Source: a virus. Taken from it: a stretch of DNA of 64,000 nucleotides. A program made the position numbers and the translations under genes. Under the pieces are notes generated by a model that was not told the DNA's origin, did not search any database, and worked only from the letters and a program-made list of their open reading frames with translations. Positions 1 through 64,000 of this stretch are shown here, one piece after another (position 1 is the first letter of the stretch; each line of letters starts with the position of its first letter). Location: IMG/VR virus record IMGVR_UViG_3300027741_000025, positions 1 through 64,000 of that record. One strand, given 5' to 3'.

Positions 1-245
1 ACACCTACCAAGACACCAGTACCTACACCTACCAAGACACCAGTACCTACACCTACCAAGACACCAGTACCTACACCTACCAAGACACCAGTACCTACAC
101 CTACCAAGACACCAGTACCAACCAAGACACCAACTCGAACTCCAACAAAGACACCAACTCCAACAAAGACACCAACTCCAACAAAGACACCAACTCCAAC
201 CAAGACACCAACTCCAACAAAGACTCCAACTCCAACAAAGACACC
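1..245 (+). repeat. Coding tandem repeats (24-nt, then 18-nt units)
   Basis: ACACCTACCAAGACACCAGTACCT x5, then ACTCCAACAAAGACACCA-type units. Confidence 0.9.
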
Positions 246-288
246 AGCCGCCACACCTCTTAGAACTCTACCTCCCATAGTGTATTAA
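1..288 (+). CDS. 3' end of a Pro/Thr-repeat protein (partial, starts before the window)
   Basis: Frame 1 is open from base 1: (TPTKTPVP)x5 then TPTK-type repeats, ending ...[13 protein letters not shown] at 286-288. Confidence 0.85.
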
Positions 289-291
289 CTT

Positions 292-702
292 ATGAAACTA
301 TATTTCAAACAATACATTAATGAAGGTATCGAAATAGACACGCCAGAAGCCAAAGAATTAAGAAAACTTGTAGATAGTGGTGAATACCGATCTGGTGATT
401 GTTATGTTTGCTCAAGACGCTTTGCAATGAAGATAAATGGAGATTATGTAGAAGGTGTTTTAATGGGAGGATATCCCAAAAGACCGATTCTTCATGCGTG
501 GGTGGAAAAAGATGGTTTTGTTTATGATCCTACAACACCAGAAGCACTATCCAAAGAAGAATATTACAAAATATATAATGCCAAATCCCATTATAAATCA
601 GATGGAGTTAAAGCAACTTTAAAATCATCACGGGAAAATAAACCAGGACCAGTGGGAGAAGTTCCAGAGCGATTTGAGTTTAAAGATGGTGTGTGGAAGT
701 AA
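292..702 (+). CDS. Putative internal head protein, papain/transglutaminase-like fold
   Basis: N-terminus MKLYFKQYINE; GDCY, HAWVE and YDPT motifs give a Cys-His-acid order. Confidence 0.55.
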   Translation: MKLYFKQYINEGIEIDTPEAKELRKLVDSGEYRSGDCYVCSRRFAMKINGDYVEGVLMGGYPKRPILHAWVEKDGFVYDPTTPEALSKEEYYKIYNAKSHYKSDGVKATLKSSRENKPGPVGEVPERFEFKDGVWK

Positions 703-704
703 AC

Positions 705-1004
705 TTACATTGAAAATTTATCTTCAAAAGAATCTAAAATCTTAGGCTTAACTTTATTTTTATTTTCAGGTTTATTTGTAATTTTTGCGGCAGCTGACGC
801 AGGCTGATTAACCGGATTATTGTTGTTTTTTGTAATCAATTTGTCTGAGCACTTGCACCCTCTGCACTTGCAATTTTTGCAACTACATTTCGAACAGTCT
901 TTCAGCTTAGAACAAGGAAAGCAACGACATTCACAAGGAATTTCATTGATTATATCTTTGTTTTTTGTGTACTTATTTTCCATCCAATTTTTGAAACTTT
1001 TCAT
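705..1004 (-). CDS. Cys-rich (metallothionein-like) small protein with N-terminal tag
   Basis: Start at MKSFKNWME after GAGG; 11 Cys in CECRCFPCSKLKDCSKCSCKNCKCRGCKC. Confidence 0.65.
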   Translation of the reverse strand: MKSFKNWMENKYTKNKDIINEIPCECRCFPCSKLKDCSKCSCKNCKCRGCKCSDKLITKNNNNPVNQPASAAAKITNKPENKNKVKPKILDSFEDKFSM

Positions 1005-1044
1005 AATTTTAATCCTCAACTAATAAATACCTGATAAGGTATAT

Positions 1045-1275
1045 ATGAAAAAATTTAAAAAATGGCTGGCAGAAAATAAAGAAAATAAACCAACTATAGC
1101 TTATGGTGGATTCTTCAAAGACGGCAGAGTAATTGTTTATGTAGACGGAAAAAGATACGAATACGTAACAGATGCTGTTTACCATGAAAGATGGAAACGA
1201 AGAATACTCAGAGAACCATTTAAAGTATTAAACGAAATTAAAAAGGTAGCTATTAAGCAACCGGGAGAAGAATAA
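1045..1275 (+). CDS. Small hypothetical protein with N-terminal tag
   Basis: MKKFKKWLAE start; upstream TAAATA and AAGGT. Confidence 0.75.
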   Translation: MKKFKKWLAENKENKPTIAYGGFFKDGRVIVYVDGKRYEYVTDAVYHERWKRRILREPFKVLNEIKKVAIKQPGEE

Positions 1276-1277
1276 AC

Positions 1278-1610
1278 TTATTTTTTCCATGTTTTTTCTG
1301 CTCTAAGCAGACTATCTACATCTTTGTCAAATTGTTCCATTCCTTTGAAAACATATTTTTTCACCTGAGCTAATGTTTTGAAGGTTTTTATAATTTCGGA
1401 TGGTTTCATCTCATATACAGCAGTTGCAGGTTCTGCTCCATATTGAGACATCATCTTCTTATCATCCAAAACTTTTCTACAGATTTCATATGACGAATCT
1501 GCTAAAGCTATTTCTTTTGGAGTCGCCTTTGAAGCCCATCCTGGGTAATACTTTTTTGTATGGCTTTGTATGTTTTCTTTATTTTCACGCCACTCATGGA
1601 AACTCTTCAT
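1278..1610 (-). CDS. Small hypothetical protein with N-terminal tag
   Basis: MKSFHEWRE start; GGGAG upstream. Confidence 0.75.
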   Translation of the reverse strand: MKSFHEWRENKENIQSHTKKYYPGWASKATPKEIALADSSYEICRKVLDDKKMMSQYGAEPATAVYEMKPSEIIKTFKTLAQVKKYVFKGMEQFDKDVDSLLRAEKTWKK

Positions 1611-1646
1611 AATAATTTTCTCCCTGTAAGATAACTTATCTATACT

Positions 1647-2060
1647 TCAAAAGCCTATTTTCTCTACCTTATTAACATCTTTGTTTTTGCGTAAACTCTC
1701 AATAAAAGACTTAACATTCCATAGTTTATCTATTTTAACTTCATAAGAGCTATCACCATTTTGTTTAACGCTAACTACATTTCCGCCATTGGCTGAAACT
1801 ATATCTGAAATGGCTTCTATGTTGTTGGTATCCAAAACAATTATAATATTTTTATCAGAAAAAGCATTATATGAAACACCAACAATTAAAAATAAACAGA
1901 AGGCTAGTGCAAAAGCAGCAGGTCTAAACCAATTAATAGAAGGAGCCACAGGCTCAACTATTCGTCCCATATCAACAACAAGACCGTCATCTGTGGAACC
2001 ACTCTTTCGTAGAGAATCCATGTATCCAGGCAGGTTTTCAAGGCTCATTGGAGGTTTCAT
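1647..2060 (-). CDS. Single-pass membrane protein
   Basis: Start reassigned to MKPPMSLE (ATGA overlap with upstream stop); hydrophobic segment PAAFALAFCLFLIVGV. Confidence 0.7.
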   Translation of the reverse strand: MKPPMSLENLPGYMDSLRKSGSTDDGLVVDMGRIVEPVAPSINWFRPAAFALAFCLFLIVGVSYNAFSDKNIIIVLDTNNIEAISDIVSANGGNVVSVKQNGDSSYEVKIDKLWNVKSFIESLRKNKDVNKVEKIGF

Positions 2061-2603
2061 AGCATTTTGGCGTCTGGAGGATTTTGCTTCCATCCAAATC
2101 CTTTTTCACCTTCGGAGGGTTTACTAACAGCCCATTTATTTTTGGGAACATCATGCTTCTTTATTAAAGAATCTAACATATCCTTAACTTCAGACGATAC
2201 TCTGTTGTCTTTTTTATCAACAGCAGTATCGGTTACTGGTTGATAGAAATAAATATCTTTTCTTATTTTTATGAAATAAATATCACCTAATTTTAAATAC
2301 ATAGAACCCATTTGAGGATCAATTAAACCAACGCCAGTAGAGCGAGCATAATTTCTTAAAACATCTACCATTGCAGGATTGTTTGTCTTTGGAAATTTTC
2401 TTATTGTTAAGTCTGGTGAACTTACTAACTTTATAACTTCTGATTCACCACTGTTGGCTGAGGACAAATTTTGATTATCATCCGGATTATCGAAATGAAA
2501 AAAAAATTCATTTTTACTGGTTAGCCATTCATTAAAACTTTTCATAATCTTCCTTTCAATCATAGTATACAGGCAGAATTTCAAGGCTCATTGGGGGTTT
2601 CAT
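2022..2603. repeat. 39-bp direct repeat (2022-2060 and 2565-2603) flanking the 2057..2545 gene
   Basis: GTATCCAGGCAGGTTTTCAAGGCTCATTGGAGGTTTCAT vs GTATACAGGCAGAATTTCAAGGCTCATTGGGGGTTTCAT, 35/39 identical. Confidence 0.9.
2057..2545 (-). CDS. Tagged hypothetical protein, paralog of 2931..3332
   Basis: MKSFNEWLTSKNE start; shares ESEVIKLVSSPDLTIRKFPKTNNPAM with its paralog. Confidence 0.8.
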   Translation of the reverse strand: MKSFNEWLTSKNEFFFHFDNPDDNQNLSSANSGESEVIKLVSSPDLTIRKFPKTNNPAMVDVLRNYARSTGVGLIDPQMGSMYLKLGDIYFIKIRKDIYFYQPVTDTAVDKKDNRVSSEVKDMLDSLIKKHDVPKNKWAVSKPSEGEKGFGWKQNPPDAKML

Positions 2604-2920
2604 TTTATATTTATATCCCCATGGTAGTTAAGATTTTCAATAGCTTTTTGTAGTGCTTCCCATCGAGCTTTACTAGGGCTGTTTCCCATTCCCCGTAACT
2701 TCTGATTAGTCCATTTCCATAAGTTGTTAGAAAGATCTTCGCCACGTTTTTCAAACTCCCATTCTTCTCTGGCTTTTTTTCTGCGAGCCTCCCAGTCGTC
2801 TTCGGTTGGATTCTGGGCAGTCATCCGAGAAGTGTTTTGTGGTATCGCCCAATCACCGCTGTATGGCACTTCGCTATCTTGCTCGCGCAGTCTCTGAATC
2901 CAATTATTAAAACTTTTCAT
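2600..2920 (-). CDS. Tagged hypothetical protein
   Basis: MKSFNNWIQRLRE start; same TGAAAGRAAGATT leader as its neighbour. Confidence 0.75.
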   Translation of the reverse strand: MKSFNNWIQRLREQDSEVPYSGDWAIPQNTSRMTAQNPTEDDWEARRKKAREEWEFEKRGEDLSNNLWKWTNQKLRGMGNSPSKARWEALQKAIENLNYHGDINIK

Positions 2921-2930
2921 AATCTTTCTT

Positions 2931-3332
2931 TCAGTCATGATGCTTTATTAAAGAAACCACCATATCTTTGATTTCGGGCGATACAAATCGATCTTCTTTG
3001 TCAACCAGAGTATCAGTTTCTGGGTGATAAAAATAAATATTATCTCTTGTTTTTACAAAATAAATATCGCCTCTCTTAAGATACCCAGAACCCATTTTGG
3101 GATCAATTAAACTAACTTTTGTCTGGCGAGCATAATTTCTCAAAACATCTGCCATTGCAGGATTGTTTGTCTTTGGAAATTTTCTTATTGTTAAGTCTGG
3201 GGAACTTACCAGTTTTATAACTTCTGATTCATTGCCGTTAGTTGAGGACAAATTTTTATTATCAGTATAACTCGGATTATCAAAATGAAAAAATTCATTT
3301 TTAATACTTAGCCATTCATTAAAACTTTTCAT
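2931..3332 (-). CDS. Tagged hypothetical protein, paralog of 2057..2545
   Basis: MKSFNEWLSIKNE start; AAGGA upstream; clear paralogy. Confidence 0.8.
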   Translation of the reverse strand: MKSFNEWLSIKNEFFHFDNPSYTDNKNLSSTNGNESEVIKLVSSPDLTIRKFPKTNNPAMADVLRNYARQTKVSLIDPKMGSGYLKRGDIYFVKTRDNIYFYHPETDTLVDKEDRFVSPEIKDMVVSLIKHHD

Positions 3333-3394
3333 GTCATTCCTTTCAAGATAAACTATATATGCTCAAAAATAACATTTTTTTCCCTATATATTAT

Positions 3395-4339
3395 ATGAAA
3401 TTTTATCAATTAGACCAAAAAATACAAGAAAATAATAACTTTAAATTAGCAGCAAAGTATATTATTGAAAACAATATAAATCTTAATGAATTCCTAGACA
3501 ACATATTGATTGTATTAAGTGAAAGTGAAGAGAATCCAGGATTCTTTCAAAGAATAGGGCGAAACATTTCAAACATGTGGAATAACTTCAGGGGAAATCC
3601 ATATGATGTTGAAAGTGTAACAAAAGCTTTACAAAAAGTAACTCAGTTTTTAAGTGGAAACGAACAATTAAAAAAAACTTATATCGATGAAATAAACTCT
3701 TTGGCAAATGTTGTCAAAAACATACAAGCAAAAAGTAAACCAGTAACACAAGGATCATCAGAAAAGTCAGAACCAAGCTCAGAAGCTCCAAAAAACGAAG
3801 AAGAATTGATACAAGGTTATATGAAAAGGCTCACTTATGGAAAGCCAATCGAGTCAATACAGGGCGGTCCTCACGAAAAATCAACTCGTCTTTATGCCGA
3901 AGTTTTGGCAAAACAAGATCCTCAGGAAGTTGAAAATACAAAAAACAAGTTAATTCAGGATTTGAAAGATAAAGTTGCTATGGTTGAGAAACTTGATCCA
4001 AGATCGAAACAAATTTTCGGACATGCTGAAATAAAAAAAGTTCTTGATCATGAAACCTGGGCTGTTTGGGATATTGGCAAACAATTGTATATGATGCAAA
4101 ATCCTTCAAAAAGTGGAGAAGGATATACTGTGGGAAATCCATTAAAAGATAAAAATATACAAGAAGATATAACAGACAGAATGGTAGGATGGGCAATAAC
4201 ACTAGGGGGGAGGATGGATCAAAACAATCCGTCAGTAATATCACCCAAACCTATTTATAGTAGCTTAAGATTAACAGAAATTGGTAGACAAGTTGTTCGC
4301 TCTGCAAAAAGCGGAGGCATTGATTTTCAAGATGAATAG
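3395..4339 (+). CDS. Putative internal/ejected protein; N-terminal domain homologous to 20547..21131
   Basis: Start reassigned to MKFYQLDQKIQE; AA..[IM][IV]E..I....F pattern followed by an amphipathic GFF helix. Confidence 0.7.
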   Translation: MKFYQLDQKIQENNNFKLAAKYIIENNINLNEFLDNILIVLSESEENPGFFQRIGRNISNMWNNFRGNPYDVESVTKALQKVTQFLSGNEQLKKTYIDEINSLANVVKNIQAKSKPVTQGSSEKSEPSSEAPKNEEELIQGYMKRLTYGKPIESIQGGPHEKSTRLYAEVLAKQDPQEVENTKNKLIQDLKDKVAMVEKLDPRSKQIFGHAEIKKVLDHETWAVWDIGKQLYMMQNPSKSGEGYTVGNPLKDKNIQEDITDRMVGWAITLGGRMDQNNPSVISPKPIYSSLRLTEIGRQVVRSAKSGGIDFQDE

Positions 4340-4344
4340 TACAT

Positions 4345-4449
4345 CTATACCAACCCCTTCTTAATTTTTTCTATAAATATATTCATGTTTTTCTTGTTGT
4401 AAACGTGACCAAAAAGATTCATCTCGGTCCAGACTTCAAAGGGGATGTT
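4345..4449 (-). pseudogene. 3' remnant of a TnsA-like endonuclease gene (copy 1 of a 98-bp direct repeat)
   Basis: Translates NIPFEVWTEMNLFGHVYNKKNMNIFIEKIKKGLV*; FxVxTE resembles the end of the TnsA N-terminal domain. Confidence 0.55.
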
Positions 4450-4454
4450 ACAAC

Positions 4455-5141
4455 TTACCATTTTGGAGATCTTACTTTTGAGTTAGGTCCACCTAAATCA
4501 AAAATCACATAGGTGCCGTTTTCCCTTTTTCCTATATTTCCTGGATGGAAATCATCAATTGCTACTCCTGATTTTTTTACATCTTTTATTATTTTATCAA
4601 AATTGAATTTATTTTTAAGAATTGAAACAGCGTTTTGATAAATTTTATTTTCTGGATTTGATTCTTCAATTTGATCCCAAGACATTGTCATAAATGGATA
4701 AGTATAATTCATACTTTCGGGCAGGTCTTCCGAAACAGTATCGATTGCTTCATAATAAGTTTTAGATTCTAGTGCATCTATTGGATATATTCTTTCTTGA
4801 ACAATTATTCCAAAATTTCCATTATTCCATCTATCCCATTTTGGAACTTCGTATGTAAAATTTATTACTTTATATATTCTACACATGTAATTGTATTGTT
4901 TATTTTCTAAGTGTTTGGATATCCATAATTCATTTGCATCATATGTTGCTTTTAAAACTTCTCCATTTTGTAATAAATATGCTTCTCCGTTATCCCCTCT
5001 TCCTAATAATTTTATATTTTCTATATTTATTCCTTTTTCATTGAGAAGATTTTTATACTCATTTAATAGAATTTTGATTCTGAGGTGGTAGTTTGCCCTT
5101 GGATCATCCTCGTTTAATAACCAATTTTTAAAACTTTTCAT
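4455..5141 (-). CDS. Protein kinase-like protein with N-terminal tag
   Basis: LGRGDNGEAY Gly loop, VLK, DFHPGN catalytic loop, FDLG; start MKSFKNWLLNE. Confidence 0.8.
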   Translation of the reverse strand: MKSFKNWLLNEDDPRANYHLRIKILLNEYKNLLNEKGINIENIKLLGRGDNGEAYLLQNGEVLKATYDANELWISKHLENKQYNYMCRIYKVINFTYEVPKWDRWNNGNFGIIVQERIYPIDALESKTYYEAIDTVSEDLPESMNYTYPFMTMSWDQIEESNPENKIYQNAVSILKNKFNFDKIIKDVKKSGVAIDDFHPGNIGKRENGTYVIFDLGGPNSKVRSPKW

Positions 5142-5148
5142 AACATAT

Positions 5149-5253
5149 TTACACAAACCCCTTCTTAATTTTTTCTATAAATCTGTTCATGTTTTTCTTG
5201 TTGTAAACATGACCAAAAAGATTCATCTCGGTCCAGACTTCAAAGGGGATGTT
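5149..5253 (-). pseudogene. 3' remnant of a TnsA-like endonuclease gene (copy 2 of the 98-bp direct repeat)
   Basis: NIPFEVWTEMNLFGHVYNKKNMNRFIEKIKKGFV*; 95/98 identical to 4352-4449; in-frame stop just upstream. Confidence 0.55.
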
Positions 5254-5261
5254 TAATTTGA

Positions 5262-5357
5262 CTCAGATGGAGCTGGTGCGAAAAGACAAATAAAATTATT
5301 GTTTAAATATTAAGAAATAATTTTAAAGTTATCCTTCGAGAAGGAGCGAAATTTTAT
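5262..5357. other. Two synonymously recoded capsid-gene fragments around an AT-rich hairpin (candidate guide/antisense RNA or operator sites)
   Basis: 5262-5282(-) encodes FAPAPSE, matching MCP 7275-7295; 5334-5357(+) encodes LREGAKFY, matching MCP 7014-7037; all mismatches synonymous; inverted repeat at 5291-5325. Confidence 0.75.
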
Positions 5358-6484
5358 GTGGATTTTAATTCGGATTGTTTGATTTTATATCTTTCTTTGT
5401 GCCTCAAAGATTCACAGTTTTTGCACTTATCTCTATAGCCATCGCGCCTAGATTTGTCTTTACTAAAAAGATCAAGAAGTTTTATTTCGTTACACTTTTT
5501 ACATTGCTTTTTGCCTTCCTTTTCGTAAGGATTTTCTTTAATCAAATGCGGCTTAGGTTTACTTCCTGATATGTGTCCACCTTCTTTTTCGCAGATGTAT
5601 CTTCCATTTCTTTTGATGTTTTTATCGTAGCTTTTCCTTAAAACAGAGTGATTTTCTTTACAATATTCACAATAAACATTAACTTTATCTAAAGCTATTT
5701 TTTCATGGTAGTGTTTTTTGGCTTTTTTTCTATTATTTTCTCTCCTATATTCATGATAATCAATTCCTGTGTTTTTTGTTCTGTAATCATCTGCCCATAT
5801 TCGAATCTGATTATAGTTCATTCCTAAATCATCTTCTGTCATTAATTTAAAGAGCCAATTATTCTTGAGAGCATATTCTTTGCTGTCTTCTATTTGATTT
5901 TTAAACTCATCCACTCTCTGCTTAGGTTTCATTTCAATTGCTTTTTTCTCGCCACTTTTATAAGTCACAAGACAGTCCAGACACCTACCTCTTCCGTTTA
6001 TTTGAAATCCTAATTGAGTTTCGAAATCCAATACTGTTTCATCTGAATCCAATATCCAGCAAAGTCTAAGTTCATAAGAAGAATCATACGAAAGCTTTCT
6101 GCCCGTTTTTTTAGATTCAAATACTCCTCTTCTTTTAGACTTATCATATTTATGTACAGAATGGTTTTCCGCTGTCATCACAGAGAGTTTATTCTTAAGT
6201 TTCTTTCCTTCCTCAGTAAGGTAAAAAGCTATTTTTGCTTCTGCCATTTTTCTGCATGTTTCTGGCGAACGTTTATAAGATGTGGATTCTGATATTCTTT
6301 TTTTTCCCTCCTTGGTGTAACAACAAGTTCTGCATTTGAATGTTCCATGATTTTTTATATTTCTGGCGGCTGAGTCTTTGTTTGTTGACATTTGATTTTT
6401 GCAGCCTTCAACACCGCAAAACATAGAGATTTTGTCTCTAAAACCATATTTTTTGTATTTAATTTCAAATTCTTCGATATTCAT
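5354..6484 (-). CDS. TnsA-like PD-(D/E)XK endonuclease with Zn fingers and a NUMOD3-like motif (putative free-standing homing endonuclease)
   Basis: GxFxSKK..YDSSYE..LD....E..LDCLV...IEMKP..FKLMTE; several CxxC pairs; C-terminal CKKC..F..D..R.DG....CKNC. Confidence 0.75.
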   Translation of the reverse strand: MNIEEFEIKYKKYGFRDKISMFCGVEGCKNQMSTNKDSAARNIKNHGTFKCRTCCYTKEGKKRISESTSYKRSPETCRKMAEAKIAFYLTEEGKKLKNKLSVMTAENHSVHKYDKSKRRGVFESKKTGRKLSYDSSYELRLCWILDSDETVLDFETQLGFQINGRGRCLDCLVTYKSGEKKAIEMKPKQRVDEFKNQIEDSKEYALKNNWLFKLMTEDDLGMNYNQIRIWADDYRTKNTGIDYHEYRRENNRKKAKKHYHEKIALDKVNVYCEYCKENHSVLRKSYDKNIKRNGRYICEKEGGHISGSKPKPHLIKENPYEKEGKKQCKKCNEIKLLDLFSKDKSRRDGYRDKCKNCESLRHKERYKIKQSELKST

Positions 6485-6846
6485 TTGTTTTGCTTTTTCT
6501 CTTCGAATGTGTTCTTCATCGACTCTGATATTTTTTGTTTTTTCTCCTCTGACGATTTCGGCATCTTCAAGCCCTTATTCCATCCTGCCGAGTATCCAAA
6601 AATGAGATTATTCTCCCAGATTTCAGGATGATCTTTCATAAATTGACTCTTTTTATTAATAACATCTTCGGTTTGAATGGCTTTTATAGCCTTGGAAAGT
6701 TTCGCGCGACACTCTAAAGTTTTTTCTTTACCTATCTGACAACAACTTTTACATATCTTTAAAAATGGAGGCTCATTCTTCATCCATTTCTTTTTAGCCT
6801 TAACAGTTCTTTCCTCACCACATTCAGGACATTTAATTTGATACAT
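6481..6846 (-). CDS. Zn-ribbon plus NUMOD3-type DNA-binding protein
   Basis: CPECG, CKSCC, WNKG..SEEKKQKISESMK; AAGGAG before ATG 6846; ATGA-coupled to the nuclease. Confidence 0.7.
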   Translation of the reverse strand: MYQIKCPECGEERTVKAKKKWMKNEPPFLKICKSCCQIGKEKTLECRAKLSKAIKAIQTEDVINKKSQFMKDHPEIWENNLIFGYSAGWNKGLKMPKSSEEKKQKISESMKNTFEEKKQNK

Positions 6847-6865
6847 ATTTTTCTCCTTCACTAAT

Positions 6866-6894
6866 ATATTACCATTAAGTCAAATTCCACGCAA
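6866..6894 (-). promoter_or_regulatory. Possible sigma70 promoter for the nuclease cassette
   Basis: TTGCGT-N17-TAATAT with TG extension. Confidence 0.4.
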
Positions 6895-6920
6895 TAGAAT
6901 TTTGATCTGAGGTTATACAA

Positions 6921-6958
6921 TAAAAAAACCCCGTGGTCTTTCGACCACAGGGTTTTTG
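6921..6958 (-). terminator. Intrinsic terminator after the major capsid gene
   Basis: AACCCTGTGGTC-GAAA-GACCACGGGGTT followed by a T run. Confidence 0.9.
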
Positions 6959-6980
6959 TTTTGCAAATTATAGTGTAAAA

Positions 6981-8414
6981 TTACACGATAAAATTGGCTA
7001 TGTTGAGGCGAGCGTAGAACTTTGCTCCCTCTCTAAGCAACTTCTTCCCATACCTTGTTAACAGTCCTTTTCTTGGGGAGAAGGAATCTGGGTCTAACAC
7101 AACTGGTGTCTGTGTGAGTGGCACGTATGGGCAGTAGAAATATCCGCTGTCCATATAGCTGTCACCCTTATAACCCATAAGGAGCTGTCCGGTTGGGAAC
7201 AGTGGATCCTTATACAGTCTCCAACGATTGTTTACAGTACCGACATACTGGATGCCGAGTGAGCTTGTAAATGTTTCTGAAGGAGCTGGTGCGAAACCCG
7301 CAGTAGCTGTTTCGAAAACTGAAGCAACTTCTGGTGATGTAACAATGAAGTTAGCACCGCCACGAAGTGTCTTACGATGGATCACGTTGCTGACTTCAAC
7401 AACCTTGACGTATAGTGATTCATACTTTTCCTTGATGGTATCACCAAGAGCAGTATTGAAATCCCAAGCTGAAACAGTACCAGCGTTATTGCGGAGGTCA
7501 CCAAGAACTTCACGATCGATTTCAAGGTTGATTTCCTGAGCAAGAACGGCAGTTAGCTCAGCCTCGGCGTCGAGGTTGTGCTGTGAGCGAAGATCTTGCT
7601 GAGCTTCGTAGCTCCAAACTGCCTTCAGTTTGCGAGTCTTAGCGGCAATTTCCTGGCTCTCGATTGTCAGATTGATCTCTGGCATATCGGGGTTGTTTTC
7701 CATGTTGTATTCATAGCTGATTACAACCTTTGAACCACCCGATGAACCTGTCCAAGTTAGTGCAAGAGCACCATCAGCTAGGCTGAGTGTACCAGCAGTA
7801 ACATAAGCACCACCACTAACGTCAACGCTGGTAAGACTTAGGCTGCTGCTGTTTGCAGGAACAACGAATGTCTGGATAACGTTAACACCATCATAGACGG
7901 TACCAGTGACAGTACCAGCAACAACTGGAACGTGCTCAAGTGTAGCACTTGTGACGTTGCCCGAAACACTGGCGTGAACTTCGTTCTGAACGAACTGATG
8001 TGAATAGAAAACGTCAAGGTTAGCAGTGCCGTCAGCAAGCTGCTGTAGTGAGTTAGCATCATCGCCGGGGAAGCCGACTTTGTTGCTAGCACCACGGACC
8101 GCACCCTTGTCGCTTCCGTATCTAAAACGGAGATAGTAAACGAGACCGGTTGGTCCGAGCAATGGCTGGACTGAAACGATCTTGTTTGCAATCAACTGTG
8201 GATAAACTCTACGAACGAGTGGGATGCTGATTCTCTTGAATTGAGCAACGTCACCTGTGTCAGTAGCAGACTCATTGATGAGTCTCTGGTTTTCAAGAAG
8301 TACGGCTGTATTGGATCGGACAGTACGATCTTCGATTCCATCTAATAAGCCAGTCTTCTTCCAACGAGACTCTAACTCCTTAGCCTCGTTTAGAAATTTA
8401 GCATTGATATTCAT
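6981..8414 (-). CDS. gp23: Major capsid protein, T4 gp23-like
   Basis: LLENQ, LVRR..P.LIA..IVSVQP, AKTRKLKAVWS.E..QDL, EINLEIDRE, FYCPYVPL, GLLTRYG. Confidence 0.97.
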   Translation of the reverse strand: MNINAKFLNEAKELESRWKKTGLLDGIEDRTVRSNTAVLLENQRLINESATDTGDVAQFKRISIPLVRRVYPQLIANKIVSVQPLLGPTGLVYYLRFRYGSDKGAVRGASNKVGFPGDDANSLQQLADGTANLDVFYSHQFVQNEVHASVSGNVTSATLEHVPVVAGTVTGTVYDGVNVIQTFVVPANSSSLSLTSVDVSGGAYVTAGTLSLADGALALTWTGSSGGSKVVISYEYNMENNPDMPEINLTIESQEIAAKTRKLKAVWSYEAQQDLRSQHNLDAEAELTAVLAQEINLEIDREVLGDLRNNAGTVSAWDFNTALGDTIKEKYESLYVKVVEVSNVIHRKTLRGGANFIVTSPEVASVFETATAGFAPAPSETFTSSLGIQYVGTVNNRWRLYKDPLFPTGQLLMGYKGDSYMDSGYFYCPYVPLTQTPVVLDPDSFSPRKGLLTRYGKKLLREGAKFYARLNIANFIV

Positions 8415-8463
8415 AATTAACCTTTTCTATAAAACTTTTGTTTAAAAAATCCTTTTTTATACC

Positions 8464-9360
8464 TTAATTGGTTCTTTTAACACCAGCTAAGACTTGTAAA
8501 TCGTTGAAGTCACTTGTGTCGCTAGCATTTTCCGCAATGATAGCTTCACCGGCAACTAGTTGTCCTCTCCCCGATACATTCTTGCTTTTTTCGACTCTTT
8601 CATTCTGTTCATTAACAATCCCAGTCTTCTTAGCGACAACTGCAACTTCTTTCTGCTCAGTAATAACATTGTGAGCAGCTCTTACAGCTTCGTTAAGTTT
8701 GGTGTTCTCGGTGCTTAAGCGAATGCTTCTGGCTTCGAGGAGCTTGATTTGACCCTTCAGGTCATCAATAGCCTTCTTTGATTCTTCAAGTTTGGCACCT
8801 GAAGCAGCAGCATAATCTTCGTCACTTAAGTAATCACTTGTGATATCAACGATCTTGTCGAAGGCACTCTTGTGCTCAGCCATTCTTGGATCGTTCATAA
8901 TATCATGTTTGGCTTGTTCATAAATCTCAGATCCCTTGAACTGTAGGAACTGATCGACTTTATCAACAATGTATTCTTTCATCTCAGCGAGCTTCTTGTC
9001 ATACTCTTCGTATAGGGAAACTTCGAGATTACCATTCTTGCTTCTTTCTTCTTTGAGCATTTGGTAAGCTTCTTCATAACCCTCTTCAAGAGCAGCTTCA
9101 TACTCTTCGCTTTGAACTTCGAGTCTATTTCTTAGCTCACTGATAATTGAGTAAGCTTCGGTATAACCCTTCTCAGCGACAGTTTCGGCGTCTTTGAGTT
9201 CCTTGGAAAGCTCAGCATAAGCTTCCTCAAGTTTGTTGTTGAATTCAGTCTCTAACTCTGTCTTAGCTTCCTTCAGCATCTCCTCAATGGCTGAAGTAAC
9301 TTCACTAACTTGATCTTCAGGCAACAGTTTCTCAAGTGCCTCTTGGATTTTATTGTTCAT
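8464..9360 (-). CDS. Prohead scaffold/core protein (gp22-like)
   Basis: Acidic coiled coil between protease and MCP; C-terminal LQVLAGV; start MNNKIQ in an ATGA overlap. Confidence 0.8.
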   Translation of the reverse strand: MNNKIQEALEKLLPEDQVSEVTSAIEEMLKEAKTELETEFNNKLEEAYAELSKELKDAETVAEKGYTEAYSIISELRNRLEVQSEEYEAALEEGYEEAYQMLKEERSKNGNLEVSLYEEYDKKLAEMKEYIVDKVDQFLQFKGSEIYEQAKHDIMNDPRMAEHKSAFDKIVDITSDYLSDEDYAAASGAKLEESKKAIDDLKGQIKLLEARSIRLSTENTKLNEAVRAAHNVITEQKEVAVVAKKTGIVNEQNERVEKSKNVSGRGQLVAGEAIIAENASDTSDFNDLQVLAGVKRTN

Positions 9361-10052
9361 GAGCCTACACCTCGCTTTAATGAATTGGTTGAATTTTCTA
9401 TTAATGTACCTAAGCAAGCAATTAAAGCTTGTTTATTCACTTTATATATGCTTGAGCTTTCATTTTTTCTCGAAAATTCTTCCACCGCAGAAGAATTTTC
9501 CATACTCACCACTGAACTTTCCTTTTTAGCTGGAACTTTTTCTTGGTAAGCAGCAAATGTGCTTGGATCGGCAACTGCATCGAATGTTATTAACTTGTAG
9601 CTTTCGCCAATCACAAGTATTCCATTCTCGTCAACTTTGCCATTACCAACACCTCTACTACTGATGCCAATTCTAACTCCATCGTTTAAAAGACTTTTCA
9701 GTATTTTTCCATGAGGAGTGTTGAGGATTTCCCCTTCACCCATCAATACATTTCCGTCCCACCAGAGCTTTGTAATAACATGACTTGCCTTCTCAAAGTG
9801 AATGATGCTATCAGTTGGATGATCCAACTCACCAATCAAGCCTCTGTGTTTTACGCACTCTTGTAATTTCTTGACGTTCTCATCGAGGACGCCATATGGG
9901 TACATTCTTTTGTTTTTATTAATTGCTTCTGCTTCTTGGAATTTACCTCTGAATTTGGTGAGCCCTTTATCACTCACCGATTCATTCAAATCCATCGTGA
10001 AGCCAGAATGCTGACAACTGTCTATGAATAGTATTTCTTGTATTTCTTTCAT
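9357..10052 (-). CDS. gp21: Prohead maturation protease, T4 gp21-like
   Basis: NKNKRMY, GELDHP, SHVIT, TPHGKI, GISSRGVG, DAVADPS. Confidence 0.95.
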   Translation of the reverse strand: MKEIQEILFIDSCQHSGFTMDLNESVSDKGLTKFRGKFQEAEAINKNKRMYPYGVLDENVKKLQECVKHRGLIGELDHPTDSIIHFEKASHVITKLWWDGNVLMGEGEILNTPHGKILKSLLNDGVRIGISSRGVGNGKVDENGILVIGESYKLITFDAVADPSTFAAYQEKVPAKKESSVVSMENSSAVEEFSRKNESSSIYKVNKQALIACLGTLIENSTNSLKRGVGS

Positions 10053-10066
10053 AATTACTCCTTAAA

Positions 10067-11848
10067 TTATTTGGCTAAGGGGTTGTTAAGATTGGGCCAT
10101 GTATCCTTGCCTTGATTTGTGCCCAGATCGTCACTATCCTTGTCTACTCCTTTATCGCCTTTCATAGTAAACTCCATTGAACTTGGAACATAAGGATTGC
10201 TGAGTGAAGGATATGTATCTTCTCCACCAACATTGCCCCATGCATTGCTCATGAGTTCGTCATCAAGATCGTTCTTGATTGTTTTGCCGTCACTTACTGG
10301 AGATTTGCCAGTGTCTACTACACTGTCATCCTCAGCATCAGCAGCGGGTGAATAACTCTTCTTGGCATGAGCGTGAACCATTGGGTGGTCACCTGTGGCT
10401 GATACATTTGGTTCCATTGTTTCCCAATCCATTGATCCGAGGTTGCTCTCGTAAATGTCTCTGAGATAGTTGGCAACAAACTCAGCAAGCTGAACATCTG
10501 GCTCTTGCTCTCTATTTACAACATAAATACACTCTTGCATGAGCTGAGTGGTTTCACTTACTATTTCCTTTTCTCCGAGGCTTTCTGCAAGACTCTTCAA
10601 ACTATCAAGAGCTTCATACAGATCAGAGAACACCTTTAGCTCACCTGCTTCTGAAGCATCAACATAGTTGTAAAGTTTGTTTGCAACATCCTTGAATTCA
10701 ACATACTTGTCTTCGCTCTCTAGCTTAACGCCAGTGAGGCTAACAATCTTTGATACTCTGTCTGCGTATGCATCGAAAGCGGTTCTTAAGATTGCTTCGG
10801 AGATGAATTCACATGTATTATCATCATAATTTCTTGCACCAGCCATCTCAAGAGCACTCTTTACTGTTTCAGACATTTCTGACTGTGTGAGATAAAGAAC
10901 TTCTGGGAAACTGGCAACTACGTTCTCAAGAGCTGTTTCTAAACCATTGTTGTTTGAAACATTGTTATGCTTCTTGATTTCAACAACGTGCTTAGCAAAC
11001 TTTTCGCTTTCACAAAGCTTCTTAGCCTTGCTTCTGAGAACCTTGACTTCGGTGTCCATGGTCTTCCAATCAAAACTCAGAATCTTGCCTTCATTCTTCT
11101 TGAGATCTGATGGGATCTTAACAGCAACTACATTGCCTTTATCATCATGGTTTATGGTGCATTCCTTGTAGAATGGACCCATTTCTTTGTGATTTACATA
11201 ACCAAGAACGTTCTCTGTTAAAGTGTTCCATTCTTTCATGGTCTTAACAACGTACATTCTGGCTCTTGGGTTTGACATGCCCTTGAGTCTTCTTTTGGCT
11301 GGAGCTGTGAGAGTCTTGAAAGCACTCTTCATACCCCTTCTCTTTCTCTTGGTTATTAGCATTTTTCTGATACGCTCCTTGACAACAGATCGCTTTTGAT
11401 GTCTGTTTCTTAGTGGGCTACGTCTGCCGTGTGGATTGGCTACTTTAACCTTATAACCCTCAGCTAGACTTCTTTTTACACCTGGGAGCTTGAGGTACTC
11501 ACCTAGTTTAGCACCAGCTTCTTCTTCTTTGTTTTCAATAAGATCATCAATCAATGATGAAATAAGCTTCTTTGACTCATTCTTTTCGCTATCTTCGTCG
11601 ATCACAAGCTCTTCAACGTTCTCAAGGCTTAAGCCACTCGCGTCGAGTTTGTAGTTGGCACGAACATAGTCCTGATCAAGAGTCTTATAAACAGCTTCTG
11701 ACTCGTTAAAGAAAACTAATTCAAGTTGCTCTGTTTCTAAGACGTTAGCTAGAACTTCTTCTGCATTAACTAACTGCTCTTGAATTTTGGAAATGGATGC
11801 CTCTTCCATTTTCTTCAAGGCATCATAGCTGATTAATTTACGCTTCAT
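10067..11848 (-). CDS. Large prohead core-associated protein
   Basis: First gene of the head operon; many L-x-E sites; basic patch; C-terminal DT[YW]PxLxNP repeat. Confidence 0.6.
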   Translation of the reverse strand: MKRKLISYDALKKMEEASISKIQEQLVNAEEVLANVLETEQLELVFFNESEAVYKTLDQDYVRANYKLDASGLSLENVEELVIDEDSEKNESKKLISSLIDDLIENKEEEAGAKLGEYLKLPGVKRSLAEGYKVKVANPHGRRSPLRNRHQKRSVVKERIRKMLITKRKRRGMKSAFKTLTAPAKRRLKGMSNPRARMYVVKTMKEWNTLTENVLGYVNHKEMGPFYKECTINHDDKGNVVAVKIPSDLKKNEGKILSFDWKTMDTEVKVLRSKAKKLCESEKFAKHVVEIKKHNNVSNNNGLETALENVVASFPEVLYLTQSEMSETVKSALEMAGARNYDDNTCEFISEAILRTAFDAYADRVSKIVSLTGVKLESEDKYVEFKDVANKLYNYVDASEAGELKVFSDLYEALDSLKSLAESLGEKEIVSETTQLMQECIYVVNREQEPDVQLAEFVANYLRDIYESNLGSMDWETMEPNVSATGDHPMVHAHAKKSYSPAADAEDDSVVDTGKSPVSDGKTIKNDLDDELMSNAWGNVGGEDTYPSLSNPYVPSSMEFTMKGDKGVDKDSDDLGTNQGKDTWPNLNNPLAK

Positions 11849-11985
11849 AATTTTATAACTCCCTAGGTAAGTTTTGATCTTCTGACAAAAATCCTCTAAT
11901 ACGGTATATCAACTATTTTGTAATCACCTTTGATCACAAACAGACTGGTTGATAATCAGCCTTGTGGATTTTGTTCCACAACATT
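11849..11985 (-). promoter_or_regulatory. Structured 5' leader of the head operon
   Basis: Four abutting hairpins (11962-81, 11943-61, 11913-43, 11896-912) downstream of a TATATA motif. Confidence 0.55.
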
Positions 11986-12118
11986 ATGTATATATGATTG
12001 TGGGTTTAAAATTTTTCTTAAAAAATTTATCAAGGAATATTTTAAAAACACAATAAAATTGATATATACAATTGACTAACTTTAAATAGTCTAAAACCTA
12101 ATTATTAAGAGAGAAATT

Positions 12119-12454
12119 ATGAAATCTTTTCAAAAGTTTATTGAAAGTCTTGACACTGGTCTTCGTGGAGAACTTGAAAAAAGCGTTGGAAATGCTTCTT
12201 TTAATCAGGATCAAGAAAAAGCTATAGCAACTGTTACCAACTTGATCATGATGGCAGCCAATGAATCACCAGCCAGACTCATGACTATGTTGAAAACACT
12301 TAGTTCAAGTGAGCCAGCCATGAAAGCTATTTATGATCAAATTGATGTTAGTGCACTAAGAATGGCTGCTAAGAAGCACGTCAGCCCAGAAGCTGTAGAC
12401 GATGACAACATGATTGCCACATCACCAGATGATGCTATGAGACATGGTGTCTAA
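12119..12454 (+). CDS. Tagged hypothetical protein
   Basis: MKSFQKFIE start. Confidence 0.8.
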   Translation: MKSFQKFIESLDTGLRGELEKSVGNASFNQDQEKAIATVTNLIMMAANESPARLMTMLKTLSSSEPAMKAIYDQIDVSALRMAAKKHVSPEAVDDDNMIATSPDDAMRHGV

Positions 12455-12750
12455 TGAAAAGTTTTAATGAGTGGGTTTTAACAGAAGAAGCTAAGAAATC
12501 TTCTCCTAAAAAGAAGGTTGAAAAAAAGTCTTCTTCAAAAAAAGAAGACGTTAATACCACTAATAAAATTCATGCTGTAATGGATATTGCAGAAAGTATT
12601 CAACATGTGTTTAAAAAATATACTTTGAACACAAGAAAAGATGCTTGGAGAAAATTAAACACTCCAAAAGCAAAAGAACTTTTTGAAAAATTGCTCATAA
12701 ATCCCGATAGATCTCTCAACACTTTCAGAAATATAGCCACTGAAAAATAA
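12454..12750 (+). CDS. Tagged basic hypothetical protein
   Basis: MKSFNEWVLTE start; TAATG overlap; Lys-rich. Confidence 0.8.
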   Translation: MKSFNEWVLTEEAKKSSPKKKVEKKSSSKKEDVNTTNKIHAVMDIAESIQHVFKKYTLNTRKDAWRKLNTPKAKELFEKLLINPDRSLNTFRNIATEK

Positions 12751-12799
12751 TCCCTTGTCAAACTACTAAATACTTATAGTCAGTAAGACAAGGAGGACT

Positions 12800-13486
12800 A
12801 TGAAAAGGAATTCATGGTTTTTGTTAGGGATTTTTCTGTACATAAGCGTTATTTTTACCGTTAAAATAACAAGTACAGAGAACTTATACCCAACACCTTA
12901 TTTAACTAGCACGAATCCAGTCGCTAGTTATGAGGGTGAGGTAGAAGATGATCTCAGTGATGTTCAGGTTCCCATTCCAATGAAGGACAGGGTTCCAAAT
13001 AGGACTGGCATACAATGTGTATGGTCGAGCATAGAAACTATTGCAAGATATTGTGGCGAAAATAAATTATATGACTTAACATATAATGATAACTATAAAA
13101 GTTATGCAAGTCCAAAATCTGCAAGAAAAATGTTTGAAACATATGAAGTGAAATATGAAATAACAACAAGTAAAAATGATAGAAGCTTGTTAATAAAGGG
13201 TTGCGTGATTGAAAGAAGAGGTTGTACTTTTGGAGTGCCAGGTCATGTTATGGTCATAGTTCATTACGATGAAGAAAAAGGTGTAATAAAATATATCAAT
13301 AATAGTGATCCGCAACTGAAAGTAAGAACTTGGACAATGCAAGAATTTAATAAAAGATGGGATGGTTGGGTTATGATTGTTTATGCCGAGAATGATAGGA
13401 TATCACATAGGCAAAACATTCCAATAAAAGATAGAAATGGTGAGCAAGGAAGCTACGACAAAAATTATGTTGTCACACCAAAATGA
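12800..13486 (+). CDS. Exported papain-fold (C39-like) cysteine peptidase
   Basis: Hydrophobic N-terminus; QCVWSS, GHVMVI, YINNSD; GGAGG RBS. Confidence 0.7.
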   Translation: MKRNSWFLLGIFLYISVIFTVKITSTENLYPTPYLTSTNPVASYEGEVEDDLSDVQVPIPMKDRVPNRTGIQCVWSSIETIARYCGENKLYDLTYNDNYKSYASPKSARKMFETYEVKYEITTSKNDRSLLIKGCVIERRGCTFGVPGHVMVIVHYDEEKGVIKYINNSDPQLKVRTWTMQEFNKRWDGWVMIVYAENDRISHRQNIPIKDRNGEQGSYDKNYVVTPK

Positions 13487-13492
13487 TTCTTG

Positions 13493-13530
13493 GCAGACCC
13501 ACTGATGAAAATTGGTGGGTCTGTTTTTAT
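13493..13530 (+). terminator. Intrinsic terminator
   Basis: GCAGACCCACTGAT-GAAA-ATTGGTGGGTCTGT followed by Ts. Confidence 0.85.
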
Positions 13531-13531
13531 T

Positions 13532-13768
13532 TCAAAATAATTTTGATGGAATTTCTCTTCTGATCCCAAAAGACGCAAACCTAGGCTTTCGCTTTTCCTT
13601 TTTTCTGTTTTTCTTAGTTGGAGGTAGGTCATCTCCACCCAAACTCATATTAGGATCTGCTGTTAATTCGCTTCCAAGGGGTGGATGATCATTTTGATCT
13701 GTGGCTGGGTCAGCCATAGAACCATAAATAAATCCTCCACCACTTTCAAGCCATTGTTTAAAGTTCAT
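13532..13768 (-). CDS. Tagged small hypothetical protein
   Basis: MNFKQWLE start; basic C-terminus. Confidence 0.7.
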   Translation of the reverse strand: MNFKQWLESGGGFIYGSMADPATDQNDHPPLGSELTADPNMSLGGDDLPPTKKNRKKEKRKPRFASFGIRREIPSKLF

Positions 13769-13932
13769 AGTTTTTTTAAAACTTCTGTAGCCTTATCCAA
13801 TTCTTCTTGTGTTTCAAACTTTAAAGTTGAAGAACCATCCTCGTTTTTTTCCACTCTATAGCTTGAATTTATCTCGTTGAGAAGTTCTCTTATTTTCTTA
13901 ATTTCACTTGTTGATACTTGTAAATTAAACAT
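13765..13932 (-). CDS. 55-aa hypothetical protein (not in ORF track)
   Basis: AAGGAG RBS; MFNLQVSTSEIKKIRELL...EVLKKL*; ATGA overlap with the next gene. Confidence 0.75.
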   Translation of the reverse strand: MFNLQVSTSEIKKIRELLNEINSSYRVEKNEDGSSTLKFETQEELDKATEVLKKL

Positions 13933-13941
13933 TTTTTCTCC

Positions 13942-14928
13942 TTATATTGTAGCTGTTGGGGCTGGAGTAGCTGTAGCTGTTGGGGCTGGAGTAGCTGTAG
14001 CTGTTGGGGCTGGAGTAGCTGTAGCTGTTGGGGCTGGAGTAGCTGTCACTGTTGGTGTTGGAGTAGGTGTTGGAATTACGATAGTCTGTGTTAATATTGA
14101 TTCAAGCAAAGAATTCCATTCCTCACCAGCACCTTCTCCACCAATAGGAGGTGCATCATACCAATCCCAGCCCAGAACATATATTTTGCCATCTCCATAA
14201 GGAATCAAGGTAACTACGGATTGATTTACTCCATCGCCTTCGTAAATAGTAATAGAATTTTCTGGTAATGTGCTTGTAACTATTGATGATGTGGCACTAA
14301 GATCAATAAGAGCTCTACTCGCCTCAGGAAAAATTTCAGAACCAATTTCTGTTAAAGAAATTGGTTCGTCTGAACCATCAGTAGCATCTAGGCTAAATCC
14401 AAAAACCGCATTTAACACTTCTGGCACATCGCCATTATTTGGATGAAACATAACTAGTGTTCCACCACTGTACACATAGTTTTCCAAATAGGATTTGGCG
14501 CCGATGGTCAAATCAGGATTTAAATCCTCTTTTTCTATCTCAGGTATTAATAAAAACCCGCCTGAGAAACTTGCAAAACTTGATGCACTAATATCTGTAA
14601 ATGTTGTGTAAGATATACCGACACTATTCATAAAAGCAATAAGATTATTTGGTTCTCGACTGACGCTACCATTAACATTTTCTATATAGTCAACATATTT
14701 ATTGTTAATTAGTATATGAATGCCTCCTTGTTTGACTCCATCAATAATATTATTGAATTGCTCGCCATCAGCAAGACGTCCTACCATTTTTCTATTTTCT
14801 CCATTTACAACCATAACTCCATTAAGAGTTCTTTGTAAAGATTTGCCATTAAGTAAAGAGGTATCTAAACCTCCTTCTGTTGCCATATTAACAACATCGG
14901 GACTTAAATTAACTATAAAATCAGTCAT
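13942..14928 (-). CDS. Putative virion decoration protein (shared SxQR..DGE module, GATase-like middle, PT tail)
   Basis: N-terminal module shared with two other proteins; YVYSGGTLV..YGDGKIYVLGWDW; (PAPTATAT)n tail. Confidence 0.6.
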   Translation of the reverse strand: MTDFIVNLSPDVVNMATEGGLDTSLLNGKSLQRTLNGVMVVNGENRKMVGRLADGEQFNNIIDGVKQGGIHILINNKYVDYIENVNGSVSREPNNLIAFMNSVGISYTTFTDISASSFASFSGGFLLIPEIEKEDLNPDLTIGAKSYLENYVYSGGTLVMFHPNNGDVPEVLNAVFGFSLDATDGSDEPISLTEIGSEIFPEASRALIDLSATSSIVTSTLPENSITIYEGDGVNQSVVTLIPYGDGKIYVLGWDWYDAPPIGGEGAGEEWNSLLESILTQTIVIPTPTPTPTVTATPAPTATATPAPTATATPAPTATATPAPTATI

Positions 14929-15006
14929 AATATATTCCTTTTAATTAAATGTGAATTAGTGCTGTGATAATATTTAGTGCTGTTGTGATAATATTTAGTG
15001 TTGTTT

Positions 15007-18000
15007 TTATGGCAAGGATGCTCCACGCCAAGAATTTGAATACCCCCAATTGTTTGTTTTACTAATTGTCGAAGTAGAATAACTTAAATTAAATCCAGTT
15101 GATCCACTGTTAAAACTAGACGGCTGTGCGTACACCACAAAGAAAGGCAAAAAGTCCCCAGGAACTAAATTAATATTTACTGACTGTTCATTAGTAACTC
15201 CGCCTAAGTCATAATTACTCATTGTTGGAGATAAAGCATGAGATCCTAGCCATAGATAACTTCCGCTATCTGCAGATAGGTAAAAAGTATGAGTTTCTGC
15301 AGTTGTTGCCAAAAAATATCCTTGTATCTTAATGACTCCAGCACCCCAATTCATTAGGTTTTGACCAACAACTGTTCCCGAACTATATACAACACTTACT
15401 GTGCTGTGAGTGCCAAAATATTCAATTGTGTCATCCCATTCACTAGCATATATGTAAGCCGTATATCCTGCGTTTAAGCCCCCAGGATCAGGGTATGTTA
15501 TTGGGTATGGTGTATTAGTTGGAGTCGGAGTCGGTGTTGGTGTTGGTGTTGGACAAATTTCTATATTTGAAATAGTGTTGTAAGAAGCCCACATAAACGA
15601 TTTATTTTCACTTGAATAATAATAATATTTATTTGCAACCACAGTTTGAATTTGTGCTCCTAAGGAATCCAAATAAAAACTCATACCATTAGTAAGTGTT
15701 GGGCTTGGAGAATATATGGTTATTTCTCCCCAACCCTCCGATTCTAAAGCGCACGCAGTTTCATTATCAACCCAACCATACTTATTATTCATACCATCTG
15801 ATTCACTATATTTTATTGTATATGAATACGGTGCTAAATCACCAGTAGCTGTTGCTGTTGGTTCAGGTGTAGCTGTTGCTGTTGGTTCAGGTGTAGCTGT
15901 TGCTGTTGGTTCAGGTGTAGCTGTTGCTGTTGGTTCAGGTGTAGCTGTTGCTGTTGGTTCAGGTGTAGCTGTTGCTGTTGGCGTAGGTGTAGCTGTTGCT
16001 GTTGGCGTAGGTGTAGCTGTTGCTGTTGGTGTAGGTGTAGCTGTTGCTGTTGGCGTAGGTGTAGCTGTTGCTGTTGGCGTAGGTGTAGCTGTTGCTGTTG
16101 GCGTAGGTGTTGGTGTTGGTGTTGGTGTAACCACCACAGGTTCTACGAACGAACTAACTGCGTTATACCAAGTATTTGTGTCTGAGCTCACAATTTCGCC
16201 ATCTTTAGCCGAAACTACTTTTCTGTTTCCGCAATTATCAGTAAGTTCAAAGTATCCGGTTCTCTGGATACTTCTACGTTTTCCGGTAACTGGATCGACT
16301 ATTATTGCAGTATCCATATTGCCTTCTCCGTCATAGGCATAATTAGGAATAGTTTCTGGATGATCTGGACTAAGATTTAATTCATATGTCTTTGGACCAC
16401 AGCCACCTAATCCAGCTACTTCCAAGAATTTAGTTGCAATTTCTTTTGCTTCTGCAGCCTCCATTGCAACCCCATTGCCTTTGCCCACACAAAGAAAGAA
16501 GAGTTTTGTCTTGCCCTCAAGCCCAGTGATGCAATGCTCATCACCCCTAGAAGTTGGATCATAAAACTGATCGATTCCATCTCCATTACCATCAACGATT
16601 ATAATGTGGTTTATCGAAGGATCACCAGCACCATAATTAGTTTTGAGATATGCGGTATAAGTGTTGCCCCCTGCGTTAATTGGGAATATTTCTGAAATAT
16701 CTGCACCGTCGCCGTCCGATCCTATATCCCCAGTTATTGAAAACTGTGTGATGTTGATGTTGTTTGCCGCAAGCACGAACATTCCGGGGAACATAGCTGT
16801 GAAGTAACTGCTCCCTTCACCGAAATATCCATCACCGACCATGACGTGGCTGTCGCACACAGGGAGATATCGGTACTCAGGCCACTCAATATCGTCGCTA
16901 CCTGTTTCGTCTGGACCTCTTGATTCATCATAAAAATCGTCCTCTGGTCCTTGATCCCATGCTTGAGTGTGAGTGGAAGGAATGCTACTGTTAGCGTTAA
17001 GCCCACAAATAACTCCGGCTTCGGGACACCCGCAAGCTCCTTCACCACCGCTGACAACATTATTGCCTCCATAGCACTTAATGTAAAGATAAGGAAGCGT
17101 CAGATTGGTATTTAAAAAATTTGCTCCGTCATACATGTCGTCCATGCCGTCGTCTATTCCCATCTGCTTGAAAGCAGGAAGAACGCTCCACTCCTGCAAC
17201 GTGCCATTTGCGTCCAACTTGGCGTATTGAAACCTTGCGGCATGGTTGTAATCAGTGAAACTTCCGGCAACATAAACATTACCATCAGCGTCCAATTTTA
17301 TATCTTGAACTCTTGGACCCCAATTCCATCCATTATAACTGAATCCGAATCCGATATCGAATGTTCTGTCTATCGAAGTAGATGCAGCAGGATAGGTATA
17401 TTCCAATCTTGCTATCCTGCTCTGCCACAACCCGTTTGCATTGTCGAACCAACCACCAACTATTATCTTTCCATCATCTTGAAGAGCTATGGTGTTAACT
17501 CCGCCTTGATGATTGCCATCATCGGGTGTGTCTCCTGTCCAAACATCATCAAAGAAAACAGAAAGGAAATTATTGTCTCTAGTTCCGTCGCTGTTCAAAA
17601 GAGTCAGTCCCTTTCCACAATCTACGCCATTATAGGTGCTGAACCAGTGTCCAACTAAAACTTTATTATCAGGCTGAACCTTGATGGAACTTACTCTGGG
17701 ATTGCCACCGCCGATACTACTACCAAACCCAGACCCTACGCTAAAACTGCCGTCTGTGGTTCCGTCTTCATTCAACTTTATGATCTTGTTCGTGAACTGA
17801 CCGCCGACATATATTCCAAGGGTTCCTCCGGAATAGTCGCCCGTCACCTCTATTGCGTGAACAGCGCCATTCAATGAAACATTTCCCGCAAAGGTTCCAT
17901 CCACAATTCCATTGCTGTCCAAAAGGGCAATTTTGCTACAATTTACGCCGCCATATTGGTTAAAACTTCCACCAATCAAGATTCGGTCATCACTTAGCAC

Positions 18001-19158
18001 CTTGACCACATATATGTTGCTATTTGCACCCGGAACACAATTAAATTCATTAAGAGTTCCGTCCGAGTTCAGCCTGACGATGCGACCCGCCGATGCCTCG
18101 ACATCGAACTGATTGACTTGGTCAAAATGCCCGACCACAATCAATCTCTCATCTGACTGTTGAGCGACATCACGAACGTATCCGTTATCACCACCGCTGA
18201 AAACAGGAGGCATAAAACTTTCATCTTCTGTTCCGTCCTCGTTTATTCTTCTTATGTTGCGAGATTGGTCGTTTAACCCACTCACACCTCCGACCACAAT
18301 CTTTCCATCAGCCTGTATGAGCACAACATCGCCAAGACCAAGCTGATCAAAGTTGGGATCTATTCCATCTCCACTACCGCCATCTATATCGGCATCGTCT
18401 GAAAACAGAAACAGACCCTTAACAAGGTCAGTGACCTGGGAGTAACCCGTCTTGAGATTGCTTAGTTGCCCATTCAACTCTTCGTCGTCCGAGGCACCAT
18501 TTGCTTCGTAAATGTTGATCATTACGCCCTTGAAGTAAGCCGTGCCTCCATCATAGTCAGCATCAAATCCAATTCGGTAAGGACCGCCATCCATCAACTT
18601 CTCGTGCAACACAATTGTGTCAAGAACAGTTCCTAAGGTGTCCTCGCCTTCATAGGTGACGGCAGTAACGGTTCTGGCGGCTGGGTTATATGTGACCTTG
18701 AAGGTGTAGACGCCATTTTCTAGAACATCGGAGCCTCTTCTGTCTGAGTTCCATAAACCATAATACTCACCAGAATTGTTTACAAACTTGTTCGTGCCGT
18801 AAATGTATGGAGTTGGGCAATTAACAGAAAACGCTATTCTTGAAGGATCTGGATTCCAATTCCAATTTGGTAATTGTCCATCATTATAAAAACATATACC
18901 TTGGTCTGTGCAATCATCATTGTGATCTACTGTAAAAATAACTTCACAAACTTGATGCCCACTGATATTAAAATTAGTTCTTACGCTATATCCTGTGATC
19001 GGAGTGCTGCCGAACGGACCATCCTGACTAGAATTTCCAATAAAATACATACCATCAGGACCAAAGCCAAAGTCAGTGTTTAAGGTTTTCCCGGTTTGAT
19101 TACCATATTCGGCTAGCCAAGATGGTATTGAAGTAAGGTCGCTGGTATATGTTTTCAT
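15007..19158 (-). CDS. Large adhesin-like virion protein: delta-60 beta-propeller repeats, PT linker, PA14-like C-terminus
   Basis: Repeated Q.DGKI..GG.F...I.RLN.DGT.D..F; (PTATAT)n; GYF..T....[15 protein letters not shown]. Confidence 0.75.
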
Positions 19159-19206
19159 ATAATTTCCTTTTTAATGATTTATAAAGGTATATATGAAAAC
19201 TACAAA

Positions 19207-19782
19207 TTATTTAACAATTAGACTTTTGATTTTATATCTATACTTTTCATAGAAGCTTTCGGCTTCGCTCATTATGTTTCTATCTATATAAATTTCTTTT
19301 TTATCTTGTGTGTTATTTTTTATCTTTATTTTATCTTTTATTCCAATCATTTGATGAATTTTATTGTAAGTTTCATTGTTTTGTAAATCTTCATCAAAAA
19401 ACACAAGGCAGTCGCCTGATTTTTTGATCATCTCATATATTCTTCTAACTCTAAAGCAGTAATAATTACAAGCAGTTCTTTCATCATAAATCTTATTATG
19501 AACTATGCTATCTAAAGATTTTTTTGGATCACCAACAACATAAACAAAGTTCAGATATTTAAATAATTCTTTGCAAGAAAACTCATGATTATAGAGAATG
19601 TGATCAAAATAAACCTTGGGTCTTTTTCTATATTCTGTGTTTGGTCTTTTAAAAGATAGACAATCTAAGTTGGAATATAAATTAAAATTTAACCTCTGAA
19701 GCCTAACACCAGAGTCCAAATTTTGAACTAATCTGTCACTTCCTGATTCTAAGTGACTTACAATTAAAAGAATTTTATTCAT
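19207..19782 (-). CDS. Sulfotransferase-like protein (degenerate)
   Basis: LLIVSHLESGS..L resembles the RSGS PAPS loop; FVYVVGDP resembles the I..vRDP motif. Confidence 0.45.
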   Translation of the reverse strand: MNKILLIVSHLESGSDRLVQNLDSGVRLQRLNFNLYSNLDCLSFKRPNTEYRKRPKVYFDHILYNHEFSCKELFKYLNFVYVVGDPKKSLDSIVHNKIYDERTACNYYCFRVRRIYEMIKKSGDCLVFFDEDLQNNETYNKIHQMIGIKDKIKIKNNTQDKKEIYIDRNIMSEAESFYEKYRYKIKSLIVK

Positions 19783-19874
19783 TTTAATTCAACTGTTAAA
19801 TTACAAACAACTTCTTTTTTCTCTTCTGCGGAAGTTTCAATAGAAATTCCAGGTATTCCTTCGATTTTTAGCAT
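19779..19874 (-). CDS. 31-aa small protein (not in ORF track)
   Basis: GAGG RBS; MLKIEGIPGISIETSAEEKKEVVCNLTVELK*; ATGA overlap. Confidence 0.5.
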   Translation of the reverse strand: MLKIEGIPGISIETSAEEKKEVVCNLTVELK

Positions 19875-19896
19875 AAATTACCTCTCTTTAGGAGAG

Positions 19897-20550
19897 TTAA
19901 TAATAATAAAGTTTATACTTAAAGCTTGGTCCACCTCGGCGGCTTTTGTGATAGACTTGCATAACAGCACACCATAGAATTAATTCTTTTACTTTGTGTT
20001 TTCTTGCTAAAGACACGAGATCATCTTCCTTAAATCCTTTCTCCCTCTCCGCCAGTAACCAAGAAGTTATTTTTTCAACACTTTCTTCTTCCGAGCTAGA
20101 CAGATGATTTAGCATATAATTACCCAAAAAAAATGCCTCATCGCGATCGTCGCCTTTTGATTCACTTGTGTCAGCCATTGTTTTAAGAATAGAGTCAAAA
20201 GAATGTCCTTTTTCAAGCTCTCCTCTTGCCCAATTTACCAAATTCTTTTCTCTTGATAGTCGATTTAGGTAGCGTGCATTATTATTAATAATGTGATCAG
20301 GTATTTTATGATCTTTTGCTATTTTATTTATTGAATCTATCGAATGTCCTTTTTCAAACTCTCCTCTTGCCCATTTATTATATTCCTCGACTTTTTTATA
20401 ATAGATGTCAGCCTCTTCTTTTGATTTCCAATGCTTTCCGTAGATGTCGCGAACGGAGTCTGGTTCTCCGCCTGGCTCGTGGGACCAGGGCAAGGGCTCT
20501 TCATCTTCGTGTTCTTCATTTTCTCTTAAAAACTTTTTAAAAGTTCTCAT
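19897..20550 (-). CDS. Tagged protein with an internal helical repeat
   Basis: MRTFKKFLRE; WARGE[FL]EKGHS[IF]DSI twice plus a degenerate third copy. Confidence 0.75.
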   Translation of the reverse strand: MRTFKKFLRENEEHEDEEPLPWSHEPGGEPDSVRDIYGKHWKSKEEADIYYKKVEEYNKWARGEFEKGHSIDSINKIAKDHKIPDHIINNNARYLNRLSREKNLVNWARGELEKGHSFDSILKTMADTSESKGDDRDEAFFLGNYMLNHLSSSEEESVEKITSWLLAEREKGFKEDDLVSLARKHKVKELILWCAVMQVYHKSRRGGPSFKYKLYYY

Positions 20551-21131
20551 GTTGTTGGAGGAGGTGATGGTCCACCAGAAGGAGTTCCACCAGAAGGAGT
20601 TCCACCAGAAGGAGTTCCACCAGAAGGAGTTCCACCAGAAGGAGTTCCAGCACCTCTTTGAGAGAATGTTGGTTGAGTATTTGCCGCAGGCTGCATTCTT
20701 GGAATCATTTCTTTTTGCTTTTCAAGAGTAGCCAATATTCTTTTCATGTAGAAGGCTAAATTAGTTTTTCCATCTGTCATTGTCATATTTTTAGTCTGAT
20801 CATTCTTTTCTAATGTATCGATTAATGCTTTCAAAGAATTAACAGCAGAATCAAATTTAGATCCAGGACCCATTACTGTGTCCTTTGCTTGAGCCCAGCC
20901 CCCCTTGACGCCTCCGCCGCTGATAACATTTTGTCCGAATTGCTTGATCCCAGAACCAATATTTTTTATTGTATCTAAAAATCCTTCTTGTAACTCAATA
21001 TCTGGATCTTTCGAAACATAATCTAATATGAATGTTTGTGGATCTATGTCCATTTCAACCATAAGATCGGCTGCTCTGACAATAGAGTTCTCAAGATTCT
21101 TGTGATCAACAAATTCATAAAAAGTTTTCAT
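20547..21131 (-). CDS. Putative internal/ejected protein, paralog of 3395..4339
   Basis: MKTFYEFV start; LQE|GFLDTIKNIG; (GGTPS)x5 tail from a 15-nt repeat at 20571-20649. Confidence 0.75.
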   Translation of the reverse strand: MKTFYEFVDHKNLENSIVRAADLMVEMDIDPQTFILDYVSKDPDIELQEGFLDTIKNIGSGIKQFGQNVISGGGVKGGWAQAKDTVMGPGSKFDSAVNSLKALIDTLEKNDQTKNMTMTDGKTNLAFYMKRILATLEKQKEMIPRMQPAANTQPTFSQRGAGTPSGGTPSGGTPSGGTPSGGTPSGGPSPPPTT

Positions 21132-21220
21132 TGTTTTTCCTTGTTATCGAGTTGCTAAATTATATATACACAATAAAAAAAAATTTTCTAATATATAATA
21201 GGCTTTACAAAAGGAAAAAC

Positions 21221-22294
21221 ATGAGAAGAAAACTTTTAATTTTAACGTCTTTTTTGCTTTCATTGATTAATTCTGGGCTAATTTACACAAAATTTGTTGT
21301 TATCGATAAACAACCACAGAAAATCGAAGAAAAAAAGTTTAATTCTCTTGAAGAAGCTGTAGAAGCCGTGAGCGAACAAGATTTGAAGCAATATGTTGAA
21401 AAATTATCTGATAAAGATCTTGAAGGCAGAATGAGCGGCAAATCTGGTAATAAAAAAGCCGCAGATTACATTGATTCTGTGTTGGATGAGAATGGAATAT
21501 CTCATGTAAGACAAAGATTTGGTATTAAAAAAGCAGTCAACATTGGTCCAAACAAAGAAGAAGGAGATGCATTCACAGAAAATATAATTGCTTATATTAT
21601 ATCGGACACTAATAAAGACGACATAATAGTTTTAGGAGCACATTTTGATCATATAGGCTACGGACCTGCATATAGTAGGGATAAGACTGCAATTCATCCT
21701 GGTGCTGATGATAATGCCAGCGGTGTGAGTGTTCTTTTGGAATTAGCCAAGATTCTGAAGACTATGAAATTAAATAAAACAGTTTGCTTTCAGTTTTATT
21801 CAGGTGAAGAAATGGGTTTATTGGGAAGCAAGTATTATTGCAATAACCCTATTCTGCCACTAGACGGTCCAGACATTAAAAAGCATTTGGCAATGATAAA
21901 TTTTGATATGGTGGGATATTTAGATGAAAAATATATCAGAAAAGCCAATATGTTTGAAAGCTCGGTTGATCTTAGAGAATATGTTTATAGTTTAAATGAA
22001 AAATATAATTTCGCAAAAAAGATTAGCGGATTCGGACCAGGTTCAAGCGACCACTCAAGTTTTTATAATAAAAAAATACCAATAGCTTTTATTCATACAG
22101 GAGTTCATCCATATTATCACACATCAAGAGATACTCCTGAAAAACTAAACTACAAGGGTATGGTTGAAATAACAAAATTCGCTCTTGAACTTATAAACAA
22201 AATTGATTACAATAATAATCCTAAATTCACAATAGTTGACTTCAAGCCTTTTGAAGCCAGCTACGATCACGAACAAATAAAATTCGGAGAATAA
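21221..22294 (+). CDS. M28 family aminopeptidase with N-terminal signal/anchor
   Basis: LEGR, GAHFDHIG, GADDNASG, SGEEMGLLGS, NFDMVG, SDHSSF, YHT..D. Confidence 0.93.
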   Translation: MRRKLLILTSFLLSLINSGLIYTKFVVIDKQPQKIEEKKFNSLEEAVEAVSEQDLKQYVEKLSDKDLEGRMSGKSGNKKAADYIDSVLDENGISHVRQRFGIKKAVNIGPNKEEGDAFTENIIAYIISDTNKDDIIVLGAHFDHIGYGPAYSRDKTAIHPGADDNASGVSVLLELAKILKTMKLNKTVCFQFYSGEEMGLLGSKYYCNNPILPLDGPDIKKHLAMINFDMVGYLDEKYIRKANMFESSVDLREYVYSLNEKYNFAKKISGFGPGSSDHSSFYNKKIPIAFIHTGVHPYYHTSRDTPEKLNYKGMVEITKFALELINKIDYNNNPKFTIVDFKPFEASYDHEQIKFGE

Positions 22295-22296
22295 TA

Positions 22297-22719
22297 GTGA
22301 CTAAACAAGAGCTTATCAATCTTTTAAACAATGATCTTAAAAATGAATGGAAGCATCATAATTTTTATCTTCATAACGCAAGCACACTCACAGGCTTGCT
22401 TTCAATAGAATATAAAGAGTTTCTATTAAAGCAGGCTGAAAGTGAAATGCATCATGTGACTCAGTGGTCAGACATGATAAAAGGCTTGGGCGGCATTCCT
22501 ACAAAAGTGTGCAACGAGTTTCCAACATTGTCTTCTCTTGGAGAGATTCTTAACTACGCTCTATCTATGGAAGAAGAAGTGTTGGCTAATTATGTCAAAA
22601 GAATAGATGATGCCGAACAACTGGGCGGGGTAGACGGATATTGGGTCACTATATTTCTTGAAAATCAAATACAAGACAGCAGACAAGATAGAGACGAAAT
22701 ACTTAAATTTTTAAGTTAA
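22297..22719 (+). CDS. Bacterioferritin/ferritin-like protein
   Basis: LN..L..E....Y, EMHH, LGGIP, E......Y four-helix pattern. Confidence 0.8.
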   Translation: MTKQELINLLNNDLKNEWKHHNFYLHNASTLTGLLSIEYKEFLLKQAESEMHHVTQWSDMIKGLGGIPTKVCNEFPTLSSLGEILNYALSMEEEVLANYVKRIDDAEQLGGVDGYWVTIFLENQIQDSRQDRDEILKFLS

Positions 22720-22728
22720 TGTGGTTGC

Positions 22729-23649
22729 CTATGGTGTTGGTGTAGAACAAGGTTGCGTATTACAACTTCTGCTTTCAGATAGCGCAGGACAAGCACTGCC
22801 TCCATTTGCAGGAGCCACCAATACAGAGCGTCTGTGTGTTTGTGTGCCACCATCACAAGTTTGACTACACGCACTCCAAGCACCCCAAGCGCTGACCACA
22901 CAGTCTACTGGTAGTTGTGTAGGTGGCGTTGGTGTTGGCGTAGGAGTAGGAGTGGAAGTAGGAGTTGGTGTGGGTAATGTGTTTTGATCAACAAACCCGA
23001 AACAAACTGTGCAGTAATTTTCACTCACAGTATAATTAAATGTCACACTACTTACCATTCCGTCTATTCTAATGATATTAAATCCTTCTGCGCCTGTAAA
23101 CTGATCATATTGAGTAGAATTTGTTGGATTTTGATATGTTGTATCTATACTCCAAATTGGAGTAAATGGCGTTGAAACCTGAACAGGAACAGCAAGTCCT
23201 GGTTGACCAACACTAGCGAATGCAACCAAAGCATCTGTGACAGGACTACTGAAAGTAGCAGTAAATATACCAGATTGGGTATTTTTTATTTGAGTCCCAT
23301 TAAACGGCACACCATACTCTGCAGGAAAGGAATTCGCAGCATACATTCCAGTAAGCTCTCCCATTCCACCACCGCTTTGGGTAATCGCAACAGTAATATC
23401 GTTTTGACCGATTCCAGATGCTGTGTTTGATGTAACAGAATTAATAGTCATCCACTGAAATCCCGAACTACCAAAAACTTGTGGCGTGGGCGTTGGCGTG
23501 GGCGTGGGATTTGGGGTTGGAGTTGGCGTCAAATTAGAACCAAAATACAATATTTGATTTGTAATTTTATACAAAGGCTTTTTCCAAAACCTACGTACAA
23601 CACCCTTGGTTAAATCATAGTGTCCATGAGATTTAAAATATTTTTTCAT
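22729..23649 (-). CDS. Virion protein with PT linkers and a C-terminal thrombospondin type-1 repeat
   Basis: DCVVSAWGAWSACSQTCDGGTQTHRR...NGGSACP...SRSCNTQPC. Confidence 0.8.
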   Translation of the reverse strand: MKKYFKSHGHYDLTKGVVRRFWKKPLYKITNQILYFGSNLTPTPTPNPTPTPTPTPQVFGSSGFQWMTINSVTSNTASGIGQNDITVAITQSGGGMGELTGMYAANSFPAEYGVPFNGTQIKNTQSGIFTATFSSPVTDALVAFASVGQPGLAVPVQVSTPFTPIWSIDTTYQNPTNSTQYDQFTGAEGFNIIRIDGMVSSVTFNYTVSENYCTVCFGFVDQNTLPTPTPTSTPTPTPTPTPPTQLPVDCVVSAWGAWSACSQTCDGGTQTHRRSVLVAPANGGSACPALSESRSCNTQPCSTPTP

Positions 23650-23651
23650 AA

Positions 23652-24464
23652 CTATGGTGTTACGAAATCACCATTTGCCAACACATATGGTATTTCTGTA
23701 ACCTTTGAGGGATTAGTATTGCTACCACTATATGTGTAGTTTATTTTTCGAGCAAAGTCGCCTTCCACCGCTCCAGCAGGATATTCGATTATTTGAGTTA
23801 TCCTATCACTACCATCTACTGTTATTTTTTGAAAAGTAAATAAGCCAGATCTTCCCTTAAGAAGCTCATAATCATCTTTTGAAGGTATTGTGAATCCAGC
23901 AGCCTCAATTACATCCTGATCTAAGGAATCAGAGGTGTCCAGCTTGATTAACATCCCGAGGCTATCTGGATAAGTTAATCTATTTTCTATTGTGTGTCTT
24001 TCAAAATAACTTGGAAGATCTGCAACACTTGCATATTTGTTGAATTTTAATAAAGATTCGGCGCCTGTATTGCTAAAATAAATCTTTATATCCTGACGCT
24101 TTAGATTATTCTTGGATACAACAATTGTGTCTGCATTATTTAATTTGGTAACAGAAGCAACAAGTAGTTCTGAAAAAACTGGGTTTGCATTTAATGCGGA
24201 TGCTATTTCCGAAGCTCTTGTTTGTGAGGCAGTTGCTCCAGCTATGTTTATTTGAATTGAGCTCCATATTTTAAAATCTCTATCCCAAGAATAATTTAGA
24301 GTCAAAGTATTCAAAGATGAAAGATCGTACGGACCAGAGTTCCAAGCTATTTGTTTTGTTTGAGCATTTTTATTTGCTGGTATCTTGTAAGTGATAGATG
24401 CTTGTCTATCACCTAAAACTAAATAGCCTTGAAATTCTTGATCAAATAAATTTTGAAAAAACAT
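23652..24464 (-). CDS. Hypothetical, probably structural protein
   Basis: 270-aa ORF, AAGGA RBS, beta-rich, same operon as the TSP1 protein. Confidence 0.6.
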   Translation of the reverse strand: MFFQNLFDQEFQGYLVLGDRQASITYKIPANKNAQTKQIAWNSGPYDLSSLNTLTLNYSWDRDFKIWSSIQINIAGATASQTRASEIASALNANPVFSELLVASVTKLNNADTIVVSKNNLKRQDIKIYFSNTGAESLLKFNKYASVADLPSYFERHTIENRLTYPDSLGMLIKLDTSDSLDQDVIEAAGFTIPSKDDYELLKGRSGLFTFQKITVDGSDRITQIIEYPAGAVEGDFARKINYTYSGSNTNPSKVTEIPYVLANGDFVTP

Positions 24465-24473
24465 TTTTAATCC

Positions 24474-24761
24474 TTATTTAACTAGCAGGTAAACTAAACC
24501 TATTACTTGAAGAGCAATAAATACAACTAAAACTTTATCTACAACTTTTGAGACATCCAGTTTTGCATCACTCTTTTTTGCTACTGACATCTTTTCTTCA
24601 ATTTTTTGTATCATTGATTTTTTGGCATCAACTTTTGATTCAACCGCCTTAGGAGCTAAAGATTTATTTTCTTTTGCGGGCTGTTTTCTATTTTTAGGAA
24701 CCATGGGCTTTTGTTTTTGATCCAATGGTTTTGTTTCATTTTTCTTGTTAGGTTTTTTCAT
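24474..24761 (-). CDS. Lys-rich tail-anchored membrane protein
   Basis: C-terminal VLVVFIALQVIGLVYLLV; GGGAG RBS. Confidence 0.75.
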   Translation of the reverse strand: MKKPNKKNETKPLDQKQKPMVPKNRKQPAKENKSLAPKAVESKVDAKKSMIQKIEEKMSVAKKSDAKLDVSKVVDKVLVVFIALQVIGLVYLLVK

Positions 24762-24794
24762 TTTTGTCTCCCTTTTAAGTACAGGTATATATAA

Positions 24795-25310
24795 TTATAT
24801 TCCCCATTTATTACTTAAGTAATTTATCAATTTTTTCTTATTTTCTTCAAAATTTGATTTGGATAATTCTTTTTGCTTCTCTCGGCTCTTAATTTCCTTT
24901 TCTTTAGCCCTTTTGTATAGTGGGTTTATCTTTTCCTCCCATACAATGTTTGGAACATAAGCCTCTAATTCTCCCGAAACTTCCTCATAAACATTTTGTG
25001 ATTCATATGCTACTTTAATTTTTTTATCATTTTCAAAAACAAATATTTCTAAATTAACGCCCATTCCAAGTCCATCAAAAAACCAACCTACGCAATCAAC
25101 ATTTGATTCTATATCCATTTCCTGTATGTCTTCGCCGGAAGTTTTCCAAAAATCATCATATGACAAAGTCTCTTTAACTACGCCTTGATCTAATATCTCA
25201 TGACCAAGATTTCTGGCTATACATACGAGCTTCCCTTGAAATCCCATGTATTCTTTTTGTATGGCTTCTACTGTTCTTTTTTCTTTTATTTGTTGTTCAT
25301 TAAATTTCAT
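24795..25310 (-). CDS. Hypothetical protein
   Basis: ORF filling the gap; start at MKFNEQ is uncertain. Confidence 0.7.
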   Translation of the reverse strand: MKFNEQQIKEKRTVEAIQKEYMGFQGKLVCIARNLGHEILDQGVVKETLSYDDFWKTSGEDIQEMDIESNVDCVGWFFDGLGMGVNLEIFVFENDKKIKVAYESQNVYEEVSGELEAYVPNIVWEEKINPLYKRAKEKEIKSREKQKELSKSNFEENKKKLINYLSNKWGI

Positions 25311-25359
25311 GGCTTCACGCAATATATATCTATAGAGTCAAAAGAAAAAGGAGTTTCTT

Positions 25360-26775
25360 ATGCTAAACAAAATATATAATTGGATTTTTCCAACTAAAAA
25401 AACAAACATTCTGAATAATAATCAACCCATAGAATATTGGGTGAATGATCCAACAACCCCGGAATTAATAGGAAGCACCATATATTCTGGCTCTGTTTTG
25501 CCTATTGATGTCAGCGGATTCGTAGGTGGTGGACACAAAATGACCACGCCAGAAGGCAGAGCAGCCAATTGCTATGCCATAGTCAACAACACTGTTGGCA
25601 ATATTACGCCAAAAATGAAAAAATTTCCTGGGCGTTGGGCAGCGACTAGTAAATTAAATGTATATCCAACCGCTGGTCAAGATCTAAATGCTTTTTACGA
25701 TAGACACAGCCTAAAGTTCTTTTATGCACTTGATCCTGTTGTTAAAAAGAATATTTATACAGCCGACAGTAGCGACATAGTTTCTCACGAAACTGGTCAC
25801 GCCCTTTTGGATGCTATAAGACCAGATTTTTGGAATGTTCAATCTTATGAAGTTTGGGCTTTACACGAATCTTTTGGAGATATAGTTGCGATATTAAACA
25901 TAATGGAAAATAAAGATCTTGTGAATATGGCTTTAAAACAAACTTCTGGAGATCTCAGCAAGAGTAATGTCATATCAAAGCTCGCAGAAGAGCTTGCCAA
26001 AGCTATATTCAATATAACAAAAGGAAAAAAGGGGTACAGTCCTTTATTTTTAAGAGATGCAGCCAATAACTTTAACTACGTCTCCCCAGACAGACTATCA
26101 GATAACACTCCTGATAACGTCTTGAGCAGAGAATGTCATAACTTTAGCAGAGTTTGGACTGGTGCGTGGTACGCCTGCTTAGTTGGAATTTATAATTTTA
26201 ATGTTAAAAATAATATTAATCAATACGATTCTTTGATGTCTGCAAAAGATATTATGGCTCGTTATTTTTTCGAAGCCGTTCAGAATGTGCCCATGACAGC
26301 CAGACTATTTGAAGCTTTGGCAAAAAAAATAATATTAATTGACTCTGGAAATGGATCAAAATATTCTGAAACATTAAATAAGGTGTTCACAGAAAGAAAT
26401 ATTATTGGAAAAATAAGCTTATTGAATAATTTTTCTTTTGATAATGTAAAAGGAGATAAAAAGTTTCTGAAAATAGAGTCTGAAGGAACTGAGATTTATA
26501 GCGATATGGAGAAAATAAAGACTTTAAAGATATCGGATTATGTGAGCAAAAAAGATATTTTAAATAAAAATCTTTATAATGTTGAAATAGAAGTGCCTTT
26601 CGAGGATAGATATGAATTATCAAAGGGTGGTATATTTATACAATCTACCAATAATATTGAAGAAAATGTAAATATTGCGGTTATGTGCTTAAATAGTTTG
26701 AGTAAGAATAATTTATTAGGAAATCTATTTAAAGTAGAAAACAATAAATTAGTCAGAAATAAATTTATAAATTAA
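25360..26775 (+). CDS. Thermolysin-like (M4/M36) zinc metalloprotease
   Basis: NAFY, DIVSHETGH, ALHESFGD, ECH. Confidence 0.85.
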   Translation: MLNKIYNWIFPTKKTNILNNNQPIEYWVNDPTTPELIGSTIYSGSVLPIDVSGFVGGGHKMTTPEGRAANCYAIVNNTVGNITPKMKKFPGRWAATSKLNVYPTAGQDLNAFYDRHSLKFFYALDPVVKKNIYTADSSDIVSHETGHALLDAIRPDFWNVQSYEVWALHESFGDIVAILNIMENKDLVNMALKQTSGDLSKSNVISKLAEELAKAIFNITKGKKGYSPLFLRDAANNFNYVSPDRLSDNTPDNVLSRECHNFSRVWTGAWYACLVGIYNFNVKNNINQYDSLMSAKDIMARYFFEAVQNVPMTARLFEALAKKIILIDSGNGSKYSETLNKVFTERNIIGKISLLNNFSFDNVKGDKKFLKIESEGTEIYSDMEKIKTLKISDYVSKKDILNKNLYNVEIEVPFEDRYELSKGGIFIQSTNNIEENVNIAVMCLNSLSKNNLLGNLFKVENNKLVRNKFIN

Positions 26776-26806
26776 ACTATACTATATTTGCCCAAAAAGA
26801 GATAGG

Positions 26807-26835
26807 TTGACTTAAAGTTAATTTAATGGTAAATT
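26807..26835 (+). promoter_or_regulatory. Sigma70-type promoter
   Basis: TTGACT-N17-TAAATT with TG extension. Confidence 0.6.
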
Positions 26836-26872
26836 TTCACCTCTGTTGTTGAAAAAGAAAGGAAAATAAAAG

Positions 26873-27175
26873 ATGCCCCAAATTATAGACTTTGAAACCA
26901 TGCTCCCAGAGAAGCTTCTTAATGTTTTTTGTTTTTCAAGAGACGAAGATTATTTCGTTGATGATAACGATGATGAAGAAGAAGATTATAATGACTATGA
27001 AGATGAAGAAGAGGAGGATGGCGAGGAAGATGAAGACTGGGGCGGGGAGTGGGAAGAGGTAGGTGACGATGAGGATGAAGATGACGATGAGGACGATGAG
27101 GATTGGGATGAAGACGAGGATGAAGATGACGATGAGGATTGGGATGAAGATGAAGATGAAGATGAAGAATATTGA
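26873..27175 (+). CDS. Extremely acidic small protein
   Basis: ~75-residue D/E tract with WDEDEDE repeats; has its own promoter, RBS and terminator. Confidence 0.7.
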   Translation: MPQIIDFETMLPEKLLNVFCFSRDEDYFVDDNDDEEEDYNDYEDEEEEDGEEDEDWGGEWEEVGDDEDEDDDEDDEDWDEDEDEDDDEDWDEDEDEDEEY

Positions 27176-27206
27176 TTACAATCAAGATTAATTTCCTTTC
27201 TTTTTT

Positions 27207-27234
27207 AAAGCCCCTGATTTTTAGGGGCTTTTTT
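27207..27234 (+). terminator. Intrinsic terminator
   Basis: AAAGCCCCT-loop-AGGGGCTTT followed by Ts. Confidence 0.85.
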
Positions 27235-27247
27235 AATAGATAAACTT

Positions 27248-29011
27248 ATGGACTTTAAAGAGTATTATTTAAAACATTACGATCCCAAGTACTTTACCTT
27301 AAGTAATTATGAGTTCGCCATAGATCCAACAGAAACAATGGATGAGGTAAATTCATATGATATGGACAGACAAAAAAAAGAAATTGTTAAATGTGTCAAT
27401 AGTTTTGAGTATTTTTGTCACAAGTATATTAAAATCCTTCATCCTGTTAAGGGATTGATACCATTCGTTCCTTTTAACTATCAAAGAAAAGTAATAAGTG
27501 ATTACGAAAAGAACAGATTTAATATAATTTCTAAGTTTAGACAGGGCGGTCTTACCACAGTCACTCTTCTTTGGGGTTTGTGGAGATGTATGTTTAAATT
27601 GGATCAACAAATAATGTTGATATCTAAAACAGACAGAGAAGCCACAGACACAGGAGCTATAATAGACAGAGCGGTAGAGCACTTGCCTTCTTGGCTTATT
27701 CCAAAAAAAGACAAGAAGTGGAATGATCATTTAAAAGAATTTTCTGACACTGGGGGCGCCTTGAAATTCTATTCACCAGAAGCTTCCCGTGGTAAAAGCG
27801 TTACATTTTTAATAATAGACGAAGCTGCATTCATACCCGATATGGATAAACATTGGAAAGCTATGTGGCCAGTCTTGAGCACAGGTGGCAGCTGTGTTTT
27901 GATATCCACGGTTAACGGTATGGGAAACTGGTATGAACAAACATATAATGATGCAAGAGAAAAAAGAAATATGTTTAACGTCATAGATCTGGACTATTGG
28001 GAGCACCCAGAATATAACAACGAAAAGTGGATCGATGAACAAAAACGTCAGTTGGGAGAAAAAGGGTTTCTGCAAGAAGTTTTAAGAGAGTTCTTAGGCT
28101 CTGGCGAAACTTATATACCCTCTAATATAATAAGAGAATTGACTGAATATACAGAAAAAATGCCTCCCATCAAAAAACTTTTTCCTAAGTGGACAAATAA
28201 AAGCGGCAGAGCAGCACAGTTAGAAACCGACGAAAGCAACAAAGGTGCTTTGTGGATTTGGAAAGAACCAAATGAAAGTAGAGAATACATAATAGGTGTT
28301 GACTGTGCTGATGGCATGGGAGAGGATGCAGACAACAATTGTTTCCAGATTCTTGATATGGAAACACTTGAACAAGTTGCTGAGTTCTATAGTAATTTAA
28401 TAGCTCCGCATTTATTTGCACAAATAATAAAAGAAGTGGGTGTATATTACAATACAGCTTTAGTAGTGGTTGAAAACATGGCTGCCGGCGGAGCCGTCTT
28501 AAGTTCTCTGCAGAACACGCTGTTTTATGAAAATATATTTTTTGAAACTAAGAAGAGTGGGGCGCAAACAATAGGTTTTAAGGTAAATAGAATAAATAGA
28601 CCAATGCTACTGGAGGCTATGCAAAGTAGAATTCTTAGCAAATCAATTAGGATAAATAGTGCCCGTCTAACTTCTGAGTTGCAAACATTTGAATATAACC
28701 CAGTTACTAAAAGAGCCGAGGCTCAAAAAAGAAAGCATGACGATGCAATCTCAGCTTTATGTTTATCTTTGTACGTCAGAAACCAGATGATTCAAGACTT
28801 ACCAGTTGGAGCTTCTGCTCCCCAGGAAGCGACAAGTATTTTAAGCAGTGACGTTTGTCAAGAAATTAAAAGAGAGCTTTTTGATTCAAGATATGAAGAT
28901 TTTATTGAAGAAGAAATAAGCACAAGTTCCTCTATTAGTGAAGAGCAACAAGAGCTTCTTTTTAATTTATATAGAAAAAATAATAAAATATTAAAAGAGT
29001 TTGGATGGTAA
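27248..29011 (+). CDS. gp17: Terminase large subunit, T4 gp17-like
   Basis: YQ motif, KFRQGGLTT, LIIDEAAF, ISTVNG, QE...F.GS, IGVD, VVEN, HDD. Confidence 0.95.
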   Translation: MDFKEYYLKHYDPKYFTLSNYEFAIDPTETMDEVNSYDMDRQKKEIVKCVNSFEYFCHKYIKILHPVKGLIPFVPFNYQRKVISDYEKNRFNIISKFRQGGLTTVTLLWGLWRCMFKLDQQIMLISKTDREATDTGAIIDRAVEHLPSWLIPKKDKKWNDHLKEFSDTGGALKFYSPEASRGKSVTFLIIDEAAFIPDMDKHWKAMWPVLSTGGSCVLISTVNGMGNWYEQTYNDAREKRNMFNVIDLDYWEHPEYNNEKWIDEQKRQLGEKGFLQEVLREFLGSGETYIPSNIIRELTEYTEKMPPIKKLFPKWTNKSGRAAQLETDESNKGALWIWKEPNESREYIIGVDCADGMGEDADNNCFQILDMETLEQVAEFYSNLIAPHLFAQIIKEVGVYYNTALVVVENMAAGGAVLSSLQNTLFYENIFFETKKSGAQTIGFKVNRINRPMLLEAMQSRILSKSIRINSARLTSELQTFEYNPVTKRAEAQKRKHDDAISALCLSLYVRNQMIQDLPVGASAPQEATSILSSDVCQEIKRELFDSRYEDFIEEEISTSSSISEEQQELLFNLYRKNNKILKEFGW

Positions 29012-29014
29012 ATT

Positions 29015-29290
29015 GTGAAACATAACTATGAGACGGTTGTAAACTATTTAGAATTAGCTTATAAGAATTGTGATTCTTCAAATGAATCGGCAGATCTTAA
29101 AAGCATAATTTCTCAGCTTATAAATGGTTTTAATAAACTCATAATTAAAAATAAAAAAAGAAATAATAGCAGATTAGGTGAAGCCAAATCAGCCAAATAT
29201 GCATATCCATTAGAAACTCTCCAGATTCTAGAGGGATTGATTGAAAAAGAAAGAGAAAAGGGAAAATCAAATGAGACTATTGACAATTGA
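29015..29290 (+). CDS. Hypothetical protein
   Basis: GTG start 3 nt after the terminase stop. Confidence 0.6.
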   Translation: MKHNYETVVNYLELAYKNCDSSNESADLKSIISQLINGFNKLIIKNKKRNNSRLGEAKSAKYAYPLETLQILEGLIEKEREKGKSNETIDN

Positions 29291-29759
29291 AAATATAAAA
29301 TTATTTGATAAAAACAATTACATAAAATACGAGCAAAGCAACTTAAAAAACACACTACATCAATCGGGTGAGTTTTATATTTTGAGTTGTCTTTTTGGAA
29401 ACACAACAAGAGCAGATTTTTATTATGCCGGACTTGACAATAGAACTACATTAAGCACATCTGATGTTATGTCTTCTCTTGTGAACGAGCCCTCTGCAAA
29501 CGGTTACAGCAGACAAAAAATAACTTCTTGGTCTACACCAACCATTTCCAATTCTGTTTATGTTGTAAAAAGTGGCAATATAACTTTTAATGCATCAACT
29601 GGAGTAAGCCCAGCATGGGGACCAGTCAAAAATATATTTCTAACTGCTAAACAGAGTGGTATTGAATATTTAATTTCTTCTGTTAAATTAAATCAAGTAT
29701 TAACAATGGCTGCTGGAGATTCTATTGTTTTGGTTGTGAATCTTTCTCTAAGTAATTAA
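29271..29759 (+). CDS. Putative virion structural protein
   Basis: Y.GL..EPS..GYSRQ..ITF.A...WG.V pattern common in phage tail-associated proteins. Confidence 0.6.
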   Translation: MRLLTIENIKLFDKNNYIKYEQSNLKNTLHQSGEFYILSCLFGNTTRADFYYAGLDNRTTLSTSDVMSSLVNEPSANGYSRQKITSWSTPTISNSVYVVKSGNITFNASTGVSPAWGPVKNIFLTAKQSGIEYLISSVKLNQVLTMAAGDSIVLVVNLSLSN

Positions 29760-30200
29760 AGATTCGTTTAAATTTTCTATTTTTTGAATTTCTATACTAT
29801 GGATTATATTGATATAATCTGAAATTTCATATACTTTAAAATTAATCCATTCTGCTCCGCCATCTTTTATATCCAATAATAATTTCGAACAAGGTATGTA
29901 ATCTTTTTTTTTCTTAAAAAACTTTTTTATTTTTGTAGGCAAGATATTATCGCCTTCTCTAGCCAGGTATATCTTATAGCCATCGTCTGTTACATCTATT
30001 CCTTTTGATTGATTTTTATCATCATTTGCAATAATGTATTTACAAAAAACTTCTATTGCAGGCTCAGATGTCTCACTCTTGTCATAAAACCAAACGGGCA
30101 CACTAACACCCACAACCTCTATTTGTTTTCCTTCATAAATATCGTATCTTTGTTCTCTTGTTAAAAAAACATTGTGAGAAACGCACAGTATAGAATTCAT
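29748..30200 (-). CDS. Hypothetical protein
   Basis: 150-aa ORF. Confidence 0.65.
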   Translation of the reverse strand: MNSILCVSHNVFLTREQRYDIYEGKQIEVVGVSVPVWFYDKSETSEPAIEVFCKYIIANDDKNQSKGIDVTDDGYKIYLAREGDNILPTKIKKFFKKKKDYIPCSKLLLDIKDGGAEWINFKVYEISDYINIIHSIEIQKIENLNESLIT

Positions 30201-30244
30201 AACATTATATGAGTAATATTTTTAGCAAAACTAATAAATACATT

Positions 30245-31123
30245 ATGGTTAAATATTTGTGTTTTTTCTTTTTGTTATTGTGTTTTACATCTTCGGCTTT
30301 TGCCCAAAGAATTAAACACCCAATGGATAATATGCCATTGGTCCCCACTGTTCCTCTGACGGGGGAAAACGATCTTTATGGAATGCCAATAGAAGAAAGA
30401 GGCGAAGAATACAAAAAGTTTTTATCTCCTTCTTTAAAAATTATGGTAAATGGAGCAAGCGGTTCTGGGACAATAATTTATTATGATAAAAAAGATAATA
30501 CAGCTTATGTGGCAACGTGTGGACACCTTTGGAATCCTGGTGTCTTGAATTATGAGCAAGCAAAAATCAAAAAGCTAAAATGCAAGGTTCTAACTTGGTT
30601 TCATAATAATAAGAAGTTAGATGAAACAAAAACATACGATGCAAGCGTTTTATTTTACAGTTATGTTGAAGGTTGTGATACAGCTCTAATAAAGTTTACG
30701 CCCGACTGGGTCCCTGATTATTTCCCAATAGCTCAAAAAGACTACCCTTATGTTAAAGGCACAATAGCTCATTCTATGGGTTGCGACGGAGGAAACGAAG
30801 TGGCTCATTATAAAGTAGAGATAGTAGGGTTAAGAAATAGAGGGGATTTAGTAACCATTCAAAACAGCCCAAGACCCGGCAGATCCGGCGGCGGTCTTGT
30901 CGATGATAACTTTTTCTATATAGGAACTTGTTGGGGAACTACAGCATTCGATGGTGGAGGACAAGGATTTTTTACATCATTACCTGTTATTCATGATTTT
31001 TGGAATAAGAATGGTTTCGACTGGCTTCTTAAAATTAAAAAACAAAAAGTAATTATTTTAAATAGAAATACAAATAAAAAAGAAATAATTGAAGGAGATT
31101 ATATTCTGATGCCATCTCTCTAA
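30245..31123 (+). CDS. Exported trypsin-like serine protease
   Basis: Signal peptide ending AFA; GSGTII, TCGH, D.ALI, PGRSGGGL. Confidence 0.9.
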   Translation: MVKYLCFFFLLLCFTSSAFAQRIKHPMDNMPLVPTVPLTGENDLYGMPIEERGEEYKKFLSPSLKIMVNGASGSGTIIYYDKKDNTAYVATCGHLWNPGVLNYEQAKIKKLKCKVLTWFHNNKKLDETKTYDASVLFYSYVEGCDTALIKFTPDWVPDYFPIAQKDYPYVKGTIAHSMGCDGGNEVAHYKVEIVGLRNRGDLVTIQNSPRPGRSGGGLVDDNFFYIGTCWGTTAFDGGGQGFFTSLPVIHDFWNKNGFDWLLKIKKQKVIILNRNTNKKEIIEGDYILMPSL

Positions 31124-31875
31124 GTCAATGAGTAGAATGGGCATAATTTACGAAAATCGCAGCGCCTGCAGTGATCCCCGGTCCTTCCGAAAACATTTTC
31201 CGGATCCTTAGCTTGAATATCATTGTATATACTCAATAGCATTTTCTCCACTCCATCAAGCATAGATTGATTGAATTTAGTTGGTATTAAATCTCCGCCA
31301 TCCAAATAATAAAGAGCAGCCCTTATATTTTCTGCTTTTATTCCAAAAAGCTTTTGTACAACTTTTGCATAGCACAACATCTGTGTATCTTGACGTATTG
31401 TTTGAGGAGTTTTCCTCCACCTACCCTTCTTCGTAGTCTTATAGTCTATTATAAAGCACATATCATCTTTGATTATCAATCGATCTATAACACCTGTTAA
31501 ATATTTCTCATGCGGAGGATCTAAATCATATTTAAAAAAATATTCTGTTTCTCCATCAAAGCCTACTCTATCGCTTAATTTTTTAATATTTGTTATATGT
31601 TCATTTAATTTATTTTTGTATTCAGATGTTAATTCTACCTTCTTATCCTCTAGCATCAGTTCACCTTTTAAATACGGCTGAAGAAATTTATTTATTTCTA
31701 TTTCACCTTTATTCTTGACATACTCCTCTGCCACTTTATGAACAAGTTTTCCGTAAAGAAAATACTCAGGCTCAGGCTCTTGAGATGATAGTTTTAAATG
31801 ATATTTGTATTTATATGCCTGGTTGCATTGATCCCAAAGTTGTTTTCTACTGACTGATAAATGTTCTATTTTCAT
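31120..31875 (-). CDS. Cas4/RecB-like PD-(D/E)XK exonuclease
   Basis: S.S....C, G..VH, GVIDR, IIDYKT, Q...Y, C..C.....C. Confidence 0.9.
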   Translation of the reverse strand: MKIEHLSVSRKQLWDQCNQAYKYKYHLKLSSQEPEPEYFLYGKLVHKVAEEYVKNKGEIEINKFLQPYLKGELMLEDKKVELTSEYKNKLNEHITNIKKLSDRVGFDGETEYFFKYDLDPPHEKYLTGVIDRLIIKDDMCFIIDYKTTKKGRWRKTPQTIRQDTQMLCYAKVVQKLFGIKAENIRAALYYLDGGDLIPTKFNQSMLDGVEKMLLSIYNDIQAKDPENVFGRTGDHCRRCDFRKLCPFYSLT

Positions 31876-31896
31876 AAACTATAGGAGTAAATCGAA

Positions 31897-31925
31897 TTGC
31901 AAAAAAGAACAAAAATCGATATAAT
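31897..31925 (+). promoter_or_regulatory. Sigma70 promoter of primase (probably leaderless)
   Basis: TTGCAA-N17-TATAAT, ATG 6 nt downstream. Confidence 0.75.
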
Positions 31926-31931
31926 TTGAAC

Positions 31932-32990
31932 ATGGGAATCTTTGAGAACTTCCAAAAATGGGCAGAAGATCGCTTTGACGGAGATGTAGTCGTCAAGGGA
32001 AACGAGATTGTATTAAACTCTATATTTGCAGATGATACAAAATACCATCTATGGTGTAGCCCATCAGGCGGCAAAACAGAAAGAAAAAATGGTGTTTTTC
32101 ATTGCTTCAAAACAGATAAAAAAGGCTCCCTTCCGAAATTAATACAAATTGTAGATAAGTGTAGCTTTGAAAAAGCCATATGCGTTCTACATGGTAGATC
32201 AACAATATCAGAATTAGAAGAAAAGCTTTTTGAGTTTTTTGAAAACATAGATGAAAATCAAGATGTAAAAATAAGCAAGCCCGAAAAAGTCCAACTATCT
32301 TTGCCAGAAGGAAGCTGTCTAATAAGCTCTTTGCCAAAGAATAATTTTTGGAGAAATTTAGCTTCTGAATATCTTGCTAAAAGAAAAATACCTACGGATG
32401 GATTGTATATCTGCAAGACAGCCCCTTATAAAGCAAGAATAATAATTCCATATTATGATTCTTCTGGAGATCTTTTTTATTGGAACGGTAGACATGTTGG
32501 TAATTCAAGAATTAGATACTTAGGTCCACCTAAAGAAGTTGGAGTCGGCAAGTCTGACGTTTTATTTTTCGCAGGAGGAAACTGGGCTGAGAAAAATGAA
32601 GAAATATATCTTTGTGAAGGAGAGTTTGACGCACTTAGTCTCTTCTACAGTGGGCTAAACGGGGTTGCTTGCGGCGGCAAAAACCTAAGTGAAAAACAAA
32701 TGAATTTAATAAAAGATTACAAGATAGTTATATGTCTTGATAATGACAAGGCTGGTCTGGGAGGCATGACCACAATGACAGACATGATTAACAAAAACAT
32801 TGAGTCAAAAAACTTAAAAGAACGATTAATGTTCGTTAGTCCTCATAAGTCCTATAAAGACTGGAACGAAATGTTTGTAAAAGAAGGTCCATCTGTCATG
32901 AAAAACTATGCACTAGCCACAAGAAAAAATTTAGATTTCCAAGCTCCTATGGGTATGGGTGGAGACTATTTTAGAATAAAGGGAATGTGA
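31932..32990 (+). CDS. DNA primase (DnaG/TOPRIM)
   Basis: FHCF, YL..R, RIIIP, GR, CEGEFDA, LDND.AG, KDWNE. Confidence 0.92.
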   Translation: MGIFENFQKWAEDRFDGDVVVKGNEIVLNSIFADDTKYHLWCSPSGGKTERKNGVFHCFKTDKKGSLPKLIQIVDKCSFEKAICVLHGRSTISELEEKLFEFFENIDENQDVKISKPEKVQLSLPEGSCLISSLPKNNFWRNLASEYLAKRKIPTDGLYICKTAPYKARIIIPYYDSSGDLFYWNGRHVGNSRIRYLGPPKEVGVGKSDVLFFAGGNWAEKNEEIYLCEGEFDALSLFYSGLNGVACGGKNLSEKQMNLIKDYKIVICLDNDKAGLGGMTTMTDMINKNIESKNLKERLMFVSPHKSYKDWNEMFVKEGPSVMKNYALATRKNLDFQAPMGMGGDYFRIKGM

Positions 32991-34123
32991 TCAACTACCC
33001 AGCCCCTAAAGGACTGGGTTTGTGATTTAACCTTATGGTTATCCACAATAGGCTTGTTGATAGAAGCCCTTGAAATATTAATTGCAGCATTGAGATCAGC
33101 ATTATTTTCATAATCGCAAGACAAACACTTGAATTCACTTTGATTTAAGCGATTATCTTCATGGCAATGACCACATTTGCTGCATGTTTGACTTGTATAA
33201 GCAGGTTTAATGTAAATGACAGGAATGCCAAGCAACTTGGCTTTGTAGTCAATAAAACTACGCAATTGAAAGAAAGCCCACTTGCCTATTCTTGCATTAT
33301 TGTCTTTCCACTTCTTGGTGTAACCTTTGCTCTTAACCTTTTTCTTAAAGTTCAAATCTTCTAATTTGATTCCAACCTTAAGTGCATTTGCTTTTTGCAC
33401 CAATTTCTTGCTTATACAGTGATTGACATCTTTCTTGTAATTCGCCTCCCTTTTACTTAATCTTTTTAGTTTGTATTTTGCCGATACTGATTTTTTGCTT
33501 TGCAACTCAGCCTTTAATTTTGTGATTTTCTTTCTGTATTCTTCAACTTTTTCTCCACTAAAAACTTCGCCATCGCTTGTGGTTGCCAAATTAACTACAC
33601 CCAAATCAACGCCAATAAATTTTTCAGTGTCATATGGAGCAAGTTCAGTTTTATCATAAAAGAAACTTACATAGAACCTGTTTGTTGGTTTGTCAAAGTT
33701 TAATTCGCTTTGACAACAAAGATCATAATCTTTGAGTGGTTTATGGTATTTGTATTTAATGCTTATCCTTTTGCCAAGAGTTGCCAAGGATATTACATTG
33801 TCTTTTTTGATTGAAAGGTTTCTTGTGTCGTAATCGATACTGCCCATTTCTTTAAAGTTAACAATACCAATTCTTTGTTTCTTGTTTTTATAAACATCAA
33901 CCACTTTGCCAATTGCTCTTATTGCCAATTGGCTTGAGAGGTTGTATTTCTGCTTGATTTCGTAGTAGACAAGTTTGTGTAAATTGACTTGTCCGAAAGT
34001 TTTGTTTTCAAATGCGACCCTTGAAACATAGTTGGCGGCACGGTTGAAAGCAATCATTGTTTGAGTTAATTGCTCTTTTTCCTTTTGGTTGACCACCAAT
34101 TTGACTTTTGTCGCAAGTTTCAT
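32966..34123 (-). CDS. tnpB: RNA-guided endonuclease TnpB
   Basis: GVDLG, LEDL, YTSQTCSKCG..F.C..C, NAD.NAA.NI; RuvC D-E-D intact. Confidence 0.95.
   Translation of the reverse strand: MKLATKVKLVVNQKEKEQLTQTMIAFNRAANYVSRVAFENKTFGQVNLHKLVYYEIKQKYNLSSQLAIRAIGKVVDVYKNKKQRIGIVNFKEMGSIDYDTRNLSIKKDNVISLATLGKRISIKYKYHKPLKDYDLCCQSELNFDKPTNRFYVSFFYDKTELAPYDTEKFIGVDLGVVNLATTSDGEVFSGEKVEEYRKKITKLKAELQSKKSVSAKYKLKRLSKREANYKKDVNHCISKKLVQKANALKVGIKLEDLNFKKKVKSKGYTKKWKDNNARIGKWAFFQLRSFIDYKAKLLGIPVIYIKPAYTSQTCSKCGHCHEDNRLNQSEFKCLSCDYENNADLNAAINISRASINKPIVDNHKVKSQTQSFRGWVVDHIPFILK
32967..33150 (-). ncRNA. Putative omega/reRNA overlapping the tnpB 3' end, guide from the flank
   Basis: Expected from known TnpB biology; right-end hairpin seen; 5' boundary is a guess. 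Confidence 0.55.
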
Positions 34124-34248
34124 ATTTTCATATACCTTCAATAGGTATGTATGCACTTATTTTAAAATTTTCCTTGACTTTTTAGGAAATTTTCCTATAC
34201 TAAACGGCAATTCCTCCCACCCGCTAAAGCAAGTGGGTTTCCTTGCCG
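32987..34248 (-). mobile_element. tnpB-only IS200/IS605-family (IS1341-like) element
   Basis: Left-end hairpin 34205-34248; right-end hairpin ~32997-33020 ending GGGTAGTTGATCAC; GTGA at both junctions. Confidence 0.85.
34174..34201 (+). promoter_or_regulatory. Outward-facing sigma70-like promoter inside the IS left end
   Basis: TTGACT-N16-TATACT. Confidence 0.55.
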
Positions 34249-34255
34249 GTGACAT

Positions 34256-34615
34256 ATGAATCCAAATTTAGAAAAATTCAAATATTTTATTGGCAAGCCA
34301 ATAACAGTTTTTACTGTGCACACAGGTAGAAACTTCACAGAAACTCAGTTTAATGACTACTTCACAGGTGTTTGCCAAGCTGTGCACATAGATACGATAG
34401 AAACACTACATCCTATTACAAATTGTAAAAATCTTTTCTTTTTCAACAACATTGTTGGAATTTGTGAAGAACAACAGTTAGACCCAGAGAATCCAGAACA
34501 TCAAGAAATTATAAATGAAATAAAAAGAGAAGTACCAGTAGAGCAAAATGATTTACAGCCGAATAATTCTGTAAACATAGATATAGATCTATTGAACAAG
34601 ATAATAGCTAAGTGA
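34256..34615 (+). CDS. Hypothetical protein (possibly Sm/SH3-like)
   Basis: ORF that would follow primase by 3 nt in the empty site. Confidence 0.7.
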   Translation: MNPNLEKFKYFIGKPITVFTVHTGRNFTETQFNDYFTGVCQAVHIDTIETLHPITNCKNLFFFNNIVGICEEQQLDPENPEHQEIINEIKREVPVEQNDLQPNNSVNIDIDLLNKIIAK

Positions 34616-34630
34616 ATATTGACCAAAAAT

Positions 34631-35734
34631 TCAAGTATCCTCTTCATCGTCATTCAACACACCTTTTCCACCCGCACTTATATATGTTAGGTGTAGGTTC
34701 AAAATCTCTGCCACATGCCTAACTAAAAATCCTTCCCACTTACTTTTGGAGCCTTCCACCTTAGAAACTTCGCTGGGATGAGATTTAAGTCTCTCTTCGT
34801 AATCTTTTAATATTTTTTTGAAAGATTTTTCAAAATCTATATCAAAATTAGTTTTGAATTCTTCAAAAGTTTTCCCAAATTTTTCTTCAAAAGTTCTTTC
34901 GAATTCACTTATCCTATTATCACCCTGGCTGGGCTTTTCAGCAGCCATAGCGTAATCAGGATGATCATCTTTGTTTTCACTTAATTTTTCAAAAACTTTT
35001 CTCTTTATATGGTTTATTGAATCTTTTTGTTGCCTTCCTCTTTCCGACATCTCAATAATTTCAGATATAGTTTTGGGAGCCGATGTTATTTTTTCTTTTG
35101 GTCCCCACCCATCTTTGCTCCAATAAATTTTAACTCGTGCCGGGTTGCCGCGAGTTGCCGCAACCGCTGCTCTTGACGTAGCTCCTGGAATGGCACCCAT
35201 TTGTGCAGTGTTAGTGCCCATTTGCGCAGCACCAGCATCCATTTGCGCGGTACCAGTACCAGACCCAGAAACAGACTCCTCTGATTCAGCATTGCCCTCA
35301 GCTGCACCAGAAAATTGTTTTATTATTTCCTTTTTAAATTTATCTGCCCAGCTATCTATTATTCTAAAAAGTTTTAAGTTCTTCAAATTTTCTGACTCTG
35401 TCTCAAGGTCTTCATTTAAAACAGACAATTCTGATTCAAGTTTATTGTACTGCTCTTTAATAAAATTGTATTGGGATAAAGTCAAGCGGTTAGATTCTTT
35501 TTTTACATCATCTTCGTGTCCAAGCGCTCCAAACTTATTTTTGTATACATATGGATTGTCTGGATTATTTCCACCCATCACAGTGTTGTGCCACCAATTT
35601 TTCATCCTGTCCCAAACTCTTGGCAAAACACCAGTCTGGGCGGGTTTATATCTAACAACTAGCAGGTCTTTTTTCAGTTGTGTTACAAAATCATCTACAA
35701 GTTTTGTAAGTTTATCTAATTCTACTTTTTCCAT
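34631..35734 (-). CDS. Hypothetical protein, possible internal head protein
   Basis: LNE/IKE sites; amphipathic GVLPRVWDRMKNWW; AQM heptad repeat x3. Confidence 0.7.
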   Translation of the reverse strand: MEKVELDKLTKLVDDFVTQLKKDLLVVRYKPAQTGVLPRVWDRMKNWWHNTVMGGNNPDNPYVYKNKFGALGHEDDVKKESNRLTLSQYNFIKEQYNKLESELSVLNEDLETESENLKNLKLFRIIDSWADKFKKEIIKQFSGAAEGNAESEESVSGSGTGTAQMDAGAAQMGTNTAQMGAIPGATSRAAVAATRGNPARVKIYWSKDGWGPKEKITSAPKTISEIIEMSERGRQQKDSINHIKRKVFEKLSENKDDHPDYAMAAEKPSQGDNRISEFERTFEEKFGKTFEEFKTNFDIDFEKSFKKILKDYEERLKSHPSEVSKVEGSKSKWEGFLVRHVAEILNLHLTYISAGGKGVLNDDEEDT

Positions 35735-35745
35735 GATAATATATA

Positions 35746-36198
35746 TTATACTTTATCAGAAATATATTCGTTTATTTTTTTCAGACTCATCAAGCAAGAG
35801 TCAAATCTATGGAAGTCACTTGTTAAATATTCAAAGGCAAGTTCGTCGAATTTATTATCACTTTCAACTTCAAAATAGATATATTTTCCTTTTTTACCGA
35901 GCACCTTATATTTATGCATCAATATATATGCAGCAACGCCTAAGTCAGTAGCAAATCTAATATTACCTGTTTCGTTAAAGTTATATTCTCTAATTTTCTT
36001 CAAACTCATTATGCAAGAGTCAAATCTGTGAAATTCACTGCTTAAATAATCAAGGCATATTTCATCAAATTTCTCTTCGTTCTTTTCTTCTTCTATGTCA
36101 AAAAGAACCTCTCTACCTCTTCTTCCTGCCAATTTATAATTATGCATAAGGACATAAGAAGCGGTCCCAAGATCTTCTACACTTTTTATTTTTTGCAT
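35746..36198 (-). CDS. Tandem two-domain small protein (DUF5659-like)
   Basis: DLG.A.Y.LMH.YK..G..G....F...KFDE....YL.S.FHRFDSC.MSLKKI twice. Confidence 0.75.
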   Translation of the reverse strand: MQKIKSVEDLGTASYVLMHNYKLAGRRGREVLFDIEEEKNEEKFDEICLDYLSSEFHRFDSCIMSLKKIREYNFNETGNIRFATDLGVAAYILMHKYKVLGKKGKYIYFEVESDNKFDELAFEYLTSDFHRFDSCLMSLKKINEYISDKV

Positions 36199-36224
36199 AA
36201 CTTATATTAGTTAAAAATTTAAAA

Positions 36225-37226
36225 TTAAGTAGCAGCCTCTGCAGCTAATAAACAGCCCCTAGCAACGCTATAAAGAGGATCTTTTGGCTGTATAACCTCT
36301 CCTATTTTCACAGATAAATCTGCTTCTTTTAAGCATTGTGTAAAAAGCTCTTTGAACCCAGGTGGGCTTGATGTCCCGCCGGCTACAACAAAGTCTATAG
36401 CTTGGTCAGTTTTAACACTTTTGGATGTATTTAAAAGTCCTTTTTTAATACCAGTTACAGTATGTTCTATCATTATTCTGTACTGAGTTTGTATTGCTCT
36501 TTCAACAAGAGTTGTGGGTGTTTTTGACAAATCTATTTTATGTTTTTCTTTATTGATATAAGCTATACCTTCACCTGTGGCTTTAGCAGCCATTTTATCA
36601 ATCCAGTCTCCGCTATTAACTATTGAAAATGAAAATAAAGGGTTCCCAAACATGGCAAAGCAAACATTTACCATCCCACCGCCACATGAAACCGAAACAC
36701 CGGTATAGGCTTTGTGTCCAAGCTCGGCATAAACTAAAGCTAAGGCTTCATTGATGGGTCTGGGATCCACTGTGTAGCCTTTATCACTCTTATAAGCTCT
36801 GAATATAGCTTCTAACACCTTGCCGTGATACTCAGCGTCGGTTTCTTCATTTATGGCGTTAGATGGAACACAATAATACAAAACTTCCTTGTCCCTCTCT
36901 ACTTCTCCTATTAAACTATGGAGCATTATGCTTAATATTTGAAATGCATCTTTCTCTTTGGGGTTAACACACCCTGAAGTCATAGGTCTCTTTAATTCTA
37001 ATCCGCTCATGGTATAAGCCATGTTCACAGCAGATTCTCCAAGAGCATATGCAACTTTTTCTCTTTCAATAAGAGGAACCCCAGCATTTTTCATCATATT
37101 AAAAACAAACTTATTCTCCAAAGGCATCTCAAGAAATGCATTTATTTCTTTTTTATAAACAAAATTATCGTCTTCATCTCTTTTACAACAAACGAGCGTG
37201 TAAGTTCCACAATCCATCCCAATCAT
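36225..37226 (-). CDS. Actin-fold ATPase (MreB/MamK/FtsA-like)
   Basis: IGMDCGT, RPM..G, NEALA, SCGGGMVN, GD.ID, VAGGTS..PGF, DP.YSVARG. Confidence 0.88.
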   Translation of the reverse strand: MIGMDCGTYTLVCCKRDEDDNFVYKKEINAFLEMPLENKFVFNMMKNAGVPLIEREKVAYALGESAVNMAYTMSGLELKRPMTSGCVNPKEKDAFQILSIMLHSLIGEVERDKEVLYYCVPSNAINEETDAEYHGKVLEAIFRAYKSDKGYTVDPRPINEALALVYAELGHKAYTGVSVSCGGGMVNVCFAMFGNPLFSFSIVNSGDWIDKMAAKATGEGIAYINKEKHKIDLSKTPTTLVERAIQTQYRIMIEHTVTGIKKGLLNTSKSVKTDQAIDFVVAGGTSSPPGFKELFTQCLKEADLSVKIGEVIQPKDPLYSVARGCLLAAEAAT

Positions 37227-37238
37227 ATGATATCTCCT

Positions 37239-37472
37239 TTAATTCTTTTTTCCAAAATCGATTTTTTCTGGTATAAAGTCTGGAATAGCCCAGGTTACCT
37301 TATCTTCTAAATTATCTATTAAAGTTTCTTTTTTTGGATTAGATTTACCATCGGCAGATAAAGCACCAACAGAACCATTCATATTTATGTTTAAATCCAA
37401 AGTTATCGAAACTTTTAGTTCACCGTCCTTGGTTATAATTTTAACATCACTTGGTCTTATTAATTGCGCCAT
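37239..37472 (-). CDS. Small hypothetical protein
   Basis: AGGTGA RBS; directly upstream of the actin-like gene. Confidence 0.7.
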   Translation of the reverse strand: MAQLIRPSDVKIITKDGELKVSITLDLNINMNGSVGALSADGKSNPKKETLIDNLEDKVTWAIPDFIPEKIDFGKKN

Positions 37473-37479
37473 ATTTCAC

Positions 37480-38049
37480 CTATTTCTTAGTGGACTCAGT
37501 AACTACTATTGCTGAGATAACTTGTAGGGAAACAGGACCAGAAGAACCATCAGGTAATTTAGCTTCAATTTTCTGGATATTCAGGTCACCTACATTGAAA
37601 ACTTGAACTTCTTTTGCCCCAAGATCAAAAATAGCGCTATCTATACCGTTAAGTCTTATTTGAACTGGATCTTCTGATTGATTTGCTATTTGGACAAAGT
37701 CAGCAAAGCTATTTGTATCACTTTGTATATCAATAACGTTATCGGTAAAGTCTGTACCATCATTGATAATTAGTTTATAAACTTTGGGAATATTGTTGAT
37801 ATCTGCTTTGTCATACCAGGCTGATCCGTCATCTTCTAAAATGATAAGAAATGCCAAATCAGCAGAAACATTTGGATAAACATACCTTTTCCAGTAGTTA
37901 GAGCCAGAAAATGTTTCTCCATCTTTTAATTCTCGGCTAATTCTATCCGGACCCATAGCGTAAACACTTCTTTGTATGCTTATTCCATTTGGATCGTTAT
38001 CTAACAAGCCTTGTGTGCCATTGTTTAATTTTACTTTAAATATGCTCAT
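37480..38049 (-). CDS. Putative virion protein with the shared SxQR..DGE module
   Basis: Start reassigned to MSIFKVKL after TATATAAATA. Confidence 0.7.
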   Translation of the reverse strand: MSIFKVKLNNGTQGLLDNDPNGISIQRSVYAMGPDRISRELKDGETFSGSNYWKRYVYPNVSADLAFLIILEDDGSAWYDKADINNIPKVYKLIINDGTDFTDNVIDIQSDTNSFADFVQIANQSEDPVQIRLNGIDSAIFDLGAKEVQVFNVGDLNIQKIEAKLPDGSSGPVSLQVISAIVVTESTKK

Positions 38050-38113
38050 GTATTTATATATGCTCCACAGCCAGAAAACCATTGGATTTAGCAACAAACC
38101 GCTATATATCTGT

Positions 38114-38251
38114 ATGGAAGAAAAAGAAAAAATAGAAGAAGCAAAAGACACACTTGAAACTTTTTTCGGTCAATTTGGACAAAATGATTTATACACACAA
38201 ATAATATTAGAGATGATATTTGAGGAGATGTTTAAAAAAAATGAAAAGTGA
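38114..38251 (+). CDS. 45-aa hypothetical protein
   Basis: TATATA-N5-ATG; MEEKEKIEEAKD... Confidence 0.4.
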   Translation: MEEKEKIEEAKDTLETFFGQFGQNDLYTQIILEMIFEEMFKKNEK

Positions 38252-38600
38252 TTTAAAAATTTTATGGTTATATTTGGCTAAAAGAGACAAGAAAGGTGTC
38301 AAAATACTTTCAAAGCTCTACTCTAGAGACATAGGTCCAACACCACTAGAAGATCTGAAACTGTTAAATTTACCTTCAAGTTGGTACGGCAAGGTTAAAT
38401 CCTACATAGATGAAAACTTGTTATATTGGCAGCCTTGGATACAAACAGCAACGAGTTTTGATGAATTAAAAGCTAATTTAAAAGTTAGAGGATACTCAGA
38501 GCTGCCCGCCAACGGAAAACCTATGGTGTTGGTAACACCTACATTATTTGTAAATAGTAATTTTTTTGAAAAACAAAAAATTATGCTGCGGAAAAATTAG
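38241..38600 (+). CDS. Hypothetical protein
   Basis: ORF from MKSDLKILWLY. Confidence 0.7.
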   Translation: MKSDLKILWLYLAKRDKKGVKILSKLYSRDIGPTPLEDLKLLNLPSSWYGKVKSYIDENLLYWQPWIQTATSFDELKANLKVRGYSELPANGKPMVLVTPTLFVNSNFFEKQKIMLRKN

Positions 38601-38881
38601 AAATAAACTTCTTTTTCATTAATATAAAAAGTCCCAGAATGAACTTCAACCATAAGCATATCGCCATCAGCCCTGAGTATAACTCCGCCTCTTTTAATGA
38701 AATCTTTTGTTAATTCTTTGTAACAACCTTCTTCCGCAATTATTTTGGAAGATAATTTTTTTGAATGCTTAGGGTATACTCTTTGATTTTTCTTTATATT
38801 AAAGTCTTTGTTAACTTTTTCTTCTTTCATCCATTTACTGAATTCATTTATAAAAGAAAAATCTATATTGTTGTTTCTCAT
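38597..38881 (-). CDS. Hypothetical protein
   Basis: ATGA overlap with the upstream gene. Confidence 0.7.
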   Translation of the reverse strand: MRNNNIDFSFINEFSKWMKEEKVNKDFNIKKNQRVYPKHSKKLSSKIIAEEGCYKELTKDFIKRGGVILRADGDMLMVEVHSGTFYINEKEVYF

Positions 38882-39711
38882 GTTAAGTAATTCTTGATGT
38901 CTTCCTTTTTTATATACTCTGCATTATTGAATTTTTTTCCATTACCATAATAATATGCTTTTCTTCCATTTTTTGCAAACCAATATAAGTAACAATCTAT
39001 TATTTCATTAGCTATGTTTTGTTGAGGATAGGTATAAAGTCCGTTTTCTAATTGAACACTTCCTGGCTTATTATCCTTGAAAGAATCATCACAACATAAC
39101 AATATAACTTCACTGCAATTAAATTTGTACGCTAAGTTTATTGATGCACAAATTGGATTTCTATAATCATCTATTTGGCAATAGCCGTCAGAAGATTTAT
39201 TGAAATTTATACTTTCTTCATTCGCCGGGCTGTACTTATATTTTATACCATTATAATTTTCTAAAAATTCTGGGCACGTTCTATTTGATGCTATGCACTT
39301 GGGGAGACTTCTTTTGTTTGGAAGAAAACGCAAGCAATCTTCATATGGATTATTCACAACATAATAACCAAGAGAGGTTGAGTTGTTATTCCACTTCTTC
39401 AAAGAATTGTTAACACCCATAAAACAAACACCATTGATTTTCTTTAATAAAAGATGAATTTCATCAAAATCATAACCATCTGATATTATTACGGCAGTAT
39501 TAAAGTTATTATTTTCTGAGTCTGCCCAAGGGTATTTTTTTCTGTTATTTTCAAATTCATTTTTTAACAAAAGAAAGTATTCATTTTCATTAATAGTTTT
39601 GTTTACATCTATTACCTGGCAAGAATTATTGCAAAAATTTCTTATCCAAAAATTATAGTTTGGAGTTTTTATGAATTCGTTATTTTTTATTTTTTTTGTT
39701 TTGGGTGACAT
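38878..39711 (-). CDS. Maf/DUF115-like (TPK-fold) putative glycosyltransferase
   Basis: AVIISDG, GVNNS, YYVVNNP, INLAYKF....VILL..D; start uncertain. Confidence 0.55.
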   Translation of the reverse strand: MSPKTKKIKNNEFIKTPNYNFWIRNFCNNSCQVIDVNKTINENEYFLLLKNEFENNRKKYPWADSENNNFNTAVIISDGYDFDEIHLLLKKINGVCFMGVNNSLKKWNNNSTSLGYYVVNNPYEDCLRFLPNKRSLPKCIASNRTCPEFLENYNGIKYKYSPANEESINFNKSSDGYCQIDDYRNPICASINLAYKFNCSEVILLCCDDSFKDNKPGSVQLENGLYTYPQQNIANEIIDCYLYWFAKNGRKAYYYGNGKKFNNAEYIKKEDIKNYLT

Positions 39712-39712
39712 A

Positions 39713-41680
39713 TTACTTACAAGGAACAATTGCTACGCAATTGAGTTTTTGATCATCTCCTGTGATTTTACTTATATCCAATTGTATTTTGACATCTATC
39801 GGAGCCCCCTTGTAGACCATTTCTATTTCTGGTTTCTCTGGCATTAACAATTGGATGGTCGATGGAATATTTCCGTTTATCTCTATAACAGGAGGTATTC
39901 CGACAACCTGTATTTGGCTGGGTATACCAGAAGCATCAATCTTGATTTCTCTTGGGAAATCTTCTGGAATATTTAATCCAATAAATTCTGGGATATCACT
40001 CTTTATTTGAATGATAGTAGGAACACTTGTTGCATCTAAAAATATAGATTTTGGTATATCTGCTTCTGAGATAATTTTAATTTCAGATGGAAGCCTCACA
40101 TCTGGTGCTATTATTTTTATTTGCTCCGGAAGATCTACTTTTTCTATTTTTATTGAAGATGGAATATTAGATGTGTCTATCGTCAAAGGAGGAATACTTG
40201 GAGGAACAATATTTATTACAGACGGTATTCCCAAGCTGTCAACTTCTATTGTTGCATTCATAGAGGGGTTTTCAGAAGAATAGTTTCTGTTTCCCATAAA
40301 GCCCATTCCAGGCTCGATAAATTGCCCAGAAAGATCTTTCATAAATGGAACGCCAGTCGGACACTGAACTGTAACTATGGCGCTAAGTACCGGAGGTAGA
40401 CCAAATGGACCTCCCCAATCAACAACCATTGTTGGTGTTGAAAAAGATATCATAGATGGAATTAAAGGATACCCATTAATATCAAGTAGCCCACTTACTG
40501 TAATTCTGTTGGGAATGCTGGGCGGCATTCCGATCACACTAATGATAGATGGTATGTTAAGCCCGTTAGGATAAACATTAATTTTAGATGGTAAGCTAAA
40601 ACCTCCATCTACATGTATTGGAGATAGACTAATATAGGATGCCAAAGAGCCAGTTATATCTATTTTTACAGGGGATATTCCTATATCGGGTATTTTTATT
40701 GGACTTATCGATATCGGTGGAATAGTAATAGGCGATATTGTTATTTTGCTTGGAATGTTAATTGGCGATATGCCAATATTGATAGAAGAAGGCACAGCAT
40801 TTATGTTACCAACGTCTAGACACGGAAACACAATAGGAGGAATGTTATATTTGTTTGGAAGTGGAGAAAAAGGTGTTATTAATATAGGTGGTATATCTGG
40901 TGGTGGAGGAATAGGAATCTCTAAGGGAGTTATAATTTCCGCCACAACAGGCTCTAAGGGTGCAGTTCTGTCAGTAGGAGTGAATGTAACGGAGCATTTA
41001 TCATTAAAAATTGTTAAAACAGGATCTGGAGTTGAATTTGGAGCATATGTGTGATTACCTTGTAATACATTTGTAGTGTAATTCCCATCACCAAAATCCA
41101 ATCTAAAACTTGTGAAAGATCCATTTATTTCAAGTAAGTATTGAGCAAGCACGCCTGTTGTTTGACTGTTTTCAAGTATGTTAAATGTAAAATTTACATC
41201 TGGGCATCCATAATCATCAAATATAGCGGGAACTGCCTGTAGATTTCTTATCCTCCAGTCAAGTGTGGTCTTGTCAGTAGAAAAATTATTTCCTATAAAT
41301 TCTTGTACATTTATAATGGCATCGACCATCTGATTGTGATGCTCGGCTATTACAAAACCTCTTACTTTAACCCCAGAATAATTGTATTTTGTTTCTTCTC
41401 CGCCCAAATTACGAATACATTCTTTGAATTTAAAAACTTTTTGTTCGCCATTAACAAGTTTTTTTTCAACACTATTGTAGTAAAACAACTCTCCTTCTAT
41501 GTTTGCAAATCCATTATTTGACCATAATTCATTATTCTCAGAAGGTCTTATTTCTATTTCGTCCGCCCACGGAGCATTGTCAGAAGCCAATATTGCTTCC
41601 GATGTATTGAAAACAAGAAACAATGTCTCGTCAGAGTCATATTTGCTGGGATATAGTGGATTTGGCGGCGGTCTTGTCAA
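39713..41680 (-). CDS. Tail/baseplate-associated protein: AEHHN domain, PKD-like domain, Pro/Ile-rich repeats
   Basis: IAEHHNQMVDAII; LDFGDG...HTY; IPS.I repeats. Confidence 0.7.
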   Translation of the reverse strand: MTRPPPNPLYPSKYDSDETLFLVFNTSEAILASDNAPWADEIEIRPSENNELWSNNGFANIEGELFYYNSVEKKLVNGEQKVFKFKECIRNLGGEETKYNYSGVKVRGFVIAEHHNQMVDAIINVQEFIGNNFSTDKTTLDWRIRNLQAVPAIFDDYGCPDVNFTFNILENSQTTGVLAQYLLEINGSFTSFRLDFGDGNYTTNVLQGNHTYAPNSTPDPVLTIFNDKCSVTFTPTDRTAPLEPVVAEIITPLEIPIPPPPDIPPILITPFSPLPNKYNIPPIVFPCLDVGNINAVPSSINIGISPINIPSKITISPITIPPISISPIKIPDIGISPVKIDITGSLASYISLSPIHVDGGFSLPSKINVYPNGLNIPSIISVIGMPPSIPNRITVSGLLDINGYPLIPSMISFSTPTMVVDWGGPFGLPPVLSAIVTVQCPTGVPFMKDLSGQFIEPGMGFMGNRNYSSENPSMNATIEVDSLGIPSVINIVPPSIPPLTIDTSNIPSSIKIEKVDLPEQIKIIAPDVRLPSEIKIISEADIPKSIFLDATSVPTIIQIKSDIPEFIGLNIPEDFPREIKIDASGIPSQIQVVGIPPVIEINGNIPSTIQLLMPEKPEIEMVYKGAPIDVKIQLDISKITGDDQKLNCVAIVPCK

Positions 41681-41695
41681 TTCATTTTCCTCGTA

Positions 41696-44605
41696 TTAAT
41701 ATATTGTAGATAGCCATTGTTTTTCATTAATATCGCCAGGTCTTCCTCCAAGATACCTGAAAGTTAGATCTATATCATTGAATTTGACAAAGGATTTAGC
41801 ACTATAGTCATAGCTTATATATACATTATGATCCTGATCTGAAGTAGCCAGCAAAGTTTGATTAAGATCATCAAAACCAGTTACAGTAGAATCTTGAAGT
41901 GATTTAAAAGCTGTAGATCCAACTCCAGGACCACCGGTTGACCAAACTCCTGTTGTTGAATTGAATACCGATATGGCACCAGAGTTATTAAACAGAAATA
42001 TTGCACTGGAGAGATTTACTAGCTGACCTTCTGTCTTAGTTGGACCGGAAAGATCATTTATTTTTTTAATTTCAGAAATTGGATTTGATGTAATTCCACT
42101 TGTTTTATAAAAGTTTTTGAGTCTGAAGAATTTACCCTCCCCAGAATTTTGGAGTATGTATCCTGATCCATCTCTCCAAACCGATCTTGTGAAGCTATAC
42201 CCATCGGATGGCAAGGTATAATTTTTTATATCTTCTGCTCCGTTCTTGAATGAGCTTGAATTTAAACAATTTGTGCTATAAATATAATTTGATAGAGACA
42301 AAGAAACAACGCTAGTGTCTATTTTTGATACATTTCCATCTCCGCACGCATTTGCATTTGTCCCAGATGATTCATTTTTGTTATTCCCCAGAATAAAATA
42401 AATATTATCTCCTCCCGAAGGCAATCCAGCCCAACCCCATTGTCTAGATACGGCCGGTCCTATTAAAGTGTATGCAGAATAAACATCATAAAAAGAACTG
42501 TATTTTTGAAAAAACACTCCTTCATACAAAACAGGTTCGCCACTATCTCTTCCCGTAGCCCAAAACATCAAACCCTCAGAATTTTTATTACCAGACCCAT
42601 AGTTATCCATCTTAGCAAAACCATTATTTCTTTCGAATTCTCTTATAGATCTGCATTTTTCACTATATGAATAGCAACTATCACAACACTTTGTTCCACA
42701 ATCACAGTTGTTTGTTCCCACACTTCCTAAAAAACTACTATTGAATTTTGGGCCTATGTCAGAAGTGTTATTTAAAGTTTTAAATGTTTCACTTATAAGT
42801 CCAAATTCATGAGAAACAATCACATCAGATTTGCCTTTTGTCCATATCCATAAATTTGAATTTTCTATTACATCTATGCTTGATTTAAAGTTTGTAATCC
42901 GGTAGTTCCCACTATCAGTATCTGTTCTCAAAACTACATCATAAACTCCCCCAACACTAAACGAAGCTATTGTGTAACTTTGATTAAGATGAGTGAGATC
43001 ATCACTTATTCCCCATGAATAAGAATTTATTGCATCTGATGCATTTTGACCATTTTTTAAAGAAGCTGTGGCAGATACACTAACATTTTCAAACTTCTGA
43101 TTGACCGCAGAGCTGCTGCCTATTTTTATCACATCTCCTGAGATCACGCTAAAATTTGGGGAAGTTATACTTGTTGAAGCAGGATAGTTAGTATCAGAAT
43201 AAGAATAAATAATGTCGCCATTTTTGTAAATTATTGCAACATTTGAGTTTTGTTCGCCATCAGAGTAATCAAATTTAACGGTGGCCAAACCAGGATCTGT
43301 TGCCTCCCATTGATATTCATTGAGTCCGTCAGGTTCAAACAAAGCAATAGAAGAAGCTCTTGTAAAAGGATCGCCCGGAGTGCCTGAGCCTAAAAAATTA
43401 GACTGCGCGCCGTATCTGACTGTTTTTAGATTATAAGTTGGTATGTTTATTGAAATATAAGTGTTTATTGGAGATGTGATTCTATAGAGTCTTTTATTTA
43501 TTTCTTCTTCTAAGAAAGTTTCGCCCAAGAAAGTTTGGGTCACCCCGGGCACAAAATTAATTTCTGCTTCTGAAGGACAAAATTCTCTTACATTGACTAT
43601 ATTTCTGAGAATACACGTATCAGATCCAAAATCATTAGTAACAGTTAAAGATACATCAATAAAACCAGGATTTTCATAAGTATAAATTAAACTATCTTGA
43701 TCTAAATTTAAATAAATGGTAATTCCCCCAGATTTATCTCCTCCTTCTCCTATGACTAATCTATATTTTGGATTATTTCTTGTAGAAGAATAAATAATAT
43801 TGAAAGATCTACTATTTCCAACATCACTATGACTAATCCACTCATCTGTGGATTTCTGTAAAGTATAGTTTTCTGGCAAGAAACTTTCTGTAACTTCCAC
43901 ATTAACAGTTGTCAATACTTCGCCCGTGCCTAAGGTTTTAAAACTAAATGATTTGCTATATGCAAAATAATCACCAGATCCATAATTAAAATTCCACTTA
44001 TGTTCTGTGGAGCGACTGGTACCGTCAGTGCCCAACCTAAAACTTAAATCAGTGAATTTTATAACACTTGGTTTCAATCCTATTTTTTTATCAACACCAA
44101 ACCAAGCCTTGGGAGCTAAAACTAAGTATCGTAGATAATTAGTTCTTTGTTCAATTGTTCCTTCTAAAGGATTAGCTGCTCTTTCACCCTGTACTCCTGC
44201 AAATTTTTCTATGTTTATAACGGCGTCTTTTAAAGAATTATGATGCTCAGCCATCACATTCTGTGTAATATTTGTTATATCCTTGTATTTTTTAACATCC
44301 TCAAAGCCAGAAAGAATGTTAATTCCACTGAAATATGCTGTTGTTGAAGATGTTATTGTTTTTGTTGTGTAATAAAAAGATATGGCTCTTTGTTTTATTT
44401 CCTCGCATTGATCCGTCAGTGTTATTATTCCTCCTCCGCGAGATTGATCTGGGAATCTATCTATAGCTTCTGTGTTGCCATATACATATATTTCTTTGGA
44501 TACTCCTGGAATATAATCTTCCGCTAAAGAGACTCTTAGATAATCATGAACCTCATACAAATTTTTATTTGTATCGAAATTTTCTGGGTAGTTGCTGAGA
44601 TTCAT
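41696..44605 (-). CDS. Tail/baseplate-associated protein: AEHHN domain plus PKD-like domains
   Basis: MAEHHNSLKDAVI; FTDLS..WNF..YTY..PG...VSLTVTN. Confidence 0.7.
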   Translation of the reverse strand: MNLSNYPENFDTNKNLYEVHDYLRVSLAEDYIPGVSKEIYVYGNTEAIDRFPDQSRGGGIITLTDQCEEIKQRAISFYYTTKTITSSTTAYFSGINILSGFEDVKKYKDITNITQNVMAEHHNSLKDAVINIEKFAGVQGERAANPLEGTIEQRTNYLRYLVLAPKAWFGVDKKIGLKPSVIKFTDLSFRLGTDGTSRSTEHKWNFNYGSGDYFAYSKSFSFKTLGTGEVLTTVNVEVTESFLPENYTLQKSTDEWISHSDVGNSRSFNIIYSSTRNNPKYRLVIGEGGDKSGGITIYLNLDQDSLIYTYENPGFIDVSLTVTNDFGSDTCILRNIVNVREFCPSEAEINFVPGVTQTFLGETFLEEEINKRLYRITSPINTYISINIPTYNLKTVRYGAQSNFLGSGTPGDPFTRASSIALFEPDGLNEYQWEATDPGLATVKFDYSDGEQNSNVAIIYKNGDIIYSYSDTNYPASTSITSPNFSVISGDVIKIGSSSAVNQKFENVSVSATASLKNGQNASDAINSYSWGISDDLTHLNQSYTIASFSVGGVYDVVLRTDTDSGNYRITNFKSSIDVIENSNLWIWTKGKSDVIVSHEFGLISETFKTLNNTSDIGPKFNSSFLGSVGTNNCDCGTKCCDSCYSYSEKCRSIREFERNNGFAKMDNYGSGNKNSEGLMFWATGRDSGEPVLYEGVFFQKYSSFYDVYSAYTLIGPAVSRQWGWAGLPSGGDNIYFILGNNKNESSGTNANACGDGNVSKIDTSVVSLSLSNYIYSTNCLNSSSFKNGAEDIKNYTLPSDGYSFTRSVWRDGSGYILQNSGEGKFFRLKNFYKTSGITSNPISEIKKINDLSGPTKTEGQLVNLSSAIFLFNNSGAISVFNSTTGVWSTGGPGVGSTAFKSLQDSTVTGFDDLNQTLLATSDQDHNVYISYDYSAKSFVKFNDIDLTFRYLGGRPGDINEKQWLSTIY

Positions 44606-44612
44606 TTTTTTC

Positions 44613-46061
44613 CTAATCTATTGTTATTTCTTCTTTTAAGAAAGCTTTTTTAATTGTTTGATTGTTAAATGAAACAAACACCGAAGGGTTATATAAAGAA
44701 GATGGATAATTTATTTTATACATAAAATATATAGTATGTATATTTGGGTCTGTCTCTGTGTAGCTCCTGACTATTTCTGGTTTCCAAAGATTTTTTGATT
44801 GTCCGCCACAGTTGGCAGTATAGAAGCTTCCATTTATCGGACCAACCTTCCCAATCATAACATTATTTAAACTCAGGCTACTTCCGTCGCCCTTCGATAT
44901 TGTGATCAATTTTCCGTCGCCATCTATTGAGGATATTTTTCCGATTTTTGTTGTTGTTGCACCTCCTTGCTCATAAGCAAAGATTACATATTGGCCAGTA
45001 TAAGGCGAAGTCAAATATTTTCTAATATCTTCTTTGAATTTGAATTTATTATTATCAACACCACAAGAATAAAACTTTTTGATTACACAGCCATCTCCAT
45101 TAAAGTTCCAATATCTTTCTTTCACATCTCCATCTGTTTGATCAACAAATTCAAAAATAGTAGGGTTTTCGCCTATAGGCACGACTTCAAACTGATCGCC
45201 GGCATGGCACTCTTCTGGTTCTGCGAGAGAAAAGGATGTGCCGCTTGTCATGTTTGGAGTTGTTGTTAAAACATCAAATCCATCCGGAGAATTCTTTACA
45301 TAAAAGAATGGGGTTCTTAATGTATCATCCACTACTATATAATTATTCTTTGTGACTATTCCTTGCCCGCCCAATACACTCACAACAACCAACTCTACAG
45401 AATATGATCCTTCTTTTGCGTATGTGTGAATTGGATTTTTTTCAGTGGATGTTGTTCCATCTCCAAAATCCCAAAAACATCTAATTAATGGTCCATTTAA
45501 CTCATTTGGCGCCATGCCAAGACTAAAGTTTTGAAAAGAAACTGTGAGAGGAGCACCCCCAGAAATTGGATAAGCTCTAAACAATGGCTTTGGTGTAAGA
45601 AATCTATTCTCTTGGTTTTTTAATATCCCATTCAAAGATATATCGTTTGGATTTGACTTTAAACCTAAATTAATTTCTGTTTTTATAACAGCATCTTTTA
45701 CAGCATTGTGATGCTCTGCACTAACAGAGTTGGACACGGTGCTCCCTAGGGTCCATTGATTTTGTCTAGATCCCGCAAAACCACGAACCAAATTATTGAA
45801 AGTATTATCAGTCCTGGCTGCGTAATAAATTAATTCCCCGGAATTAAATTTTTTATTTGTAATTCTTATTAACCCCTGTAGAGGGAAACCTGATGCATCT
45901 TCGACAATAATTTTTTTTGCAGAATATCCTACACTTTGTTTCAAAGTAGTTGTTGCATTATTTTTAACCTCATATAGACTTTTTTTGGTGTCAATAGCTT
46001 CTGGGTATAAAGAAAGATCTCCGGTTATATAGCCGATATTTAAACTATCAATTCTTGCCAT
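44613..46061 (-). CDS. Tail/baseplate-associated protein: AEHHN domain plus PKD domain
   Basis: SAEHHNAVKDAVI; G.APLTVSF..WDFGDG.TSTEKNP.HTY...G.Y.V.L. Confidence 0.75.
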   Translation of the reverse strand: MARIDSLNIGYITGDLSLYPEAIDTKKSLYEVKNNATTTLKQSVGYSAKKIIVEDASGFPLQGLIRITNKKFNSGELIYYAARTDNTFNNLVRGFAGSRQNQWTLGSTVSNSVSAEHHNAVKDAVIKTEINLGLKSNPNDISLNGILKNQENRFLTPKPLFRAYPISGGAPLTVSFQNFSLGMAPNELNGPLIRCFWDFGDGTTSTEKNPIHTYAKEGSYSVELVVVSVLGGQGIVTKNNYIVVDDTLRTPFFYVKNSPDGFDVLTTTPNMTSGTSFSLAEPEECHAGDQFEVVPIGENPTIFEFVDQTDGDVKERYWNFNGDGCVIKKFYSCGVDNNKFKFKEDIRKYLTSPYTGQYVIFAYEQGGATTTKIGKISSIDGDGKLITISKGDGSSLSLNNVMIGKVGPINGSFYTANCGGQSKNLWKPEIVRSYTETDPNIHTIYFMYKINYPSSLYNPSVFVSFNNQTIKKAFLKEEITID

Positions 46062-46722
46062 TTGATGCACCTAATTTTTTAGTATATTCATTTTGTAAAT
46101 TCATCATATTTGACTGTAAAGCATTCAGTTTATTTAAAACCTGTTGTTTTATAGGTATGTCATCTGGTAGAGATAAAACTGTCTCTACTAGATCTATATC
46201 TATATTATTTTCAAGCAAAATTTTAAGATTCATTTTCTCCAGGAGTTTTGTGCCCCAGTATTCTTTTTGAGCTTCAAAATCATCAAAATTCTTAATAGGT
46301 TCTATTTTTTCAATATTTTTATATGTTTGTAAGAAGAATTCACACTCTTCTTCTATGAATTTTTGCTTTTCTTCCAGGTCTGTTATTGTGTTTTTAACAC
46401 TTTCGACAGCTCTATTTAATTGCCTGTGTTTTATTTCAAGCTCTTTCTTGGTGAGTTCATCTGCTTCTTGATCTTTTAATTTATTTAATTTAATAATATT
46501 TATTTCTTGAAGCTCTAATTTATCTTTCTCTTCTTCAATTTGTAGTATTATGTTCTTTAAGTTATCTTTTCTTAGTTTTAATTCCCTTAGGCATTGCCAC
46601 ATTTTAGCTTGATTTGTAGGTTCTTTTCCTATTAAAAAATATTTTAATTGAAAATAGCTATGTCTTGAAACCACGTCAGTTTTCAACAAATCATCCATCC
46701 TTCTGATCAACTCATTAGGCAT
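46048..46722 (-). CDS. Coiled-coil protein (possible fibre assembly factor)
   Basis: Heptad-rich; located in the tail operon. Confidence 0.65.
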   Translation of the reverse strand: MPNELIRRMDDLLKTDVVSRHSYFQLKYFLIGKEPTNQAKMWQCLRELKLRKDNLKNIILQIEEEKDKLELQEINIIKLNKLKDQEADELTKKELEIKHRQLNRAVESVKNTITDLEEKQKFIEEECEFFLQTYKNIEKIEPIKNFDDFEAQKEYWGTKLLEKMNLKILLENNIDIDLVETVLSLPDDIPIKQQVLNKLNALQSNMMNLQNEYTKKLGASNGKN

Positions 46723-46781
46723 ATTTTACTCTCTATAATATAAGATTTCTTTAAAACTAAGATAGTAAAATCTGAGACAAT

Positions 46782-47117
46782 CTATGACTCAGAAACTGAA
46801 GGAAAAAGAATCCATTTTATTTGAGATTCATCCCAATAATAGTTTTGTCCGTCGATTGGATAAGCTATGGGACTTTCCCACAAACAAGTCTGTTCATTTA
46901 AAATCCAAGAATTAAAAGGTTTAATTGGAATAAAAGCATCTAATGCTTTATCATATTTTCCGCCAATAGAAGCATAGTTTTTTCTTATGCTGTTTGTATA
47001 ACTTGTTTGTATCCAATTTTTTGGATCTCCTAAAAACCCGCTGTCTATAAAATCCTGCTCTGCTACTATTACTCTTAAAATATTTCCATCATTATCAATT
47101 TCTGCAAAATGACTCAT
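46782..47117 (-). CDS. Small partner protein of the Gly-rich fibre
   Basis: [30 protein letters not shown]...WE.P pattern, typically found after Gly-rich phage genes. Confidence 0.75.
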
Positions 47118-49630
47118 GTTAAATACCTCACTATTACTATTCCGGATCCACCATGGGCAATTCCTCCGCCTCCACCACCTCGATTAATACCGCCAGCTGT
47201 CCCAGCATTAGAATTTGTATTTCCACCACCACCACCACCGACACTACCAGCCCCAGATACGTGTTCTCCGTTACCACCACCACCCCCAGAGTATGCGGTG
47301 TTGATTCCGTTTATTAATGAATAGCCACCTTTTCCCCCCGCCCCTCCAACTCCTTGATTATTCCCGGTTCCCGAACCTCCTGCACCACCGTACCCGCCAC
47401 CACCTCCGCCCGCTATCCAATTGCCCCATCTGTTGTTTCCACCCACTCTACCCTGCCCCGAAGTACCAGCGCCTGCACAACATCCTCCTTTAAATCCTGC
47501 TCCACCCCCAGAACCACCACGGTTACCGTTGTTGCTCCCACCCTCTCCATCACCTCCACCGCCGCCACCAATGGCTCTTAGAGTAGTAAAAACAGAATCG
47601 CCTCCATTGCTAGATTTTGCACCACCTGCACCAACAACAACGGGAACCGTTGTATCGGCTAAAAACGTGTATGTAGAAGAAACAAATCCACCACCACCGC
47701 CGCCGCCGGCGGCTCTTAGGTTTCCACCACCACCACCACCCCCGATCAATAACACCTCTACATCAAGAGGTTGAGAAGTATATATCTGCAAAGTTCCACT
47801 AGTTTTAAATGTATGAATAGTGTAGCCCCCTGAGTTTGTTACCACCCCTCCTACTGCATAAGGTTTTAAAGTAGCAGTAGGCGTTGGTGTGGCGGTAGCA
47901 GTAGGCGTTGGTGTCTTAGTAGGAGTTACTGTAGCAGTAGCAGTTGCTGTTGGTGTGGCAGTAGCAGTAGCTGTTGGCGTCTTAGTAGGAGTTGGTGTAG
48001 CAGTAGCTGTTGGTGTCTTAGTAGGAGTTACTGTAGCAGTAGCGGTTGCTGTTGGTGTGGCAGTAGCAGTAGCTGTTGGCGTCTTAGTAGGAGTTGGTGT
48101 AGCAGTAGCTGTTGGTGTGGCAGTAGCTGTTGGCGTCTTAGTAGGTGTTGGTGTAGCAGTAGCTGTTGGTGTGGCAGTAGCTGTTGGCGTCTTAGTAGGA
48201 GTTGGTGTAGCAGTTGGTGTTGGTGTAGCAGTTGGTGTTGGTGTCTTGGTTGGTGTGACTGTGGGTGTAGCAGTTGGTGTTGGTGTCTTGGTTGGTGTAG
48301 TTGTCGATGTTGGTGTGGCAGTTGGTGTTGGTGTATTTGTAAGTGTGACTGTGGGTGTAGCAGTTGGTGTTGGTGTCTTGGTTGGTGTAGTTGTCGATGT
48401 TGGTGTCTTGGTTGGTGTGACTGTGGGTGTAGCAGTTGGTGTTGGTGTCTTGGTTGGTGTAGTTGTCGATGTTGGTGTATTTGTCGATGTTGGTGTATTT
48501 GTAAGTGTGACTGTGGGTGTAGCAGTTGGTGTTGGTGTATTTGTAAGTGTGACTGTGGGTGTAGCAGTTGGTGTTGGTGTCTTGGTTGGTGTAGTTGTCG
48601 ATGTTGGTGTGGCAGTTGGTGTTGGATAAGTAAAACCTGGAAGTGTTTCAGTTAGAGTTGGAGTTGGAGTTGGAGTTGGAGTTGGAGTTGGACCCAAAAC
48701 CTCTTCTACAAGATAGCTGCACCATGGACAATGAATGTTTCCTGGAAGGAATGCTCCCCCAACCTCTGCCAGGTGTTGTTCCACATATTCAAATGTTGCA
48801 TCGCATACCTCTGCCGCCACTTCAAAAAAAACTATAGTATCTGTGTCGTACTGATAGCTCCAGTCAGGATTATAATCTGCTGTATATTTAATTATTTTTC
48901 CTAAAACATGAAGTGGAGGCTCCTGTCCACTTAATTGTTTTCTTGCACTACTTATTTTTAGTGAATCAGTTAATTTAATTACAAAACTATTGATCGATGA
49001 CGAACACCTAACTTTAAAATATGCTACTTCTGGTGTTGTAGTGGGTGTTGTAGTGGGTGTTGTAGTGGGTGTTGTAGTGGGTGTTGTAGTGGGTGTTTCT
49101 GTTGGTGTAGGAGTAGGTGTAGGCGTAGGAATCAAAGGAAATCCCAAATCATAGCCAACAGAATTACTTATAAATAAATATATTTTATCTTTTTGTAAAA
49201 TAGAGTTTATTAATATAGTTGGATTCCAAACAAGCAAAGATAAACCAGATTCAGACTCTTTATAAACTTCAGATATTTTGTTCTGGATTGTAGGATCCAA
49301 GTTATTTAAATTGAAATTTTCATCATTTCTATAAGTAATAAATTGATATTTCTTTGAAACATAACTAGTTTGATCTGCTATATATGTATTTATATCTATG
49401 TTATATGAATAAAATCCAAAGGGTTGACTTATAATATAGTATGTTTTTCCATCAATTAAATAATTGAAATTTGATATTTGAGCGGGCTGCCAAGAAAGAA
49501 TAGAAGAACCAAGATTAGATTCTGTTTTTATGTAAAGTATTTTGTTTTTAATCTCCTCTGGTAAAGAATTTAGATCGAAAATCTCCCCAGAATAAGAAAA
49601 AAATTGATTTATTTTTGTTACAATCAACAT
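47114..49630 (-). CDS. Fibre/adhesin-like protein: BP74-like domain, long PT stalk, Gly-rich C-terminal domain
   Basis: FVI.L.D....ARK..YNP.WS..FFE...[19 protein letters not shown]...CPW; [22 protein letters not shown]. Confidence 0.75.
47868..48695 (-). repeat. Mosaic Pro/Thr coding repeats
   Basis: [12 protein letters not shown] and TVTLTN units. Confidence 0.9.
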
Positions 49631-49641
49631 ACACTCTCCAG

Positions 49642-51516
49642 CTAGGCGATGGTCACATTCCCAGAAGAAAATGTACCCGTATATTTTTTACCATCATAAA
49701 TTAAATCAAATGTATCTCCAACATAACCAGAAGGTATATTGGCTACTGCGATCTGAGAAGATTCCAAATAGATATGCATCACAGAAGGAATGCCTAAAGC
49801 TTCAATATAATTAAATATTAAAACGCATGGTTTTGTTAAACTTGTAATATTCATACCAGCCAACTCGCCAAAATAATAATTATTTAAAGAATCATATTTT
49901 GTTAATAAATTTTTATTATAGTGAGATGTTGAGCTACTTATATTAAAATTACCATCTATAAGCGATCCACTATAGGTTACCCCATCTACTATTAAAACAA
50001 ACGGTTTGTTCAAGTAGCCACCACCTAAATAATCAATGCTAGCTACTGTACTGCCGTCAAATATTAAATTCATGGTGGCACCACTGCCAGTTGTCGATTC
50101 ATTATATGCAATTCCAAGCACCATTCTATCACATACAACGGTAGCCCCGGTTTCGCGAGAATCTAAACAACCCCAAATAAAATGTCCTGGTATCTGGCAC
50201 TTTTCATCTGTTGGGGGAAAGTTTGCATCACAATTACCATATAAATAAGAAAGCTGGATTGCCTGAGTTATTGTTGGAGTGGGTCCAGGAGTTTCCGTGG
50301 GTGTAGCTGTTGGTGTTGCTGTAGCGGTTGGTGTAGCTGTTGGTCCAAGTGTCTTTGTTGGTGTAGCTGTTGGTCCAAGTGTCTTTGTTGGTGTTGCTGT
50401 TGGTCCAAGTGTCTTTGTTGGTGTTGCTGTTGGTCCAAGTGTCTTTGTTGGTGTTGCTGTTGGTCCAAGTGTCTTTGTTGGTGTAGCGGTTGGTCCAAGT
50501 GTCTTTGTTGGTGTTGCTGTTGGTCCAAGTGTCTTTGTTGGTGTAGCTGTTGGTCCAAGTGTCTTTGTTGGTGTTGCTGTTGGAGGATAAGTAAATCCTG
50601 GTGGAGTTGCTGTTACAGTAGGAGTAGGTGTGGCCGTCGGTGTTGCCGTGCCGGTTGGCGTAGCTGTTGGAGGATAAGTAAATCCTGGTGGAGTTGCTGT
50701 TACAGTAGGAGTGGGTGTTATCACCAACGTCCCAGTAACTACTTCAAAGTCCACAACTATTTTATCCGTAGTGTTTATTGAAGAAGATAAAGTGAAACTT
50801 CCTGAACTTGCATTTTCTGTGAAGCTAACTTTTTTCCAAGACGAGATAGTTATCAAACTATTATTGTCTGATACCACAGGATAATAAGAAGCATTCTCCG
50901 ATGCGCCAAGTATTCTTGATCCATTAATATACACTCGTAATGATCCTGGCTTAAATATATATTCAACATAGTACTTATTAGAATCAGATAACATCGGTGC
51001 TACTTGGTAGAAATGTTGATGATAATCAGTAGGTATCGCCAGATTCGCTCTTACTACGTTGTCATTCAGATCCCAGGTAACACCATTGGAATTTTTAAAT
51101 ACTAAATTTCCATTATCGACAACACCCAAGCTAACATCATATTTATTTTTAAATTCCACAGTTAAGGCAGATGCTATTTTTAATCTTTCTTCATCTGTCA
51201 TTCTCACAAATCCACCACCATCTATATGGTCAGATATATGATGCATAGACAGGTCTACTGCATTCTTCTTCAGAGTCCCATCTTCGTTTAAAGAAACAGC
51301 CAGCCTGGCAAGAAGATCTCCGATATCCACACCTTGTGTTTGTAATATGGATATAAGATTGTTTACTTGTTGAGATATTATCTCGTCTCTTTTTGCCAGA
51401 GACCTTAGGGGTTTATTGTCGTATTCCCAATGATACGGATCCCCAGGCTGATAAAAAGGAGTGTTTTGGTTACTTAAATTTAAATGCTTAAAAGATTTCT
51501 CGTCGTTATTCTGCAT
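49642..51516 (-). CDS. Tail fibre-like protein with PT repeats and a duplicated C-terminal domain
   Basis: YHWEYDN.PL..L..RD; SLRVYING; ([10 protein letters not shown])x8; two M....VA.....GY....F.LI.DG..Y.G....GN..I units. Confidence 0.7.
50338..50584 (-). repeat. 30-nt coding tandem repeat x8
   Basis: GTTGGTCCAAGTGTCTTTGTTGGTGTWGCK units on the + strand. Confidence 0.92.
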
Positions 51517-51558
51517 AGAGATATATATCGTCTACATATAAAAAATGGAGCCAGAAAA

Positions 51559-52032
51559 CTATAGAAAATTAATTCGCCAATTCCATGTTATCTGCATATT
51601 TTCAGTCTTGGTCAGGTCTGGAAATGTCACCATACTGTATAAATCTCCGCTATTCATTTCTAAAGCCATTTCACTTAAAACCCTTCCGTTTATCTCTGAG
51701 TATTTTATAACGGATGTAAAAACAACCTGTGATGATATTGAAGGATCTATATTGGCTATTATAGGCTTGGATATTACTTTATTTCCAAACAATGCGTTTC
51801 TACCTCCATCTACTATCTTTGGAGAAGAGTTCAATGTCCCTCCATCTCCAAATATCATTTTAGAAACATAAAAGGAGTAAATATCACCTACTTCGTTAGC
51901 CAAACTCATGGCTAATGCTTCTTTTCCTTTATTCAAAATTGTGTTTTTCATTGTATAAAAAACTTTATTTTTATTTAAATCTTCTATGCAAACGTCAACA
52001 AAACCTTGAATTTTCTGACTTTCTTCTTTCAT
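51559..52032 (-). CDS. Baseplate/tail-collar-like protein
   Basis: N.I...G...LA..FGDGG..N...SEMAL...LYS..TF...K......W.I. Confidence 0.65.
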   Translation of the reverse strand: MKEESQKIQGFVDVCIEDLNKNKVFYTMKNTILNKGKEALAMSLANEVGDIYSFYVSKMIFGDGGTLNSSPKIVDGGRNALFGNKVISKPIIANIDPSISSQVVFTSVIKYSEINGRVLSEMALEMNSGDLYSMVTFPDLTKTENMQITWNWRINFL

Positions 52033-55000
52033 ATTTCTCCCTTTTCTCTGAATCCTTCTAAAGTTGTTATTTCGAAGCTAATGCTTTCTTTTTGGGACAT
52101 ATAGTGATTGACACCAGAATTATCTGTTGGGCTGACGATTTCTTTTCCACTTCTGTCTACTGAAAACTGTGCTTGCGGCAAACTCAAATAATCTTCATCA
52201 ACAACGGCGTTAGTTTTCATGTACTTATAAATCTCCACTTCCATCTCAACGCCTTCTGTTCCAAAATTTTCAAAAAGACCAGCCAACCAGATTGTTTTGC
52301 CATCTATCTCTGAAATAAAATAGTAATTATCCCCAGAATTCAAATTTATATATGGATCATCATAAACTTCTTTTACTAAAATCGAAAAATCTTCTTTAAA
52401 ATTGTCAGAGATAGTCTTCACAGAAGAATCACTATTTTTACCATTAACTATACTTAAAGTTTGCTCAAGATTAGTAGGGCAATCTGCTTTCAGACCTACA
52501 TAGGCAAAATATCCTTCAGAAGAAGGCAGCAATATCTGCCTATACTCTAGATTGGTTGAACCCAAGTTGCTTCCATTGTAAGTATCTATGTATAAAATAT
52601 CCTCATCCTCAGAATAACCCACTATTTTACACAAATAGTCATCGCCCCCAACAGTAAAGAATACATAGTTATTATTTCTATTTAAAATAGACATACCTTC
52701 TGTATTATTAAATTTGATTTTTGATCTATTTGAATGTCGAATATTACAAGTGCTGGTTGCGTTTTCATTATTAATTTCTACAGCATCTAAGTTTTTGTCT
52801 AAAATAGAGTATGTTTTGTTTAATAAGTTTCCCGTTATCAAATTATTATTGTTGCTTAACAATAATTTATTGTTTGGTAAAATTTCTATTATGTCAAAAT
52901 TATAGTAAGACCCACCTATATTGATTCTCACATAGCACCCAGCAGTTGGTAACGGCGTAGGCGTCGGTGTGTGCGATCTTGAGACGGTTGCTATGTTTAA
53001 ATCTTTGAAAGAAACACTGTTGTCTGAAAGTTCTACAATATCATCTTTTGTTACAAATTCTGTGTCGTAACTAAAGAGTTTATTATATAATTTAAAATTA
53101 AAAGGTGCCACGTTAAGTGGTTCCATCGCATCCGTGACAACAACGAAATTCCCAGATCGTGATACACGATACCCACCAGAATTTAATCCCGATGTGACTT
53201 CTATATGACAATTTTCCGATATTGGTATGTCGGCAAGATTTAAATCACCACTAAATAAAACTACTTTTTCATTGTAAAAATTTAGTCTACCAGAGAACAC
53301 TAGTTCTTTAGATGCCATGTCACTTCTTATTTTCAGCTGGTTCATTAATTTATTTCTATAAAACCATTGTTGTGTGGCGCCAGCTATAACCGACTCTTGG
53401 CTTGTGTTTTCAATCAATACATCGTAGTCTTCAATTGGCGGCGTAACAAATTCGTTTTGCCCACCATATAGGTTTATAGTTTTTAATATTGAGTGAAAAG
53501 GAGTATTTTCTGCAATTATACTTTTAACTTCTGATATTCTATCATTCGATAAACTTTCTACTTCTAAGTCTATATCAAATTTTCCACTCCTGCAGTATGA
53601 GCAAGAATCTAAAAAGTCTTTATCTATGTCGCATGGATCTAAACTGTCTCTCATACTGCCATTATATTCATCCATGTTATAAACATTTTCACTGTATGGA
53701 AACTCTGTTCTTATTTTGCCAAAAACTATGTTTTTAACAAAAGGATGCCTTTTAGTTAGTATTGAACTAACCATTGGATCACGCTCGGATATAAGTCTAG
53801 TATTCCAGTTTTTCAAAGGGATGGTTAAAACACTCTGTCCATCAACAATAGTTTTTTCTTCCCTTTCATCTATGAGTTGAAGATTTTTTATATAAGTATC
53901 AACAGATTCCTCTGATAAGGAGGGAATTTTAAAATAATATAAGAACCTTATAATATCTCCCGGAACTAATCCCACACTACTAGAAACTTGAGCAAAATAT
54001 TCGCCATATTCATTTTCTATAATCTCGATATTGTGTGTGTCACCATTGGATATATCGACACTTATTGTTTCTGTGCTATTATTTTTTGTTAAATATATTT
54101 CAAAGTAATCAGTAGTTAAAGAAGCTGGTTTTTTAGACAGTTTAAAAGTATTTGTTTCCAAAACAAAAAATGACTCTTGTGTGAAAAAAGGAGATGTTAT
54201 TTGCCAAAAATTTTCCAAACTTATGAGCCGCATCCCAGCCTGTGAAAAACTATCCTTTAAAGATCCAATTGTTCCTTTCTTTTTATAAAGGGGAACTGCT
54301 TCTTTTATTTGTCTTCTCCATAATGTTGGATCTTGACTCTTTAATTTAACGTCGAGTGTATTGCTTAGGTAAGTTATCATATACTCACCCACAGCGTTAG
54401 AATCTAGAAGATCTACAATTTGATTTCCGATATCTTCTAAAACAGTAAATCCTTCAGCAACAGAGCTGTTGAATTTTTGAATAACATCTGGTGATCGATC
54501 TGTGTCGGTAAGCATGATTTTGTACATTTCCGGCAAGTATCTGTCCAGAAGTGTTTCATATTTACCAGGAGTGGTGTGATGCGTAGGTGATGTCGTAGAC
54601 AAAGCATTCGAAGATCTGAGATTAAATTTAATATTATCTGAAAATACACTGCTTGATACTTTTGGCATCCAGCTCCAACATATAAAATAATCTCCCTCTC
54701 TCATCCCTGTGGGATCCCATGTGTATTCAAAATGCCCAATAGAATCAGTCTTTTTTATCAAGCTATTCGCCAGATCCCCAGAGAACCATGCTGGGAATTC
54801 CGCAGTACCCACAGTTTTAACAGATATAACACCTTTGTAATAAAAGGTATCCGAATACACAGGATCGTTTGTAGATGTTTCACTAAACTTCAGAGAAGCC
54901 CCAGCTAAAGTTTTAGAGGCAGGATAAGAAAGTATTATTGATGTTTCATTTAAAACATACGAAATAGTAGTCCCTATCTTTATCCCATCTCCTTCAACCA

Positions 55001-55274
55001 ACATTCCAACTTTTAAATTTGTATTATATGTGAGATTGCTTATTTTCCTTGAATCAGAGTTTAAATCTCCTGTTATAACTAACGAAGGATTTTGTTTTAT
55101 TTCAAAATTATATTCTTTTTGTTCTGTGTCTCCAAAATCTCTTTCAACAAAGTATATCTTTACATTTTCAACTTTATATGGATCTATTAAATTATTATTT
55201 TCATCTGTTATTTTTAAATTAAACAGAATGTTATCCGCAACAGATGGATTTTGATCTATTGTTAAAGTTTTCAT
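52029..55274 (-). CDS. Baseplate wedge protein (P2 gpI / T4 gp7-like)
   Basis: YLPE.Y, YL...L, R.QIK.A..LYKKKGT..SL, P.H; follows gp6. Confidence 0.7.
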   Translation of the reverse strand: MKTLTIDQNPSVADNILFNLKITDENNNLIDPYKVENVKIYFVERDFGDTEQKEYNFEIKQNPSLVITGDLNSDSRKISNLTYNTNLKVGMLVEGDGIKIGTTISYVLNETSIILSYPASKTLAGASLKFSETSTNDPVYSDTFYYKGVISVKTVGTAEFPAWFSGDLANSLIKKTDSIGHFEYTWDPTGMREGDYFICWSWMPKVSSSVFSDNIKFNLRSSNALSTTSPTHHTTPGKYETLLDRYLPEMYKIMLTDTDRSPDVIQKFNSSVAEGFTVLEDIGNQIVDLLDSNAVGEYMITYLSNTLDVKLKSQDPTLWRRQIKEAVPLYKKKGTIGSLKDSFSQAGMRLISLENFWQITSPFFTQESFFVLETNTFKLSKKPASLTTDYFEIYLTKNNSTETISVDISNGDTHNIEIIENEYGEYFAQVSSSVGLVPGDIIRFLYYFKIPSLSEESVDTYIKNLQLIDEREEKTIVDGQSVLTIPLKNWNTRLISERDPMVSSILTKRHPFVKNIVFGKIRTEFPYSENVYNMDEYNGSMRDSLDPCDIDKDFLDSCSYCRSGKFDIDLEVESLSNDRISEVKSIIAENTPFHSILKTINLYGGQNEFVTPPIEDYDVLIENTSQESVIAGATQQWFYRNKLMNQLKIRSDMASKELVFSGRLNFYNEKVVLFSGDLNLADIPISENCHIEVTSGLNSGGYRVSRSGNFVVVTDAMEPLNVAPFNFKLYNKLFSYDTEFVTKDDIVELSDNSVSFKDLNIATVSRSHTPTPTPLPTAGCYVRINIGGSYYNFDIIEILPNNKLLLSNNNNLITGNLLNKTYSILDKNLDAVEINNENATSTCNIRHSNRSKIKFNNTEGMSILNRNNNYVFFTVGGDDYLCKIVGYSEDEDILYIDTYNGSNLGSTNLEYRQILLPSSEGYFAYVGLKADCPTNLEQTLSIVNGKNSDSSVKTISDNFKEDFSILVKEVYDDPYINLNSGDNYYFISEIDGKTIWLAGLFENFGTEGVEMEVEIYKYMKTNAVVDEDYLSLPQAQFSVDRSGKEIVSPTDNSGVNHYMSQKESISFEITTLEGFREKGEI

Positions 55275-56836
55275 TGAATTTGTTCGTACTGGAAGTTTAA
55301 GGTAATAATTCCCGGTCTAATTATTTCATTGAATTTAGGAGCAATAATTGAAACACCACCTGCTTCCATATCATTTTCATTTGTAAAAGAAACCTCATAA
55401 TGATCTGGCTCCTTTATATCAGCTAATTTTTTAATAACATCTACGTCTCTTATTGTTTTTCCATAATCCCAATTACTTAACAAAAATAGATCCAATAATC
55501 TTCTTGTAATTTTTTCTCTCATTTCATCTTCAAACTTTCTGTAGAGCCTATCTATAAAAATATCCACAGAAACATCAACCAACACTACTACGCCATCTCT
55601 TATGCAAACAAAATCCGTTATCATTTTATTTGCTTCTATATAAGTTTTAAGTTCGTCTTTAAGTTGATCGCTTGCTTTTTCTAAAGTTTGTTCATCTTGC
55701 TTTGCCAGAATATAAAGATCTACTATATTTGCTGAGCAACCATAATTTCTTAAAGAAGCAACAGATTTTCCAATTTGTCCTTGATAAGGACTTACGAATT
55801 GTTCAGATAATGTTTTATAATCCAGTCCTGTAACAGCTCTATTCTGAGTCCTAAGATATTGAGGAAGCTTTCTTCTTATATCATCTATTGTGTCGCCATT
55901 ATACCCAAACTGCCCTTTGGTATAATTATTAAAAGTAACTGGAACGCTAATCTCATAATTAGGAGGGTTAATTATAGTTTGGGTACTAACACTACCAGCA
56001 ACAATATTACCTATGGATCCGCCGCCGGTCCTATACGTTACTGATACTTGAGATCCTTGCGAAGGCAAAAGCCCGGCTCTATTATTTCCAAATATAATAT
56101 AAGCAGTATAGGTAGAATCAAATTCAACTCTATACTCTCTTCTTGGTTGAGAATCTGTAAAATATTCTACTTCATTCCATCTAACTCCATCAACTGAAAC
56201 TCTAATAGAATCATATATTACAGGGAAGTAACCTAAAGCAACAGTTTGACCAACTTGACCCGTTCCATCTATAATATCGTTTCGAGTCACTCCTTCAAGA
56301 CCAACAACGCTTGCATTAACAAAACTACCAGCAGGTATAATTATATCGTCATCAAGAACGGGATTATTATCGGCATCTGAAGGGAACAATTCTATTCTTA
56401 TAATTCTATCCCCACTAACTGTTTCTATATCGAATGGTGTTGGTATAACTAAATCGAAATCTAATGCATTATTAATTGTTGCTGTCCAAAGAGATCTTGC
56501 GCTTATTGGTGGTTGGGGTTTAAAGCCAACCAATTTGGATAATCTGAATGCATTTTCTAATTCTGTTACTGTGTCTATGAATATTTCATTTGCAATTTGA
56601 TCCATCTTGAAACTTAGAGTATCTGCTATAAATGCCCAGTTCTCTATGAGCATAATTGCAATCGAGGATTCTACAAAGTCGTTAAATTCCGTGGAGTATT
56701 TTTGTCTTATAAACTCCACCAACCTAGTCTTCATAGACCAGAAATCTTGGTTTGTATAATTTAAATTAAAAATATTAGGTTTTTTAATAGTTTGTGATTG
56801 TGCGTACGGCGTTATATCAAATGGACAGTTGCTCAT
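55271..56836 (-). CDS. gp6: Baseplate wedge subunit, T4 gp6 / baseplate J-like
   Basis: NYT..DF...K..L, NDF.ESS, ANE.FI.T, FG....G..P, YR.GGG..GN, QNRAVT..DY. Confidence 0.9.
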   Translation of the reverse strand: MSNCPFDITPYAQSQTIKKPNIFNLNYTNQDFWSMKTRLVEFIRQKYSTEFNDFVESSIAIMLIENWAFIADTLSFKMDQIANEIFIDTVTELENAFRLSKLVGFKPQPPISARSLWTATINNALDFDLVIPTPFDIETVSGDRIIRIELFPSDADNNPVLDDDIIIPAGSFVNASVVGLEGVTRNDIIDGTGQVGQTVALGYFPVIYDSIRVSVDGVRWNEVEYFTDSQPRREYRVEFDSTYTAYIIFGNNRAGLLPSQGSQVSVTYRTGGGSIGNIVAGSVSTQTIINPPNYEISVPVTFNNYTKGQFGYNGDTIDDIRRKLPQYLRTQNRAVTGLDYKTLSEQFVSPYQGQIGKSVASLRNYGCSANIVDLYILAKQDEQTLEKASDQLKDELKTYIEANKMITDFVCIRDGVVVLVDVSVDIFIDRLYRKFEDEMREKITRRLLDLFLLSNWDYGKTIRDVDVIKKLADIKEPDHYEVSFTNENDMEAGGVSIIAPKFNEIIRPGIITLNFQYEQIQ

Positions 56837-56859
56837 AATGTTAATATAGTTTTTAATTT

Positions 56860-57276
56860 TTAAGTTAGTGGAATCTGTAATCTTAATTCTTGCACCTCAG
56901 ATATCTGTTCTGGGTCCACAAATGTTATTTTAATATACAAGATGTTATCTACGTCTTCTCTTGGATCCATTGGATTCAAGCTGCTATTCGGAGTTTCCCT
57001 GGAAACTTCTATCTGACTAACTGCTATTCTTGGCTCCCACGTAGATATTGCTTCTGCTATCATGTTTTGTGCCATAGTTTCCAGCGCTGCGTCGTTTTGT
57101 TCAAATATCAACCTCTTTAGAGGTGTTCCATAATCAGCAAGAAAAACGCGTTCTCCTGGATTTGTTAATAATAAAGATAACAAATCTGATTTTATTTGAG
57201 AGACTCCGCTCTGAGTTCTAAAAAATCCAAGTGGATTTTTTATTACAGGATATGGTAAACCAAGAAAATTAGCCAT
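56860..57276 (-). CDS. gp25: Baseplate wedge subunit gp25-like
   Basis: LLLTNPGER....YGT.L..LIFE...I..WEPRI. Confidence 0.92.
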   Translation of the reverse strand: MANFLGLPYPVIKNPLGFFRTQSGVSQIKSDLLSLLLTNPGERVFLADYGTPLKRLIFEQNDAALETMAQNMIAEAISTWEPRIAVSQIEVSRETPNSSLNPMDPREDVDNILYIKITFVDPEQISEVQELRLQIPLT

Positions 57277-57303
57277 ACACTATATAAGCTTATATTTTTT
57301 TAT

Positions 57304-59562
57304 TTAAATGCCAGAAGCCTGATTTTCTGATGATTCCCCAGAAGTAATGGCTTGTTTTGCTCTTAGGGTGCTCTCATCTGCGGCTTTATCTGCCGGAGTA
57401 CCAGCACTAGATTCGCAGCAAGGAGTAGTTGGACACAATGCAAGAGGCTCTAGCATGAATATACTTGCTCCTTGTGCTGTGCAACTGGCACTTGCATAAA
57501 CTCTATCGCTCAACCTTAAGCAACCACCCACATATACAACAACAGGACCTAAGCATGGAACACATCCTTCATCATTGTTCTTTGGTTGGCAATCTTTACC
57601 GGCAAGCAATAAAATTTTCTCATTTGCTACAAATACATGTGACTTTTTAGTAACATTCACACAGTAATCTTCAGTAGAAACAACTTTGAGTCTGCTTACT
57701 ATCTCTACAGAATCAGATGGATTTTTTTCTGGGTCTCCGATTATTTCAACTTTATCTTTGCATGTAGAAACAACATACCGCCCCCCAGAACGTAAGAAAA
57801 TATAAGAATTTTCAGAGTTGGTGCTTTCTTGCATTCTTATTATGTGAGGTCCACAGCTGCCAGGTTTTGTTTTTTGAGGAGCAAGTAACTGGATGTATTG
57901 CTGTTGTGTTTCGTCTTGAGAAGATGAATCATTCATCATTATCTCCAGCCCATAGCCTGTTCTCATTTTAACATAGGCTTTTTTAGCCTTAGCTTTTGGA
58001 CTAGCTCCTTCTTTTCGAGTCTCAGAGCACTGTTCGTTTGCCTCATCACACATGTCTAGTGTGTGATTAGAAGTGCTTTGTATATGTATGCCTCTTCTGG
58101 ATCCTGCTGTGCAAGGAGCAATTGTATGATCATTTAATTCCACCTTATTACCAGTGGCAGTTTTTAACATTATGTAATTATTTTCACTTCTTGCTGGAAT
58201 ATCTCCGCTGGTCTCCAAGTCACTAATTTCTATAGAATGCCCTGTTGCACTTTTGAGATACATTCTCCCTGCAAAAGTATTGTTACAACCAAAATCAAAC
58301 GCCTTTGTTGACCTTGCCCAACCCATATCACCAGACGGCTCTTCAACACTGTCATCCATAACAAAAGTATGTCCAGATATACTCATAAACTGTATACCAG
58401 TTTGTGGTAAATCACACTTATTATTTTGTGGTGTATTTGGACCCTTATAAGGTCTGCACTCATTCTCATGTTTAAAATAAGGGTTATCTCCAACCTGACT
58501 ATCAGGATATTTAGAATTTGGGCTGCCTGTACTTGGATGTCCTCCTATAATTTTTTTATTACTTGTTTTACCATCGCAATCTAATTTTTCTTTCGGATTA
58601 TAGCCTATGGGACCAATATTTGTTGTTCGTGCTTCGGGTGAAATAGCGCTTTCTCCAAAAGCCTGATATCTACTTATTAATCCATACTGTTTAGTTGTAT
58701 CATCTTCTGGACTTCCTTCATCTTGTCCTGGGACACAACTCACATCTCCTGGCTTGGCTCCACAACTTGTGTGTGCCCACTGACCACCATAGTGCAAGTG
58801 ATCATCTTTAAACATCATCCAGTTACCACAGCTGGACATCAACTCCATTCTTTTCCATTTTCTATTGCACTTAGCATCTCCATCTACCATTTTAAGCATG
58901 TGTTTTTCTGGTGTCTTAAAGCCGTAGATATTTGGATATGTTATTCTTTTTTGAGCTTCTACATCTTGGGAAAAATCAACAATTGAATTAAGATCAAACC
59001 CATTATAGCTTTCTGTATTCCAAGGCGGCAGAACTTGACTTTCATCGTTAGCCCCTACTAAATATCCTTTTCTTTTGCCCTCATATATTTTTTTATATTC
59101 GCTGTCTGGACCTCCCATGGAGCTATACAGCCAATTATGTCTTCCTTGGGGTCCTCTATTTCTGTGCCAAACTGTTCCTAAATAATATGGCGCATTTCTA
59201 TCTCCATTTTCAAACATGATGGCAACAGTGCTGCCTGCAGGCGGAATCCAATTTAAGCCACAATCATCAATTCCACCCATGCTTGATATTGGATAAGCCC
59301 AAGGAAATTCTTTTAAAGGTCTTTTAGGATTGTGTAGAAATGGACAGAAAAATCTTATTCTGTTCATTTTCCATATATCAATAGTATCAATACAGAAAGC
59401 TAAATAAATACCGTGTAAAGTTTCTTCTTGTACGAAAACTTTCATTCCATCATTAAGAACACTTTGAACTACAGATTTTGTTTCATATCTCATGTTTCCA
59501 AATCGTGTTTCAATAGCCCTTAGTCTAAGGTCTATTTTCTTTAAATCTTCTGGGTTAAACAT
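57304..59562 (-). CDS. gp5: Baseplate central spike, gp5/VgrG-like
   Basis: OB-fold D....RIR...P...PWA.P......P..GS.V...FENGD...P.YLG; repeated S.SGH....DD strands. Confidence 0.8.
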   Translation of the reverse strand: MFNPEDLKKIDLRLRAIETRFGNMRYETKSVVQSVLNDGMKVFVQEETLHGIYLAFCIDTIDIWKMNRIRFFCPFLHNPKRPLKEFPWAYPISSMGGIDDCGLNWIPPAGSTVAIMFENGDRNAPYYLGTVWHRNRGPQGRHNWLYSSMGGPDSEYKKIYEGKRKGYLVGANDESQVLPPWNTESYNGFDLNSIVDFSQDVEAQKRITYPNIYGFKTPEKHMLKMVDGDAKCNRKWKRMELMSSCGNWMMFKDDHLHYGGQWAHTSCGAKPGDVSCVPGQDEGSPEDDTTKQYGLISRYQAFGESAISPEARTTNIGPIGYNPKEKLDCDGKTSNKKIIGGHPSTGSPNSKYPDSQVGDNPYFKHENECRPYKGPNTPQNNKCDLPQTGIQFMSISGHTFVMDDSVEEPSGDMGWARSTKAFDFGCNNTFAGRMYLKSATGHSIEISDLETSGDIPARSENNYIMLKTATGNKVELNDHTIAPCTAGSRRGIHIQSTSNHTLDMCDEANEQCSETRKEGASPKAKAKKAYVKMRTGYGLEIMMNDSSSQDETQQQYIQLLAPQKTKPGSCGPHIIRMQESTNSENSYIFLRSGGRYVVSTCKDKVEIIGDPEKNPSDSVEIVSRLKVVSTEDYCVNVTKKSHVFVANEKILLLAGKDCQPKNNDEGCVPCLGPVVVYVGGCLRLSDRVYASASCTAQGASIFMLEPLALCPTTPCCESSAGTPADKAADESTLRAKQAITSGESSENQASGI

Positions 59563-61136
59563 TATTTTACACACTTTCCACAGTTTTTATCTTCTGAAAT
59601 ATTGAGCTTAAATCCATCTGGGTCATCACCAAGAGGAGCATTTCTATTCATTTCAACATTTGGAGCATCTAACATCACCTTTAATATAGTGACATAAGAA
59701 CCGGATTTTATTTGATGATTAACCGACATTATTCGCCAGTTTTTATTACTAAAAACAGGATTGCAGGCTGGTTCTGCCAACCATTCTGGACAACCCGCAT
59801 CACTTAAAACCAAGTTTTGACTTTTCAAATGAAAAGGATTCACCACTATCAAAGATAGTGTTTTGCTAAAAAAATTTATTGGAAAAACATATTTAGGATC
59901 ACCTATTATTTTTAATTCTGCTTCTATTGATGGAATTATTTCTCTTGGAGCATTAGCTTTTTCATGAGCTGCATTTGCACTGGCAGTATCTTTGGCTTGT
60001 CGATCCGGAGCTCGGTTGTTATCCTGACCGCCAGTACTCATTTTAGAAGCTGTGCCTCCTTTATCTTTATCGCTTTCCGCGCAGCTAGCTCCTGCTTTTG
60101 CACCGGCTGCACTAGCACCCGCTTGAGAAGCACCAGATGATCCTGATGATGCAAATTGCCAATTGCATTGGGGGTTAAAGCTTAATACTGGGCTTTTATT
60201 TCCTCCGTTAACTATGTAAGTTCCAATATTAGCATGACACTCACTTAATCCTTCTTTTTCGTTTGGCTCTGGGTCCTCTAACAAAAGTATTGTTCCTCCT
60301 TCTTTTGGTATTCCTTTTGTTTCCTTTCCCTTCCACTGAAGAAGTATTCCTTTATCGTTTTCTGTTTTATATGGAGATATCCATCTTCTTAAAGTTGCCA
60401 ACTTATTTTGTTGGCAAGAACCCCACACACTTTTTGGACCTTCTTTTCCACCGTCTGAGTTTTTAAAATTCCACTCTTTTCCATCTTTGTCTACAAATTC
60501 TACATTTAAAGTTGGAGGCGGAAGGTTTTCCTTCATAAACTTTCTTATTGCTTCTTTTAAAGAAACTTTTTTATCTTCTGTTCCTATGTTACACTCTTGT
60601 CTTACTTCACTAATTCTTCCTACCATGTCTTGGGCTTCTAACGTGTATTTTATTTTACCTCCCTCGTAAACCACATTCATTTTTAGTGGAAGCAAATGTA
60701 TTGGAGATCCGTTTTCTGTCACAACAGAAAATTTTTGAACAGATTCTCCACCGCATTTCTTTTCAACTATCCACCCAAAGTCTAGCTCCACATAATTCAT
60801 ATCTCTCGAAACATCTCCAAGACTTTTGTTAAGTGCTTGAAAAGATTTTGTGAAATTTCCGCCTTGTTCATCGAATATTTCAATATTAACCCCCATTCCT
60901 TCAGAAGCACCATATTCCAAAGACGTAATAACAGCCGTGTTATCTCCATCGGGTCTGGAGTTGTTACCTACTGTTACCACCTCTTTATCAAATCCTATTT
61001 TTAATTCAACAAAAGTTGCAAAAGAATATCCTTCATATTTTTTATCTCCATCGATCACTCCGTCAAAAGGAAGTCTAGGGGGTCTGCCTGCACAAGAAAA
61101 TTTAGACAAACAATTAACTAAAAAATCTTCAGCCAT
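59562..61136 (-). CDS. Baseplate hub protein (gp27/gpD-like)
   Basis: LDFGW, AELKIIGDP, W.I.SV.H.I..G.Y.T; sits between LysM and gp5. Confidence 0.65.
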   Translation of the reverse strand: MAEDFLVNCLSKFSCAGRPPRLPFDGVIDGDKKYEGYSFATFVELKIGFDKEVVTVGNNSRPDGDNTAVITSLEYGASEGMGVNIEIFDEQGGNFTKSFQALNKSLGDVSRDMNYVELDFGWIVEKKCGGESVQKFSVVTENGSPIHLLPLKMNVVYEGGKIKYTLEAQDMVGRISEVRQECNIGTEDKKVSLKEAIRKFMKENLPPPTLNVEFVDKDGKEWNFKNSDGGKEGPKSVWGSCQQNKLATLRRWISPYKTENDKGILLQWKGKETKGIPKEGGTILLLEDPEPNEKEGLSECHANIGTYIVNGGNKSPVLSFNPQCNWQFASSGSSGASQAGASAAGAKAGASCAESDKDKGGTASKMSTGGQDNNRAPDRQAKDTASANAAHEKANAPREIIPSIEAELKIIGDPKYVFPINFFSKTLSLIVVNPFHLKSQNLVLSDAGCPEWLAEPACNPVFSNKNWRIMSVNHQIKSGSYVTILKVMLDAPNVEMNRNAPLGDDPDGFKLNISEDKNCGKCVK

Positions 61137-61147
61137 TTTTCCTCATT

Positions 61148-61474
61148 TCATGTTAAAATAGCATCAGGTATTCTTAAGTTTAATCCTGGCTTAAAATCAA
61201 ATATGTCTTTTATCCCATTGACTTCCATTATTTTCCACCAAAAGTCTGGTGTTCCATAAACTTTTTGAGATACTAAATCTGGTCTATATTCATAACCTGG
61301 GGATACAACCATGAACTTGTCATTTTGACTTGTTTTAAAATTTTTCTTTTTATACGTATTAAAAGTTATCAGTTTGTTTTCTGTATAATAAACAACAGTC
61401 GAGTTATAATATCTGCTTGAAAAATTTACAAATTTTGCAGGATTTGTTGTTGTTTCTTCATAGTAATTTGACAT
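61148..61474 (-). CDS. gp53-like LysM baseplate protein
   Basis: EYRPDLVS..VYG...FWWKI...N.I......PG..LRIP. Confidence 0.88.
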   Translation of the reverse strand: MSNYYEETTTNPAKFVNFSSRYYNSTVVYYTENKLITFNTYKKKNFKTSQNDKFMVVSPGYEYRPDLVSQKVYGTPDFWWKIMEVNGIKDIFDFKPGLNLRIPDAILT

Positions 61475-61476
61475 AA

Positions 61477-62013
61477 TCATGCCCCACTTCTTAATATTTT
61501 CGATTGACCAGGAAGACTATTGCTGCTGTACACGATATCCCATTGTGTGTCTACGCTAAATTTATAAGGTATTTTGGTTACTTCGTCCCAAGCTACATCT
61601 GTGGGAAATTTAACAGAGTAAGACTTTAGAACAGCACATATTGCTTTAGACTCACTTAAAAGTTTTCCGCAAGATAAAACACAAACTGGGGGAGGCGCAT
61701 AAGGGGCACCAGAGTTACCATCTCTTGGATAAACTGCACTTTGAATGGCTCTTAAATAACTTAAGTTTTTTACAGCATCTCCATCTTTTAAAATCATAAA
61801 GTAAGATGTCCAATTAATAGCCCTATTTTCTGAGTGTGAATAAGTTTTCATTGGAAAGCTTCTTCCAATTATTGGTTCATCATTATATTGAGCCGACTTT
61901 CCGTCAGATATATCTGGCAGTATTCTCATGGGAATTTTACCATAGCCAGGAATAGAAATATAACAATCTTCTATTGGATTTAATGTTCCCCCTGAAATTG
62001 TAGATTGCATCAT
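61477..62013 (-). CDS. Tail tube initiator-like protein
   Basis: ISD.KSA.Y....IIGRS.P...Y..S..R; YP....PPP.C.L..G. Confidence 0.7.
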   Translation of the reverse strand: MMQSTISGGTLNPIEDCYISIPGYGKIPMRILPDISDGKSAQYNDEPIIGRSFPMKTYSHSENRAINWTSYFMILKDGDAVKNLSYLRAIQSAVYPRDGNSGAPYAPPPVCVLSCGKLLSESKAICAVLKSYSVKFPTDVAWDEVTKIPYKFSVDTQWDIVYSSNSLPGQSKILRSGA

Positions 62014-62044
62014 GATTGATCCTCTTTAATAGTTTAGTATATTA

Positions 62045-64000
62045 TTATACATTAGCTATGTTTGTTATTCCCTTACTTGCAGTCTGATTAAAGCTGCCGG
62101 TAGACCACTTATAATACCTAGGAGGACTAGTCACCACAGAATTTGTAAGGGTGGAGCCACCCGCCTGACCTCCGCCGCCACTGCTAGAGGATGGTTGCAT
62201 GAGCGCCACCATATCTGTTAGCAATCCAACCATCTCTGTTAACTTCTCAACTTGTGTTTGACTGCTTCCAGCTATGGTTCCTAACTCTGGACCTCCTACG
62301 CTTGATACTGATGGTTCTTTTGTCACTTGATCTCTTTGAACTCTTTCGTGCATTGATGCTGATGTTGCTGTTTGTGCTGAAGTAGATTTAGTAGCACTTG
62401 CCGCTGATAAACTGTCATTTAAAAGCGTCCCAGCTTTACTTCCGAGCCAACTGGCTCCATCTAATACTTTTTGACCCGCCCACAAAGCTCCCTTTCCTAC
62501 CGTTTTCCAACCATCGATATATTTTTGCCCCAGCCACAGAGCGCCTTCGCCAACAGTCTTTCCTACCGCTTTCCAACCATCGATATATTTTTGCCCCAGC
62601 CACAGAGCGCCCTCGCCAATAGTCTTTGCCCCATCCCATAGTTTTGATCCTAAATTTTTTGTGCCTTCCCACAATGTTGATCCAAGATTTTTTGCACCAT
62701 CCCAAGCACTACTTGCTATCGACTTTGCTCCTTCCCATGCGCTGCCCGCTAGTTTTCCTGCACCACTTATTAGTCCGTCTCCAAAAAAGTCAATTCCTGC
62801 TGATAGTACAGGTCCTATAAACGGAATCGCCCCAGCCAGTCCGCTTGCCAGTTCTTTTACTGCTCCTCCAACATTTCCTTGAACCAATGCCGACAATGCA
62901 AACCCGGCGCCAGCCAAAGCGCCTATTCCAGGTAATTTCTTTAATAAACTTTTACCTACTCCTCCTAATCCTGCCTTGGCTATAAAACCGCCAGCCTTAC
63001 CAAACATACTTCCCATTAAACCGCCACTTTTACTAAATAGCCCCCCAGCTTTTGCAGCAACTCCCCCTGCTTTACCAAACAAACTACCTAACAAACCACC
63101 GCCTTTGCTTAACAATCCTCCGGCTTTTGTAGCAACTCCTCCTGCTTTACCAAACATACTCCCTAACAAACCTCCAGCCTTAGAGACAGCAGGATTTTTT
63201 GAAGCCTTTCCCCAAAGATTTCCCATCAATCCTTTGCCTTTTTCCATAACACCTGCTGCGCGAGCTTTTGCTTTACCGAATAACCTTCCCATTAATCCGT
63301 CAGATTTTCCGGCAATCTCTGCCGCAGCTCCAAGAGGAGAATCTGATATTGCTTCTGTAAGACCGCTGCAACAGCATCCGCTGCCTGATTCTGCCGCTTC
63401 TCCTCCTCCACCTCCAAAAAAAGATCCCAACATAGATTTACCAGCCCCAGCAACAGAAGATAATAATCTCTTGCCTTTTCCTAACAATCCTTTTCCCTTA
63501 CCCAGAACGCCAGCACCCGCACTCAACGCACTTGAACCTGCGCCTAAAATACTTTTGCCTGCTCCGCTATTTTTCATGCCACCAAAACCAGCCAAAACAG
63601 ATTTAAAAAATCCTTGTTGTGAATTTTTTGCTCCGCTAAAACCTTTCACAAAGCCAGAAAATAAGCTCTTGGAATAACCAGCTATTTCTGAAAAACCTGT
63701 TTTCATAGTTCCTGATATTAACGACACAATTGATCCTATTCCTTTCATTATCCCAAATGGTAATTTTGCAAAAAAGAATATTATTTTTGTGACAAGGTCT
63801 GGAACTATACTGTGTCCTACAAGTATGTCGTAAAGCCATCTAAATGGAGCTAATATACTATTAGCCAAATTGTTTGCCCAAGTTATAATTCCATTAAAGA
63901 TGCCTGTAAAGATACCTGTAAAGCTTGTGATAAAAGATCTATATAAACCTTGTCCTATTTTGAATATATCAAAAGTTGCTATTCCCTGTAATACTTCTGC
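62045..64000 (-). CDS. Tape measure protein, C-terminal part (partial)
   Basis: Frame open to the window end; 11-residue W-spaced repeats, Gly/Ala-rich repeats, hydrophobic segments; upstream of the baseplate genes. Confidence 0.8.
   Translation of the reverse strand, partial: AEVLQGIATFDIFKIGQGLYRSFITSFTGIFTGIFNGIITWANNLANSILAPFRWLYDILVGHSIVPDLVTKIIFFFAKLPFGIMKGIGSIVSLISGTMKTGFSEIAGYSKSLFSGFVKGFSGAKNSQQGFFKSVLAGFGGMKNSGAGKSILGAGSSALSAGAGVLGKGKGLLGKGKRLLSSVAGAGKSMLGSFFGGGGGEAAESGSGCCCSGLTEAISDSPLGAAAEIAGKSDGLMGRLFGKAKARAAGVMEKGKGLMGNLWGKASKNPAVSKAGGLLGSMFGKAGGVATKAGGLLSKGGGLLGSLFGKAGGVAAKAGGLFSKSGGLMGSMFGKAGGFIAKAGLGGVGKSLLKKLPGIGALAGAGFALSALVQGNVGGAVKELASGLAGAIPFIGPVLSAGIDFFGDGLISGAGKLAGSAWEGAKSIASSAWDGAKNLGSTLWEGTKNLGSKLWDGAKTIGEGALWLGQKYIDGWKAVGKTVGEGALWLGQKYIDGWKTVGKGALWAGQKVLDGASWLGSKAGTLLNDSLSAASATKSTSAQTATSASMHERVQRDQVTKEPSVSSVGGPELGTIAGSSQTQVEKLTEMVGLLTDMVALMQPSSSSGGGGQAGGSTLTNSVVTSPPRYYKWSTGSFNQTASKGITNIANV

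Follow-up and report, generated by a model that had tools for sequence, protein, structure and literature searches.

A T4-like N-terminal leader on about 20 otherwise unrelated genes of an uncultured giant phage, and the packaged protein repertoire it may mark

The sequence analysed here is a 144-kb record (IMG/VR IMGVR_UViG_3300027741_000025) in which 162 ORFs were scanned, and it represents part of the genome of a very large phage related to T4; the window referred to below is the stretch of its first 64,000 nucleotides. The left part of this window holds genes for a capsid protein, a prohead protease and two further candidate head proteins, flanked by small genes whose products open with a common short leader (Table 1).

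Table 1. Head genes and leader-bearing genes of the window (a slash marks the predicted cleavage site)
Coordinates	Strand	Feature	N-terminus or basis of assignment
292..702	+	Candidate cargo, 136 aa	MKLYFKQYINE/G
705..1004	-	Candidate cargo, 99 aa, Cys-rich basic body	MKSFKNWME/N
1045..1275	+	Candidate cargo, 76 aa	MKKFKKWLAE/NKE/N
1278..1610	-	Candidate cargo, 110 aa	MKSFHEWRE/NKE/N
2057..2545	-	Candidate cargo, 162 aa, paralogue of 2931-3332	MKSFNEWLTSKNE/F
2600..2920	-	Candidate cargo, 106 aa	MKSFNNWIQRLRE/Q
2931..3332	-	Candidate cargo, 133 aa, paralogue of 2057-2545	MKSFNEWLSIKNE/F
3395..4339	+	Doubtful member, 314 aa	MKFYQLDQKIQE
4455..5141	-	Candidate cargo, 228 aa, putative small protein-kinase-like domain	MKSFKNWLLNE/D
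6981..8414	-	Major capsid protein, gp23 type, 477 aa	Pfam Gp23 1e-87; phrog_138
8464..9360	-	Candidate scaffolding-core protein (gp22 position), 298 aa, pI 4.6	Between protease and capsid genes
9357..10052	-	Prohead protease, gp21 type (Peptidase_S77), 231 aa	PF03420 3e-27; phrog_207 9e-49
10067..11848	-	Portal candidate, 593 aa	Position only; adjoins protease
12119..12454	+	Candidate cargo, 111 aa	MKSFQKFIE/S
12454..12750	+	Candidate cargo, 98 aa, basic, Lys/Ser-rich	MKSFNEWVLTE/E
13532..13768	-	Candidate cargo, 78 aa, short tag form	MNFKQWLE/S
19897..20550	-	Candidate cargo, 217 aa	MRTFKKFLRE/N
20547..21131	-	Candidate cargo, 194 aa	MKTFYEFVDHKNLE/N

The capsid protein is 30% identical to T4 gp23, and its 47-residue N-terminal propeptide, conserved across 79 relatives, is homologous to the gp23 delta region. 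Two candidate cleavage sites, FLNE10 and RLINE47/S, are present. The first-pass annotation had pointed to the former; FLNE does occupy residues 7-10, but it lies within the conserved propeptide, and RL[I/M]NE47/S is the likelier maturation site. His78 and Ser131 of the protease align with His85 and Ser140 of T4 gp21, whose active-site residues are known (PMC12991175). The scaffold candidate contains 16 [L/I]-x-E sites, at the highest density in the record (5.4 per 100 aa, five times the record's mean of 1.1). No family match and no resemblance in sequence to T4 gp22 was detected for it, so its presumed role as the binding partner of the leaders is drawn from position and composition only. The portal candidate is conserved in 57 related loci; Pfam and PHROG gave no match to it, and it is not significantly similar to T4 gp20.

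All 14 of the tagged N-termini that the first-pass annotation had listed were recovered at their coordinates. Those at 292, 1045, 12119, 12454 and also 3395 are on the plus strand, with the remainder (about 10) on the minus strand, and the ORFs that they open encode 76-314 aa each. Purine-rich ribosome-binding sites lie 5-10 nt upstream of the tag ATG, as in 2057..2545, where GAAAGGAAG stands immediately 5' of it, and this holds for the tag ATG also when the same frame contains an ATG further upstream (2563, 2938). The core motif, F-x-x-[WF]-[ILVMR]-x(0-5)-E, was sought in the first 25 residues of each ORF, with internal 25-aa windows as the control. Over the whole 144-kb record it occurs in 20 of 162 N-termini and in 4 of 1488 internal windows (p about 5e-27), an enrichment that exceeds chance. 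About seven of these genes fall beyond the range first described (84296, 94199, 99328, 105309, 126785, 132682 and 136306 in record coordinates). The proposed clustering around the head operon was likewise confirmed: the first 22 kb hold 26 genes, and 13 of the 20 that carry the tag are found there (p = 8.5e-8).

A strict form of the motif, M-[KR]-x-F-x-x-[WF], is fitted by 11 of the 14 listed N-termini. Six-frame translation of the record yields 16 occurrences, 13 of which open called genes (those 11, together with 94199 and a gene at 100410), the other three being inside scraps of 7-9 codons. The N-terminus of the gene at 100410 resembles a hydrophobic signal peptide. The consensus of the tags is M-K-[S/T]-F-x-E-[W/F]-[L/I]-x-E; for 79 distinct tags from this phage and its relatives it becomes M-K-[ST]-F-[KN]-E-W-L-E-N-K-E, with Phe at residue 4 in 48 and at residue 3 in 18, while 18 show the short form M-x-F-x-x-[WF]-L-E. 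Leaders are 9-14 residues long and are often extended by an ...ENKEN stretch.

Individual leaders depart from this pattern to varying degrees. The tag at 292 deviates from the consensus, and its orthologues, beginning MNFKNWLNE or ...KKSFKKWLEIRE, support it as a variant. At 3395, the tag MKFYQLDQKIQE is weak, having no aromatic residue at position 7 and not matching the core motif, and an alternative start is possible at 3359. The tag MNFKQWLE (13768) is one residue shorter than the standard and recurs in relatives. Orthologues of 1045..1275 conserve the body while the tag varies (MKFRKWVENKEN, MIKFNEWLENKEN), and 12454..12750 has orthologues with the same tag in 14 related loci.

The leaders closely resemble a signal of phage T4, whose internal proteins IPI, IPII and IPIII begin with a capsid-targeting sequence (CTS), a leader of 10-19 residues that the gp21 prohead protease cuts off (Mullaney and Black 1996, as covered in the reviews PMC9026906 and PMC3012670). 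Read from NC_000866, the T4 leaders are MKTYQEFIAE in ipII and ipIII and MKTFKEFTS...ITE in ipI, so that MKT[Y/F]xEF[I]xE in T4 stands beside MK[S/T]FxE[W/F][L/I]xE here, at the same length. In the T4 CTS, targeting depends on residues 4 and 7, as mapped in IPIII, and processing on residues 8 and 10 (PMC9026906). The positions conserved in our tags are the same: 4 and 7 (targeting), and 8 and the Glu (cleavage). Furthermore, in 56 of 66 tags the P3 residue of the first Glu downstream of the core is Leu, Trp, Phe or Ile, which fits the I/L-x-E preference of gp21 (PMC12991175); the tags at 2545 and 3332 (KNE) and at 21131 (NLE) have no hydrophobic P3 before their first Glu. The two phages also share an S77 protease with the same catalytic dyad and a gp23-type capsid and, as in the T4 internal proteins, only the leader is conserved, on unrelated bodies with fast turnover. 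T4 has three such genes, plus an unannotated look-alike, gp61.1, whereas this 144-kb fragment has about 20; Trp is preferred here at position 7, and the shorter form MNFKxWLE is common.

Could the shared start be a signal in the RNA, either an A/U-rich initiation region or the operator of a RegA-like repressor that co-regulates the genes, with the peptide likeness a by-product? The exact bases ATGAAAAGTTTTAA are common to six genes, and the region is A/T-rich, as is usual for efficient start regions. However, Ser3 is encoded by AGT, TCT (in the 12119 gene) or TCA and Phe4 by TTT or TTC, position 7 alternates between Trp and Phe, and position 8 is filled through six different aliphatic codons. 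Orthologous leaders also change sequence while retaining the aromatic spacing and the Glu, and the pattern matches a peptide signal that was mapped experimentally in T4. Amino-acid classes kept through codon changes argue for selection on the protein rather than on the RNA, and we regard an RNA-level origin as very improbable. A shared promoter motif upstream of the tagged genes was sought, and none was found.

Behind the leaders stand proteins of 76 to 952 aa, most of them small ORFans without a family match (for 705..1004, Pfam and PHROG searches gave none). Some carry internal repeats, WARGE(F/L)EKGHS within 19897..20550 and GGTPS at the C-terminus of 20547..21131. As the first-pass annotation had held, the bodies are unrelated apart from paralogues, and they belong to different fold families; however, only one of its two paralogue pairs was found among the 21 tagged genes (2057-2545 and 2931-3332, 76% identical).

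The product of 292..702 has an invariant Cys37/His68/Asp79 triad, and its AF2 model (pLDDT 77.5, with residues 1-12 below 50) gave protein-glutaminase, staphopain, SseI and GtgE as top Foldseek matches, all at E >= 0.09; it is probably a papain/transglutaminase-like enzyme. The product of 4455-5141 displays the motifs GRGDNGEAY..VLK, DDFHPGN and FDLG, invariant in its orthologues, as candidates for the Gly-rich loop, catalytic Lys, HxDxxxxN-type catalytic loop and DxG motif of a two-lobed kinase fold. Its Atlas structure matches are to Pkinase, Kdo and T7-kinase clusters (TM 0.5-0.69), and its homologues match ABC1, APH and Pkinase, with the ABC1 and APH cut-offs reached. The protein itself has no match in Pfam, its best Foldseek hit against the PDB is at an E of about 0.01, and no kinase appears among the top rows of VIA-align. 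In the AF2 models of both proteins the first 11-12 residues are unstructured. The tagged set likely includes enzymes, namely these kinase-like and Cys-His-Asp papain-like proteins and an HExxH protein. A SNF2 helicase, normally a cytoplasmic enzyme, is perhaps a further member; its closest orthologues have Ile, not an aromatic residue, at position 4.

The one clear paralogue pair and the preponderance of small ORFans would also suit a single old paralogous family whose bodies have diverged beyond recognition, with no portable tag at all. Such a family would have to embrace different established folds (protein-kinase-like, papain-like Cys-His-Asp, SNF2 helicase and HExxH) and the whole span of lengths given above. 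Moreover, untagged versions of the kinase-like domain are widespread: outside the clade, the tag is missing from 43 of the 44 homologues that stand alone. Orthologues of the kinase-like protein have bodies 66-85% identical behind leaders that differ yet keep the pattern (MKSFKNWLLNE, MNFYEIYQIINE, MEFKQFFNE). We find a common ancestry of the tagged genes scarcely credible.

The motif excess extends to the relatives. In five related megaphage records, counts of the strict pattern against a reversed control were 6/1, 3/0, 12/0, 11/0 and 14/2. In one related genome, LR756511 (595 kb), the core motif occurs in 33 of 1094 N-termini and in 23 of 4927 internal windows, amounting to about 25-33 tagged genes of its own; only 2 of our 21 tagged genes have a homologue there, versus 56 of 141 untagged genes. 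The tag is therefore present throughout the related megaphage clade while the cargo set turns over. By capsid gene, 369 relatives were identified in a single collection; a search of the phage collection for cultured members of the clade gave none. Judged by its capsid protein, Flavobacterium phage immuto is the closest relative in culture; it also encodes an S77 protease and shows no excess of the motif, so the tag is not simply coupled to the protease.

The leader may instead be a peptide signal for some other destination (another phage assembly, a phage-made compartment, the membrane, or stability control), with neither head loading nor removal by the protease. The untagged genome of immuto is in keeping with this, as are the SNF2 helicase and the enzymes without a known virion role, and the tagged genes of related genomes are scattered rather than placed beside the head genes. 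In the phage described here, by contrast, half of the tagged set borders the head operon, an arrangement that also differs from T4, whose ip genes lie elsewhere in the genome. A signal peptide or membrane anchor would, furthermore, be longer and less polar than these leaders, which come near to the T4 CTS, at the targeting positions 4 and 7 as well, and have a gp21-type site directly after. Taken together, another destination appears unlikely.

The common leader is, in our view, probably a loading propeptide of the T4 type that the prohead protease takes off and that an enlarged payload carries; this would be a known mechanism in a new, larger setting. The first-pass proposal of a modular T4-like tag on a large, varied cargo is partly supported, agreeing at the level of sequence with the motif, the mapped positions, the protease, the cargo folds and the untagged kinase homologues, and has to be amended as regards the FLNE site and the second paralogue pair. 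Under the loading reading, the leader of 9-14 residues would present its aromatics (positions 4 and 7) and its aliphatic residue (position 8) on one face of a short helix, as their i, i+3, i+4 spacing suggests. It would tether the protein to the scaffolding core during prohead assembly, and the gp21-type serine protease (9357-10052) would then cleave after the first hydrophobic-x-Glu. The mature protein would remain in the head with the DNA and enter the host at infection. Any gene that acquired the leader would turn into cargo, since the leader alone would suffice.

Enzymes among such cargo have a precedent in T4 Alt, a packaged ADP-ribosyltransferase with a short cleaved propeptide that acts on the host straight after injection. 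The parallel would cover the kinase-like and papain-like proteins, although Alt has another type of leader (MELITELFDE) and an ADP-ribosyltransferase was not seen in the tagged set. The T4 core proteins gp67 and gp68, like Alt, have cleaved N-terminal propeptides of their own. Large phages such as phiKZ, 201phi2-1 and SPN3US also package many head proteins, ejection and inner-body proteins among them, which a gp21-related protease processes by cutting after Glu (PMC5694885, PMC7411985). Their inner-head propeptides were considered as a model and rejected: most of those in phiKZ and SPN3US span 80-130 residues and share no short consensus (PMC5694885), whereas the leaders here, of 9-14 residues, have a strict, T4-like one. 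In phage P1, of another lineage, the N-terminal 30 residues of DarB, one of the Dar anti-restriction proteins, form a capsid packaging signal (PMC9024508) that suffices to load a very large helicase-containing protein, so that it is not far-fetched for an SNF2-type helicase to be packaged. Unlike the leaders described here, Dar N-termini have no common consensus, and Dar loading is stepwise and dependent on other Dar proteins.

Proteins injected with the phage DNA act ahead of any phage gene expression. T4 IPI* is an anti-restriction protein acting against GmrSD and, to our knowledge, the only well-understood pre-packaged counter-defence protein in T4; IPIII is a host-range determinant. The cargo here may have a counter-defence role; none of it matched a Pfam or PHROG family with such a function.

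For uncultured giant phages, we know of no current way to pick the genes of injected proteins from among hundreds of unknowns. A tag common to about 20 otherwise unrelated genes means that its motif could list the likely injected proteins of such phages. If the leader works as such in this clade, its ten-residue motif would single out dozens of candidates in each genome, in at least several hundred related contigs. The T4 loading signal would in that case be ancient, or have arisen again, in relatives whose capsid protein has diverged as far as noted above. More tentatively, and with rather more reserve than for loading itself, the leader may be a readable address label across the clade, listing some 25-50 injected proteins per genome. 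These would form an enzyme-rich arsenal (a kinase, a Cys-His-Asp protease/deamidase-like protein, a zincin and perhaps a SNF2 helicase) that reprograms or disarms the host before phage genes are expressed. If so, the injected repertoire would be far larger and more enzymatic than that of any characterised T4-like phage. The candidate enzymes are first targets for expression, packaging and host-defence assays, and the leader could become a handle by which proteins are loaded into phages of other hosts.

The minus-strand head genes of this phage form a T4-type module (see the table of features). Alignment of the prohead protease with T4 gp21 gave 34% identity, and its His78 and Ser131 align with the catalytic His85 and Ser140 of the T4 enzyme. 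The acidic protein encoded between the protease and capsid genes contains 16 [L/I]-x-E sites, the top density in the record (5.4 per 100 residues; mean, 1.1), and this, together with its low pI, is as expected for a scaffold degraded by the protease. BLAST revealed no significant similarity of this scaffold candidate to T4 gp22, or of the portal candidate to T4 gp20. CheckV places the completeness of the 144,363-base virus record at 29%, from which a full genome of ~500 kb is probable. Nucleotide searches of the phage collection with the head operon and the cargo cluster returned no matches, and relatives were recovered there by protein search only. The closest public record is LR756511.1, an unannotated, uncultured phage of 595 kb with a capsid identity of 73%, and the nearest cultured phage by capsid is Flavobacterium phage immuto (38%). 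A scan of IMG/VR with the capsid protein produced 369 related stretches, on contigs of up to 533 kb; the phage thus belongs to a large clade of megaphages related to T4.

Head-module genes and tagged genes located beyond the window
Feature	Position	Strand	Evidence or remark
Major capsid protein	6981-8414	-	Pfam Gp23 1e-87; phrog_138; 30% identity to T4 gp23
Acidic 298-aa protein, scaffold candidate	8464-9360	-	between protease and capsid genes; pI 4.6
Prohead protease	9357-10052	-	Peptidase_S77 3e-27; phrog_207
593-aa protein, portal candidate	10067-11848	-	portal position
Further tagged genes beyond the window (n = 7)	record 84296, 94199, 99328, 105309, 126785, 132682, 136306		

The first-pass annotation had listed 14 N-termini between 292 and 21131 that resemble the capsid-targeting sequence (CTS) of T4, and all 14 peptides do start at the positions it assigned, ten of them on the minus strand. 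The clustering of these genes around the head operon, which it also claimed, is pronounced: of the 20 tagged genes, 13 fall within the first 22 kb, a stretch with 26 genes (p = 8.5e-8), meaning that half of the genes flanking the head module are tagged. The wider scan it had proposed, of the whole record and its relatives, found the core motif enriched at N-termini both in the record and in LR756511. A six-frame translation of the record contains 16 occurrences of the strict form of the tag, M-[KR]-x-[FY]-x-x-[WFY]; of these, 13 open called genes, three fall in scraps of fewer than 10 codons, and none lies inside a called gene, although 721 methionines are internal to such genes. Of 162 genes, 20 have the looser core, F-x-x-[WF]-[ILVMR]-x(0-5)-E, within their first 25 residues, compared to 4 of 1488 internal windows (p ~5e-27), with ORFs called over the whole record by a simple longest-ORF rule with ATG starts, under which the counts could shift by a few. 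Pattern searching of this kind fixes some positions by construction; what counts as independent signal is the anchoring at Met1, Lys2, Ser/Thr3 and the residue at P3, two before the Glu. Ribosome-binding sites are present directly 5' of the tag ATG, also in two genes with an earlier in-frame ATG. Among the 14 peptides, that at 3395 is a weak member, and the variant tag at 292 is backed by orthologues with canonical starts. A k-mer comparison of the 100 nt upstream of tagged and untagged genes yielded nothing convincing as a shared promoter, the best k-mer being TTGATA (5 vs 5), with ATATAT weakly enriched.

The 79 distinct tags from the record and 80 related loci give the consensus M-K-[S/T]-F-[K/N]-E-W-L-E-N-K-E, with Phe at residue 4 in 48 of them and at residue 3 in 18. 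In the T4 record, the corresponding leaders are MKTYQEFIAE (ipII and ipIII) and MKTFKEFTS...ITE (ipI). The first ten residues of IPIII suffice for incorporation into the T4 head, targeting being achieved mainly via residues 4 and 7 and processing via residues 8 and 10 (PMC9026906). The functionally mapped positions of the T4 CTS, namely 4, 7, 8 and the Glu, are the conserved positions of the tag described here. An Asp at position 10 of the T4 CTS prevents processing yet leaves targeting intact. T4 gp21 cleaves after the Glu of I/L-x-E (PMC12991175); L, W, F or I stands two places ahead of the first Glu past the core in 56 of the 66 tags. Tagged genes employ AGT, TCT and TCA for Ser3, TTT and TTC for Phe4, and six different codons for the aliphatic residues at position 8, while Trp and Phe alternate at position 7. 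The constraint on the tag therefore acts at the level of protein rather than RNA. In T4 itself, gp61.1 (54 aa; NC_000866 18966-19130, minus strand), annotated only as hypothetical, starts with MKTFKEFIKE followed by D, a near-perfect ipI-type leader.

The motif FLNE, to which the first-pass annotation had drawn attention in the capsid protein, is present at residues 7-10 and conserved in all 79 relatives, but it belongs to a capsid propeptide and not to a cargo tag. It lies within a conserved 47-residue segment that ends in RL[I/M]NE, just before the region aligning with mature T4 gp23. The main maturation cut would more likely occur after Glu47 than after FLNE10, the latter perhaps being a secondary cleavage site, and both candidate cuts fit the specificity of the protease.

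Several other genes are located in this region. The gene at 5354-6484 (minus strand), flanked by the cargo cluster and the capsid gene, encodes a protein of 376 aa whose domains are TnsA-like and endonuclease VII/Lar-like; just past its 3' end, the flank 5262-5357 encodes LREGAKFY and FAPAPSE, peptides shared with the capsid protein, and the gene with this flank looks like the footprint of a homing-endonuclease insertion. Inside the tagged-gene region, the 1383-aa product of 15007-19158 (minus strand) combines five beta-propeller repeats (DUF5122) with a Pro-rich, Cornifin-like stretch and, at its C-terminus, a GLEYA adhesin domain, and is probably a fibre or adhesin. Adjoining the last tagged genes, 21221-22294 (plus strand) encodes an aminopeptidase of the Peptidase_M28 family (2e-41), the N-terminus of which is hydrophobic and resembles a signal peptide.

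Four observations indicate that the tag is modular. With the first 25 residues removed, the bodies of the tagged proteins exhibit no similarity to one another except for one pair, in line with the earlier claim of unrelated bodies; two paralogue pairs had been proposed, of which we found only one (BLAST at E up to 5; phmmer). Orthologues of the 4455-5141 protein, with bodies 66-85% identical, start with MKSFKNWLLNE, MNFYEIYQIINE, MNFYELYQLIKE or M[E/K]FKQFFNE, so that the leader pattern is kept and its sequence is not. A profile of the same protein matched 529 cluster representatives, and 149 listed matches outside its own cluster were examined: 105 of these are larger proteins, among which the top-scoring ones span 1100-2500 residues and repeat the domain three to six times, and just one of the 44 stand-alone homologues listed has a tag-like start, so the tag was added to a widespread domain in this lineage. 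Finally, residues 1-11/12 of both AlphaFold models have a pLDDT below 50 and are not packed on the body. The giant proteins with tandem domains come from public metagenomes, and one of them, P0055, also bears an inorganic pyrophosphatase domain.

Pfam and PHROG searches assigned no family to any of the 14 tagged window proteins, and returned a clear match only for a helicase among nine further tag-like proteins. Most cargos are ORFans, with leads for four. The 4455-5141 protein (228 aa) is a probable small kinase-like enzyme. Its Gly-rich loop, the lysine of its VLK motif, and its DDFHPGN and FDLG motifs do not vary among orthologues; its Atlas model matches Pkinase, Kdo and T7-kinase clusters from viruses and bacteria (TM 0.5-0.69), and its homologues reach the ABC1 and APH cut-offs. 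The best Foldseek matches in the PDB are APH(2'') and ROCK kinases, at an E of only ~0.01. With VIA-align, the matches among 48,161 PDB representatives were all of a generic beta-sheet kind (Z no higher than 6), a PDB sequence profile search was empty, and Pfam at E up to 10 reported no kinase family; hence, the assignment rests on the motifs, the Atlas matches and the homologues. The 292-702 protein, with invariant Cys37, His68 and Asp79, is probably a papain/transglutaminase-like enzyme, the best Foldseek matches of its model (pLDDT 77.5) being protein-glutaminase, staphopain, SseI and GtgE, each of them weak (E no lower than 0.09). In its orthologues P0030 and P0033, a canonical tag is followed by an extra basic, Cys-containing segment of ~50 residues, KPRKGMKTRWSLKYKKNINCSNPKGFSQKNYCKRQKRGG, and then by the conserved body; this segment may be a second module between tag and cargo. 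The tagged 99-aa product of 705-1004 (minus strand) contains a metallothionein-like stretch, CECRCFPCSKLKDCSKCSCKNCKCRGCKC, in which 13 of 33 residues are Cys.

The protein at record 132682 (152 aa) has a HEIGH motif and is conserved in LR756511. Read from its ATG, this HExxH cargo (record 132658-133140, plus strand) is MLKINFKYFLESEE; a start at the Ile codon three residues in would give the canonical short tag (M)NFKYFLE, and a non-ATG start is a possibility. The SNF2 helicase (record 96470-99328, 952 aa) starts with MKFTSFLENKEN; a 34%-identical relative starts with MKEYNKWLLL, closer orthologues have Ile at position 4, and its membership of the tagged set is uncertain. T4 Alt and P1 DarB illustrate that the cargo of a phage head can include enzymes and even very large proteins that contain a helicase.

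Scanning of the clade with a strict DNA tag pattern against a reversed control gave pattern/control counts of 6/1, 3/0, 12/0, 11/0 and 14/2 in five related records and 10/0 in T4 (ipII and ipIII included), with no motif excess in immuto (3/5). At the ORF level, the core motif occurs at 33 of 1094 N-termini vs 23 of 4927 internal windows in the complete LR756511 genome, and at 4 of 267 vs 14 of 1522 in T4. A homologue anywhere in LR756511 was found for only 2 of 21 tagged genes, compared to 56 of 141 untagged genes (p = 0.007); among genes of up to 330 aa, the figures are 2 of 20 and 37 of 104 (p = 0.03). The HExxH cargo, one of the two shared genes, has the canonical tag MEGFRQFFE in LR756511. 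This scarcity of tagged-gene homologues in a genome that itself bears the tag indicates that the label is stable while the labelled genes turn over quickly. The T-even internal proteins are likewise a diverse set in which the CTS alone is conserved (PMC3012670), a stable leader on changing proteins, as seen between the record and LR756511.

The mechanism we infer, beyond the sequence itself, would be that of T4, and reviews have already suggested that the CTS serves T4-like phages as an evolutionary device for loading varied proteins (PMC9026906). Many processed proteins are also packaged in giant phages of the phiKZ/SPN3US type, with long propeptides that lack a common short consensus (PMC5694885). 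The full-text literature searched, a limited set, contained no description of a CTS repertoire in huge phages. What differs here from T4 is the setting, a clade of megaphages with a capsid protein at 30% identity to T4 gp23, the number, with ~20 tagged genes in a quarter of the genome as against 3-4 in T4, the clustering of these genes beside the head module, and the apparent enzyme content of the cargo.

Follow-up and report, generated by a model that had tools for sequence, protein, structure and literature searches.

Capsid-gene relics behind a TnsA-like nuclease gene point to competing homing cassettes in an uncultured giant T4-like phage

Behind the gp23-like major capsid protein (MCP) gene of the phage studied here lies a gene for a TnsA-like nuclease, and the 3' flank of that gene holds two short pieces of DNA, f1 and f2, that read like fragments of the MCP gene itself, set on either side of a hairpin. 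The question raised by this locus is why a nuclease gene should end among recoded pieces of its neighbor. The preliminary description of the DNA proposed that the flank encodes a dual-guide or antisense RNA, or decoy or operator sites, aiming the nuclease at the capsid genes of competitors. Our comparison of the locus with its relatives leads us to a different answer, which we consider the probable one: the site behind the MCP gene appears to be contested by selfish nuclease cassettes, and the fragments would be relics of that contest rather than guides for the nuclease. The features concerned, all from a 64,000-nucleotide stretch (the window) of a 144-kb IMG/VR record, are listed in Table 1.

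Table 1. Features of the window around the 3' end of the MCP gene.
Feature	Position	Strand	Remarks
Probable nuclease-tail relic, copy 2	4336..4449	-	Same 114-nt direct repeat as copy 1
Kinase-like gene between the two relic copies	4455..5141	-	Variable cargo, absent from relatives
Probable tail relic of a short TnsA-like nuclease gene, copy 1	5140..5253	-	Last 34 codons; 114-nt direct repeat, 92% identical
f2	5262..5283	-	Probable direct relic of MCP codons 374-380 (FAPAPSE)
Hairpin	5291..5325	.	A-T pairs only; also in the HNH-gene 3' flank of L010-12 and L096
f1	5334..5358	+	Probable inverted relic of MCP codons 460-467 (LREGAKFY); source, HNH-type MCP allele
Divergent 3' end of nuclease gene	5354..5383	-	Homology to L003/L004 ends near 5383
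TnsA-like PD-(D/E)xK nuclease, 376 aa	5354..6484	-	Pfam, conserved residues, AlphaFold/Foldseek
Zinc-ribbon protein, 126 aa from GTG at 6861	6481..6861	-	Co-occurs with nuclease
G+C-rich intrinsic terminator behind MCP	6924..6957	-	Terminator scan; part of TnsA-type cassette
MCP tail read as co-converted, last ~85-94 nt	6984..7070	-	Allele linked to TnsA-type cassettes
gp23-like MCP gene, 477 aa	6981..8414	-	Pfam Gp23, E 1e-87
MCP's own LREGAKFY codons	7014..7037	-	TnsA-cassette-type allele
MCP's own FAPAPSE codons	7275..7295	-	MCP gene

Rechecking in the window reproduced the coordinates, the sequences and the silent character of the differences as first described. The LREGAKFY-coding part of f1 (5334-5357, plus strand) has six mismatches to its MCP counterpart, the FAPAPSE-coding part of f2 (5262-5282, minus strand) has three, and all nine are synonymous. 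The hairpin was likewise found, with arms at 5291-5306 and 5310-5325 that are 88% complementary; a promoter and terminator scan called neither a sigma-70 promoter nor an intrinsic terminator there, and Rfam gave no match above threshold to a group I intron or other known RNA. The motif TTTCGCwCCnnCTC is indeed shared by f1rc (the minus-strand reading of f1), f2 and the MCP site, these being its three occurrences in the record. The nuclease stop codon (5354-5356) is overlapped by f1, within which a small plus-strand ORF behind a Shine-Dalgarno-like GAAGGAG was considered and rejected, as it has only 4-8 codons and is not conserved among the window and the relatives L016 and L102.

Judged within the window, the resemblance to the MCP gene is weak on its own, with BLAST E values of 0.48 and 16 for the two fragments. 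Among the 162 long frames of the record, LREGAKFY is the sole isolated exact island of eight residues besides one true repeat, and with about five 7-mers turning up by chance per genome, a second MCP island at most 50 nt from the first would be unexpected. The decisive support, however, comes from the alleles of relatives. The f1 fragment is identical at 24 of 25 positions to the MCP allele of L016 and at 25 of 25 to flank copies in L016, where it lies behind an HNH gene, and in L102, where it lies behind a TnsA-like gene; for f2 the best allele match is the MCP gene of L048 (21/22, one mismatch). These matches demonstrate an origin in alleles other than the window's own, as had been suspected, and indicate that the capsid-like fragments are genuine and chance unlikely. 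Perfect matches in relatives' MCP genes had also been anticipated, and neither fragment has an exact copy in any IMG/VR MCP gene. The 21-nt core of f1, allowing one degenerate base, matches only the L016 contig in IMG/VR, and four stretches in the metagenome collection (L102, two of the L016 contig, and one without an MCP or nuclease homologue). The 17-nt core of f2 occurs in twelve IMG/VR stretches. Contigs bearing the genuine element account for four of them (L010-12 and L096), and the remaining eight have no similarity outside the 17-mer and look like chance hits. The exact seven-residue FAPAPSE match is specific to the window genome, as the box reads ...PAPCE in its closest relatives and APAPSET in L016 and L102. 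The f2 core is nonetheless unchanged in six other copies (two in L010 and one each in L011, L012, L096 and L016), with one substitution in the copy of L102, and four of the six differences among f2 copies fall on would-be wobble positions.

The two genes of the cassette are intergenic, occupying the DNA that separates the MCP stop codon from the following gene, and no group I intron was found. Upstream of the MCP gene lies a gp21-like protease gene, and the neighboring upstream ORF is likewise conserved in relatives. The nuclease combines an N-terminal zinc module with repeated Cys-rich modules at its C-terminus. It scores 27.4 bits against the Pfam profile Tn7_TnsA-like_N (PF08722; curated cutoff 26.5), 17 homologues all keep its residues E138, D170, E184 and K186, the ExK motif among them, and its AlphaFold model (pLDDT 81.6) matches TnsA (1f1z) with a Foldseek E value of 1.5e-5 over 128 aligned columns at 23% identity. 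The TnsA-like label, and the fold itself, are demonstrated by profile, residues and structural match together, with both the fold and the catalytic residues intact. The NUMOD3 label found no such support: neither cassette ORF has a Pfam match to it even at E values up to 5. A resemblance to NUMOD3, in the pattern G-x-K-x-S-E-E-x-K-x-K-I-S, can be picked out by eye only. For the zinc-ribbon protein the likelier start is the ATG at 6846, which has a GAAGGAG ribosome-binding site, and no Pfam or PHROG family was found. The gene accompanies the nuclease at 72-93% identity in L003-L006, L008 and L102, and in L046-type relatives the zinc-ribbon part is fused within the nuclease ORF; its product is probably a DNA-binding partner or module of the nuclease.

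About 80 MCP loci of relatives were compared, and homologues of the TnsA-like nuclease were found at about 17 distinct loci. Directly behind MCP there is a TnsA-like gene, an HNH gene or no nuclease gene at all, in a patchy fashion that ignores MCP identity. No cultured relative was found (the best annotated MCP match is 38% identical, and the nuclease has no match in INPHARED). The window is plainly a mosaic. Compared with L011, an HNH-type genome, it is 97.3% identical in the gp21-gp22 region and 96.9% in the MCP body but only 74.7% in the MCP tail, and L011 lacks the cassette. Conversely, compared with L003, which carries a TnsA-like cassette, the MCP body is 79.3% identical, whereas the tail reaches 95.2%, the zinc-ribbon gene 93% and the nuclease gene 89%; the tail is also 95% identical to that of L004. 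The crossover lies between about 7068 and 7077 (-94 to -85 nt from the stop codon), and the terminator is homologous to the post-stop sequence of L003 and L004, not to that of HNH-type genomes. In L016 the mosaic is reciprocal: its body is L004-like, and from about -52 its tail is of the HNH type. Across MCP backbones that are 80-100% identical, the tail allele tracks the type of cassette, and the cassette-linked tail differs from rival alleles by silent changes only, in agreement with the preliminary description.

From these sequences, the discordant tail, the terminator and both cassette genes form one co-conversion tract, and the site behind the MCP stop codon qualifies as a hotspot for homing endonucleases. 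The MCP gene would then be the probable target of the nucleases, and the TnsA-like gene a putative free-standing homing endonuclease. The earlier comparison with homing nucleases that sit beside their target genes holds well here, given the intergenic position, the patchy presence and the linked tract.

The far edge of the site shows a second layer of mosaicism. Homology of the nuclease gene to L003 and L004 stops short of its 3' end, and the stretch with the last codons and the stop (5354-5361) is the same as that which ends the HNH gene of L016 and L096 and opens the border module of L102. The fragments occur at only two of the roughly 17 TnsA-like loci, the window and L102; in L016 the same fragments stand behind the unrelated HNH gene, and in L010-12 and L096, the closest relatives of the window, the hairpin and the FAPAPSE box also follow an HNH gene, the TnsA-like gene being absent. 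The L016 and L102 versions of the module are without the hairpin and have a different spacer in its place. Between these two genomes the f1 box with the preceding 8 nt is identical at 33 of 33 positions and the f2 region at 27 of 28, against only about 26 of 34 for the intervening spacer, which hints at constraint on the boxes or at their repeated refreshing. Further downstream, the peptide of the nuclease-tail relic is the C-terminus of an L029-type nuclease and recurs at 88-93% identity in L033 and L073; copy 1 also provides the ribosome-binding site of the kinase-like gene. A search for further relatives of the L016-type HNH gene returned only the same five contigs.

Such debris is not peculiar to the window. 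Relics of the MCP tail, in either orientation, are found in other relatives beside other inserted genes or none: L017 has a direct tail copy immediately behind the stop codon, L048 a 57-nt direct repeat flanking an inserted ORF without a Pfam family, and L060 and L065 inverted pieces, in L065 with no nuclease gene within the available 800 nt. Thirteen of the 17 MCP-relic islands in relatives map to the last 105 residues of the protein.

A model that accommodates these observations is one in which at least two unrelated selfish nuclease cassettes contest the landing zone behind the MCP stop codon, one consisting of the TnsA-like nuclease and its zinc-ribbon partner and the other of an HNH-type nuclease. 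Each would bring along a version of its own of the last ~50-90 nt of the MCP gene, distinguished by silent changes. The nuclease would cut the tail of a rival MCP allele, the break would be repaired with the cassette-bearing genome as template, and cassette and linked tail would be copied in jointly. In the window, a TnsA-type cassette from an L003-like donor would have displaced an HNH gene that the closest relatives still keep. The fragments f1 and f2 and the hairpin would represent a border module at the far edge of the landing zone, able to stand behind either kind of cassette, its pieces being capsid 3' relics of other alleles accumulated through earlier invasions, alongside the stub of the HNH-gene end and the two tails of a short TnsA-like gene. 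We deduce that the MCP tail is cleaved, that the linked allele is resistant and in what order the events took place, taking target site and resistance from the co-conversion tracts only. The relics may serve as passive right-hand homology in cassette exchange, and the border module may originally have been part of the HNH cassette or may be older than both cassettes. Since the cassettes would bring their own tail versions, discordant histories of MCP body and tail are to be expected.

An alternative that we judge unlikely is that the inverted capsid-tail box functions as a cis element that forms a long duplex with MCP codons ~458-468, either within read-through transcripts or, supplied by the nuclease 3' UTR, in trans, and that nuclease genes merely insert into the loop. 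Such a duplex could govern how the mRNA is processed or how stable it is, or it could shield the nuclease gene from late transcription of the capsid gene. Its predicted energy is -26 kcal/mol in the window, -38 in L016, -37 in L102 and -31 in L065, whereas shuffled boxes give -11 to -15 (sd ~3); strong pairing is, however, automatic for any inverted copy. Inverted copies of the same MCP codons do occur in the separate lineages L065, L060, L064 and L038, some of them ahead of the terminator and themselves at most 24 nt from the stop codon. Yet the window, L064 and L065 have a strong terminator between the arms, 0.9-1.7 kb separate the arms where a cassette is present, and no box is found in the nearest large relative (LR756511) or at most nuclease-free loci. 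Conservation of the boxes over the spacer between L016 and L102 would fit a function, and the mismatches are confined to wobble sites, which would be expected if a non-coding arm were tied to constrained codon positions, but no compensatory change was seen, and the box has GCG in all three genomes regardless of the local allele. That the box works as an antisense or pairing partner of these codons, controlling the processing or expression of capsid and nuclease transcripts, or as a second target site for a nuclease, present in inverted copy, is on the sequence evidence rather improbable. If the second-target form were true, two cuts would excise the resident rival nuclease gene and the invader would replace it.

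The guide, antisense or decoy module directed at competitors' capsid genes we consider very improbable. The near-match of f1 to a rival HNH-type MCP allele (24/25), with a cassette-linked allele that differs silently, is what such targeting would call for, and the module does follow TnsA-like genes in two MCP backgrounds, those of the window and L102. However, about 15 other loci with homologues of the nuclease have neither the hairpin nor an MCP-matching fragment; their 3' flanks are unrelated, which is the result that the preliminary description had itself named as counting against its proposal. Moreover, genomes that lack the TnsA-like gene have the same module behind an unrelated HNH gene, the hairpin is not conserved along with the boxes, and genomes that differ in their MCP alleles have identical boxes, implying no retargeting. 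No Rfam family and no conserved scaffold was found, so that the combination of a conserved RNA and a variable guide that characterizes nucleases with flank-encoded guides (TnpB/IscB type, CRISPR) is absent here. The nuclease also has its own arrays of zinc modules, of the type that homing endonucleases use for protein-based recognition of DNA (PMC10448857). With this, an attractive claim, that of an RNA-guided TnsA-like nuclease, falls away as unsupported.

We give equally little credence to the cassette being a Tn7-like or other transposon with the LREGAKFY codons of the MCP gene and f1 as terminal inverted repeats. The fold of the nuclease invites the idea, and the MCP site and f1 do form an inverted repeat around the cassette (18/24) and around the HNH gene of L016 (21/22), but this better copy brackets a different nuclease and the repeat is missing at about 15 other homologue loci. 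Furthermore, no TnsB- or TnsC-like gene lies nearby (the neighbors are the MCP gene, the zinc-ribbon ORF and the kinase-like ORF), the left "end" would fall within an essential gene, and the left boundary, a co-conversion tract, is graded and not sharp. No copy of the cassette with repeat ends and target-site duplications was found at unrelated genomic sites. Coincidence in A+T-rich intergenic DNA, for all the unimpressive within-window E values, is scarcely credible with the only isolated 8-mer island of the record lying 50 nt from a second, the source gene within 1.7 kb, each fragment near-exact to another MCP allele and the boxes conserved in other genomes, comparative matches that already refute it.

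The contest of nuclease cassettes, which we prefer to these alternatives, would make the end of the MCP gene in uncultured giant T4-like phages a clear natural instance of mutual displacement by two selfish nucleases that are not related. It would add a TnsA-like fold to the free-standing homing nucleases, no such phage nuclease being described in the literature searched, and would extend to phages the style of homing known from WHO elements of yeast. The discordance between body and tail of the capsid gene also matters for the use of gp23 as a phylogenetic marker.

The closest parallels in phages are the free-standing endonucleases of the T-even group, in which co-conversion occurs, a single gene is targeted by nucleases of different classes, segD is situated between genes 23 and 24, and SegF, SegG, MobE and Hef exemplify intronless homing (PMC2988022). 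The window shares with them an intergenic nuclease gene beside a conserved essential gene, patchy presence, a co-converted end of the flanking gene and competition of different nuclease classes for one gene, at the same site as in T4, behind a gp23-type capsid gene. It differs in its catalytic domain (TnsA-like PD-(D/E)xK, not GIY-YIG or HNH), in the separate zinc-ribbon ORF beside the nuclease and in the target-gene relics and nuclease pseudogene tails that pile up downstream; the phage is, moreover, uncultured. Nuclease genes at boundaries of genetic exchange have been described in ICP1-like and other phages (Barth et al. 2023, PMC10448857). Like the window nuclease, these have repeated Cys-rich DNA-binding modules, lie next to capsid or other essential genes and mark recombination boundaries, but the families are T5orf172/GIY-YIG and AP2-HNH, and "TnsA" does not occur in the main text of that study. 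With TnsA of Tn7 (PDB 1f1z) the window nuclease shares its core fold and the E...D...ExK catalytic pattern, whereas it is without TnsB or TnsC partners and transposon ends, is flanked by zinc modules and behaves in the genome as a homing gene.

The WHO elements at FBA1 of yeast replace the 3' end of their target and build clusters of nuclease pseudogenes and target fragments (Coughlan et al. 2020, PMC7282813). As there, the target 3' end in the window is replaced, body and tail have discordant histories, older nuclease genes and target 3' fragments are pushed downstream, where they decay, and a downstream fragment may serve as right-hand homology. WHO nucleases, however, are eukaryotic, intein-derived LAGLIDADG-zinc-finger proteins, in contrast to the TnsA-like core found here, and their relics are direct and long, whereas those of the window measure 22-35 nt and f1 is inverted, which a WHO-type model does not predict. 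The cassette works like a WHO element and is not a member of that family.

The 64-kb window forms the start of a 144-kb IMG/VR virus record (completeness estimate about 29%). Its minus strand carries a T4-like head module in which the genes for a gp21-like protease and a gp23-like major capsid protein (MCP) are accompanied by a conserved neighbouring ORF. The top database match to this MCP is an unannotated, uncultured 595-kb phage (73% identical), and the next-best matches, to Flavobacterium phages, reach 38% identity; no cultured relative of the phage was found among the database matches. Behind the MCP gene lies a cassette of zinc-ribbon and TnsA-like nuclease genes, followed by two capsid-like fragments, f1 and f2.

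Features of the window at and downstream of the MCP gene
Feature	Position	Strand	Remarks
MCP gene, gp23-like	6981-8414	-	Pfam Gp23, E 1e-87
G+C-rich terminator, 3' of MCP	6924-6957	-	
Zinc-ribbon ORF	6481-6861	-	126 aa
ORF with TnsA-like nuclease domain	5354-6484	-	376 aa
f1, LREGAKFY	5334-5357	+	6 differences from MCP's own codons, 7014-7037
Hairpin between f1 and f2	5291-5325		A-T pairs only
f2, FAPAPSE	5262-5282	-	3 differences from MCP codons, 7275-7295
Kinase-like ORF	4455-5141	-	

The match of f1 and f2 to the MCP is weak by BLAST statistics alone. An empirical null built on 162 long frames in the 144-kb record gives stronger support: apart from one genuine repeat, no isolated exact 8-residue island other than LREGAKFY occurs there. 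All nine differences of the two fragments from the window's own MCP are synonymous. It is the comparative matches that settle the matter: f1 is identical at 24 of 25 positions to the MCP allele of the relative L016 and f2 at 21 of 22 to that of L048, so that both derive from MCP coding DNA and are pieces of other capsid alleles, as the preliminary description had suspected. Its coordinates, peptides, synonymous differences and hairpin were all correct on re-reading of the sequence.

The nuclease scores barely above the cutoff of the Pfam TnsA-like profile. Residues SSYE138, D170 and E184-x-K186 are invariant in 17 homologues, and in Foldseek the AlphaFold prediction (mean pLDDT 81.6) aligns with Tn7 TnsA (1f1z) at an E value of 1.5e-5. 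Domain, residues and predicted fold agree in marking a genuine TnsA-like enzyme, as originally labelled; the accompanying 'NUMOD3' label is unsupported by any profile match. Cys-rich modules flank the core, the N-terminal one differing among homologues, an architecture typical for homing endonucleases (PMC10448857). No TnsB- or TnsC-like genes were found near the nuclease, and its homologues (30-91% identity) invariably lie directly behind the MCP. A different N-terminal domain of about 250 residues replaces the zinc module in six of them (L007, L009, L054, L077, L087 and L038) and three (L023, L031 and L057) have none, which indicates domain shuffling inside a single nuclease family. A second, weak TnsA_N-like match lies outside the window in the same record (G000:C1:125822-126160; 31% identity to residues 118-222).

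The 3' flanks of the nuclease homologues are mutually unrelated, homology among the closest ending near window 5383. A systematic search of the 4.5 kb 3' of every MCP, for stretches of 12 nt or more or 6 residues or more that match the genome's own MCP, detected the fragments in just two TnsA-bearing loci, the window and metagenome contig L102. The window's closest relatives, L010-12 and L096 (MCP protein 99% identical, MCP body DNA about 97%, likewise gp21-gp22 in L010-12), lack both cassette genes and carry in their place a 260-aa HNH-type ORF (PHROG HNH endonuclease, E 2e-8), with the window's hairpin and a FAPAPSE-type box directly 3' of it; a deletion of 31 nt, bounded by 7-nt direct repeats, has removed the first box. 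A second copy of hairpin and box in L010 (7484-7550) displaces the start region of a neighbouring 310-aa gene, whose ATG is lost, which implies at least one move or copying event for the element. In L016, whose MCP shares just 86% identity with that of the window, the HNH gene is followed by an LREGAKFY-type box (25/25 identical to the window's), a different spacer, a second box and then sequence as in window 5253-5154, and in L102 the same type of module follows a TnsA-like cassette. The left edge of this border module is the HNH gene's last two codons and stop; the same eight bases are kept behind the L102 TnsA-like gene and, in the window, provide the nuclease with its stop codon. On this comparative evidence the module is shared with another nuclease, HNH, and is independent of the TnsA-like one.

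Segment identities place the window as a clean mosaic of an L011-like backbone and an L003-like MCP tail and cassette, the switch falling 94 to 85 nt upstream of the MCP stop codon (about 7068-7077).

Identity of the window to an HNH-bearing and a TnsA-bearing relative
Segment	L011 (HNH)	L003 (TnsA)
gp21-gp22 region	97.3%	76.3%
MCP body	96.9%	79.3%
Last 84 nt of MCP	74.7%	95.2%
Zinc-ribbon gene	absent	93%
Nuclease gene	absent	89%

L016 is the reciprocal case, with an L004-like MCP body and an HNH-type tail from about -52. The MCP tail allele tracks cassette type over MCP backbones 80-100% identical, the post-stop terminator is specific to each cassette and travels with it, and in a set of about 80 loci the site is occupied by a TnsA-like gene or by an HNH gene, or is free of both, irrespective of MCP relatedness. 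This pattern is the hallmark of a homing hotspot, where free-standing endonucleases co-convert the flanking gene and different nuclease classes compete for a single target, and the cassette is a putative new, TnsA-fold member of these homing endonucleases. We propose that the landing zone behind the MCP is contested by the TnsA-like cassette and the HNH gene, and that the capsid-like fragments are relics of this contest, lodged in the border module.

Other debris lies downstream of the MCP. Direct repeats of 114 nt, 92% identical (5140-5253 and 4336-4449), flank the kinase-like gene, and each codes for the C-terminal 34 residues of a short TnsA-like nuclease, an end that closes an intact L029-type nuclease and recurs at 88-93% identity in L033 and L073. 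The repeats double as the source of the next gene's ribosome-binding site, and the same block is also present in L016, L003, L033 and L073. Directly 3' of the MCP stop codon, L017 repeats FYARLNIA in recoded, direct form; in L017, L021 and L067 alike, the first 30 nt past the stop hold recoded direct FYAR..IA codons continuing into the terminator stem; the window and other TnsA-type cassettes have a degenerate version (TTTTACAC...) after the stop codon. L048 carries an insertion of about 1 kb (6407-7480), whose 313-aa ORF belongs to no known family, between direct repeats of about 57 nt that comprise the last 28 nt of the MCP, the stop codon and about 30 nt downstream. Inverted copies of FCPRKGI(LT), LLREGAKFYA and FYARLSIA occur in L060 and L065, and a 72-nt tandem repeat of inverted tail pieces (FYARLSIA, LKESAKFYA) lies in L060 (3079-3250), enclosed by the MCP terminator, a tRNA gene and an HNH gene in convergent orientation. 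Overall, 13 of 17 MCP-derived islands map to the MCP's last 105 residues. The window has no tRNA gene; three relatives have one right past the relic zone (L065:3822-3894, L096:1616-1689 and L060:3330-3400). A common leader peptide, MKSF[NK][NE]WL..., opens many unrelated genes (window 4455-5141, 2522-2545, 2906-2932, 3309-3332 and 12454-12474); its DNA recurs at gene starts of the relatives L004 and L016 and looks like a shared recombination or targeting tag.

It is unlikely that the inverted box has a functional cis role, pairing with the MCP tail codons. Predicted duplex energies lie between -26 and -38 kcal/mol, whereas shuffled boxes average about -11 (sd 3), but strong pairing is expected of any inverted copy; between L016 and L102 the boxes are more conserved than the spacer, but no compensatory changes between box and tail were seen, a strong terminator separates the arms of the proposed stem, and the majority of loci with no nuclease, the 595-kb relative among them, lack the box. 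Far less probable still is the preliminary description's guide RNA for the nuclease, since the same module stands behind the HNH gene in genomes without the cassette and is missing from other TnsA-like loci; its observation was sound, and of its interpretation the origin of the alleles stands and the tie to the nuclease does not.

For relics of competing nucleases, the nearest described mechanism is the WHO element of yeast, where every invasion swaps the 3' end of FBA1, older nuclease genes are displaced downstream together with 3' fragments of FBA1, and the downstream fragment acts as right-hand homology (PMC7282813). That model expects direct relics, whereas f1 and several relics of other lineages are inverted. 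In T-even phages, co-conversion by free-standing endonucleases and rival nuclease classes at one gene are both documented, and segD lies between genes 23 and 24 (PMC2988022); like segD, the window's cassette is placed behind a gp23-type capsid gene.
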